Position numbers and translations under genes: made by a program. Source: Eledone cirrhosa (taxonomy: Eukaryota). Taken from it: a stretch of 64,000 nucleotides of DNA. Below the pieces are notes generated by a model. The model saw nothing but the letters and a program-made list of their open reading frames with translations, had not been told where the DNA came from and did not search any database. Shown here one piece after another: positions 1 through 64,000 of this stretch (position 1 is the first letter of the stretch; the number at the start of each line of letters is the position of its first letter). The stretch is from NCBI GenBank assembly GCA_964016885.1, contig CAXHJY010000301.1:124001-188000 (forward strand), read 5' to 3'.

Positions 1-970
1 AAACTAAAATAAAACTTTAAAAGAATATGACAAGAAACTAAGATAAAACTTTAAAAGAATAGGACAAGAAATTAAAATAAAACTTTAAAGAATTGGACAA
101 GAAATAACAAATTTTACAATAATATTAGTGGCAAAATTTGTATTGGTAAAAAATCGAGTTCCACATTCATAGGCTCTGGGTTCCACATTCAGAGGTCGTC
201 GTCAGACCGGGGGGATCATTTGATCCTGGTTTGAACACCAATTGGGCCATAACCATACCCCTATTTCATCATTCGGTGACACGCCTCATGTCTCATGCGT
301 AATGTGAATGGACCCATGGGCCCATGAGCACAGATCTTGAGCAGCAGTGGATGGTCTTGTCGTCCCGCTCATCCTTGATCTTGACCAACCCGTCCATCTT
401 CTCCTTGCATCTTGTCCTTGAGTTCAAGTCCGGCAGTCCAGATGAATGCGTGCCACAGCTTTCTGGTACAGGAAGGGGGAGCAGGAGGACTGGAGGGATG
501 ACGGGACAGAGGGAGGGAGGACCGGTGGTTGAGGGAGGTGCCGTAGTCGGTGGTCAGAGTCGACATCTTGTCCCGGTCGTCTTCTCCATCTTCGTCTGGT
601 GTTGCGTGACCAGAAGTGCATTCTTGGAGGAGACCTGCAGCTGCATCGGCCAATTCTTCTTGCAATGGTCATTCTGACGGAGCAGAACTGCTCAGCCAAC
701 CAACCCCAACCAGAACCAACCGCTCAGGGGCAATGCACAATGAGAGCATGACAATTATTATGCACTAATCAAGAAGATTCTGGGGCATAGCACAGGAAAC
801 GAATAAAAAAATTTTGCCACTAATATTATTGTAAAATTTTTTATTTCTTGTCCAATTCTTTAAAGTTTTATCTTAGTTTCTTGTCCTATTCTTTTAAAGT
901 TTTATCTTAGTTTCTTGTCCTATTCTTTTAAAGTTTTATTTTAGTTTCTTGTCCTGTATTTTTAAAGGTT
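1..970. mobile_element. Fold-back/TIR-like element with ~34-bp subrepeats in its arms (left arm runs off the window)
   Basis: 1-139 is the reverse complement of ~809-950. Both arms are built of GACAAGAAACTAAGATAAAACTTTAAAAGAATAG-type units and enclose a GC-richer core (~150-800). Confidence 0.55.
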
Positions 971-1855
971 TATATTCCAACAATATTACTTTTTTTTGCT
1001 GTACGCATTTTTCTATCTGGTCTACTATTTTTTAAGGCAATGCAAGCAACAACTATCTTATAATTAAATGATCATAGTGAATTACTGACAAGTGATTGAG
1101 ATTTTATAATTGCAATCTAGTTGAGGCAACTGGCTTAATGACAAAGCTACGTCATTTCTGGATTACCTCCCCTAGCGTCACGCTTACTACTCACTCACTT
1201 GAACACATGATTTATCAGCAAACTTTGATTATAAACTTTTTCCCACTGGACCAAATTTCTAGATTTTTAAGCCAAAAGATGCGTAATGATCTACTGTTCA
1301 TGCTCATATAAGTTTTATCTCAGTTAAATAAAGTGGAGCCGCGCTGTACTGTCGTAAACAGACGATTGCCAACGAAAACACGACCACAACAATATTACTA
1401 AACGGACTACCGTCCGTTTAGGATATACATTTATGTATTCATTATATATATATAAGGAGAGCAGTCACTCTAAATAAAAACTGATACAAAGTATAGAGGA
1501 CCCTTCTGTCTAGTCAGACATCTTTAGTGCTAGTGGCATAAACAATGTACCTAGTCCACGCTGTAATGTGATTGGTGATAGGAAGGACATCCAGCCAGTT
1601 AAAACCTTGCTAAAACTACAAAGTACTACTCACATATGCATACACACATATACATAAGAAAGAAGAAGATGAGACTGTATACATGTTACATTTGTAAAAA
1701 TGTATATTAAGGAAGGGAGGCAATTTAGAGATATAATAGGTTTATTCTTTAGATTAAACAATTTTTTTTTGTCATAAATATATATCAGTGAAGACTCATC
1801 CATTGTTAGCTGTAAAAATGAATGTTAAATGATGATGAGGATATATGTGTGTGTA

Positions 1856-1895
<40 letters not shown>

Positions 1896-2238
1896 TACAC
1901 ATATATATATATATATAAAAATTGATGAGCAGAACAAACAAACATTAAACAATCCTTTAAATAAATTAAAAAATGATTTAAATATCTACCTGTTCATAAT
2001 GCTATTACCAGCAGTTTCCATCTACAAAAGATTAGAAATTCAGAGAATTTCCAACGGAAAGTAGATTTCATCAGATAGCTATTTCCTTTCTATAGGACAT
2101 ACATCCCACGGTCCGCAAATATAATGCCAACTACCAGCTCGTATGAGTTATGGCCGTTAAAGTGACCCACACGTGACCCGGCTGCTAGTGCAAGCGGGAA
2201 TATTACAGACTTGTTGATGATATATATATATATATATA

Positions 2239-2578
2239 TGAGGCACATGGCTTAGTGGTTAGAGCATTGGCCTTGCAATCGAAAGGTTGTGAGTTCAATT
2301 CTCAGACCGGGTGATGTGTTGTTTCCTTGAGCAAGACATTTTATTTAACATTGCTCTAGTTTACTCAGCTGTAGAAATGAGATGATAGGGACTGGGGTCC
2401 ATATCATTCCACTGCAAAGTGGTCGTGGAGGTGCCACGGCAAAAAAGCACCCAGCACTCACTGTAAATGAGGTTGGTGTTAGGAAGGGCATCCAGCTGTA
2501 GAAATCAAGCCAAAATCAGTTCCCGTCCCACCCTTGCAAGCAGGGAAAAAGCAGACGTAAAATGAAATGAAATGATGA
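2239..2578 (+). mobile_element. tRNA-derived SINE with RTE-type 3' tail
   Basis: A box TGGCTTAGTGG, B box GAGTTCAATTC, central TCCTTGAGCAAGAC core, tail ...AGGAAGGGCATCCAGC...GACGTAAAATGA(TGA)n shared with the RTE LINEs. Six similar copies are in the window. Confidence 0.88.
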
Positions 2579-2587
2579 TATATATAT

Positions 2588-5472
2588 ATATAAATGAAAA
2601 TATTACGAAAGAGAATACAGACTGTTAGAACATGTCTATAAAATAAGCTCCTACGCATGTTTTGCTCGAAAAGGGCTTCTCAAGGGCATATAGGTAGGAT
2701 TAGTAAGGTGATCCTCGATAGGGTAATACTTGAACTTAATAGCAAAGCTAAGGTCTGTCTCTGAAACAACACCGACCAGGTCATTACATGGTTCACTGAG
2801 CTGCCTGATAAGACAGCTCTAAAATTCATCCAGTTTGACATAGACAATTACTATGCCTCTATCTCCCCCATATTCTTAAACAAGGCCCTTATTTTAGCTA
2901 GATCTAACACAAGCCTCACTAAAAAAGAGATAGATATAGTACTAGCAGCGTGCAGAACCATTATCCAGTTCGAAGGCTGCCAATGGACAAGAACCAACCA
3001 TCCTGATAACTTTGATATCACGATGGGGTCTAGTGACTCGCCACAAGCAACTGACCTGGTTGGCATATATCTCCTCCATAGACTTAGGGACGAGATCCCT
3101 GTCCTACAAGGAGGTGTATATAGGGACAGCGTCCTATTTACCGTTAAGAACCATAGCCCCCGCCGGTTAGAGAACCTTAACAAGTGCATACACTGGTTCT
3201 TCAAATCCTACGGCCTCTCCGTAACTATAGACCTCAACCACCAGATAGTCAATTTCCTAGACGTGACCCTGGAGTTGGGTACAGGCCTGTACAAGCCATA
3301 CCATAAGCCTGGTGAGGTTCTATCATATATAAATTATGCATCCAACCACCCTAAGTCTACCCTCAACTCCATAGTATATAGCATATCCCATAGGATCTCG
3401 AGGCTATCCGCCCATGAGGTATCTTCAACCAAGCAGCTGACTACTACAATAAGGCCTTGGTGGATGCGGGTTATAACCGAATAATCTCCTACCTCCTTAA
3501 CGCTGACTCTAGAACCCCCGCCCCCATTATAGGACTAATGTTATAGCGAACCATACCAATAACCAAATACGCAGCGGTCATGATAGAGTCAATAATTATA
3601 GAATAGAGAATCGCAGTAAGAAACACGGCCGTCGCGATAACTACATAGGTGGAGGTATAGACGGACTACCGCAAACTAAGGGTCAAGAAACGGGTAACGG
3701 TAGCCGTTGCAGCCTACTAGAACTATTCCCTGCCTATAGGATTAACAATAGTGATGGCCTTTTACCTACACCCTCCAACCGGCATATAGCTACACGAAAA
3801 CGTAACGCAAGGAAAGCTAGTACACCCGAACATAAAGCGAGGGGGATGCGCAATAGGCAGCAGCACAGTAGCAACAATAAGAACGGTTACCTAGCCAACA
3901 CAACCTGTAATAAGCCCACGGCTACGCGTAACTGCCAACGTAATGTCCTATGGTTCCATCCTCCCTACTCTTGGAGTGTGGCCTCTGACTTACCTAGAAT
4001 ATTCTTCGAAGCCTTAGAGAAGAACTTCCCACCTGACCATAAGTACAGAAAAATCCTCAACAAGAACAACATTAAAATATCCTTCTCCACTACACCTAAT
4101 CTAGCCGACATCATAGGGATAACTAACTACAGTAAACTCACCAATACACGGCACCATAGCAGCGATACTTCTAGACATTACAGCAACTCTGATAACCTTA
4201 ACGTTTCCCTAGCAGCACCCGACAATGTTGGCAGCAGCTCCAACTGACGCAACTGCCAAAACGGCGGTGAGACCAAGGAGCACACTGGCGACCCGTATGG
4301 GACGAGATGCTGCAATAGAAGGTGCTATTGCACGCAAAGTAATAATTGTACTATCCCGCGTACCCTCGGATATGATAGTACTAACTACGGAGATAGCGGC
4401 GGCGGTGTGGATGATAACGTCAGTAGTAATAGTAATAGACTTACTTCGGGCACTAGAAGCTACCGCAGCAGCAGCGACCGCGGCCGATACTGCAACTGTC
4501 GAGACCAGGGAAGCTGCCTAACTGACAATGTTATCTATAGGTGCACTGTAACTAGCCATAATAGTGTCAAATATTATGGCTCATTCAAAACTAGATTTCG
4601 AACGCATCTCCACTCTTTTAGAAACAGGAAGCTAAGGTACTCCACATCACTCCACATCCACTCCAACATCAGCTGCTCCACTCACTGGGAAATTGTCAGC
4701 AGGGCAACACCTTTCAACTTTAAGAAGTGCCAGCTCTGTCTCATGGAACTATACCATATTGTACGGGCACCCCTGGATATCATCAATAGCAGAGCCGAAT
4801 CTGTGATAAACTGTGGACACAGAATACAGCAGTCATTCTATGGTTGGACCCCGGTTGATATCAGAACGCCATAAAAACTGGAGCCTCCTGCACCAAGCCA
4901 TAACATGCTGGAGGATGGGGTGCATAATTAGACATCTGTACAATCACTTTGGAAGGTAATAGTACTGTACACCCACCCCCACACATCAACTATGCCTCTT
5001 AGATCTGGCCTGACTAAGCAGTAGTAAATTGGCACCCATGAACTAGAAGTAGAGAATAATTATCATGTGACTGGATGATAAGTCCTTTAGGGACACATAT
5101 TCAAACACTGGTCAGAGTTACTCCCCTTGCTCTGTGATACACACAGCCATGTGTGTTTGAGATAAACATGAACTTCGACGTTGTTATCATTTTAAAATCC
5201 CTTCTGGGTTCTGTATTGAACACTTTCTTGCATTATATGCCCTTGAGAAGCCCTTTTCGGGCGAAACGTACGTAGGAGCTTATTTTATAGACATGTTCTA
5301 ACAGTCTGTATTCTCTTTCGTAATATTTTCATTTATATTAACGCTTCCGATATTTAACCCTGTAGGCACAAGTATTGAGCACAAATGCACCAGCTTATGG
5401 CAACTAACTATATGTATCGCCTCTCCCTATAAACCTTCTACTCTCTCACAATACTAAAATATTTTATTATGT
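2588..5472 (+). mobile_element. Penelope-like retroelement (family 1), 5'-truncated and decayed, RT plus C-terminal GIY-YIG
   Basis: Fragments FIQFDIDNYY, MGSSDSPQATDLVG, GVYRD, NFLDVTL, SNHP, WFHPPY, CNCR...VIYRC...YYG...CQLC...CGH. 2588-2692 is the inverted copy of 5234-5338, followed by a ~135-bp tail; (TA)n flanks. Confidence 0.9.
5241..5276 (+). ncRNA. Minimal hammerhead ribozyme motif (variant core UUGAGAA) in PLE family 1 pLTR
   Basis: CC-UUGAGAA-GCCC(uuuuc)GGGC-GAA-ACGUACGU-A-GG: U3-A8 covariation, palindromic stem III, GUA cleavage triplet. A mutated inverted copy lies at ~2650-2686. Confidence 0.75.
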
Positions 5473-5487
5473 ATATATATATATATA

Positions 5488-6512
5488 AGACAACTACAAG
5501 AGAGGTTCTTCGAGAATAATAAGCCACTATACTTAGCTTTTGTTGACCTAGAGAATGTCTTTGATAGAGTACCCCAATCTGTTATCTGGTGGTCCCTAAG
5601 GAAACTAGGTGTAGAGGAATGGCTTGTGAGGACAGTGCAAGCTATGTACCAAGGTGCTGACAGTAAAGTGAGAGTAAGAATTTAGTTTAGGGAGGAATTC
5701 CAGATACAAGTAGGAGTGCATCAGGGTTCGGTCCTCAGCCCACTCTTATTCATTATAGTTCTCCAAGCCATAACAGAGCAGTTTTCGACTGGCTGCCCAT
5801 GAGAACTTCTCTATACAGTAGATGTTCAGGAAAATTTGATAGAAGTGGCAGTGATAGACACATTTTTCAAATGCAGGTAGGATCTATAGAGGTGGTTGAT
5901 AGCTTCCGATACCTAGGTGATCAGGTTAGCAAGGGAGGAGTGTGCTCCGAGGCCATAGTATCTAGAATAAGGATGGGTTGGAAGAAGTTTAGTGAGCTGC
6001 TTCCTCTGCTGACAAAGAATGGTTTCTCCCTACGAACGAAAGGCCGGTTATATGATGCATGTGTGAGATGCACGATTCTGCATGGTAGCGAGACATGGGC
6101 AAAAACTGTGGAGTATATGCGATGGCTAGAGAGAAATGAAGTAAGCATGCTCCAATGGATGTGCAATGTCAATGTATGTGAATGACCAAGCATAGACAAG
6201 TTGAGAGAGAAATTGTGTATAAGAGGGATAAACTGTAGTGTGCGGGAAAGAAGACTGCATTGGTATGGACATGTGATGCACATGGAGGATGACCGGTCTG
6301 TAAAGAAGTGCCAAGAAATCCCAGTGGAAGGAAGACGCAGTAGAGGAAGACCACGAAAATCAGGGTGGAGGTGGTGAGAGCTGACCTCAGATCGCTGAAG
6401 CTCACAGAAGAAATGACAAAGGACTGTGATGAATGGAGAGATGCTGTGCTGAAAAAGGACCCGTCCCACTCTTGCAATCAGGGAAAAGCGGACGTAAAAT
6501 GATGATGATGAC
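5488..6512 (+). mobile_element. RTE/BovB-like LINE 3' fragment, internally deleted
   Basis: Degenerate LAFVDLE, GVHQGSVLSP, DSFRYLG, LHGSETW, WYGHV motifs; (TGA)n tail. Confidence 0.9.
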
Positions 6513-6524
6513 GTTGATATATAT

Positions 6525-9500
6525 ATTGTTAGCTTACATCTCCAAAGGTCACTTCATTTCCCTTCTGCCCACCCCCCACACACCATAGTTATTTGGTCCA
6601 ATCAAAACTCAGTGGTTTATAGTAAGGTTTCTAACACAAATCTCTATTGCAAAGCCATCGCTTCGGCTACTACTTCTTAAGTTTAGATCTGGTTGTTCTG
6701 TATAATGAATGGACTACAGAGATCGAGAGTTGGAGCACTCTCAATGACAAAGATGAATTCACCTCCTATCTCCAGATGAACATGCAAAAACCTCTCTTTA
6801 TTTCAGACATAGAACACCAACATAAATTCGTTGCCCCCACCCCATCATCTCAGCGAACTCCAAAACTTCAGAGTTGGTACCATGAATGTAGGCACATTGA
6901 ATAGTCAATCAACTGAGGTTGTAGAGATGTTCGAGCGTAAGGAAGTTGGTGTTTGTTATGTTCAAGGGACTAGGTGGAGAGGTGGGTCTGCTAGATTTAT
7001 TGTGGGCAAAAAATGATGCTATAAACTTTTCTGGATGGGAAATGACAACAGGCTGGGTGGAGTAGGAATTATGTTAGAAGAAAAATGGGTAGATAAGGTT
7101 ATTGCTGTAAATAGAGTGAACAACAGAATCATTAATATTCGACAAGTTCTAAATAGAACAACTGTGTCAATAATATCTGCTTATGCACCCCAATCTGACC
7201 TATCTGACATTATAAAAGACAGGTTCTATGGGAAGAATATGGAAGTTGAAGGACGCCATAGCCAGTAACAAATTTAAAAGCATATTACTTGATGGTTTTG
7301 ACAGTAAGGAAGAGCAATTAGAGACGTACAATATAGAGGAACAGTGGGAATTCCTGAAAGTTAACCTGCTGAAGGCGACAGATGAAATCTGTGGCTGGAG
7401 CAGACCTATAGGCAGGAGGAGAGTAACATGGTGGTGGAACAGTAAGGTGGAGGAGTCAATCAAGGCCAAAAGGCAGGCTTGGAAAGTATGGCGGGATGGG
7501 GGAAGTAGAGAACACTATCAGGTGGCTAGGAGAAGTGTACTTTGCAAGAAGGGAAGCAGAGAATAGAAAGTTCAAGCATGTTCTACAACGTGAGGACCAA
7601 AAACGTGAGGTGTTCAGGATTACAAGACAATGTGTCAAGGAAAATTGATATTGTCGGGGAGAAGTGTGTCCGTAATGATGATGGTGTACTTGCTGTCTCT
7701 GATACTGATAAGGAAGTGTCACTACAAGAGACTATTAAATGAGGAGAATAAATGGCATAAAGATAGTCTGCTCCAAATTAATCCAATAGAGGGACCAGCT
7801 GTGCAAGTTAACGGTAGTATAGTAAGTAAGGCAATCAAAGATATGAAGACAGGCAAGGCAGCTGGGCCTTCAGAGGTAGTTGCTGAGATTTTGAAGGCAA
7901 TTGGAATGGTGGGACATACTATGGTCACCTGTAAACCAAGTAATACAGAATGGGGTCATACCAAATGACTGGCATAGCAGCAGCATCGTTAACTGCTACA
8001 AGGGTAAAAGAGATGCTCTAGATGGGGAAACTATAGAAGCAGTAAGTTAGTTGACCAGGTCATGAAGGTCACACAAAGAGTTATCGCACAACTGATTAGA
8101 GACCAAATTGATCTAGATGAAATGCAGTTTGGATTTGTGCCAGGTAAAAGTACCACAGATGCTCTCTTTGTACGGCAACTACAGGAGAAGAACCTAGCTA
8201 AAAGTAAACCCCTCTACTTAGCTTTTGTTGACTTGGAGAAAGCCTTCGACAAAATCCCCCACTCCGTTATCTGGTGGCCTCTTAGAAAACTAGGAGTAGA
8301 TGAGTGGCTTGTGAGAGCTATAAAAGCCATGTATAGAGGAATAGTCAGCAAGGTTAGAATTCACAATGAATATAGTGAAGAATTTAGCATAAAAGTTGAT
8401 GTTCACCAAGGTTCCGTCCTTAGCCCCTCCTGTTTATTATTGCCCTACAGGCTATAACAGAAGAGTTTAAGACTGGCTGCCAATGGGAACTTCTATATGC
8501 AGATGATCTAACTCACATAGCTGAATCTATGGTTGAACTAGAGAAGAAATTCCAAACCTGGAAGGTTGGCCTAGCATCAAAAGGCCTTAATGTTAACTTG
8601 TCTAAGACTAAAGTTCTAGTATGTACAAATGAAAATAGGGCACAGGTGCCCTCTGGGAAATGGCTTTGCTCAGTGTGTAGGAAAGGAGTAGCTAGAAAAT
8701 CCATTCTATGTCCCAAATGCAAACTACGGGTACATAAAAGATGTAGTGGATCACAGGCAAGTTATCTAAGAAAGTAGATTTTATATGTAGCTGATGCTCA
8801 GGTGCAGTAAGTAGCAAGGACCCACTGGATACTAGCTCCTTCTATTGCCCATATGGTTCTATAGAAATAGTAAACACTTTCCATTACCTTGGTGACAAAA
8901 TCAGCAGTGGAGGACGGTGCTCTGAAAGTACAGTAGCCAGAGTGAGAATGGGATGGAAAAAGTTCAGAGAGCTAATACCGCTGTTGGCCACAAAAGGTTT
9001 CTCTAAAAATGAAAGGCAGATTGTATGATGCTTATATACGAACAGCGATGTTACATGGCAGTAAGACCTGGGCATTGTGTGCAGAGGATCTGCGCAGATT
9101 AGAAAGGAACGAAGCATGCATTCTCCGATGGATGTGTAATAGTAATATACGTGAACGGCAAAACGTAAATGAACTAAATGAGAAATTAGGCATAAGAGGG
9201 ATCAGATGCAATTTACTTGAGAGGAGATTATGTTGGTATGGTCATGTGATGCGTATGAAGGATGGCAGCTGTATAAAAAAACTGCAGGGCAATCAAAATT
9301 GATGGAAGCTACGGAGTGAGTAGACCAAGAAAAACCTCGGGCGAAGTGATAAAAGCTGACCTTGCACACTTGAACCTCTCTAAAGCAATGTCACAGTATC
9401 CAGATCTTTGGCGTTATGCAGTAATACAGAAGACCCGCCTTCCCTTACATACAAACTTAAACCTACAGTTAGTAGGCACCTCTTAATCCAATATACACCC

Positions 9501-9750
9501 CACACAGCCCTTTCTCTGATGTTCTGTTGGTACCACAGAACATCCGGTCCACACTGTAAAGTTGTCGTGTAGGAGACACGGTAAAAAGGCTCCCAGTCCA
9601 CACACTGTAAATGTGGTTGGTGCTAGGAAGGGCATCCAGCCATAGAAAACCAGCCAGAAATGGTCCTAGATGAGCGAAACATGGTCACCCAACCCAACTT
9701 GCCTCAAGTGGGACAAACCCGCCCAACCCTTGAAATGATGATGATAATGA
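6525..9750 (+). mobile_element. RTE/BovB-like LINE, near full-length but degenerate (APE, RT, PHD-like finger, 3' UTR)
   Basis: GTMNVGTL, SAYAPQ, EMQFGF, FVDLEKAFD, LLYADD, CSVC...CPKC..HKRC fragments with many stops and an internal deletion near 7230; (TGA)n tail. Confidence 0.92.
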
Positions 9751-9964
9751 TAAGTACAAACGTCCAATATGTTCTTTCTTTTCCTCACTTTGTGTATTTG
9801 TTCTGCATGTTTGTCTTTATTTGTTAACCTTGGAATATATATTCAATGCTTACTTGGAATTTCACATGGCACCATGGAACCCTTTTATTGCAGCAATTGG
9901 GATGCCTACAAATTAGTAGATGGTTTTTCAAATACCCTTGGACAGTATTAATTTTGTGCAACGT

Positions 9965-10660
9965 TCCCTCGTCTTTCTCCTCCTCCTTCTTTGCTAACTT
10001 ATTCCTGAGAGGCTCGTGGGGGCAGAGTCCTCAAACACTCCTTCCAACGGGTCCTGTCAGAAGCAACCATCTTCAACTGATCTAGCTAGATCGAGACCAG
10101 CCATGCTCATGGATGATATCCAATCAGCTTGATCGGGGTCTACCCCTGGGTTTCCTACCAGTTGGTTTTGCCAGTAGAATCTGTCCAGCGGTTCTTTCCT
10201 GAGACATTCTAAACCACATGCCCATATATTGGAGTTGTGATCTCTCAATTCAGAGAAGTAGCAGCTCTACCTGGAGTGATTCTCTGATCTCCGAGCTACA
10301 CACTCTATCGAGTAACGTTACACCAAAGACTCTTCAGAAGAACCCTATTTCAACCACTTGTATTCTTGATTGTATTCTTTCGGTCATTACCAAAGATTCA
10401 TGACCAACAGTAAAGGTTGACACGAATAGTGAATAGAAGATAGCAAGTTTGACTTTTACACTTACCTCTCTTCTTCTGATTACTGAATATTGAAGTTGGC
10501 GCTTCACTGCACCAGCTCCTGCAATTCTTGCACTTAACTAAGCCTCCTGCCGTCCATCACTCGTGATCATGGCCCCAAGATACTTGAACTTATCCACCTG
10601 TTTCAGTGGAACTTGATTCATATTTAGAGTGCACTGTGCAGGCTAACTTCCAATTACCTT
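9965..10660 (-). mobile_element. RTE-clade LINE 3' fragment (different family)
   Basis: Minus strand decays to VDKFKYLG...GHESLVMTERIQSRIQ...GVTLLDRV...RGRPR. A related piece lies at 20745-21110. Confidence 0.75.
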
Positions 10661-10728
10661 GCCTCCTTTTTCTTCTTTTTTTATACAGTCTCTCTCTCTC
10701 TCTCTCTCTATCTATCTCTCTTTATATA

Positions 10729-10775
<47 letters not shown>

Positions 10776-10844
10776 TCATGGTGGTCTATCAGTAACTAAA
10801 CATTCACACCAATATACTATATATATGTATATATATACTTACAG

Positions 10845-11022
10845 AACCGATCGCTCAAAACAGAAGGACTGTAGTGTGTCCTTTCATTGATGTTATTGAC
10901 TATGAAACCTTTGCGTATCGTGCCCAAGATGAAGGAGCCCGTGGAGCATTTGACTGGGAACTGTTTTATAAAAGACTACCTCTTCTTCCTAGCGATCTAC
11001 AGCATCCTGCTGAACCCTTTAA
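10845..11022 (+). CDS. GALNT10: GALNT10/pgant6-like polypeptide N-acetylgalactosaminyltransferase, internal exon (catalytic domain)
   Basis: ttacAG acceptor, GTAAGT donor. Translates (E)[59 protein letters not shown], matching the GALNT10 signature (CPxIDVID, RGAFDW). 178 bp; phase joins the next exon in frame. Not in the ORF track. Confidence 0.93.
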
Positions 11023-11534
11023 GTAAGTAAACCTTTTTTAAATTGACCCCTTTTAGATACCAAACCTGTCTTTGAAACTCCCCCTATTTTCACAATACAA
11101 AACTGTTTTGTTTTAACTCATTTGTTACCATATTTTCTATTAGAATTATGTTAAGGATGGGGTTAAAGTTTTTACATTTATCTAAATTTTATAAGAATCT
11201 TTAAGATATGTTCCAGACATCTACTTAATAATGAAGAAGTTAGGTATATTACTAAATCCTTATAAAATTTGAATATTTTCAAAATTATTTGAAAACCTAG
11301 GCAATGTCTTTCATTTCTCGTCATCTGTCACATAACCTCAGCATTCTCTGCTAATGTCATGCCCTACTGCCGTACAACACTATATTTCTTATGCAGACAT
11401 CATATACGCTACTCTTTCTTCACTTGAAGAGAAAATCCCTTTGTTGTCAACAGAGGTAGTAACTTCCTCAACCTTTTCCACATGGTTAGGGTAGAAGTAC
11501 TTTTCAGTTTGGCCGAGCATGTGACAACCTCTCT

Positions 11535-11895
11535 AGTGTTGGTGCCACGATAATATGTACCCAGTAGTCCCTGTAAAATGTTAGTGCTAGTGCATTGAAA
11601 CAACACACCCAGTCCACTTTGTAAAGTGTTAGTGTCAGTGCCACGATAAAATGTACTCAGTATATTAGTGTTGGTATGATGAAAAAAAATACACCCAGTT
11701 TACTCTATAAAGTGTTAGGGTCAGTGCCATGATAAAATGCACTTATTACTCCCTGCAAAGTGTTAGTGTTGGTGTCACAATAAAATGCACTCATTACTCC
11801 CTGCAAAGTGTTAGTGTTGGTGCCACAATAAAATGCACTCATTACTCCCTGCAAAGTGTTAGTGTTGGTGCCACAATAAAATGCACCCAGTAAAT
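11535..11895 (+). repeat. ~48-bp minisatellite derived from the SINE/RTE tail module
   Basis: Unit GTGTTAGTGTTGGTGCCACAATAAAATGCACTCATTACTCCCTGCAAA, about 7 copies, running into the standard AGGAAGGG..TCCAGC tail. Confidence 0.85.
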
Positions 11896-12144
11896 GCTGT
11901 GAAGTGGTTGGCATTAGGAAGGGTGTCCAGCAGTTAAAATCATGCCAAATGTGGAATGATGACGTCTCCCCTACATGTGACAACCAAAGATGAGATTTCT
12001 AAGACCATACCTACCTATTCAACCTACGCCAGCATGGAAAATGGTCATAAAAATAGATGGCGGTAGTGGCGGTGATGGAAGTGATGATGATGGTGGTGGT
12101 GGTGGTGATGGAAGTGATGATGATGCTGGTGTTTATATTTCCAG

Positions 12145-12262
12145 GAGCCCTGTGATGGCTGGAGGCCTGTTTGCTATCAACCGCGAATGGTTTTGGGACC
12201 TTGGGGGTTATGATCCTGGCCTCGATATATGGGGAGGTGAGCAATATGAATTATCATTCAAG
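12145..12262 (+). CDS. GALNT10: GALNT10-like exon (Gal/GalNAc-T motif)
   Basis: tttccAG acceptor, GTAAGA donor. [39 protein letters not shown] (MAGGLF and WGGE motifs). 118 bp; completes the split Lys codon of the previous exon. Confidence 0.96.
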
Positions 12263-12454
12263 GTAAGAAAATTTGAAAATCTTTATTGAACGCTTTTGAT
12301 ACCAATCCTTTCCCAGCCCAACCAAAAACTGCTATTCTATGAAAGAAAGCTACCCATTTCAAAGGTTTCCTATTTAAATTAAAATGTGTGTCTATATATT
12401 TGTGTGTGTTTGTATAGGTATATTATTAATATATATATATATATATATAATCAC

Positions 12455-13735
12455 TGTTAAAAATTCCTGACCTGGAAGCATAACCTGGAATCAAAAGGTC
12501 TTAAAGTCAACTTGCCAAAGACCAAAGTTCTAGTAAGTAGTAAGGAAAACAAAGCCCTGATCCCTTCTGGGAAATGGCCCTGCACAGTGTACATGAAAGA
12601 GGTGGATAGAAATTTCATTCTCTGTCCCAAATGCAAGCTATGGTTACATAAGAGATGTAATGGGATCCAAGGTAAGTTAGCTAAGAACGTTGGCTTTACA
12701 TGTAGGCCTTGCACAGGAACAGTAAGTAAATGACTACAGGAAACAAGTGCTATCAAATTCTTGGAAGGTTCCATAGAAACAGAAGACAGCTTCTGTTACC
12801 TAGGTGACCAAATCAGCAGTGGAGGTGGGTGTGCCAAAAGTACAGTATCCAGAGTGAGAACGGGGTGGAAAAAGTTCAGGGAGCTACTACTGCTGCTAGC
12901 TACAAAATATTTTCCCCTCAAAATGAAAGGCAGACTATGATGCTTACATACGAGCAGCCATGTTGTATGGTAGTGAGTCCTGAGTGCTGTGTGCAGAGGA
13001 CCTGCGAAGATTAGAAAGAAATGAAGCTGGCATGCTGTGATGGATGTGTAATAGTAATATACATTAACGGCAAAGCATAAATGAACTGAGAGGGAAACTG
13101 AGTATAAGAAGGATCAGATGCAGTGTGCAGGAGAGGAGATTGCATTGGTATGGATATGTGGTACATATGAAAGATGAGAGCTGTATAAAAAGGTGCAGAG
13201 CACTCAAAGTTGATGGAATCTATGGAGTAGGAAGACTTGGGAAGAGCAGACCTTGCACAATTACACCTCTCAAAAACAATGACACAGGATCAAGATCTCT
13301 GACGTTATACAATTATACCAAAGACTCACCTTCTCATGTGCACAGGTTGAAGCATGCATCTAGTATGCAATACTTTCCCTTACCTCCCCTCCTTTCTACA
13401 CACTTTCCATGCCCTAACACCCCACCCATGTCATAACACCACACCCCCACTTCATCCTCACTACCTCTCCAGCCCCCATACACCTCCCCTACTCTAGCTT
13501 CAAGTTCACACATAAAGTGGTCATCTTAGGTGATACGACAAAAAGCGCCCCGTCCGCACTTTGTAAATGTGGTTGGTGTTAGGAAGAGCATTTAGCCATA
13601 GAAACTAAACTCAAATCAGTTCTGTATGAACAATACATAGTCATCTGACCTAGCATTTCTCACAACAGAACAACACGTCTAACTCATGCTAGCATAGAAA
13701 AATGGACATTAAGCGGTGATGAGGATGGTGATTTT
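12455..13735 (+). mobile_element. RTE/BovB-like LINE 3' fragment
   Basis: KTKVLV...CPKCKLWLHKRC...ERRLHWYG; 3' UTR homologous to the other copies. Confidence 0.88.
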
Positions 13736-13779
13736 CCAATCTTGCATGGATTAGCCAGGTTGTCCATGTTATGATACAA

Positions 13780-14625
13780 GCAGTTAGTCGTGCTCTAACG
13801 GAACTGTATTTTGGCTGGGTTTTTTATTGTTTACAGTGTGGAACTGGGTGGTCCCATTATGAGACAAGCCAGACTAATTGGCCATGCTATACCCTGATCA
13901 TAGCAGAATTGTATTTTGGGAGCTGTGTTGAGGCCTGGCCAGGTGTCTACACCATACTTCGTTCATAGCGTGACCATGTTTTGGCTGGATTTTAATAGTT
14001 GTTTGATGCCCTTCCTAACACTAACCACGTTTACTGTGTAGGACTAGGTGGTCTCTCTTTATGAGGCATGTCTGGCCAGATGGCTACACCGTACCTTGTA
14101 CATATCTGACTATGTTTTGGCTGGGTTTTTACAGCTGGCGAATGCTCTTCCTAACACCAACCATGTTTACAGTGTCGAACTGGTTGACACTGTTATGAGA
14201 CATGTCTGACTAATTGGCCGTGCATACCTTGTTCATAGTGGGACCATGTTCTGGTTGGGTTTTTATGGTTGCTGGAGGCCCTTCCTAACACCAACTATAA
14301 TTAATGTGGAGCTGGGTGGTCTCATTATGAGGAGGGTCTGGTTAGTTGGCCATGCTGTATCCTACTCATAGCGGAACCGTATTTTGGGAGCTGGGTGGTC
14401 CCATTATGAAGGAGGTCTGGCCAGTTGGCCCCACCATGCCTTGCTCATAGCGTGGTGATGTTATGGCTGCTGGAAGTCCTTTGTACCGACAACCATGTTT
14501 ACAGAGTGGAACTGGGTGGTATTGTTACGAGACAAGTCTGACCAGTTGGTCGTACCGTATTTTGCTCACAGTGATGTTTTGGTTGGGTGCCCTAAGCACA
14601 AATCATACTTATGGTATGGGCTGGG
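13780..14625 (-). repeat. Degenerate tandem array (~130-bp period, with partial units) of RTE 3'-UTR-like sequence
   Basis: Recurrent TTACAGTGTGGAACTGGGTGGTCCCATTATGAGACAAG...CATAGC...TTTTGGCTGG...CCCTTCCTAACACCAACC blocks. Confidence 0.7.
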
Positions 14626-15523
14626 CTGGGTTTATATACATATATACAATATCATCATCATCATCATCATCATCAACGTTTAACGTCCGTGTTCCACGCT
14701 TGGTTATATATATGTATGTGTGTGTGAGTATATATATGTATATCATCATCATCATCATCATCATCATTGTTGTTTTAACATCTGCTTTCCCTGCTAGCAG
14801 GATATCTGTAAATAAAAGGTCCAGAAAAACAATACTCAATTTATTGCAAGAGAGCTTATTTAATATAATTAAAATTTCTTACACTTAACATGTATACATA
14901 TACAATTTAAGTGTATAACATTTTAAATATACTGTAAATGTGGTTGGCATTAGGAAGGGCATCCAGCTGGAGAAACCAAGCCAAAATCAATTCTGTGTCA
15001 GCGAATTCATGGTCCCCCCAACCTAATCCCTCACAAAGAGACAGCCCGTCCTACGATGCTAGGAAGATGGATGTTAAACAATGATGATGATGATGATGAT
15101 GATGATATATATAAGGAAAATGTTTAAGAAAAGGGTTTGAAAAGTACACCTGGTATATATATAAAAAGGACCTTTATAACATGTATAAAAAATTGTTGTT
15201 AGCAAAGCCTGCTGTTTCCATTTTGGATCAACAAAACATTTGTTATTAGATTAAATAGTTTTTTTCTTAAAACTCCTGCATGCTGATTTTTGACCACATT
15301 TTTTATGAACTAATTTTTTTTTGTTGTGTACTGTAAATTTGCAGGTATATATAACAACCACTTCAACTCTTTATTATTATTTTTCCTATATATTGTAATG
15401 TGCAGAATTCTTTAATTTTACACCTGGAAAACAAATAGTACATACACATACTGTAATTTAATTAATCTATATCTCAATCAGCAAGCAAAATATCTAAAAT
15501 TGATTTTTTTGTTTCATTTCCAG

Positions 15524-15634
15524 ATATGGCAGTGTGGTGGTGAAATGGTAGATGCTCCTTGTTCCAGAGTGGGTCATGTATATAGAAAGTTTGCCCCCTT
15601 TCCTAACCCTGGAGTTGGGGATTTTGTTGGAAGG
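15524..15634 (+). CDS. GALNT10: GALNT10-like exon
   Basis: tttccAG acceptor, GTAAGT donor. [37 protein letters not shown] (WxCGG, PCSRVGH). 111 bp, phase 0/0. Confidence 0.96.
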
Positions 15635-15699
15635 GTAAGTGTAAAAACCTTTTTTTTTTTAGCTACTGCCTCTGGAGACAACAATCTTTTCTTTTTATG

Positions 15700-16772
15700 A
15701 ATTTTAAGCTTGCTGTGTCACTAATGCTCAAAAGAAAGTGGCCTGGAAATGCTACTATGAGAGGTTGATGAATGTAGAGAATGAGTGGAAGGAAGAGAGA
15801 CTAATCCCAACTGACTCAACAGAGGGACCAGCTATTGAAATTGACAGTTATAGGGTCAAAGAAGCAATTACGGAGTTGAAGAATGGTAAAGCTGATGGAC
15901 TGTCATAGATAGTTGCTTAGATGCTGAAATCTGGGGAAGTAGGAGCTGAGATAGTCACTTACATAATTAATCAGGTAATACATGATGGGGTCATACACAA
16001 TGACTGGCATTACAGTATACTTAATAATTGTTACAAGGTAAAAGGTGATGTTCTAGGAAGGAGCAACAACAAAGGCATAAATCTGATGGACCAAGTTATG
16101 AATGACGGAAAGAGTTTTAGCACAACTAATTTAGGAAAAGAGTCAATTTGATGAAATGCAGTTTGGTTTTGTGCCAGGAACACCACAGATGCCCTCTTCT
16201 TAGTGAAACTAAAGTTTCTAGCCAAGTGTAGGCCACTATATCTAGAGAAGGCCTTTTACAGAGTACCATGATCTGTCATCTAATGATCCTTAAGGAAACT
16301 AGTTTTAGATGAGTGGCTTGTAAGAGTAGTGCAACCCATGTATAGAAGAGCTGTCAGTGAAGGTAATGAGTTTAGAGAGGAATTCAATCTTTATGTAGGT
16401 GTTCATCATGGTTCAGTCTTCAACCCACTCTTGTTATTGTTCCCCAAGCCATAATAGAAGTTTATGACTGGCTGTCCATGGAAACTTTTGTATGCTGATG
16501 ACCTGGTTTTTATAACTGTGTCTGTGGAAGAACTAGAGAAGAAATTCTGACTTTGGAAACAGAACTTAGAATCAAAAGGGCTTAGAGTAAACTTGGGAAA
16601 AACCAAAGTTTTATTAAGTAAGAAAAAAGATATAACTCTGATCCTATCAGAGATGTGGCCTTGCTCAGTATTCAGAAAAGGTGTAGGTAGAAACTTTACA
16701 TGATGTATACAATATAACTGTTAGGTATAGAAGAGGTGTAGTGGGATAGCAGGCAGACTAACAGGAAAGGTA
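15700..16772 (+). mobile_element. Old RTE/BovB-like LINE fragment (RT region), interrupted by a mariner and apparently resuming after 17682
   Basis: KKVAWKCYYERL, EMQFGF, LLYADD remnants with many stops. Confidence 0.85.
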
Positions 16773-17682
16773 TATGAGGGTCGGCTGAATAGTTCATAGG
16801 CTGACCAAGATATACTCATAGAATATGATCAAATTAGGTTTATTTTTCAACAGCCCACCTAACAGTCCACACACTTCTTCCATCAGTGTTGCAGTGTTTG
16901 GATCCCATTGGTGAAGAAGCTTTCATCCTGTTGGTAAAAAAAGTCATCACCAGCAGATACGTCATCATTACTGTAATACTTCTTCCCAGCCAAGTGTTTG
17001 GTGTTTGTCATGTTGGGAACAGATGATAGTCGGGGCCAAATCAGAAGAATAAAATATCTGCCTCAAACAATGTCAGATTTTCCCTTGATGTGATCAGCCT
17101 GGTACGTTTTTGATCTGGTGGCTGAAGACATGGCTCCTACCAAGCAGAAATCTTCATCATGCGAAGTTCATTGTGCAGAATATCCTCAACTCTTTCATGG
17201 GATACGCTAATAGCATTGGCTATTTGATTTATAGTCAATCGTCCATCATCCATCACCATGTGGTGAACACGATCAATGTTTTCCTTGCGTCATCTTCAAG
17301 ACTCTCTCTTCCTCTCCAAAATTCAGCTGCCCACTTTTGTTCTGTTGAAAAAGTTGGAGTGTCATCATCATCATCATCATCATCATCATCGTTTAACGTC
17401 CATCTTCCACGCTTGCATGGGTTGTCATCCGTTAATATAGCAACCATGTCAGTATGAATGTTCTTGAGGGTAAACCTTTTTTCTGCAGGATAGAACCACG
17501 AGGCCAAATTTTGTGCACTTTTAAGAGAAGTCACTACTAGTTACTTTTGAAGTCTTCTTTGAACAGTCAGGTGTCGGTTTACCTGGAAGGAAACATTGCT
17601 GTTATTTAAGAAGAGTTGAAATTATTGCTTGTAAGATTTCACAGCTCTAGCATCACTCCTTCATAGTCAATCCACTCCCGTA
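16773..17682 (-). mobile_element. Tc1/mariner (mariner-type) DNA transposon relic, internally deleted
   Basis: TA-TGAGGGTCGGCTGAA terminus and TA at both ends. Minus strand gives KNIHTDMVAIL...QKWAAEF..GRESLEDDAR...ILHNELRM and the C-terminal DYHLF...FFTNGI...WKKCV remnants. Confidence 0.82.
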
Positions 17683-19421
17683 TGTTTCAGATCTAGTGAA
17701 AGAAACCTCAATCATCAACAGCAAATACCAAAGACCCTAAATAATTACCACACATGAGCATAATTACATCAGAAAATAATTTTAGATTTTTTTAGTGATT
17801 ATACTTTTGGGATATGCAGTAATGATGTCTGGAAGGACATCCAGCCATAGAACGCTTGCCAAACAAAGGGATGGGAGGATCCTCCAGTTGTGCCAAAGAC
17901 ATAACAACTTCTCCTGTGCACTCAGTAGATCGTGAGACTGTATGTGAGTGAAATAATAGACCTTTAGCCTGTCAGGGAGGTCAGTAGCCTTACTTCAGTA
18001 CTGACTTGGTCTTTGTAGACCCATCCAACCCTTGCTAGCAGAGAAAGTGAACATTAAAATGATGATGATAATAACAAGTGTGAAATATGCAGTAATGATG
18101 TCTGTAACTATTTGTAAACTGGTTCTGAGATAAAATAAAAAAAACAGATAGTCCTTTAAAACAAATACAGAAATGAACCACAAAACATAAAAAAATCTAA
18201 TATACTGTATAGTCTGCCTCACATGTAAAGAGGATTTTACTGGTCAGACCAGTAACTGTTTGTATGAACAAGTCAGAGTACAAAAACAACAAACACAAAA
18301 ACTGGAACTGAGGATAATCCCACCAATTACAAATTTAGAAATTTACAGAAACATCAAATATAAAATATTCCTTTTTTATATATATATATGTTTAAGAAAT
18401 GATCCAAAGTACCAACTAGAAATGGAAAAATATTATTTAAAGAAATTAATTCTGTAACTAAACCATAATAACTCTACTTAAATAGATGAGAAAATACACA
18501 TAGGGAACTTCTTATTTGACAACCCTTTTAATAACAACTAATTTTATATCTTGATAAATCTCATGAAAGCCTAAAGTGCTAGATTCAAAGTGTGAACAAT
18601 GTTTTATTGTTATGCTAGCAGAGTAGACTATTGTCGCTAGGTAACTTTTACTGTAGAATGCCTTTCTTTCAATTTTTCTTTATTCTATATCAGACAATGT
18701 CTCCCCCGTACTTCATCTTCCATGACTTATTTCCCATAGCTCATTCCCATGAATTGTCAATTGTTCCCAAGGTGGTTTCTATGGGGATTTACTCAGTGGA
18801 GCTGTATGTTGAAGTGGTGTCAGTGGCTTGTTGTGTTCTTCACATAAATATTGGGTGACCTCTGTGAGGACAATTCTCTACTTCATAACAAAACAATACC
18901 CCCTGTTGATGGTATGGCTGGAATAAAGTTGAAGCAACACACAAGATGGTCAATAAAAGTCAGACTACTTAAATTGTCACAGTAACAGTGATTTACAGTA
19001 TATTTTATATTTTTTGTTTTTCTTTTATTCTTTTTGTAATCAAGAAACTCCATACATCCCAAAACCTTCTTGGGGAATACAGATTTCGAAAATCAAGTCA
19101 GTTTTTCTCTAGGTCACACTGTTTTTGAACCTTTCAATGACATACACACATACACTCTCAAATATATAGTAGATAAACTGTTTTATTACTTCTGACAATT
19201 ATACTTTATTAATGAATTATTTTGTACACTACCAAAGACATACTTATAAACCACTTTTCTCTGTGACCCCTCGCTATTTTCCTCTTTACCTCTCTGTCTC
19301 AAACAATGTCAATGAGATTATCTGTAGTAAGGTTGCTGCTATCAATAGCTATTGATCTATGTATCTCTCTATCTTCAGATAATAAAAAGAACATCTATCT
19401 ACCTATTTAACTATCTATCTG

Positions 19422-19452
<31 letters not shown>

Positions 19453-20744
19453 GTAATGGGCCTTCTCTCTATATCAGCCTGTAGATTGAGGAAAAGGAGG
19501 AGGAGAGGAAAGGAGTACAAGCTCTTCGTACTCCTGGAGATGAGGGTTGCACATTTTTTTCGGGGGTATGTGTTACCCATATAAACTGTCTCCCTCTATT
19601 GGGGAAAATCGACTAACTTTTAAATTCCATCTGTGATAACATTTTACACGTTTTTATTGTATGTAAACTTCCCCCTTTGTATTTGTCCCCTTCTTTTGTG
19701 CCCCTGTGGCTAATAAAGAAATATATCTATCTATCTATCTGTAAGTTTGTCTAGCTACCTGTCTGTCTATCTGTATACCTGTCGATTTATGAATGTCTTT
19801 TTACCAACCTATCTATCTATCTGTCTGTTTGTCCATTCGCTTTTTGCAGTTTTATTTTATTCAGAGCAACTAGCCTCCTAATAGGCTGCCTTCCCCATGA
19901 CTTATGGAGTCCATATCTACCCCATGCTGTTTCATTTATTGGAGGGATTGCCTTCCTTGTCACTTACAAGTTTGCGATCACCCCAGATCATACACAAGAG
20001 TACATATTTATACTCTAATTGCTCAATTCTGATATATACCCATTTCAACTCACAGACTGTTATAGTATAATCATAGATGGTTAAATTTCCAAAGCACCAA
20101 GTGTGCGTGAGTGGAGTGGCTGTAAATTAGTTGGATAGGTTTATAATATGATTGTGATAAGTGGTTGTTGGTGGACATGAAGAGGAGGACAGACTTGAAC
20201 AGGGAGGCTGTGGAAAGGGAGGCTGGCCTGGTGTGATATGACATTGGTCAATATGCAGATAGTGTTGAGATGGCAACAGATATTTTTCAAATATATGTGA
20301 ATGACTATTTTCTTTTAGTTAGAATAAAGAAATATATGCCTTAGATATTGTTATTGATGTTACTTAAAATTAAAAGGAGTTTTAATATATTTTAATCTTT
20401 AGCATGTTGAATTTTTTTAGTGAATTGCTTCCCTTGACACGGCATTATGTATTAAGGGGAGATACTCTCATGTCGCAATTTGTCACCGACATCGTGCTGA
20501 AGATTAATTAACTACCGACATGAGCACTAATAATATGCAAATTAGTACATACATTTCAGCATACTATTATAAATGATAGGATATATAAACACTTTGATTA
20601 CGTATTTCCTTGTGGTTGTTTTGATGATATACATATCCTTGATGAGATCCCAATTAAGCTTGAAAACAGGTTAAAGGTTTATCACTTTTTCAATTTACAG
20701 AGAAATATGTATTTGGTATGTTTACATGTCTAAACACTTCTTTT

Positions 20745-21110
20745 TCGCTCACTTAATTCTGGAATGGTTGCGGGGTCCCTAAGTATTCCTTCCAGAGGGT
20801 CCTGTCAGACGTAACCGTCTCCAGTTGGTCTGACTGGATCTCCAAGCAAGACCAGCTGAGCTCATGGATGTTATCCAACCATCTTGCTCAGAGTCTACCC
20901 CTGGATCTCCTGCTGGTTGATTTTGCCCATAAAATCTGTCCAGTGATTCTTTACTGAGACATTTTAACCAGTTTTTACCTGCATCGACTCTCTAATCTCC
21001 AAGCTACGCACTCTATCAAGTAACATTAGTCCGCAGACCCTTCCAAGGAACCCTATTTCAGTGACATGTATTCACAATTGTATTCTTTCAGTCATTACCC
21101 AAGATCCATG
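20745..21110 (-). mobile_element. RTE-clade LINE 3' fragment (same family as 9965-10660)
   Basis: Alignable by eye with 9990-10405. Confidence 0.7.
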
Positions 21111-21222
21111 ATATATAAATTCATATACTCATTTACACAGTCTTGATTACTTCTATTCTGTATATATACAGATATAACTTTATCATTTACATACACTCTC
21201 ACATACATATATATTTATATAT

Positions 21223-21444
21223 ATATTTATTAAAATAACAGATTAAAGTTTAAGCAAAGAATCGCTGCTTTCACCCTTAACGGGATCTTCTGAATATCCC
21301 GTTAAGGGTGAAAGCAGCGATTCTTTGCTTAAACTTTAATCTGTTATTTTAATAAATATTTGCTCTACGGTTCTTATATATTTGATATATATCTATCCTT
21401 ATCGAGCCCTCTTTGGATTTTAGTCTTCAAATTTATTATTATTA

Positions 21445-21448
<4 letters not shown>
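21223..21448 (+). mobile_element. Miniature Penelope-like hairpin insertion (family 5 pLTR only)
   Basis: Perfect 64-bp arms 21223-21286/21296-21359, identical to the end of the PLE at 36945-37015, plus a ~90-bp tail whose end matches 39521-39553; (TA)n flanks. Confidence 0.85.
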
Positions 21449-21492
<44 letters not shown>

Positions 21493-21529
21493 TTTTTCAC
21501 TCATAATTTTCCCTTTGTTTCCTCTACAG

Positions 21530-21751
21530 AACTATCGAAGGGTCGCTGAAGTTTGGATGGATGAATTTAAAGAATATATTTATCTACGAAGACCTCATTA
21601 TAGGGATATTAACCCTGGTGACATTAGCGCTCAACTTGAAATAAAGCATAGACTACACTGCAAGTCCTTTAGCTGGTTTATGAAAGAGGTTGCATTTGAT
21701 TTACCAAAATTCTATCCACCAGTTGAACCACCGAATATTGCTGATGGTGAG
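21530..21751 (+). CDS. GALNT10: GALNT10-like exon (end of catalytic domain and linker)
   Basis: Polypyrimidine tract plus ctacAG, GTGTGT donor. [24 protein letters not shown]...[31 protein letters not shown]; [12 protein letters not shown] is characteristic of GALNT10. 222 bp. Confidence 0.96.
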
Positions 21752-22342
21752 GTGTGTATATCTGTATATATTGTATATATATTGTGTTTGGTTTATTGTT
21801 TAAATATGAATATATATGTGTGTGAGTATGAATATATATATATAATAAGGAGTTGACGGACCCAGCATATTTATCAATGCCAGGACCGGTTGTATCTCAG
21901 CGCACTCAATAGGCAATGTAAGATACATTCCCAGAGTATACACATAGTTATTCGCTTCAATACAACACACGTAAAACGGGTGCCTATAATGGTTCCTGGA
22001 CTATATATATATTCTTTTTCTCTCATAACCCAACCCAACATCAAAATAAAAGTAAATGAATAAAACAAACCAAGACCCATCACATGAAATACATTTACTC
22101 AGCTACAAAAACACATTTAACATAATTTATTAATCATCTAAAACTAACTCTTAAACATTGTATCATACCCATACCAACAAACTAAACGTTGCATAATTGG
22201 GAGTTTGTGAGTGTATTTAAAAGAAAACCAAAAGCTTGAAGGGATTTAAAGCATTTTTACACACGGCCATGCAAGAATGGTGATGATGACACACTCATAC
22301 ACACACACACTTGTACATATATATCTATCTCTTTCTTCCCAG

Positions 22343-22450
22343 ATCCGCAACAAAGCCAGCAATCTATGTCTTGATACTCGGTTCCGTGGACCGAATGAGC
22401 GTTTTCAAGTTGAAGCATGTATTAAGGATGGGCAAGCCCAAGGAGAACAG
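22343..22450 (+). CDS. GALNT10: GALNT10-like exon (start of ricin-B lectin domain)
   Basis: cttcccAG acceptor, GTACAG donor. IRNKASNLCLDTRFRGPNERFQVEACIKDGQAQGEQ (lectin alpha repeat CLD). 108 bp. No further exon was recognised in the window. Confidence 0.92.
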
Positions 22451-22537
22451 GTACAGCATATTCTTTTAATCAAGAATTTGGATGGATTTAGTAATATAAC
22501 TAACTTTCTTGATAAATATTCACATATATATATATAT

Positions 22538-22883
22538 ATCATCATCATCATCATCATTTCATTTTACGTCCGCTTTTTCCCTGCTTGCAAGGGTGGGACG
22601 GGAACTGATTCTGGCTTGATTTCTACAGCTGGATGCCCTTCCTAACACCAACCTCATTTACAGTGAGTGCTGGGTGCTTTTTTGCCGTGGCACCTCCACG
22701 ACCACTTTGCAGTGGAATGATAGGGACCCCAGTCCTTATCATCTCATTTCTACAGCTGAGTAAACTGGAGCAATGTGAAATAAAGTGTCTTGCTCAAGGA
22801 AACAACACATCACCCGGTCTGAGAATTGAACTCACAACCTTTCGATTGCAAGGTCAATGCTCTAACCACTAAGCCATGTGCCT

Positions 22884-22887
<4 letters not shown>
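22538..22887 (-). mobile_element. tRNA-derived SINE
   Basis: Reverse complement of the 2239-2578 SINE. Confidence 0.88.
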
Positions 22888-22933
<46 letters not shown>

Positions 22934-23384
22934 GGAATATAGAAAAGTGACACACGAGTTGATATATATGAACAAATAGTAAAAAGGAAAAAGTTCAGTA
23001 GAAACTACACCTGATGTACCCCTTCCATACACATGCACACATGTGTATATCATGACTCATGCACTGTTTATTTTCCTGACGTTTGTACATTACCCTATGT
23101 ACTATACATACACTTTTTGATGAGTTGTAGTGCACCTGAGCACTGTACACAATATTTCATTATTATTATTATAAAATGCTGGAGGGATTTTTTTCAGTAT
23201 AAACATTTATTTGTAAAGTGGGTATTTCTGCATTTAATTGCGGTACCAGTTTTAGCATTATGGAAATACCCACTTTACAAATAAATGTTTTGATATTATG
23301 CTGAAAAAATCCCTCCAATATTTTCTACTGAATTTTTTCCTTTTTACTATTTGTTTATATATATATATATATACATATATATGT

Positions 23385-24325
23385 TTATAACTTTGAATAA
23401 CTTTGAAATGTTTTGGCCAGTATTAGCCCAGGCCATGTCTAACTTAATAGCACCACCTGGCGAAGTCTTTCATTTCAGGATTTGGGCACCATGGCCCATT
23501 CGAGAAGGGAATTACTGTTTGCGGAGACATATCCGGGTGTGGGTGGTTTGTCCGGGATTACTTGGAGGAATTTGTCCAAAGACTTCTTGAATTTTGTGTG
23601 GTCAGTTTCTGTTTTGATGTGTCCTGGTGTGATGTTGAAGAGAGCAGGGCCGATTGAGGTGAAATAATTGTGCCGTAATGTTGTTATGAGTTGCGATTTA
23701 GATTTTTGTTTGGGACGGATAGCACGGGGTTCAAGCCTTGGGTGTATCTTGAAGGTGATGCCAACATCATTTGGGCAGTGCTGATGAAACATTTTCCACA
23801 TCATGCAGATAATATAACGCTCATGGCGACGTTGGAGTGAGTAAAGTTTCAGCTTTTCTAGTCGACCCCAGTAGTCAAGGTCTGACATGCCATCTATCTT
23901 TTTCGTGATTGCCCTTTGGGGAGCTTCAAGTTTCATGATACTTTGTTTCATGTGGGGAGACCACAGTGGACAACAGTATTCAAGGTGTGGTCGGGCAAAA
24001 GTGGAGAAGAGAAAGATAATGGTGTGGGAATCTCTCGACTGGAAGGTTCTGAGGATCCAGGAACACATTCTGCGGGCCATGTCAACTTTGCTGCTTATAT
24101 GCGTGGCCCAGCTTATGTTGCTGTCCACAGTTACTCCCAAGTCTCTGATGTTGTTAGATGCCGCGAGAGTTTCACCGGAGAGTACGGGAGTTTCAGAGCA
24201 TCCTCTTTTCCAAAGTGGATCAGTTCGAATTTGTCTTCGTTCACATGTTCTTTTCCGCACATTGGGTAACAGCCAGTAGGGCTGACTGAAGGCTTATCCG
24301 GTCATCCACGCCATTGATGACCTTA
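23385..24325 (-). mobile_element. CR1/L2-group LINE 3' fragment
   Basis: ORF 23475-24260: RDLGVTVDS, RPHLEYCCPLWSP, LEAPQR, RLEKLKLYSLQRRHER, SNSL. Short TTCAAAGTTA repeat at the 3' end. Confidence 0.85.
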
Positions 24326-24408
24326 TATATATATATATACATATATATACATATATATATACATACATATATATATACATACATATATATATACATATAT
24401 AAATATAC

Positions 24409-24471
<63 letters not shown>

Positions 24472-24640
24472 CATATATATATATACATATATATGTATAT
24501 ACATATATACATATATATGTCTATATGTATATACATATATATGTATATATATATATATATGTATATATATATACATATATACATATATAAATATATATAT
24601 ATATACATATATACATATATAAATATATATGTATATATAA
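24325..24640. repeat. (TA)n/(TACA) microsatellite
   Basis: Direct inspection. Confidence 0.95.
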
Positions 24641-25798
24641 ATGGAGAAGAAATTCCAAACTTGGAAGCAGGGACTAGAAAGAAAGGATCTCAAAGTCAAC
24701 ATGACAAAGACTAAGGTCCTTGTAAGTAGATGAGAAAACAGAACCCAGATCCCCTCAGGGAAATGGCCTTGCTCAGTATGTAGGAAAGGTGTAGGTAGGA
24801 ACTCCATTCTCTGCCCCAAATGCAAACAATGGGTACACAAGAGATGTAGCGGGATCTCAGGAAGCTTAATTAAGAATGTAGGCTTCACATGTAGCAGCTG
24901 TGCTGGGACAGCAAGCAGCAAACAGCCACAGGAAACAAGTACCACCAATCTCTGGGAGGGCTCTGTAGAAACAGTAGACAGCTTCTGCTACCAAGGTGAC
25001 CGAATTAGCAGCGGAGGTGGGTGTTCAGAAAGTACAATAACTAGGGTAAGAATGGAAGAAGTTTAGGGAACTACTACCACTGCTAGCTGCAAAAGGGTTC
25101 ACCCTCAAAATGAAAGGCAGACTGTATGATGCATGTATATGAACAGCAATGTTACATGGTAGTGAGACCTGGGCGCTGAAGGTGGAAGACTTATGTAGAT
25201 TAGAAAGAAACGAAGGCTGCATGCTCCGATGGATGTGTAATAGTAATATACGTGAACGACAAAGCATAAATGAATTGAGAGAGAGACTGAGCATAAGAGG
25301 AATCAAATGCTGTGTGCAGGAGAGGCGGTTGCATTGGTATGGACATGTGATGCGTATGAAGGATGACAGCTGCATAAAAAGGTGCAGAGCACTAGAAGTC
25401 GATGGAAACCGCGGAGTGGGGAGACCCAAGAAGACCTGGGATGAGGTGATAAAAGCCGACCTTACCCAATTACACCTCTCAAAGGCGATGACACACGACC
25501 GTGACCTCTGGCGTCACGCAGTAATACAGAGTACCTGACCTCCCATAGGTACAAGCTGAAGCATATAGACAATATGTCCCCACACCCTCCCACTGCAAAG
25601 TGGTCGTGGAGGTGCCACGGCAAAAAAGCACCCAGCCCACACTGTAAGTGAGGTTGGTGTTAGGAAAGGCGTCCAACTGTAGAAATCAAGCCAGAATCTG
25701 TTCCCATATGAGCAAGGCATGGTCAGCCGACCGGACACTACCCACAACAGCACAACCTGCCTAACCCATGCTAGCGTGGAATAACGGACATAAAACGG

Positions 25799-25830
<32 letters not shown>
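24640..25830 (+). mobile_element. RTE/BovB-like LINE 3' fragment
   Basis: Highly similar to 47935-49150; (TGA)n tail. Confidence 0.92.
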
Positions 25831-25832
<2 letters not shown>

Positions 25833-25855
25833 ATATATATATATATATACATATA

Positions 25856-25912
<57 letters not shown>

Positions 25913-25922
25913 GTATATATAT

Positions 25923-27640
25923 ATCATCATCATCATCAACATTTTACGTGCGCTTTTCCCTGCTTGTTGGGGTGGGACGGGTCCTATTCAGCACAGTATC
26001 TCTCCACTTGCCACGGTCCTTCGTCATACCCTCTGTAAGTTTCAGCGATTTGAAGTCTGCTATCACCACCTCTGCCCATGTTTCCTTCTACTGGGATTTC
26101 TTGGCACTTCTTTACCCAGCGCTTATCCTCCATGCACATCACATGTCCATAGCATCTCTTGGCACTTCTTTACCCAGCGCTCATCCTCCATGCACATGTC
26201 CATACCATCTCTTGGCACTTCTTTACCCAGCGCTCATCCTCCATGCACATCACATGTCCATAGCATCTCTTGGCACTTCTTTACCCAGCGCTCATCCTCC
26301 ATGCACATGTCCATACCATCTCTTGGCACTTCTTTACCCAGCGCTCATCCTCCATGCACATCACATGTCCATAGCATCTCTTGGCACTTCTTTACCCAGC
26401 GCTCATCCTCCATGCACATCACATGTCCATACCATCTCTTGGCACTTCTTTACCCAGCGCTCATCCTCCATGCACATCACATGTCCATACCATCTCTTGG
26501 CACTTCTTTACCCAGCGCTCATCCTCCATGCACATGTCCATACCATCTCTTGGCACTTCTTTACCCAGCGCTCATCCTCCATGCACATCACATGTCCATA
26601 CCATCTCTTGGCACTTATTTACCCAGCGCTCATCCTCCATGCACATCACATGTCCATACCATCTCTTGGCACTTCTTTACCCAGCACTCATCCTCCATGC
26701 ACATGTCCATACCATCTCTTGGCACTTCTTTACCCAGCGCTCATCCTCCATGCACATCACATGTCCATACCATCTCTTGGCACTTCTTTACCCAGCGCTC
26801 ATCCTCCATGCACATCACATGTCCATACCATCTCTTGGCACTTCTTTACCCAGCGCTCATCCTCCATGCACATCACATGTCCATACCATCTCTTGGCACT
26901 TCTTTACCCAGCGCTCATCCTCCATGCACATGTCCATACCATCTCTTGGCACTTCTTTACCCAGCGCTCATCCTCCATGCACATCACATGTCCATACCAT
27001 CTCTTGGCACTTCTTTACCCAGCGCTCATCCTCCATGCACATCACATGTCCATACCATCTCTTGGCACTCTACCCAGCGCTCATCCTCCATGCACATCAC
27101 ATGTCCATACCATCTCTTGGCACTTCTTTACCCAGCGCTCATCCTTCATGCACATGTCCATACCATCTCTTGGCACTTCTTTACCCAGCGCTCATCCTCC
27201 ATGCACATCACATGTCTATACCATCTCTTGGCACTTCTTTACCCAGCGCTCATCCTCCATGCACATCACATGTCCATACCATCTCTTGGTACTTTACCCA
27301 GCGCTCATCCTCCATGCACATCACATGTCCATACCATCTCTTGGCACTTCTTTACCCAGCGCTCATCCTTCATGCACATGTCCATACCATCTCTTGGCAC
27401 TTCTTTACCCAGCGCTCATCCTCCATGCACATCACATGTCTATACCATCTCTTGGCACTTCTTTACCCAGCGCTCATCCTCCATGCACATCACATGTCCA
27501 TACCATTTCAGTCTTCTCTCCCGCACACTACAACTTATCCCTCTTATACACAGTTTGTCTCTTAACTCATCTATGCTTGGACGTTCACGCACATTGACAT
27601 TGCACATCCAACGGAGCATGCTTGTTTCATTTCTCTGTAG
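25923..27640 (-). mobile_element. RTE/BovB-like LINE 3' fragment containing an internal satellite
   Basis: Tail at left; RRLKWYGHVMCMEDERWVKKCQE remnants; same family as 5488-6512. Confidence 0.85.
26095..27507. repeat. 58/53-bp tandem array (~25 copies) derived from RTE coding sequence
   Basis: Unit CCATCTCTTGGCACTTCTTTACCCAGCGCTCATCCTCCATGCACATCACATGTCCATA; the short variant lacks CACAT. Confidence 0.95.
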
Positions 27641-28020
27641 AAGTCGCATTGATAGACACATTTTTCAAATGCAGGTGGGTGCTATAGAAGTGGTTGATAG
27701 CTTCCGGTACCTAGGTGATCAGATTAGCATGGGAGGGGTTGTTCCGAGGCCATAGTATCTAGAATAAGGACGGGTTGGAAGAAGTTTAGGGAGCTGCTTC
27801 CTCTGTTGACAAAGAAGGGTTTCTTCCTGAGTACGAAAGGAGGGTTATATGATGCCTGTGTGAGATGCGCGATGCTGTATGGTAGTGAGACTTGGGCAGC
27901 AACTGCAGAGGAAATGCGACGGCTGGAGAGAAATGAGGCAAGCATGCTCCGTTGGATGTGCAATAGGACCCGTCCAACCATTGCAAGCATGAAAAGCGGA
28001 CATAAAAGGATGATGATGAT
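27640..28020 (+). mobile_element. RTE/BovB-like LINE fragment
   Basis: DSFRYLG...LYGSETW...MLRWMCN joined directly to the 3' tail. Confidence 0.8.
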
Positions 28021-28039
28021 GTTATATATTTATATATAT

Positions 28040-30310
28040 ATCATCATCATCATCATCATCGTTTAACGTCCGTGTTCCACGATTGCATGGGTTTGGACGG
28101 GGGTTTTCCCACTTGAGGCAAGAGTGATTATCTTGCTCGCATAGGACTATCTGGCGGGTTTTCTACACCTGGATGCCCTTCCTAACACCAACCACATTTA
28201 CAGTGTGGGGCTGGGAGGTTTTTACCGTGTTGCCTACACGGCCACATTACAGCGTGAACTGTGTGTTTTTTTGACGTGACACCTACACAATCTCATTTAT
28301 TTCGGCCTGGATGTTGTGGCACCAACATAACTTTACATTGAAAGGGGGGGTGTGGATGGGGTGGGGATGGTGGGACGGGGGTGTATTTTGTTAAAGATGC
28401 CTACTGACTGTAGTAGGTTTTACTTTGTATTTAGGTAAGGCGGGTCTTCTCTATTACTGAGTACCGCCAAAGGTCTCGGTCCAGTGACATTGTCTTGGTG
28501 AGGTGTAAGTGTGTGAGGTCGGAATTTATCAGCTCGTCCCAGGTTTTTCTGGGTCTGCCTATTCCGTGGCTACCGTCTATCTTTATTGCCCTGCACTTTG
28601 TTATACAGCTATCGGCCTTCATGCGCATCACGTGACCATACCAACGTAGCCTTCTCTCGAGTAAACAACATCTGATCCCTCTTATTTCTAATTTTTTCCT
28701 TAGTTCGTTTATGCTTTGCCGTTCACGTATATTACTATTACACATCCAGCGGAACATGCAAGCTTCGTTTCTCTCTAGTCTGCGTATATACTCTGCACAC
28801 AATGCCCAGGTCTCACTACCATGCAACATTGCTGTTCGTATGCAGGCATCGTACAACCTGCCTTTCATTTTTAGGGAGAACCCTTTAGCGGCTAATAGTG
28901 GTATAAGCTCTCTGAACTTTTTCCATCCAGTTCTGACTCTAGCTACTGTACTTTCAGAGCACCCTCCCCCACTGCTGATTTTGTCACCCAGGTAACGGAA
29001 GCTGTCCACTATTTCTATAGAACCCTCTGCGCAGTTGAAAGAGCTAGTATTTTGTGGGCACTTGCTGCTACTTATTGCACCAGAGCACCGGCCACATGTA
29101 AAATCTATGTTCTTAGTTAGCTTACCTGTGATCCCACTACATCTTTTATGCACCCATACTTTGCATTTGGGACACAAAATGGAGTTTCTACCTACGCCTT
29201 TCCTACACACTGAGCATGGCCACTTCCCGGAAGGGACCGCTGCCTTATTTCCTTTCTTAGAAACTAGAACTTTAGTCTTAGCCAGGTTAATTTTAAGGCC
29301 TTTTGATTCTAGGTCGTGCTTCCGTGTTTGGAATTTCTTCTCTAGCTCGGCCATTGAGTGTTAGGTCATCTGCGTATAGGAGTTCCCATGGGCAACCGGT
29401 CTTGAACTCCTCTGTTATAGCCTGAAGGGCAATAATAAATAGTAGGGGGCTGAGAACAGAGCCCTGATGGACGCCAACTTTTACACTAAACTCTTCACTA
29501 TATTCGTTGTTAATTCTAACCTTGCTCACTGTTTCTTTATACATGGCTTGTATAGCTCTCACAAGCCATTCGTCAACACCTAGTTTTCTAAGAGCCCACC
29601 AGATAATGGAACGGGGGACTCTGTCGAAGGCTTTCTCCAAGTCGACAAAAGCTAAGTATAGGGGTTTACTTTTAGCTAGGTACTTCTCCTGTAGTTGTCG
29701 TACAATGAAAAGAGCGTCTGTGGTACTTTTGCCTGACACAAACCCGAACTGCATTTCATCTAGATCAATTCTCTCTCTGATTAGTTGCGCTATTACTTTT
29801 TCCGTGACCTTCATGACCTGGTCGATTAATTTAATGCCTCTATAGTTACTCCTATCTAGGGCATCTCCTTTACCTTTATAACAGTTAACGATGATGCTGC
29901 TACGCCAGTCCTTCGGAACAACCCCATTCTGTACGACTTGGTTGACTATCCGGGTGACCATGGTGTGTCCCACCGTACTAGATGCCTTCAGCATCTCGGC
30001 AACTATTTCCGAAGGCCCAGCCGCCTTAATATCTTTGATTGCCTTACTTATTATACTACCCTCGACTAACACTGCTGGTCCCTCTATTAGGTCGATGTGG
30101 GGGAGACTGTCTTTCTCCCATTTATTCTCCTCATTTAGTAGCCTTTCATAGTGACACTTCCAAGCTACCTTCTTATCAGCGTCGGTGATGGCAAGTACGC
30201 CGTCATCATTAAGTACACACTTCTCCCTGACAATATCACGGTTTTCCTTGACACTTTGCCTAGCAATCCTGAACACCTCACGTTTTTGGTCCTCGCGTTG
30301 TAGAACATGC
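28040..30310 (-). mobile_element. RTE/BovB-like LINE, 5'-truncated, RT largely intact
   Basis: ORFs 29293-30312 (YKGKGD, QFGF, FVDLEKAFD, GVHQGSVLSP, LYADD) and 28431-29354 (PHD-like finger and C-terminus), separated by one small deletion/frameshift. Confidence 0.95.
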
Positions 30311-30329
30311 ATATGTAGAACATATGCAT

Positions 30330-30686
30330 ATCATCATCATCATCATCATTTCATTGTACGTTCGCTTTTTCCCTGCTTGCAAGAGTGGGACAGGAACTGA
30401 TTCTGGCTTGATTTCTACAGCTGGATGCCCTTCCTAACACCAACCTCATTTACAGTGAGTGCTGGGTGCTTTTTTTCCGTGGCGTCTATATGTCCACTTT
30501 ACAGTGTGGGCTGGGTGCTTTTTTTCTGTGGCACCTCCACGACCTCTTTGCAGTGGAATGATACGGACCCCAGTCCTATCATCTCATTTCTACAGCTGAG
30601 TAAACTGGAGCAATGTGAAATAAAGTGTCTTGCTGAAGGAAACAACACATCACCCGGTCTGAGAATTGAACTGACAACCTTTCGAT
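30330..30686 (-). mobile_element. tRNA-derived SINE, head truncated where the PLE hairpin begins
   Basis: Same SINE family; internal tail module duplicated. Confidence 0.85.
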
Positions 30687-31020
30687 ACAAAATGAAAAAT
30701 AACCGAGGTGCCCTACACGAGTGAAAGTATAAAGAAAAAAAGATGAAATCGAAAATGCAACTGAAGTCTTATTTTAAAAAAAATATATTTATTTGGTTCC
30801 TTTACCGGTTTCGCAGTTCTTCTGCTTTTCAAAAGTAGAGTTGAGATGGAGGGTCTGTGGTTTTTCTCACATCTGATGTGAGAAAAACCACAGACCCTCC
30901 ATCTCAACTCTACTTTTGAAAAGCAGAAGAACTGCGAAACCGGTAAAGGAACCAAATAAATATATTTTTTTAAAAATAAGACTTCAGTTGCATTTTCGAT
31001 TTCATCTTTTTTTCTTTATA
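30687..31020. mobile_element. Penelope-like pLTR palindrome (family 2, no ORF)
   Basis: 146-bp arms 30728-30873/30875-31020 with a 1-nt loop and about one mismatch; ~40-bp tail on the left; each arm contains a hammerhead motif. Confidence 0.8.
30913..30948 (+). ncRNA. Minimal hammerhead ribozyme motif (variant core UUGAAAA)
   Basis: CUU-UUGAAAA-GCAG(aagaa)CUGC-GAA-ACCGGU-A-AAG; mirror copy on the minus strand at 30800-30835. Confidence 0.78.
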
Positions 31021-31021
31021 T

Positions 31022-34000
31022 ATATATAGAATTAACAAGAATCAAAGCTATGTTCAAAGCATTTATTCACTTACAATTGTTTCATCCAAACCTAGGCTTG
31101 GAGTCTTCGGAGCATTTTTCAATGTTTGTACACATAATTGACCTCCTTTCCAACGCAAGAGACATACAGATACATATATATATATATTGATGTACAGTGG
31201 AGTGACATATATTATACTATGATCAAAATTAAAATCAAAATCAAAATTAAAATACATTTGGCAGATAACACAGATAATGCAAGAGGATAGTTTGATAGTC
31301 AGATCTAGTAGGTAGTGTATGCGTTAGTTACACATGGAGCATGCAAGTGTGTCTCATTTTTATACTATTATTGTGTGGCAGGGTGTTACGCGTAATGCAA
31401 GCACTTTAAGTGGGTAAGCAAGATTATTATGGTGGTTATAGTGGTAAGGTATTTTTTGTATAGAACAAAAAAGTATGTGTGCAGAAAAATAAAAAGAAAA
31501 AGAAGAAGCAAAAGAAAGTTATGGTTTTCGTATCCCCCACCATTTTCACATTCAGAAAAAGTAAGAAATACTTTCTACATCCATCACATAAGTAACGATG
31601 ATTCCGTATTGAATGTTTGATGTATTAAAATAAATTATTTTAGCGTATTGAGGCTCCGTGTTATTTAATCCAAGTTTATAGAATAGGTTGATTCTGCTGC
31701 GAGAATTTAAAGCGGTTTATTACCCGGAAGTATGTGTGTAATTAAGGGGAGGTAACTAGCCGAATCTCATAACTAAATTCATTGTTCTAACATACATTAT
31801 AAGGCGCCTCAATTGAGTCCCTTATATAGACGGTTATACATTTATATCTAGTTTCCAATTTTAAATACAGTCTACTCTATCATGATGTACTAAAGGTATC
31901 TATATTAGGATGATTACTCCCTATCATACAGTGCTACAATTGAATATTCCATACAAAGTGCCATACCTTTATATCAAAGTTCACTGTAAATGCAGTCTAC
32001 TCTCAGAACATATCAGGGGACCTATTAGAATTTTGTCTACATAACCCCTGGCAAGTTATGGAGCAGCGTATGGCTGTTTGCATGGCAAAACAAAATACAT
32101 CTCTAGGGTAGACAAATACATCTCACATTTACAATGTCATTAATCTATCCATCAAGTTATACTTGCATATATAATTCATACATAATTCATTGCAGCACCC
32201 TACATATAAGTTAGACATATCTCTTATGTTAATAAATTAGTCTTATATATATCCAATGTTATCACTCCATACATTTAATTACAAACGCATAAATAATTCA
32301 TTGCCGTATCTAGTATTTAAAGTTTATATAGACTGTATTGTATCATTATATAATTATAAGTAATTGAAAGTAGTTATATTAAAAGTAGGTGTTCATGGGG
32401 ATATTTCTAGGGTATAAAGTTATAGATAGATGGAATGATTTGTGTCGAGATAGGGTGGATCAGAGAGTGTGGAGTTGTGGTGTAAGGTGTGCCCTTGAGG
32501 TGTGTTGTTAGTAGTGGTGATGGGTTCAAGTCCGACATTGTTATATATTGGGTTTAAAGTTTTGGAAGGAGTGCAGGAAGTGGTGCTGGCACGACGCAAA
32601 CACTTCCGATTTTTTATTAAGGAGGTTATGGTTTGAGAAGATTATAGTATGGGTCTCTAGTAGGTGGTTTGTACCGCGATGATGCACCTTATAGATTATA
32701 AAAAATTTAATATAGAAAGAACTAGAAAACTATTGCACAAGACTTTCAAAAACTATAACCTAAATATCACCATAGACAAAAACACTAAAAACGTTAACTT
32801 CCTAGATGCCACCCTTTACCTAGACTCTAAGATTTATACACCATTCCATAAACCTAACGAAAAACTGATTTACGTAGATACCAAGTCTAACCACCCTAGA
32901 TCAATATTAAGCTCTATCTCTAAAGGAATAACCAATAGAATCTCTAATCTATCTTATGACGAAAACATATTTAGCAAAAACTCACAATACTATAATCTGG
33001 CATTAGCTAGATCAGGCCATAATAATGAGATCGAGTTCCTTCCTATAAAAACACATAGTTACAACATTATTTCGCACAATATGTCCATGAGGAAAAATAG
33101 TAATAAGAATAATAACCACACACACACTAGTACGAAGGGTGACAACAAACGTAACCCACACCAGGGAGGACACCAAAATACCATAAACGGAAGAATCTCA
33201 CCAGACATAAAAAACAAAAATAGAAGAAATAATACATTTTTCAACCCCCCTTTCAATCTAAACGTCTCTACCAACCTACCTAAGGCTTTCTTCTCACTCC
33301 TAGATAAAAACTTCCCATCTGGCCACAAGTACCAGTCTTATAAATAAAAACACCATTAAAATCTCCTACTCTACCACGCCTAACATAGCATACCACATAG
33401 CTAGTAGCAATAAAAGAAAAATTAATACTTACTTCCAACAAACTAAAACACAGCAGGGGGTAAACCTTCAAAACAATGTAATACCTGCAAACCCTAATAT
33501 CAATAGTAATAATAGTAATAGCAGTAGTGAAAGCAATAACGCTAGGAGCGACTACCCCCATAGCCATAATGCAATACGTAGCAACCAGACTTCTACACAC
33601 ACAACATAATAACCGGCAGGTTAACATCCAAAATAATTGTAACTGTAGATCTAATAGAACCTGCCCTTTAGATAAAAACTGCTCAATCAAGGACATCATA
33701 TACTCATGCACCGTCAGAACTAGCAACTCTTCTGAAACCTATATAGGCTCTACTTCGAACTGCTTCAAAACCAGATACAATTCACACCTCCATTCTTTCA
33801 AAAAACACAGTCTAGCCAACTCCACTTCACTATCTAGCTACATACACTATCTAAAAACTAGAAATAGATCTTATACACTTAAATGGGAAGTGATAGGTAG
33901 GCGGCATCGTACAAACCACCTAATAAATTCTGTAACCTCTGTCTACTAGAGACCCATACTATAATCTTCTCAAACCATAACCTCCTTAATAAAAAATCAA

Positions 34001-35420
34001 ATAAACATTGGATATATAAGATTAATTTATTAACATAAGAGATATGTCTAACTTATATGTAGGGTGCTGCAATGAATTATGTATGAATTGTATATGCAAG
34101 TATAACTTGATGGATAGATTAATGACATTGTAAATGTGAGATGTATTTGTCTACCCTAGAGATGTATTTTGTTTTGCCATGCAAACAGCCATACGCTGCT
34201 CCATAACTTGCCAGGGGTTATGTAGACAAAATTCTAATAGGTCCCCTGATATGTTCTGAGAGTAGACTGCATTTACAGTGAACTTTGATATAAAGGTATG
34301 GCACTTTGTATGGAATATTCAATTGTAGCACTATATAATAGGGAGTAATCAACTTAATATAGATACCTTTAGTACATCATGATAGAGTAGACTGTATTTA
34401 AAATTGGAAACTAGATATAAATGTATAACCGTCTATATAAGGGACTCAATTGAGGCGCCTTATAATGTATGTTAGAACAATGAATTTAGTTATGAGATTC
34501 GGCTAGTTACCTCCCCTTAATTACACACATACTTCCGGGTAATAAACCGCTGTAAATTCTCGCAGCAGAATCAACCTATTCTATAAACTTGGATTAAATA
34601 ACACGGAGCCTCAATACGCTAAAATAATTTATTTTAATACATCAAACATTCAATACGGAATCATCGTTACTTATGTGATGGATGTAGAAAGTATTTCTTA
34701 CTTTTTCTGAATGTGAAAATGGTGGGGGATACGAAAACCATAACTTTCTTTTGCTTCTTCTTTTTATTTTTATTTTTCTGCACACATACTTTTTTGTTCT
34801 ATACAAAAAATACCTTACCACTATAACCACCATAATAATCTTGCTTACCCACTTAAAGTGCTTGCATTACGCGTAACACCCTGCCACACAATAATAGTAT
34901 AAAAATGAGACACACTTGCATGCTCCATGTGTAACTAACGCATACACTACCTACTAGATCTGACTATCAAACTATCCTCTTGCATTATCTGTGTTATCTG
35001 CCAAATGTATATTAATTTTGATTTTGATTTTGATTTTGAATTTGAATTGCTGTACAAAAATAGTATAGTATAATATATGTCACTCCAATGTACATCAATA
35101 TATATATATATATGTATCTGTATGTCTCTTGTGTTGGAAAGGAGGTCAATTATGTGTACAAACATTGAAAAATGCTCCGAAGACTCCAAGCCTAGGTTTG
35201 GATGAAACAATTGTAAGTGAATAAATGCTTTGAACATAGCTTTGATTCTTGTGAATTCTATATAACTGCTCTGTAGAACAACTGATGTTATTACATTGAG
35301 CTATTTATCTTACTGGTAATAAGGTAGTAATAAATTACTGACCTTCACTGTTTAGGGTTTAAAATATACATAACTATAAAAAGTTTTAATATATACATAA
35401 CCATAAATAGTATCCCTAAT
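31022..35420 (+). mobile_element. Penelope-like element (family 3) with 1.64-kb inverted arm
   Basis: 31022-32663 is the inverted copy of the ORF end and 3' UTR. The direct part starts at GGLYRDDA (32663) and continues through NFLDATL, SNHP, FFNPPF, CNCR..CPL..IIYSC..YIG; then 3' UTR to 35264 and a ~155-bp tail. Confidence 0.92.
35174..35218 (+). ncRNA. Minimal hammerhead ribozyme motif (variant core CCGAAGA)
   Basis: GCU-CCGAAGA-cUCCAAGCC(ua)GGUUUGGAu-GAA-ACAAUUGU-A-AGU; palindromic stem III; mirror copy at ~31069-31113. Confidence 0.75.
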
Positions 35421-35445
35421 ATATATATATATACACATACGTACG

Positions 35446-35503
<58 letters not shown>

Positions 35504-35526
35504 TACATACATACATACATACATAC

Positions 35527-35880
35527 CATCATCATTCATCATTTCATCATCATTTCATTTTACGTCCACTTGTCCCTGCTTGCAAGGGTGGGACGGGAAC
35601 TGATTCTGGCTTATTTCTACAGCTGGATGCCCTTCCTAACCAACCTCATTTACAGTGAGTGCTGGGTGCTTTTTTTGCCGTGGCACCTCCACGACCACTT
35701 TGCAGTGGAATGATAGGGACACCAGTCCCTATCATCTCATTTCTACAGCTGAGTAAACTGGAGCAATGTGAAATAAAGTGCCTTGCTCAAGGAAACAACA
35801 CATCGCCTGCTCTGAAAATTGAACTCAAAACCTTTCGATTGCAAGGCCAATGCTCTAACCACTAAGCCATGTGCCTCCAT
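35527..35880 (-). mobile_element. tRNA-derived SINE
   Basis: Full-length reverse-complement copy. Confidence 0.88.
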
Positions 35881-36674
35881 GTATATATATATCTGTCCCC
35901 TTAATCTATTTTATCTCTCATTCCTCCCTCTGATGAATGTACTGTACCGATTGTGTTGTTATTTCTGTTTACCTTTTACATGTATATATATATTAGTTTT
36001 GCGAGGTTTTTTATATGAAATCGTGTGTCGAAATAAATATTGTTATGTAAAGTAAACCCCGTATAAACTGTAAAACTAGAAACATAGTCTATAGGATAAG
36101 ATGTACAGAAGGTACTTGCAGAAACATGACAATAACATACATAGGCGAGACAGCTCGTAGAATAGGTGAAAGGATAGACCAACAGGGGGGGAGGGGGGAC
36201 TAAAAGGACGAAAAAACGGTTCAGTACTATACGAACATGCCAGACAACAACACGGCAGTAACATAGACAACATAGAAAAATATCTAAACATAGAAATGAC
36301 CCAGCAGATAGGCAAATCAGAGAGGCCAGTGAAATAGAACTTAGAAGGCCAAGGCTAAACTGAAAAAAATGAATGGAATAACAACAACACCCAAACAAAC
36401 AACACTGACCTAAGAGAAGTATAAATAAATAAATAAATACATACACAAGCACAGTAACAACAAGCACATATAAACACACACTAGCAAACTAAGATAGAAT
36501 ACAATAACCAATACACAGTCACCCAAACACGAACACACGTCAAACAAAACACTATACACGCACGCAAACGCATGCGCAGAAAAGACAAAAAAAACCAAAA
36601 CAAATAAATAAATAAATAAATAAACAGACTAAATAAAGATGGCGTAAGCATACAATACAACGGGAGGAAACATA

Positions 36675-36728
36675 ATAGCACCACTGATGATGTTGCAGAT
36701 GTGCAACGAAATAACTTTGTTAGACTAT
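36675..36728 (+). ncRNA. Hammerhead-like motif (canonical CUGAUGA core, imperfect cleavage site) in an orphan pLTR-like segment
   Basis: CUGAUGA-uGUUGCA(gaug)UGCAAC-GAA-AUAAC(uuu)GUUA-GA; position 16.1 is G instead of U. Confidence 0.45.
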
Positions 36729-36944
36729 ATTTATGTGTTTGTGTCTATATTGTATCTGTATTTTTGACCGTTGGCCAGTCAATGGTAACATTGAGGACCG
36801 AATAAATTAAATTAAATTAACCAATATAAAAGACACAGAAGCGAAAACCAACCAAACTGAGTGTGTTCTGTTATTAATTCTGGCAATATGACCCTCCCCA
36901 AGTATAACAATATATATATATGCATATATATATATATGTATATA

Positions 36945-39551
36945 TATTTATTAAAATAACAGATTAAAGTTTAAGCAAAGAATCGCTGCTTTCACCCTTA
37001 ACGGGATCTTCTGAAACTAACAAAGTCAATCTGTAAACGCAGAACTGGATATTTCAAAAAACGTTGCAACCGGAGGAAGACAGGAAGGCGATACTTTGGT
37101 TCGTGGTAACGTTCACTGGCAAAGAACGGGAAAAAACGAATAATACGTCATTGATAGGAGCGGTGAAAAACAATTACGCGCAAAGACAGAACCACGTTTA
37201 TGGTATAAAAGAGGTCGTAGACTAATGTTCTCTTAGGTGGTGCATAGAGACGTTCTCTGGCAATAAATGAAAAAACGAAGAAATAAGTCATATGTGGAGC
37301 ATAGAGAACAATAGCACGCAAAGACAAAACCACGTAAATGGTATAGCAGAAGTCATAGACTAAAATTCTAACTAGGAGACCAAATGAATCTCCGCTACGG
37401 AGTTAAGAACAAAGTAAATAAATACAATACAGAAGTAATAGAAACAAATAAATACATACACGCAAACAGATACGTACATACACAAGCATACGCAAAACCT
37501 TACCATCCGTATACAAAACCACGCACATATAAATATGTGTGTGTGTGTGTGTGCTTGTGTACAAATAAATAAATAATTATATAAACGTATATAAGTAAAT
37601 AAATACGTATATAACAAGCGCACACGCATACCTACATATAAATACACGAATTTCGGAGACGTAAGTCAACTACAAGAGGTACACATATACACACACTCAC
37701 CATATGTACGAACCTGCATACTCACGCAGACGCAAAAATCCCGTATACACATAGCCAAACCCTAAATACCAGAATTATACGCCATAACAGTCAAATATAC
37801 GTACAAGAAGGTATATATACCTTCACAAAACATACGGGTAATATATACTTACCTATGCAAATAAGTAAAGGAATAAACAAAACATATACTTAGCTCCCAC
37901 ATCAAGATGTAAAATACCCACGTATAGATCGTGCTATCCGTTAGGGTATAACGTGGGGCTGTAATACAGGAAAGTTTTGTGCAATTTATGTTTACAAGCC
38001 GAAATTGCCTCAGATTTTTTGTTTAAGATGTGGTCTGTGGCATAGAGTATTTCCAGGGCCTCAGCGGCGCAGAGGTCACATGGTCTTTTATTTCCGTTAT
38101 ACGATCTAGCCCTAGCTAGGATCTCCCAGTGTAACTTATATTGGGTGCGGTTGTCTTTTAGACTCCAGATATAAGCTGAAAGTGACGTCATATTCCTTCT
38201 TAGAGGGTAACGAAAAGAATGGGTATGCATGTAAAGACGCTGCTTGAAACTATTGGCGGTTAACCCTATGTAGGCCCTACAGGACGTGGGTGTTACAACC
38301 TTACATTTGTAGACAATGTTACTAGAGAGGCATTTCCCGGATAGGGGGCAATCAACCCGATTCCTACAATTACAATTAGTACTAACTACAGGGTTGCACG
38401 TGTTCCTACGGCTAGGTAGTTTAGCTAAATTTGAAGCTGTGATGTTATGTGCAAGGTTAGGAGTCGTAGAGTAAGAAATTTTAATAGTATTTCTATTAAA
38501 AATTTTACTATATTTATGTGTAGGGGGAAAAATGCTTCGTAATAAGGGAAAGAAAGATCTTAGCTAATGGTGTGGCTACCTCCATATTATATGGTGGGTT
38601 AAACCAACAAATGCGACGGGATCTATTTCTTCTAGGTCTATTTTCGTACTCTGTATATGCTACCTTATCGACAAATCCACTTCGAGCAAGAGCTTCATTG
38701 TAATAAGTGGAATGGTCGTTGAAAATGCGCTCGTTGGTGGAAAGACGGGAGAGCCTCAACGAAACGTTTCTTACCAGGTTCTTGGTTATGCTGGCAGGAT
38801 GGTTGGAATGCTTACTTATGTAATTAAGCATATCATTCGGCTTTCTATACGGGTAATACAACCCATTCAATAAATTGAGGGTAACGTCGAGGTAATTAAC
38901 GACCGAGAGATTGGCCTCAACCTGTATAGAGAGGTTGAAGCCTTTGAAGAAGGCTGTGAGTTCTTTTCTGAACCTGTTGCAAGCACGAGGTCCGCACTTA
39001 GTCATGGTCAAAAGACCATCGTCACGGTACAAACCACCGCCCGCGTTGCGGAATTCGTCCTTGATAGAGAAAAGAAGGAAAAGGCCAATAAGATCAGTAA
39101 CCTCCGCAGAGTCACTGGCGCCCATACTCACGTCGAATGGGCTACTATTGGCTTTTTTAATCCAAATAGAGTCGTCGAAATTAATCACCGACTTTCGGGC
39201 ATTAAGGATGACATCAACTTCAAAATCCTTAACCACTGTGAGTGTTTTAGCGAAATTGATAGCTCTAAGGAGAAGTGGTAAAGTGATGGAGGAGTAGTAC
39301 TTGTTGATGTCGAATTGGATAAAACGGCAATGTTCCTTGTTACATATGCCGTTGAACCAATCAATCACCGCGAAAGAATTGTTCCACAGTGCGAGAGGGG
39401 CCAAACTTCTAATTTCAGGTATAATTCTATCAAGAATCGTTTTACTAAGTCTACCTAAATCGGACTTCGTAGGGTTAATAAGCCGAATAGAGGGGTTGTT
39501 CGGAAAATTAGATTTGTGATGGATTCTAGTCTTCAATTTTATTATTATTAC

Positions 39552-39553
<2 letters not shown>
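36945..39553 (-). mobile_element. Penelope-like element (family 5), 5'-truncated, RT plus GIY-YIG with about one frameshift
   Basis: IRLINPTKSDLG, FIQFDINKYY, MGASDSAE, GLYRDDGL, NYLDVTL, WFNPPY; after a frameshift near 38525, CNCR..CPL..CL..IVYKC..YIG..CDLC..CKH. About 1-kb 3' UTR. Confidence 0.93.
36969..37017 (-). ncRNA. Hammerhead ribozyme motif (variant core CAGAAGA)
   Basis: Minus strand GUUU-CAGAAGA-uCCC(guuaa)GGGu-GAA-AGCAG(cgauucu)UUGCU-U-AAAC. The same motif is at 21248-21295. Confidence 0.65.
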
Positions 39554-39591
<38 letters not shown>

Positions 39592-39595
39592 TATA

Positions 39596-39921
39596 TCATC
39601 ATCATCATCATTTTACGTCCGCTTTTCCCTGCTTGTAAGGGTGGGACGGGAAATGATTCTGGCTTGATTTCTACAGCTGGATGCCCTTCCTAACACCAAC
39701 CTCATTTACAGTGAGTGGTGGGTGCTTTTTTCCCGTAGCACCTCCACGACCACTTTGCAGTGGAATGATATGGACTCCAGTCGCTATCATCTCATTTCTA
39801 CAGCTGAGTAAACTGGAGCAATGTGAAATAAAGTGTCTTGCTGAAGGAAACAACACATCACCTGGTCTGAGAATTGAACTCACAACTTTTCGATTGCAAG
39901 GCCAATGCTCTAAGCCATGTG

Positions 39922-39925
<4 letters not shown>
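39596..39925 (-). mobile_element. tRNA-derived SINE
   Basis: Same family; small deletion in the head. Confidence 0.87.
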
Positions 39926-39974
<49 letters not shown>

Positions 39975-39978
<4 letters not shown>

Positions 39979-42900
39979 CTATCTAAGGCGGGTAAAATTC
40001 CCGAGATCCATGGACGAGTTCTCTCCAGCGGTCTCTGTCCCTCATTATCGCTGCCATGTCCTGCGTCTCCAACAGACCAGTGTCTGTCCTTAGGGCATCA
40101 ACATATGTTAACCTTGGTCTTCCTCTTCCAGTGTGTCCATGTAGGGGCTCCCAAAGGAGCACGGAGTGCAATGTCAACTCTGGATGTCGGTGAGCATGTC
40201 CAGCCAACCTCAGTCTCCTCTGTGTCACTTTTGAGCTGACTTTTGGGAGGCTCCCATACAGCTCTGAGTTTTTCATCCTCAGTGTATACTGATTAATGTT
40301 CAGAGCCATCCTCAGCATTCTCGTGTAGCACCCATCCACCATCTGAGTGAGTCTCTTGGTCAGTGTCCAAGTCTCAGACCCACACAGCAGCACAGACTCC
40401 ACTACAGCAATGAAGAGGCGGATTTTCAGGTCTCTACGAAGGTCCGACTTCCACACCGATCTCAAGCTGTGGCACGCCGCCCAGGCCTTGCTCTTCCTCT
40501 CAACCACATCATCTTCCGTATTCCCAATCTCTGCTCCCAAATACAGGAAGTCCTCAACCAATTCCAGCGGCTTCCCGCCTACATTAGTGATCCCCTCTGG
40601 CTTCTCAACATTCTCTACCAGATATTTTGTTTTAGTCTCATTCTCAGCCCCACACTCATCGACACAGTCTCAACCTCCCGCATCAAATCCTCTGCCTCCT
40701 TCACTGTATTTGTCACCAAAACTATGTCGTCGGCAAATTCAGCATCCGATACCTTTTTCGCCCCAACTCTCCTGCTCTGAGCCGGTGCTACAGTAAAGCC
40801 AGAGTCCTGGTGTTTCTCCAGTGCAAGGCGCATACAATAGTCCACTACGATGATAAAAAGGTAGGGAGCCAATGTATCTCCCTGGAGCACTCCAGCCAGT
40901 ATCTCAAAGAACTCTGTCATCCCATCAGGTGTAATGACTTGGGCTTTGGTGTTGGTGTAGAGCAGTGATATCAGGTCCACTATCCTCTTGGGGATTCCAT
41001 AAGCCCGCAAGATCTTCATCAGGCAGTAACGGTCCACAGAATCAAAGGCCTTCCTAAAGTCAATGAAAACCATGACCGCAGGAAGGCACTTTGCTCTAGC
41101 TCCCTCTAATATCCTCCTCAGCATCAGGATGTGACTGGTGGTTGATCTACCCTCTCTGAAGCCGTTCTGGTTGTCCCTGAGCTTCTTCTCCATCTCAGGC
41201 TGGATCCTGTTAAGAATCATCCTGTTGAGGGTCTTTGCCACAAGTGACGTCAGTGAGATCCCCCGGTAGTTGTTGGTGTTAGAGAGATCTCCCTTCTTTG
41301 GCACTGGGACGATGTTACTGATCCTCCACTGATTCGGGGCAACTCCTTTCTCCAGTGCCCCGTTACAGAACCCCAGGATGATATCATCAAAATCACACCA
41401 CTTCATCACCTCTGATGCTACTCCATCTTCTCCATGAGCCTTGCCCTCCTTGATCTTCTTCTTGGCTCTCTGAAGCTCCTCTCTGGTGAAGGACTCTGTC
41501 TCAACATCCAGTTCCTCAAACAGCCGCCTGATCTCCCCAGTGCTCTGGGCTGTGGAGGGTGGCTCTCCTAGTAGGGTCCTAAAATGGTCTAGCCATTTCC
41601 TCTTCCTATCCTCGGGCCCCGTTCCCTGGATCTGACTCGAACACCTTTTCTTCCTCCCTGTGATCTCGTTGATGATCATCCAGCTCTCCTTACATCCAGA
41701 TCTGTCAACCGCTCTCTCCACACTTCTGATCTTCTCTATCAGTGCCTCCTCTCTGACCTCAGTGTAAGCGGTACAGAGCTCTTCCCTCATCACCTCCACA
41801 GTCTCCATCCTCTCCTCCGTAGGATCAGCATAGAATTGGTCCCTGGCAGCTTTCAGGTGTTCTCTGGCTGCACACACTTTTGGGTCTGCAGAGCTGACGT
41901 GCTTCCCTTTGTTCTTTTTCCTCGGCACCAGGGTTTCACTTGCTTTCGCCACTGCATTGGTGAAGTGCCCGTACCTCCCCGTCACACTCTCCTCAGTCCA
42001 TCCAATCTCTCTCTCCTCTGACTCTCCACACAGAGCACTAAACCTGTTTCTCACTTCCACTGTGAACCTCTCCTGTAGCTTATCATCTTCCTTGAAAGCT
42101 CCCCAGTCATAGATTGTTCTCCGGGGCTGAGCCTTGCTCTTTCTTAAGCTCACGCGGACCTCACTCATAACAAGCCGGTGGTCACTACCCAGTGTACTGA
42201 AATAGCTGTATGGTTCCGTGTTCAGAACACTATTCCGCCACTTTTTCCTCACCAGAATGAAATCAATCTGGGACTTGGACAGGTGCATATCTGAGATGTA
42301 GGTCCACATCTTCCCCAGATTCTTCCTAAACCTTAGGTTGGTCGCCATCAAGTTCGCCTCCAGCAGGGTGTCTCTCAGTAGTCTTCCATTTCGGTTGGTG
42401 TTGTTATGGAAGTACCAGCAAGGATCTTCACTGCCCTCCTTACTCAGATGTGCATTGAAGTCCCCCAAAACAAGCAGGATATTGTGTGCCTGAGTGGTGT
42501 TGACAGCTCTACACACTTCCTCATGGAACTCCTCGGCATTCACATCACTGTCCCCCTCGGTTGGACTATAGGCTGAGATGACTGTCAGTCTTGGGTTTCC
42601 ATTGAAGGTCACCCTCAACACTCGCGGGGAGATAGGCATTATTTCCCTCACCAACAGATTGGTTTTTGCACTGAACACAAAACCCACTCCTCCTACTGCA
42701 GCATTTGTTGTGTTCTTCACTGCCGATGTAGTGATGAGCTGGCTCTTCCTCCCGATCATCACACTCCTCACGGGCTCATCGTGTAGAATCCTGTGTTCTT
42801 GGATCGCAAGTATCTGTATACCACTCTCCTCGAACAGATGTCCCAACTCCTCTCTCTTCTCCAGCGTTCGAATAGTCCTCACATTCAAAGTGCCCATTTT

Positions 42901-43045
42901 GATGGCTCCTCTGCAGGACAAAACTGCATTCTTTATATTTGTCTCAGAGACAGCTGATCCATCATCCACTGGCCCTCTCTGTGGCTCTAAGCCAGCAGAG
43001 TCATAACGACCAGGCTGCTCCTTGACAGTGTCATTAGGGGCTCTA
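39975..43045 (-). mobile_element. Near-intact RTE-group LINE of a distinct family (APE plus RT, no PHD finger)
   Basis: 784-aa ORF 40615-42969 (GTLNVRT, IQEHR, SAYSPT, GDFNAH, IDFILV, SDHRLV; PKKGD..NYRGISL, FIDFRKAFD, GVLQGDTLAP, FADD) and 192-aa ORF 39983-40561, separated by one frameshift. Confidence 0.95.
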
Positions 43046-43371
43046 ATATATATATATATCTTGATCGCTCATGAAATCCACCCAGATTATGCTGACCGGA
43101 TAACCATGTTGCTTGTTTATTTTCCTATCTTCGGTTTGCTTTTATCCTTCTATGTTGTTTACTGGTCTCACTCGCTTTGCGCGATTTACTTGTCACAATA
43201 GCTTTTTTTAGTTATTGCTCGCACCAACCTGAGGTATATGATTTTTAATGCGATGAAATATCAATGATGGTTGGCAAATCACTGACGAGGGACTAATTTT
43301 ATCATATGTAACCCATGTGCAACCACGCAGTATTCTTCTTTCTTCTCGTTTTATTTATATATATATATATA

Positions 43372-46300
43372 TATCATCATCATCATCATCATATCATTTA
43401 ACGTCCATCTTCCACGCTTGCATGGGTTTGGACGGGAGTTTTCCCACTTGGGGCAAGATTGGTTGTCTTGCTCGTATAGGACTGTCTGGCGGGTTTTCTA
43501 TGGCTGGATGCCCTTCCTAACACCAACCACGTTTACAGTGTGGACTGGGAGGTTTTTACCGTGTTACCTACGTGGCCACATTACAGCGTGGACTGTGTGT
43601 TTTTTTCTCGTGACACCTACACGATCTCATTTATTTCGGACCAACATAACTTTACATCGAGAGGGGTGGTGTGGATGGGAGTGGGGGTGGTGGGGCGGGG
43701 GTGTATTTTTGTTAGAGGTGCCTACTGACTGTAGGTTTCGCTTTGTACTTAGGCAAGGCGGGTCTTCTGTATTACTGTGTAGCGCCAAAGATCTCGGTCC
43801 AGTGACATTGTCTTGGAGAGGTGTAAGTGTGTGAGGTCGGAATTTATCAAGTCGTCCCAGGTTTTTCTGGGTCTGCCTACTCCGTGGCTATCGTCTATTT
43901 TTATCGCCCTGCACTTTTTTATACAGCTGTCGTCTTACATGCGCATCACGTGACCATACCAACGTAGTCTTCTTTCGAGTAAACAACATCTGATTCCTCT
44001 TATTCCTAATTTCTCCCTTAGTTCATTTATGCTTTGCCGTTCCTGTATATTACTATTACACATCCAACGGAGCATGCACGCTTTATTCCTCTCCAGTCTG
44101 CGTATATCCTCTGCACACAATGCCCAAGTCTCACTGCCATGTAACATTGCTGTTCGTATGCAGGCATCATACAGCCTGCCTTTCATTTGTAGAGAGAACC
44201 CTTTAGCGGCCAATAGTGGTATAAGCTCTCTGAACTTTTTCCATCCCGTTCTGACTCTAGCTATTGTACTTTCAGAGCACTCTCCACCACTGCTGATTTT
44301 GTCACCCAGGTAACGGAAGGTGTCCACTATTTCTATAGAACCATCTGTGCAATGGAATGAGCTAGTATTCTGTGGGCACTTGCTCCTACTTATTGCACCA
44401 GAGCACCGGCCACATATATAATCTATATTCTTAGTTAGCTTACCTGTGATCCCACTACATCTTTTATGCACCCATACTTTGCATTTCGGACATAAAATGG
44501 AGTTGCTGCCTACTCCTTTCCTACACACAGCATGGCCATCCCAGATGCGACCAGTGCCCTATTTTCCTTCCTACAAACTAGAACTTTAGTCTTAGACAGG
44601 TTAATTTTAAGGCCTTTTTATTCTAGGCCATGCTTCCATGTTTGGAATTTCTTCTCTAGTTCAGCCATTGAATCAGCTATGAGCGTTAGATCATCTGCGT
44701 ATAGAAGTTCCCATGGGCAGCCGGTCTTGAACTCCTCTGTTATAGCCTGAAGAGCAGTAATAAATAGTAGGGGGCTAAGGACGGAGCCCTGATGAACACC
44801 AACTTTTACGCTAAATTCTTCACTATATTCGTTGTTAATCCTAACCTTGCTGACTGTTTCTTTATAAATGGCTTGTATAGCTCTCACAAGCCATGCATCA
44901 ACACCTAGTTTTCTAAGGGCCCACCAGACAATCGAGCGGGGTACTCTGTCAAAGGCTTTCTCCAAGTCAACAAAAGCTAAGTATAGGGGTTTACTTTTAG
45001 CTAGGTACTTCTCCTGTAGTTGTCATACAATGAAAAGAGCGTCTGTTTTACTTTTACCTGACACAAACCCGAACTGCATTTCGTCTAGATCAATTCTCTC
45101 TCTGATTAGTTGCGCTATTACTTTTTCTGTGACCTTCATGACCTGGTCAATTAATTTAATGCCTCTATAGTTACCCCTATCTAGGGCATCTCCTTTACCC
45201 TTGTAGCAGTCAATGATGCTGCTGCTGCGCCAGTCCTTCGGAATGACCCCATTCTGTATGACTTGGTTTACTATCCGGGTGACCATAGTGTGTCCCACCG
45301 TTCCAGATGCTTTCAGCAACTATTTCCGAAGGCCCAGCCGCCTTGCCCGTCTTCATGTCTTTGATCACCTTACTTATTATACTACCTTCAACTTACACTG
45401 CTGGTCCCTCTATTGGATCGATGTGGGGGAGACTGTCTTTCTCCCAATTATTCTCCTCATTTAGTAGCCTTTCGTAGTGACACTTCCAAGCTACCTTCTT
45501 ATCAGCGTCAGTGATGGCAAGTACACCATCATCATTAAGGACACACTTCTCCCTGACAATATCACGGTTTTCCTTGACACATTGCCTAGCAATCCTGAAC
45601 ACCTCACGCTTTTGGTCCTCGCGTTGTAGAACATGCTTGAACTTTCTTTCCTCTGCTTCCCTTCTTGCGGAGTACACTTGTCTCCTAGCTTCCCTCCTGG
45701 CCACTTGATACTCTTCTCTACACCCCCCATCTCGCCATGCTCTCCAAGCCTGCTTTTTGGCCTTGATTGGCCCCTCCACCTTACTGTTCCACCACCACGT
45801 TACTCTCCTCCTGCCTATAGGCCTGCTCCAGCCACAGGTTTCATCTGTCGCCTTCAGCAGGTTTGCTTTCAGGAATTCCCACTGTTCCTCTATATTGTAC
45901 GACTCTAATTGCTCTTCCTTACTATCAAAAGCATCAAGTAATATGCTTTTAAATTTATTACTGGCTGTAGGGTCCTTTAGCTTCCATATTTTTCTCCTGA
46001 GGATAGTCCTCTTCTGTTGTTGAGTACGTCTCGTCCTGACTATGAGGTCGCTAATTATGAGTCTATGTTGAGAGGTGCATTCTTCATGGGGGAGGGATTT
46101 AGTGTTTACAACAGACACTCTATCACGTCTTCTGGTAAGGATATAATCTACCTGGCTGGTGTGTTCCACTGATCTGTAGGTGATCAAGTGATTGTCTCGT
46201 TTTTTGAAGTTAGTGTTACAGATAGTTAGGTTATTTGCGTCACAGAATTCCAGGATTCTGGAGCCTTCCTCATTTCTAGTACCAAACCCATAGCCCCCAT

Positions 46301-47170
46301 GGATTCCGTCATAGCTGTCACAATGTTGTCCAACGTGACCATTTAGGTCGCCAGCGATAACTATGTAGTCACTGTCTGTTATTTGGGAGGTAGTGAGCAT
46401 TAGCGACTTATAGAATCTGCTGTCTTTTATAACGCCAGGTAGTCCGGATTGTTGTGCATATGCAGATATTATTGTCACAGTAGTTCTATTTAGGACAAGT
46501 CTTATTTTAATTATTCTGTCGTTCACTCTATTTACGGCAATTACCTTATCTGCCCACTTTTCTGCTATCATGATTCCTACTCCACCCAGCCCATTGTCAT
46601 TTCCCATCCAGAAAAGCTTATAGCATCGTTCTTTACCCACAATGAATCTAGCAGACCCACCCCTCCACCTGGTCTCTTGAATACAGCAAACATCAACCTC
46701 CTTACATTCAAGCATCTCTACAACCTCGTTAGAGCGACCTTTTAAGGTACCTACATTCATGGTACCAACTCTGAAGTTTTGGATTGCATTTGGAGGGTGG
46801 GAATGGTGGGGCGCTGGGGGGGGGGGGGTGTTAGGGAGATGGGGTTATGTTAGCCATCCGCGGCCGAAATAAAGAGGAGGAGTCCTTGTATTCTCGTCTG
46901 GCAGCATGAGGTGAATTTGTATTTATCTTTGGCATTGTCACTGAGTGTCCAGATTTTTTCTTTTCAAACTCTCCAGAATTCCGTAGTCCATCCATCATAT
47001 CGAAAGGCAACCAGGTCTAAACTTAAGTGATAGCATAGGCCGCTGACTTATGATTGGCCCACGTAATAATAGTGGTGCGTGGGGGCGGGAGGGAGGGATA
47101 TGGGGTAGTTAACGAGAAGGTTAAGGTTTAAATAAGATCCTCGTACTTTGGGCATAATTTAACAAGCATA
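43372..47170 (-). mobile_element. RTE/BovB-like LINE, essentially full-length with several frameshifts and stops
   Basis: 455-aa APE ORF 45393-46760, RT fragments 44618-45319, PHD-like finger and C-terminus 43935-44528, 3' UTR and (TGA)n tail; 5' UTR resembles 6525-6870. Confidence 0.95.
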
Positions 47171-47239
47171 ATATATATATATATATATCTTTTGCTTGTA
47201 TGACACCTTCTAGTATTACCTGGTTAACAATATATATGC

Positions 47240-47306
<67 letters not shown>

Positions 47307-47310
47307 TATA

Positions 47311-49150
47311 TATTGTTAACCAGGTAATACTAGAAGGTGTCATACCAAACCAAAGATTGGTGCAGTAGCATCATTGTCAACTGCTACAAAGGTAAAGGCG
47401 ATGCACTAGATAGAGGAAACTATAGAGGTATAAAGCTGATGGACCAGGTCCTGAAAGTAACAGAAAGAGTTATAGCACAGTTGATTAGGGACCGGTTGAA
47501 ACTAGATGAGATGCAATTTGGGTTTGTACCAGGAAGAGGCACCACTGATGCCCTCTTCCTTGTGAGGCAGTTACAGGAAAAGTACCTAGCTAAAAGTAAG
47601 CCACTCTACCTGGCATTTGTCGACCTTGAGAAAGCCTTTGACAGAGTTCCACGTGCTGTAATCTGGTGGGCTCTTAGAAAACTAGGAGTAGATGAATGGC
47701 TTGTGAAAGCTGTACAAGCCATGTATAGGGGAGCAGTCAGCAAAGTTAGGATTAGCAATGAGTATAGCGAGGAATTTAGCGTACAGGTTGGGGTCCACCA
47801 GGGCTCTGTTCTTAGCCCTCTCCTGTTCATCATAGTCCTGCAGGCAATAACGGCGGAGTTTAAGACTGGATGCCCATGGGAACTCCTGTATGCAGATGAC
47901 CTCGCACTTATAGCTGAATCTATGGTAGAACTAGAGAAGAAATTCCAAACTTGGAAGCAGGGACTAGAAAGAAAGGGTCTCAAAGTCAACATGACAAAGA
48001 CTAAGGTCCTTGTAAGTAGACGAGAAAACAGAACCCAGATCCCCTCAGGGAAATGGCCTTGCTCAGTATGTAGGAAAGGTGTAGGTAGGAACTCCATTCT
48101 CTGCCCCAAAGCAAACAATTTGTATACAAGAAATGTAGCGGGATCTCAGGAAGCTTAATTAAGAATGTAGGCTTCACATATAGCAGCTGTGCTGGGACAG
48201 CAAGCAGCAAACAGCCACAGGAAACAAGTACCACCAATCTCTGGGAGGGCTCTGTAGAAACAGTAGACAGCTTCTGCTACCTAGGTGACCGAATTAGCAG
48301 CGGAGGTGGGTGTTCAGAAAGTACAATAACTAGAGTAAGAACGGGATGGAAGAAGTTCAGGGAACTACTGCCACTGCTAGCTGCAAAAGGCTTCTCCCTC
48401 AAAATGAAAGGCAGACTGTATGATGCGTGTATCCGAACAGTAATGTTACATGGTAGTGAGACCTGGGCGCTGAAGGTGGAAGACTTACGTAGATTAGAAA
48501 GAAACGAAGCCTGCATGCTGTAATAGTAATAGTAATATACGCGAACGGCAAAGCATTAATGAATTGAGAGAGAGGCTGAGCATCAGAGGAATCAAATGCT
48601 GTGTGCAGGAGAGGCGGTTGCATTGGTATGGACATGTGATGCGTATGAAGGATGACAGCTGTATAAAAAGGTGCAGAGCACTAGAAGTCAATGGAATCCG
48701 CGGATGGGGAAACCCAAGAAGACCTGGGATAAGGTGATAGGGGCCGACCTTACCCAGTTGCACCTCTCAAAGGCGATGACACACGACTGTGACCTCTGGT
48801 GTCACACAGTAATACAGAGTACCCGACCTCCCATGGGTACAAGCTGAAGCCTATAGACAATATGCCCCACACCCTCCCACTACAAAGTGGTCATGGAGTT
48901 GCCACAGCAAAAAAGCACCCAGCGCTCACTGTACAGTGGACGTGTAGGCGCCACGGAAAAAAAGCACCCAGCACTCACTGTAAATGAGGTTGGTGTTAGG
49001 AAGGGCATCCAGCTGTAGAAATCAAGCCAAAATCAGTTCCTGTATGAGCAAGGCTTGGTCAGCCAACCAGACACTGCCCACAACAGGACAACCCGTCTAA
49101 CCCATGCTAGCATGGAAGAACAGACGTAAAACGATGATGATGATGCTGAT
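47311..49150 (+). mobile_element. RTE/BovB-like LINE, 5'-truncated
   Basis: ORF 47337-48158 with complete RT motifs; (TGA)n tail. Confidence 0.95.
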
Positions 49151-49151
49151 G

Positions 49152-49197
<46 letters not shown>

Positions 49198-49201
<4 letters not shown>

Positions 49202-52200
49202 ATAATAATACTATTTATAGTTATGTATATAGTATAAACAACTATAAACAGGAAGGTCAGTAATTTCCTACTACCTTATTACCAGTAAAAAAAATAGCTC
49301 AATGTATGAACATCAGTTGTTTTGCAGAGCAGGAAAATAAATAAATTAGACAATTATCAAAGTTGTGTTCAAATCATTTAATAGCTGACAATCGTTTCTT
49401 CCAAACTCTCATTTGGAGTCATCGGGGCATTATCAATGTTTGTACATGTAATTAACCTCCTATTCAACTGAACAATAATATAGATACATATATATTGACG
49501 TTGTGAGCAACAGTTTCGTATTTATAGGGTGGAATGGATGTGACATATATTTTACGAGAATTGTACAAAAATTAAAATTCAAATTAAAAGCACAGAGTGG
49601 AATACATGCAACAGATAATACAAGAGAATAGTCTAAAATTAAAGAGGCATTGTGAAAGGAGCTTTGAGAAAGAAAGAGTTCCTTAGCAATACATATGCAG
49701 TCGTGTAGAAAGTGCACATGCGTTAGTCATATATATGAGAAGGAAATAAGTAAAGTTATTATGCATATATAGATAAAAAAAATACTGTATTTTAAGCAAA
49801 AATGTAATGTACTAAAATCTAGTGTTTGAATTTGTGTGTGTTGAGAAGAATAAAGTTATTGCAGTCTCTTCCATTACATATGTTGAATTATATTTTAGTT
49901 CATGTTTATATTGTTTGTTTTAAGTTAGTTAAAGCAATGGATTGTAAATTAGTCTTATTGTATTTATATTCATGGACTATAGTTGTTCAACAGGTAGATT
50001 TTCCAACGGTTAAATTTCCGGAAGTGGGTAAGGTGAGCTAATGCATAAGGGGAGGTAACTAGCTAATTAAATTCAGTTATTCAAAATCTTTGCTCTAACA
50101 CAACTTTGATAATTGTCTAATTTATTTATTTTCCTGCTCTGTAAAACAACTGATGTTCTTACATTGAGCTATTTCTCTTACTGGTAATAAGGTAGTAGGA
50201 AATTACTGACCTTCCTGTTTATAGTTGTTTATACTATATACATAACTATAAATAGTATTATTATTATTTACTGCTCCATACAGTTGAGCTAACATACATT
50301 AAATTACCAGTATGCTTATCAAAGATTAGCTTCCTATGTCTACTAAGAACATACCAATACCACCTAAAGATACATACGAAAAATTATTGATTAATAGTGT
50401 CAACTCTTTTATCAATAGAGTGAGATGGAGGACATTCCATTACAATAGAAACCGTTCAGACAAAAACAGAGATATAAATAACTTCGACACTTACGGCTTT
50501 AAAACATTTAAAAGCCCTCCTCACAACACCTTATTAAACTCTTTTGAAAATGATCTAATTAAACTAGTTAAGAACATAAAATACAAAAAACATTGTAATA
50601 GAAATAACACCTTCTTAAACTACCACTATTAAAGGATTTAAAAAAAAAAAAAAAATCCTAGTACATGCAGATAAAACTAATAATATATATAACTTAGATT
50701 ACGATACTTATAGAAAATTTATATATAAGGAACTGAATAGGAGCTACAAGAAAACTACTACTAAAAACCTAGAAGATATAAATATAGAAGGCCGTAGTAT
50801 AGTGTGTAAATTAGGACTTCAGAGACATACACAGCCATACACCCCTAATCTCCCAAGATTCTCTCTGAAGGGCCATAAAGAAGACTTCATTAGTAACCCT
50901 TCAATAAGGCTAATTTGCCCTTCCAAATCTGACATTGGTATTATCAGCAAGAAAATATTAGATAGAATCATCCCACAATTTAAGCACAAAATATATCTTA
51001 ACCAATGGGGAAATACAGGTGAAGTTATTGAATGATTCAAGGGTATTAAAGAGAGTAAAAATAAAAAATTTATAGAATTTGATATCAATTCATACTACAC
51101 CTCTATTTCCCCTATCCTATTAAATAAGGCTTTAATTATGGCCATGAACAATAGTGACCTGACTAGATCCCAAATTGATGTCATACTTGCGGTCTGAAAA
51201 ACCATAATTACGTTTGAAGACCAATTATGGACCCGCAAAGATACGCATAACAACTTTGACATAACTATAGGATCTAGTACTCGGTGCAGGTCACTGATTT
51301 GGTGGGCCTATATCTACTAAATGAAATTCATAAGAACCTATCCTACCTCACTGGTGGTTTATACCGCGATGGTGCACTACTCCTTATAGACTATAAAAAA
51401 TTTAATATAGAAAAAACTAGGAAACAATTACACAAAATTTTCAAAAACTTCAACTTAAGTATCACCTTAGATAAAAACACTAAAAATGTTAACTTCCTTG
51501 ATGCTACCTTTTGCCTAGACTCTAAAATATACACACCCTATCATAAACCTAACGAAAAACTAATTTATGTGAACACCAACTCTAACCACCCTAAATCCAT
51601 ATTAAACTCTATTACTAAAGGAATATCTAATAGAATCTCTAATCTATCATATAATGAAACCATATTTAACAATAATTCACAATACTATAATGAGGCCTTA
51701 GCTAAATCAGGACATAGGAATGAGATTGAACTCCTACCTATAAAATCACATAGTTACATTATTTCTCATAATATGGCCATGAGGAAAAATAGTAAAAACA
51801 CTAGCCACTATAACTCTAGGACGAAGATTAATACCAAACTTAACTCGCACCAACGTAAACACCACAATAATAATATAAACAGGGAAATAAATACCTAAAA
51901 AAACTACTAAAAACAAAAATAGGAGAACTAATACATTCTTCAATCCCCCTTTCAATCTAAACGTCTCTACCAACTTGCCTAAGGCTTTCTTCTCAATCTT
52001 AGAAAAAAACTTCCCCTCCGGCCACAAGTACCATAACCTTATCAATAAAAATACTATTAAAATCTTGTACTCCACCACACCTAACATAGCATACCATATA
52101 GCTAGTAGTAATAAAAGGAAGATTAATAATTATTTCTAACTAATTAAAACACAACAGGAGGTAAACTTAGTACCTGTAAACAATAGTAGTAATAATAGTA

Positions 52201-54130
52201 ATAATGATTGTAGCACTAATGAAATCAATAACAATACGAATGACAGGCATCATTATTTTTAGTGCTATCCCTAGCAACCAGAATTCTTCAAAACATAGGA
52301 ACCGGCAAGCTGACATCCAGAATAAATGTAACTGTAGAACTAATAGAACTTGCCCCTTAGGTAATAATTGCTTAACCAAAGACATCATCTACTCATGCAC
52401 CGTCAATGCAAACAACTCTTCTAAAAGATATATCGGCTCTACTTCGAACAGCTTCAAGACGAGATACAACTCGCACCTCCACTCTTTAAAAAAACACAAT
52501 CTAGCCAACTCCACTTCTTTATCTAGATACATACACTCTCTGAAAACTAGGAATAGACCATTTACACTGCAATGGGAAGTAGTAGGTAGGGCCTCATCGT
52601 ATAAACCACCAAATAAATTGTGTAATCTCTGTCTTCCAGGGACCCATACTATAATCTTTTCGAAACTAGACCTCCTTAATAGAAAGTCAGAGACATTTTC
52701 CTCATGCCAACACCGATACCGTCACTCGTTCCATAACTTTAAACCTAGCTGTTAGTATATATCAATGTCAGATTTGAATTCCCCACCACCATTAACACTT
52801 CACATCTAGGACTTATCTGCCCCCACAGCTACACACTCTTTGATCAGCTCTTTCCTCTACACAACTCCTATTTATCTCTAACCTTATACTCTGCAATAAC
52901 TGTTAGAATTAAACATAAAGTTACCACCTTTTGATATAACTACTATAGCTTAATTATATTATATACAGTAATGGATATTTAATATGTAGAGACATTTAAT
53001 GTAATGTGTAAGAATAAACTATATATACAATTAAATACTTAAATTAATAACATGTATATAAGGGATCTACCTTTAACACAATGTAATAATAATAAAGTAT
53101 ATATACATTTATAATTAAATATATATAAGGGATTAATTTTTAAACAATGTATATTATTACACAAATGATATATCTATTTGGACATATAAACAGCCATACA
53201 ATTTTCCATAACATATATCTTGTCCAGTAATGAATGGATAACAATCTTAAGGGACCTTTAATGTATTATAATAAAATACACTGTATTTAAAATCAAGTAT
53301 AAATGTATAGCAGTATGTAATAGAGATTCAATTGTATCACATGTATTAGAGCAAAGATTTTGAATAACTGAATTTAATTAGCTAGTTACCTCCCCTTACG
53401 CATTAGCTCCCCTTACTCACTTCCGGAAATTTAACCGTTGGAAAATCTACCTGTTGAACAACTATAGTCCATGAATATAAATACAATAAGACTAATTTAC
53501 AATCCATTGCTTTAACTAACCTAAAACATTCAGTGCAAACATTAACTAAAATATAATTCAACATATGTAATGGAAGAGACTGCAATAACTTTATTCTTCT
53601 CAACACACACAAATTCAAACACTATCAACAAACTATGTCCACCTTAGATTTTAATACATTACATTTTTGCTTAAAATACAGTATTTATTTATCTATAGAT
53701 ACATAATAACTTTGCTTATTTCCTTCTCATATATATGACTAACGCATGTGCACTTTCTACACACCTGCATATGTATTGCTAAGGAACTCTTTCTTTCTCA
53801 AAGCTCCTTTCACAATGCCTCTTTAAATATTAGACTATTCTCTTGTATTATCTGTTGCATGTATTCCACTCTGTGCTTTTAATTTGAATTTTAATTTTTG
53901 TACAATTCTCGTAAAATATATGTCACATCCATTCCACCCTATAAATACGAAACTGTTGCTCACAACATCAATATATATGTATCTATATTATTGTTCAGTT
54001 GAATAGGAGGTTAATTACATGTACAAACATTGATAATGCTCCGATGACTCCAAATGAGAGTTTGGAAGAAACGATTGTCAGCTGTTAAATGATTTGAACA
54101 CAACTTTGATAATTGTCTAATTTATTTATT

Positions 54131-54131
<1 letters not shown>
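49198..54131 (+). mobile_element. Penelope-like element (family 4), full-length decayed ORF with inverted arm
   Basis: ORF pieces 50336-52755: STKNIPIP..RVRWR, IRLICPSKSDIG, FIEFDI, GLYRDG, FFNPPF, CNCR..CPL..CL..IIYSC..YIG..CNLC..CQH. 49198-50098 is the inverted copy of 53346-54131 plus tail. Related to family 3. Confidence 0.93.
54038..54082 (+). ncRNA. Minimal hammerhead ribozyme motif (variant core CCGAUGA)
   Basis: GCU-CCGAUGA-cUCCAAAU(gaga)GUUUGGAa-GAA-ACGAUUGU-C-AGC; GUC cleavage triplet; mirror copy at ~49384-49428. Confidence 0.77.
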
Positions 54132-57291
<3,160 letters not shown>

Positions 57292-57292
<1 letters not shown>

Positions 57293-60200
57293 TATGGAAA
57301 GTTATATTTAAATTGTTGGGTTACAACTAGTAAATATTTATAACTGATATAAAAGCACTCAACAAGTATTTGGAGTATATTTACTATATTAAATAAATGG
57401 AAACTATATTTATAAAACCATATTTATTTCATTATATATATTTCAGGGATATCATATTAACAATATGTTATGCCTTCCTCAGACAAAATACAATATAGAC
57501 AGTTTTATAGATAAATAGATTTGACATACCGTTCAACATCGACTTGTATTTGAGAAAGTTGATTTGGCAGTGAAAAAATTGTAAACAGAAAGAAAGAAAG
57601 AGAGAAAGAAGGCAAGAAAGAAAGAAAATGAAGAAAAAGAAGAAATGCATGTGACAAAATAGAGAGATGGAAAGATAGATAAAGAGAAGAACTTCATGTA
57701 AAGAAACAGAGAGAGATATATATATAGAGAGAGGAAATAGATAGAGATAGATATATATAGAGAAAAGTAGGTAGTTGGAACGTATCAATGATACATTTAT
57801 TTATTTATTTATTTAGCTCTAGTATTAATGTAAGGGAGATATATGTGGTTAGGAAAGAAACCAGCCGTTATATAGAGAGAAAAATGAAAAGTAACCAGAC
57901 ATAGGCGAGGCATAATTTAAAAACCCTATGTTTTAATGTAGAAGTATTAGTACGTATAAAAACCAGGCGCTATAATGTAAATATCAGTATTCCTGAATGA
58001 GACACGTATCCATAATGTGTGAAAAGTAATGATCTTATGTTTAGTTTTAAAAATTCATATGTTTATATGATAACTACAAACATCGATGTGAATTTACGTG
58101 ATCAATTCTGCAAACCCCTATTTCACACGGAGAACATTCTCATTGTGCTATAAAAATTTAAGTATACATATATGTGTATATATATACACATATATATAGA
58201 GTCTATATTAATTTTAACAATACTATTCTTGTCTTTACTCTACATGATTATCTATCAAGCAGAAATAGAGAACAGATTTCAATATATTAATAAAAAAATA
58301 TCAGAAACAAAAACAAAAAATAATAATGATAATAATAATAATAAATAATAATAAAATAGAAAACTAAAAAATAAAATAAAAAATAAAAAATATTACAAAA
58401 AAATATTACATATTAAAAATAAAAATATTAGAAAATATTACAATAATAAAAATAAAAATAAACCACAAAGATCAACCCTTCAAAATTAATTGACAATATA
58501 TTGCCAAGTTCATTATAAGCATCAGAGTCGAAAACAGATAAAGCTAAAAAATTTATCAAATTGCGTCTAGCAAAAATCATTTAAAAAAGTTTAGGATGCC
58601 CATTTGGTCTACATGTGTTCTTATATTTAATATAGAAGTTTATCTAGTGTAACGTTTATTCGAAATATTTGGAGCATCAACTTTTAGGGTAGTTTAATTT
58701 TTCATGAAGAATGTTTAAATAAAAATAAAAATAAAAATACAAAGAAGAAATCGAAAAATAAAAAGAAGAAATCTTCAACAGCACTATCAGGCGCACTCTG
58801 GCAACTTAAGCTAGATAACGTTAGATATTCGACGGCTTGGAATATAGTCTCAAAAGGGATTCCTTTTAATTCATCCTCTGAGACATGTGACCTCTGCGCA
58901 GAGGAGATATTCTTTATACTAAAATCTAAAAATTCCCTTAATCTACGGACAAATTTATTCAGTTGCTGCAAACATAGATTAAACTCAACTTTTAAATATA
59001 AATTTAAATTTAAAATGTAGTATATTTAGTTTGTTTTATAATTATTTAGGAAACTAGCCGATAAATCTTTCGATTTCTTCTTTTTCTTTTTATTTTTATT
59101 TTTATTTTTATTTAAACATTCTTCATGAAAAATTAAACTACCCTAAAAGTTGATGCTCCAAATATTTCGAATAAACGTTACACTAGATAAACTTCTATAT
59201 TAAATATAAGAACACATGTAGACCAAATGGGCATCCTAAACTTTTTGAAATGATTTTTGCTAGACGCGATTTGATAAATTTTTTAGCTTTATCTGTTTTC
59301 GACTCTGATGCTTATAATGAACTTGGCAATATATTGTCAATTAATTTTGAAGGGTTGATCTTTGTGGTTTATTTTTATTTTTATTATTGTAATATTTTCT
59401 AATATTTTTATTTTTAATATGTAATATTTTTTTGTAATATTTTTTATTTTTATTTTATTTTTTAGTTTTCTATTTTATTATTATTTATTATTATTATTAT
59501 CATTATTATTTTTTGTTTTTGTTTCTGATATTTTTTTTTTTTTAATTAATATATTGAAATCTGTTCTCTATTTCTGCTTGATAGATAATCATGTAGAGTA
59601 AAGACAAGAATAGTATTGTTAAAATTAATATAGACTCTATATATATGTGTATATATATACACATATGTATACTTAAATTTTTATAGCACAATGAGAATGT
59701 TCTCCGTGTGAAATAGGGGTTTGCAGAATTGATCACGTAAATTCACATCGATGTTTGTAGTTATCATATAAACATATGAATTTTTAAAACTAAATAAGAT
59801 CATTACTTTTCACACATTATGGATACGTGTCTCATTCAGGAATACTGATATTTACATTATAGCGCCTGGTTTTTATACGTACTAATACTTCTACATTAAA
59901 ACATAGGGTTTTTAAATTATGCCTCGCCTATGTCTGGTTACTTTTCATTTTTCTCTCTATATAACGGCTGGTTTCTTTCCTAACCACATATATCTCCCTT
60001 ACATTAATACTAGAGCTAAATAAATAAATAAATAAATGTATCATTGATACGTTCCAACTACCTACTTTTCTCTATATATATCTATCTCTATCTATTTCCT
60101 CTCTCTATATATATATCTCTCTCTGTTTCTTTACATGAAGTTCTTCTCTTTATCTATCTTTCTATCTCTCTATTTTGTTACATGCATTTCTTCTTTTTTT

Positions 60201-60458
60201 TCTTCTTTTTCTTCATTTTCTTTCTTTCTTTCCTTCCTTCTCTCTTTCTTTCTTTCTGTTTACAATTTTTTCTCTGCCAAATCAACTTTCTCAAATACAA
60301 GTCGATGTTGAACGGTATGTCAAATCTATTTATCTATAAAACTGTCTATATTGTATTTTGTCTGAGGAAGGCATAACATATTGTTAATATGATATCCCTG
60401 AAATATATATAATGAAATAAATATGGTTTTATAAATATAGTTTCCATTTATTTAATAT
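57292..60458 (+). mobile_element. Penelope-like element (family 6): 1.37-kb inverted arms around a GIY-YIG C-terminal remnant
   Basis: Arms 57386-58756/59068-60458. Centre 58757-59020 reads STALSGALWQLK..WNIVSK..CDLCAEE..LNLR..CCKHR (not in the ORF track); ~95-bp tail on the left. Confidence 0.88.
60358..60415 (+). ncRNA. Hammerhead ribozyme motif (canonical core CUGAGGA, long stem II)
   Basis: CUGAGGA-AGGcAUAaCAUAUU(guu)AAUAUGaUAUcCCU-GAA-AUAUAUAU-A; mirror copy at ~57429-57486. Confidence 0.7.
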
Positions 60459-60550
60459 CGTATATGCATATATATATATATATGCATATATATATATATA
60501 TATATATATATGCATATATATATATGCATATATATATATATATATATATA

Positions 60551-60588
<38 letters not shown>

Positions 60589-60604
60589 TATATATATATA
60601 TATA

Positions 60605-60671
<67 letters not shown>

Positions 60672-60673
<2 letters not shown>

Positions 60674-60995
60674 GGAGGCACATGGCTTAGTGGTTAGAGC
60701 ATTGGCCTTGCAATCAAAAGGTTGTGAGTTCAATTCTCAGAACGGGTGATGTGTTGTTTCCTTGAGCAAGACATTTTATTTCACATTGCTCCAGAAATGA
60801 GATGAGAGGGACTGTGGTCCATATCATTCCACTGCAAAGTGGTCGTGGAGGTGCCACAGCAAAAAAGCACCCAGCACTCACTGTAAATGGGTTGGTGTTA
60901 GGAAGGGCATCCAGCTGTAGAAATCAAGCCAGAATCAGTTCCCGTCCCACCCGTGCAAGCAGGGAAAAGTGGACTTAAAATGATGATGATGATGA
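60672..60995 (+). mobile_element. tRNA-derived SINE
   Basis: A and B boxes, core and tail as in 2239-2578. Confidence 0.88.
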
Positions 60996-61015
60996 TATGC
61001 ATATATATATATATG

Positions 61016-62173
61016 CATCATCATCATCATCATCATCAACGTTTAACGTCCGTGTTCCACGCTTGCATGGGTTTGGATGGGGGTAGTCCCACTTGAGGCA
61101 AGAGTGATTGTCTTGCTCGCATAGGACTGTCTGGCAGGTTTTCTACAGTTGGATGCCCTTCCTAACACCAACCACATTTACAGTGTGGGTCTGGGAGGTT
61201 TTTACCGTGTTGCCTACACGGCCACATTACAGCGTGGACTGTGTGTTTTTTTGTCGTGACACCTACACGATCTCATTTGTTTCGGCCTCGATGGCGCGGC
61301 ACCAACATAACTTTACATAGAACGGGGTCGTGTGGATGGGGTGGGGGTGGTGGTGGTGGGACGGGGTGTATTTTGTTAGAGATGCCTACTGGCTGGAGTA
61401 GGTTTTACTATATATTTAGGTAAGGCGGGTCTTCTCTGTTACTGAGTACCGCCAAAGGTCTCGGTCCAGTGACATTGTCTTGGAGAGGTGTAAGTGTGTG
61501 ATGTCGGAGTTTATCAGCTCGTCCCAGATTTTTCTAGGTCTGCCTATTCCGTGACTACCGTCTATCTTTATTGCCCTGCACTTTGTTATACAGCTATCGA
61601 CTTTCATGCGCATCACATGTCCATACCAACGTAGCCTTCTCTCGAGTAAACAACATCTGATCCCTCTTATCTCTAATTTTTTCCTTAGTTCGTTTATGCT
61701 TTGCCGTTCACGTATATTACTGTTACACATCCAGCGGAGCATGCAAGCTTCGTTCCTCTCTAGTCTGCGTATATCCTCTGCACACAATGCCCAGGTCTCA
61801 CTGCCATGCAGCATTGCTGTTCGTATGCAGGCATCGTACAACCTGCCTTTCATTTTTAGGGAGAACCCTTTAGCAGCTAATAGTGGTATAAGCTCTCTGA
61901 ACTTTTTCCAACCAGTTCTGACTCTAGCTACAGTTCTTTCAGAGCACCCTCCCCCACTGCTGATTTTATCGCCCAGGTAACAGAAGCTGTCCACTATTTC
62001 TATAGAACCCTCTGCGCAATTGAAAGAGCTAGTATTTTGTGGGCACTTGCTGCTACTTATTGCACCAGAGCACCGGCCACATGTAAAATCTATGTTCTTA
62101 GTTAGCTTACCTGTGATCCCACTACATCTTTTATGCACCCATACTTTGCATTTAGGACATAAAATGGAGTTTC
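61016..62173 (-). mobile_element. RTE/BovB-like LINE 3' fragment
   Basis: ORF 61416-62138, nearly identical to 28431-29150. Confidence 0.93.
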
Positions 62174-62227
62174 TATATATATATATGCATATATATATAT
62201 ATGCATATATATATATATATGCATATA

Positions 62228-62735
62228 TATATATATATATATATATAAACCTGGGACGATTTGATAAATTCCGACCTTACACACTTACACCTCTCTAAGA
62301 CAATGTCAATGGACCGAGACCTTTGGCGCTACACAGTAATACTGAAGACCCACCTTGCCTATGTTTATACCGAATCCTACAGTCAGTAGGGACCTCTTAC
62401 CAAATATACACCCCCATTCTATTACCCTTACTCCACCCCCACTCCCACCAACACCACCTGTGCAAATATATCAGATAATGAGATCGAGATCATGTAGGTG
62501 TCACAACAAAAAAACACACAGTCCACGCTGTAATGTGGCCGTGTAGGTAACACGGTAAAAACCTCCCTGTCCACACTGTAAATGAGGTTGGTGTTAGGAA
62601 GAGCATCCAGCCGTAGAAAACCTGCCAGATAGTCCTATATTAGCGAGACACGGTCTCCCAACCAATCTTGCCTCAAGTGGGACAACTCCCGTCTAACCCA
62701 TGCTAGTGTGGAAGACATTAAACGAAGATGATGAG
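62228..62735 (+). mobile_element. RTE/BovB-like LINE 3' end
   Basis: C-terminal codons, 3' UTR and (TGA)n tail. Confidence 0.85.
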
Positions 62736-62767
62736 ATATATATATATATATAAATATATGTATATAT

Positions 62768-63320
62768 ATCATCATCATCATCATCATCATCTTCGTTTAA
62801 CGTCCATCTTCCACACTAGCATGGGTTAGACGAGAGTTGTCCCACTTGAGGCAAGGTTGGTCGGGTGACCGTGTCTCGCTGTTCGTGTACTGGCATCATA
62901 CAATCTGCCTTTCATCTTCAGAGAGAAACCTTTTGTGGCCAACAGCAGTATAAGCTGTCTGAACTTTTTCCATCCTGTTCTGACTCTGGCTACTGTACTT
63001 TCAGAACACCCTCAACCACTGCTGATTTCATCATCCAGGTAACGGAAGGTGTCCACTATTTCTATAAAACCATCTGGGCAATAGAAGGAGCTAGTATCCT
63101 GTCGGCACTTGCTACTTATTGCACCTGAGCATCGGCCACATATAAAGTCTATGTTCTTAGATAGTTTACCTGTGATCCCACTACATCTTTTATGTACCCA
63201 TACTTTGCATTTGGGACATAAAATGGAATTTATGCCTTTTCCTTTCCTACACACTGAGCATGGCCGTTTCCCTGAGGGCACCTGTGCCCTATTTTCCTTT
63301 CTACAAACTAGAACTTTAGT
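62768..63320 (-). mobile_element. RTE/BovB-like LINE fragment, internally deleted
   Basis: Tail joined to the PHD-like finger region (CSVC..CPKC..HKRC..CGRC). Confidence 0.85.
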
Positions 63321-64000
63321 GCATATATATATATACATATATAACAACACCATTGTCTGCAGCAGCAGCAGCATCAGTGAAATGAACAACAACAACGGCA
63401 GCAGCAACAACAACAACTGCCATCACCATCACTGACCCCATCCACCACCATCACCATCATTGACACTATCCACCACCATCACCATCACCAGCGATCAGGC
63501 CTTAAGAAGAAGAAAACAACTATAATAATAGTAATAATTATTCTGTTTTTGGCACGGGGCAGCGATTGTCCCAGTGCATTGCTGGTGCCTTGTTTTGGGG
63601 CCCGGAGAGTGGAGGGCCGTTGCTCTATGCTGTAAAGCAAACAATTATTATTATTATAAAAATACTGAACTGTAAAAGTCAACAGTTGACATGATCTTGT
63701 ATCAGTACTGACGGTAATATATGTATGTGTGTGTGTGTTTGTATGCATGAGTGTTGGTGTGTGAGTGGCATGTGTGTTTATATGCATGAGTGTTGGTGTG
63801 TGAGTGAGTGTCCATAAGTGGTGTTTTTATTTTTTTAATTCTTATGACCATGCTGTAAAATGGAGGGGTAGAGAGGGCCCATGAGTCCAGTAAGACATCC
63901 TCTCTAGTGCTGGTGGCATGAATAAAAGCACCCAGTCCATGCTGTAAAGTGGCACTGGCGTTAGGAAGGGCATCTAACCAGTGTATCAATGCCAAAACAA

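Follow-up and report, generated by a model that had tools for sequence, protein, structure and literature searches.

The sequence analysed here, called the window, comprises 64,000 nt of the Eledone cirrhosa assembly GCA_964016885.1 (contig CAXHJY010000301.1, positions 124,001-188,000, forward strand). It holds members of seven families of repeats that carry a hammerhead motif, designated A, B, C, C', D, E and F, most of them Penelope-like elements (PLEs):

2588..5338, forward strand: family A Hydra-clade PLE, 5'-truncated and frameshifted, 105-nt inverted arm at 2588-2692
5239..5279, forward: family A hammerhead, UUGAGAA from 5243 (U3-A8), G10.1-C11.1, palindromic stem III, predicted cut after 5274
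21223..21359, within 21223..21455, no strand assigned: fold-back of two family D 3' ends, tail on the right arm; CAGAAGA from 21292 (reverse)
30728..31020, no strand assigned: family B fold-back, UUGAAAA from 30916 (forward) and 30832 (reverse), stem III ACCGGU
31023..35264, forward: family C Hydra-clade PLE, 1.26-kb inverted arms
35173..35219, forward: family C hammerhead, CCGAAGA from 35177 (U4C), C10.1-U11.1 mismatch, palindromic stem III, predicted cut after 35215, with a reverse-strand mirror copy whose C3 is at 31110
36044..36913, forward: family F Neptune-like PLE 3' end, GIY-YIG remnant at 36060-36421, inverted tail at ~35977-36046
36682..36719, forward: family F hammerhead, canonical CUGAUGA from 36684, bulged U then G10.1-C11.1, 2-bp stem I
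36948..39545, reverse: family D Hydra-clade PLE, 5'-truncated, reverse transcriptase (RT) 38517-39530, GIY-YIG 37937-38563, ~0.9-kb 3' UTR
36968..37018, reverse: family D hammerhead, CAGAAGA (C3 37013, A4 37012), predicted cut after 36973
37018, reverse: putative start of the capped family D transcript, at the opening base of stem I
49201..54130, forward: family C' Hydra-clade PLE, inverted arms and tail
54038..54082, forward: family C' hammerhead, CCGAUGA from 54041 (U4C), C10.1-A11.1 mismatch, predicted cut after 54079; mirror copy with C3 near 49425 (reverse), stem I broken
57386..60458, forward: family E Hydra-clade PLE 3' part, 1.4-kb inverted arms
60354..60419, forward: family E hammerhead, canonical CUGAGGA from 60362, 8-bp stem I, palindromic stem III, predicted cut after 60411, with a reverse-strand mirror copy whose C3 is at 57482

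Families A, C, C', D and E are Hydra-clade PLEs, F is Neptune-like, and B is without a linked protein. The five Hydra-clade families share an RT followed by a C-terminal GIY-YIG domain (just below the Pfam cut-off), a Hydra-type linker with CxxC and CxH around E and N in place of CCHH, and (TA)n insertions that have a tail and inverted 5'-truncated arms. Their linker spacing in this genome is CxCx4CP, as against the CxCx5C type, and the family D protein displays a CNCRNRVDCP linker and CDLC...ACKH. DKT instead of DKG is seen directly in C' (HADKTNN) and in close homologs, the window copies of A, C, D and E lacking that part. The same C-terminal GIY-YIG, DKT, CxC-x-C linker, (TA)n targets, and CxxC and CxH around E and N are found in the available part of the description of Hydra-clade PLEs, which already lists one octopus family (Craig et al., 2021, PMC8557442). 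Family F has CTNRKCIIC before its endonuclease and an RT upstream; its CX2-5CxxC linker is also shared with Nematis. No link to a PLE protein was established for family B, which the earlier note had taken for a PLE; 22 copies drawn from other loci of the genome share ~1 kb of non-coding upstream sequence, with no ORF of their own found.

A relaxed hammerhead descriptor matches the window 10 times, against 0.35 ± 0.6 matches (maximum 2) in 40 local dinucleotide shuffles; the motifs are thus real and beyond chance. They follow the type I order (stem I, core, stem II, GAAA, stem III, NUH, stem I), family F being marginal with its 2-bp stem I, and family A having a stem I of 2 bp plus a bulge. G5, A6, A9, G12, A13, A14, A15.1-U16.1 and H17 are kept in all of them. 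The U4 of the CUGA turn is present in A, B, E and F and is replaced by A4 in D and by C4 in C, C' and a further family, C''. All eight cores reported in the earlier note exist, though only that of F had been placed exactly; those of A, B, C, C' and E had been put 2-4 nt too early, and both D cores ~44 nt away, at the 3' end of the motif. The 36684 copy of F escapes the relaxed descriptor because of a G15.2-to-U change and its short stem I; most copies of this family read CUGACGA. The five self-complementary stems III described earlier are confirmed, that of C' including a G-U pair, and the 3-8 pair is C-G or U-A in every family (9 of 9 paired in the A/C-group covariation set). From cleavage site to arm end the distance is 64 nt in A, 49 in C, 51 in C', 25 in D (29 in the palindrome) and 47 in E, within the proposed 25-70 nt; the rule fails for B at 75 nt and for F at ~196 nt, computed from the true core position. 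The claim that every PLE family here bears a motif was likewise too wide: a further palindromic TA-inserted element end, at 55141-55311/56691-56853, contains no hammerhead.

Stem pairing is supported by covariation, with 96.7% paired in family E and 83% in the A/C group, and 0 of 500 shuffles as good in either. Single-strand folding, by comparison, placed no motif above its shuffles (z -1.33 to +0.63). Rfam at the gathering score gave no hammerhead match in the window, and since canonical families were also missed, this test is weak for short hammerhead forms; a relaxed search (E <= 5) gave no hammerhead among 150 listed of 361 matches, and a search over 36600-37100 gave none either. A search of IMG/VR found no relative.

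Genome-wide, roughly two dozen hammerhead motif families are present, and the core variants are family states. A4 is found in 22,207 of 22,457 matches to the family D motif; the letters in the other 250 (G 35, U 36 and C 29 among 100 listed, counted by hand) are spread as expected of random decay. U4A is therefore the master state of family D. In the U4C families, C4 occurs in 93 of 100 listed of 1,051 genomic motif matches (counted by hand), the 7 matches with U4 fit CpG decay, and no change at position 4 reaches at least 5% in the contigs of two runs. U4C is fixed across the three-family clade C, C' and C'', over which the remaining core letters persist with compensatory stem changes. The consensuses of these families are accordingly not canonical. 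Decay of individual copies, or chance matching, has a negligible probability as the source of the odd cores: some single copies have decayed (the left-arm hammerhead of A, the F copy) and one small family is split between 2 CCG and 2 CUG, but the genome-wide counts and the shuffles contradict this explanation, which is already ruled out for A, B, C, C', D and E. In a random genomic sample, 119 of 183 motifs (two thirds) have canonical cores, and a CUGANGA-based search would miss 46 of the 183 (~1/4); U4A and U4C cores are missed by such searches, as the earlier note had anticipated, and by Rfam.

U4A and U4C arose separately. In an RT tree of families of this genome only, D falls beside a family with a canonical core (support 100) and the U4C families join family A (support 81); the rows L143 and L150 (family A proteins mislinked to neighbouring motifs) and L112 (an uncertain link) were disregarded. 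Among foreign Hydra-clade motifs lying behind the endonuclease, 43 of 44 are CUGANGA and none of the 44 changes position 4. A requirement of U4 variants for a 10.1-11.1 mismatch was ruled out, as U-U is frequent among Hydra motifs with a canonical core (23 of 65 foreign matches), and is also contradicted by a small CCGAAGA/CUGAAGA family. The latter has a bulge followed by G-C at 10.1-11.1.

Minimal type I hammerheads in metazoan PLE pseudo-LTRs are well described (Cervera and de la Pena, 2014, PMC4209133). In the available part of that work they resemble those reported here in lying near the 3' end, with a short stem I, a palindromic stem III and many families per genome; the U3-A8 swap and high within-genome variety are also published there, and the exact UUGAAAA core of family B occurs in Schistosoma. 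The idea of a radiation of variants thus stands as to their family-specific nature, but was overstated as a novelty, much of it being already published. That descriptor fixes CUGANGA, and neither a CCGA nor a CAGA core is present in the part of the supplement alignment searched; in E. cirrhosa U4A and U4C are family states. The same work gives 2,000-9,000 motifs per genome, compared with an estimated ~4 x 10^5 here. All Hydra rows of File S2 of PMC8557442 are CUGANGA, with no U3-A8, U4C or U4A; U10.1-U11.1 is frequent in these elements and present in family D. Natural core variants with U3-A8, U10.1-U11.1 and, in a viroid, U4C, the same changes as here, keep some activity (Perreault et al., 2011, PMC3088659); in the available part of that paper they are rare singletons, unlike the master state of the 22,000-copy family D, and U4A was not found. 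U4C reportedly lowers activity while the viroid stays infectious. No report of a U4A or U4C core in PLEs was found in a literature search weighted to open-access papers. The U4A master state of D with its invariant motif, the separately arisen U4C clade, and the +1 copies with an extra G alongside the missing pile-up at the cut were likewise not encountered in that search.

Published mutagenesis shows that changes in the CUGA turn lower hammerhead activity. U4A in D is thus likely to slow self-cutting, and U4C likely makes the C, C' and C'' motifs slow ribozymes. The family D motif combines a stem I of AGUUU/AAACU with U10.1-U11.1, a 3-bp stem II and a hairpin stem III; in the D copy at 21292 the stem I 5' strand is missing at the inversion junction. 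Across 95 copies, 0 of the 51 motif sites vary between subfamilies, as against 39 of 211 upstream (Fisher p = 1.3e-4), and run X1 contains no variant at or above 8% across 36948-37020; the near-identical, low-depth D copies of runs X5 and X6 add no independent evidence. The 15 sites directly after the motif are likewise invariant, and promoter or protein binding, instead of catalysis, could cause the constraint on +1..+51.

The 5' ends of family D copies point to where its RNA begins. In about 1,600 copies the 5' end coincides precisely with the opening base of stem I and carries an additional G. Among 100 listed of 2,932 copies starting at +1, a G precedes 54 of 78 truncated copies, compared with 9 of 49 among 100 listed of 1,021 starting at +2 (p = 2e-8, counts by hand); one of the D 5'-end sets is biased to truncated copies, as the first letter of its query leaves out most intact ones. 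An untemplated G is a mark of the cap in LINE-1 and SVA, and the extra G before +1 is likely a trace of a cap. It could instead be a terminal-transferase addition, and the inverted arm can explain it in ~10 of the 54 cases. No cap signature was seen in the small samples of other families, in a comparison whose D row was spoiled by truncated copies having served as references. At the predicted cut, genomic 5' ends form no pile-up that would indicate site-specific self-cleavage: 0 of 55 mapped family D ends lie there, and family E shows no clear pile-up. Missing cleavage-site truncations were rejected as a sign of an inactive D, for canonical family E looks alike, and uncut templates accordingly do not single out D. 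Together, the G-preceded +1 starts and the absence of a pile-up at the predicted cut make it likely that a capped mRNA opens with the motif and is copied uncut.

A comparable case is Poseidon PAc of the green anole (Frangieh et al., 2024, PMC11167929), in which the tail results from priming at two internal sites downstream of the hammerhead and uncut RNA is the template. Its core is canonical and its ORF begins inside the ribozyme, whereas the family D ORF lies 150 nt behind the motif; the available part of that paper reports no cap signature. The anole ribozyme is protein-assisted and, at least in the portion of the work available, dispensable for insertion in vitro.

On balance, the explanation judged somewhat probable is that two PLE lineages separately fixed slow position-4 cores (U4A in D; U4C in C, C' and C'') and that the D motif forms the 5' end of a capped mRNA reverse-transcribed uncut. 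A promoter in the pseudo-LTR would start family D RNA at the first base of stem I, and the RT would prime at ~+75 or ~+160 and run back to the cap, which would yield many copies of 75-160 nt. Cutting after +46 would strip the cap from an mRNA whose ORF starts at +205 (ATG at +205/+206 in tandem copies), so that rapid self-cutting would come at the expense of protein. The fold would then be selected for cleavage that is late, protein-assisted or dimer-dependent, and a detuned core would be tolerated or favoured. Slowing the core would be most important in D because its stem III can close as a monomer, while most other families need a dimer; small PLE hammerheads with a short palindromic stem III are described as cleaving as dimers (Lunse, Weinberg and Breaker, 2016, via the review PMC6765202). 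Family E, whose stem III is AUAUGUAU in most copies, is equally abundant with a canonical core (20,376 anchor matches), so U4A is unnecessary for success.

It is unlikely, though far from negligible, that the U4A motif, and perhaps U4C, is catalytically dead and kept only as a core promoter or an RNA handle for the RT. The motif overlaps the putative family D start, TTAGTT, which presumably is initiator-like. In D the active stem III register is 1.3 kcal/mol less stable than a slipped one, and with a 3-bp stem II this means that the motif may be dead. Pairwise mutagenesis found low activity for every CUGA-turn change save the 3-8 swap, and ribozyme mutants had no effect on insertion in vitro. 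A dead core would nonetheless be expected to drift, whereas C3, G5, A6, G8, A9, G12, A13, A14, A15.1, U16.1 and H17 are intact and invariant in D, and the U4C clade preserves its core letters.

Full activity of the variants through an outside contact, such as a pseudoknot in which loop II (GUUAA) of D forms 5 bp with the bases immediately following stem I, is quite improbable. The pairing is possible, stem I-stem II pseudoknots speed up natural hammerheads, and outside contacts have been proposed to offset variant cores. This pairing is A/U-only within A/T-rich sequence, however, lacks covariation, its sites being invariant, and has no equivalent among the U4C families, and thousands of D copies carry the motif uncut from the putative cap. 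Fixation of A4 as a splice acceptor (TTTCAG) in the core, with splicing removing part of the ribozyme from the mRNA, is very improbable still: TTTCAG and the upstream TTTGTTAG are both acceptor-like and the D. virilis Penelope intron extends to the 5' end of helix I, but the listed D copies, by eye, share no common upstream exon, the 3' UTR holds no donor matching their 5' letters, the copies retain the AG, and U4C is left unexplained.

Returning to slow cores on a capped mRNA, a more tentative extension, possible but doubtful, is that the U4A hammerhead at +1 of D still cleaves, though slowly, and acts as a tuned self-decapping switch, and that PLE lineages adjust their own expression by detuning stem III (dimer-only) or else the core. 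PLE hammerheads are poor cleavers and dispensable for insertion in vitro. In the young family D, with more than 22,000 near-identical copies, the fold is under constraint, yet a core letter thought essential is altered, and the copies record both the start of the RNA and its uncut copying; this contrast bears on a cleavage versus a structural role of PLE hammerheads. Censuses based on CUGANGA overlook about a quarter of the motifs in the E. cirrhosa genome. If true, a self-decapping switch would give PLE hammerheads a concrete job.

Ten sites in the window matched a relaxed hammerhead descriptor in which position 4 was free, the 3-8 positions were paired and the 10.1-11.1 mismatch was optional, against 0.35 ± 0.6 expected from 40 local shuffles. 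The matches comprise the motifs that the earlier note had recognized in Penelope-like element (PLE) families, and mirror copies in the inverted arms:

Hammerhead motifs matched by the relaxed descriptor (core starts)
5243, plus strand: family A
30916, plus strand, and 30832, minus strand: family B
35177, plus strand, and 31110, minus strand: family C
54041, plus strand: family C'
37013 and 21292, both minus strand: family D
60362, plus strand, and 57482, minus strand: family E

The motif at 36684 (family F) escapes the descriptor because G15.2 is changed and stem I is only 2 bp in that copy; this putative ribozyme belongs to a real hammerhead lineage, as is shown by its own family and by a sister family whose stem I measures 4-5 bp. 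The position given in the earlier note, about 25-70 nt before the arm end, fits families A, C, C', D and E (64, 49, 51, 25 and 47 nt from the predicted cut) and not B (75 nt) or F (about 196 nt). An Rfam search reported none of the window motifs, and none folded better than its shuffles.

The predicted proteins of families A, C, C', D and E carry a reverse transcriptase followed by GIY-YIG, a CxCx4CP linker, CxxC and CxH motifs, and DKT where that part is visible, and fit the Hydra clade description of Craig et al. (PMC8557442). Family F, judged by its CX2-5CxxC linker, looks Neptune-like. Copies of family B have in common about 1 kb of non-coding sequence, with no linked ORF.

Other elements surround the motifs, in a repeat landscape that looks like those of octopods. 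An element end with a conserved multi-hairpin sequence and fold-backs in (TA)n lies at 55141-55311 (plus strand) and 56691-56853 (minus strand), contains no hammerhead, has no Rfam match and recurs in L057, L081, L092, L123, L195 and L239, loci used for comparison. A tRNA-like head, which we take to have the look of an A- and B-box, precedes it in L057 and L195/L196, so the element end may be a passenger of the PLE machinery that derives from a tRNA. Exon-like frames at about 21530-21760 and 22340-22450 presumably resemble a polypeptide GalNAc transferase (a Pfam search of the first gave no match), so the window elements may sit in introns of a host gene. Inverted repeats of 139 nt at 1-139 and 809-947, built of short internal repeats, resemble the termini of a non-autonomous DNA transposon. 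An uninterrupted 817-aa endonuclease-reverse transcriptase frame occupies 40618-43068 (minus strand); the LINE to which it belongs differs from the abundant RTE-type one.

The unusual cores are family-specific, as had been proposed. With position 4 open, the family D pattern matches exactly at 22,457 sites genome-wide, and only 250 of these have a base other than A4 (by hand count G 35, U 36 and C 29 among the 100 listed of the 250). For the C/C' pattern there are 1,051 matches, and C4 stands in 93 and U4 in 7 of the 100 listed; two insertions carry U4 in one arm and C4 in the other, which is what CpG decay after insertion would give. Copies of families A and B keep U3-A8. This recurrence of variant cores across many copies in the genome-wide relaxed search argues against copy-specific decay. 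Stem covariation is seen in the A/C group and in family E, for which copies were collected through a downstream anchor or taken from random DNA. Among 95 D copies chosen without selection on the full motif sequence, 0/51 motif sites vary between subfamilies versus 39/211 upstream (p = 1.3e-4), and 15 sites 3' of the motif are likewise invariant. A possible reading of lesser weight is that the D motif is catalytically dead and has been retained as part of a promoter or as a protein-binding site.

A census of 1.3 Mb, made up of 130 regularly placed 10-kb stretches, gave 183 matches where three shuffles gave 8-14. Of the 183, 119 are canonical, 21 U3-A8, 19 U4A, 6 C3-C4 and 18 of background type. 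Scaled to the genome, this is roughly 4 x 10^5 motifs, a figure that includes both arms and the 16 copies of two tandem arrays; the D share, about 44,000, is of the same order as the direct D count. In all DNA compared, 27 motif clusters are present in at least two loci, about three of them probably by chance. The arrays (L127, 11 copies; L130, 5 copies) are built of a 310-bp unit that contains a canonical hammerhead, with a palindromic stem III, in every copy, and by this architecture are a non-LTR retrozyme. A small minimal-hammerhead family (L101:8368, L109:9417 and two further copies), with two CCGAAGA and two CUGAAGA cores, may represent another U4C lineage, one in which CpG decay is under way.

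In the protein tree, in which two mis-linked rows and a doubtful one were disregarded, D clusters with a family of canonical core (support 100), and the three U4C families (C, C' and C'') cluster with A (support 81); the U4A and U4C changes therefore arose separately. That A4 originated as a splice site seems very improbable. Metagenomes and contaminated bins supplied 95 related loci, of which 75 contain the endonuclease and 44 have a motif behind it (43 CUGANGA, 1 GUGAUCA), none with a position 4 change. Single well-formed U4C hammerheads occur elsewhere in foreign contigs (L332:1627, plus strand; L343, minus strand), so U4C is not unique to the E. cirrhosa genome. Both pseudo-LTRs of a Hydra-clade PLE on a metagenome contig (L337:284 and L337:2787) carry GUGAUCA, a G3-C8 swap that by its sequence corresponds to the classic rescue mutant, here occurring naturally. 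Hydra-clade PLEs in GTDB bacterial bins from animal-associated samples (L394-L410) are probably host contamination.

Many family D copies are only 75-160 nt long. Matches without the usual T before AGTTTCAG number 2,932. Of 100 listed, 78 begin exactly at that A, window position 37018, the first base of stem I (+1), and the remaining 22 are intact copies with a point mutation; G precedes the start in 54 of the 78 (hand count). One base further in, 100 listed of 1,021 matches include 49 truncated copies, with G before 9. The extra-G excess at +1 over +2 (p = 2e-8) amounts to about 1,600 versus about 90 copies. Untemplated G has been taken as a copied cap in published accounts of LINE-1 and SVA.

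Family D tandem unit, from tandem copies
+1: start
to +51: motif
+75: first end
to +160: tail
+205: ATG

None of 55 mapped copies has its 5' end at the predicted D cleavage site, and about 5 of 100 listed copies have theirs at most 3 nt away, a number not above that at other positions. In canonical family E there is no clear peak of 5' ends at the predicted cleavage site either, and templates therefore appear uncut in both families.

Most likely, a pseudo-LTR promoter would start a capped RNA at stem I; Schostak et al. located an internal promoter in the Penelope pseudo-LTR. The protein would then use either of two internal sites 3' of the motif to prime reverse transcription, as has been shown for an anole PLE (PMC11167929), and cDNA synthesis would run back to the cap, or through the whole unit in tandem transcripts. 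A cut after +46 would decap the ORF mRNA, and most families would restrain cleavage by forming stem III only in dimers. The hairpin stem III of family D is the most stable of 21 compared; its weak points are the A4 core and a stem II of only 3 bp, and stem III has a slipped register that lies 1.3 kcal/mol below the active one. We lean towards a putative slow or protein-assisted cleavage. Full rescue of the variant core by an outside contact is unlikely.

The repertoire is real and mostly of known type. PLE hammerheads, U3-A8, palindromic stem III, dimers and extreme variety are described by Cervera and de la Pena (PMC4209133), and U3-A8, U10.1-U11.1 and one viroid U4C by Perreault et al. (PMC3088659); File S2 of Craig et al. 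has CUGANGA in all Hydra rows and U-U in many. In the account of Roberts et al., changes in the CUGA turn give low activity, the 3-8 swap excepted. A literature search found no PLE with a U4A or U4C core. What appears to be new is that U4A and U4C cores are fixed, that the U4A motif is under constraint, and that its first base bears a probable trace of a cap; through these features the role of PLE hammerheads can be tested.
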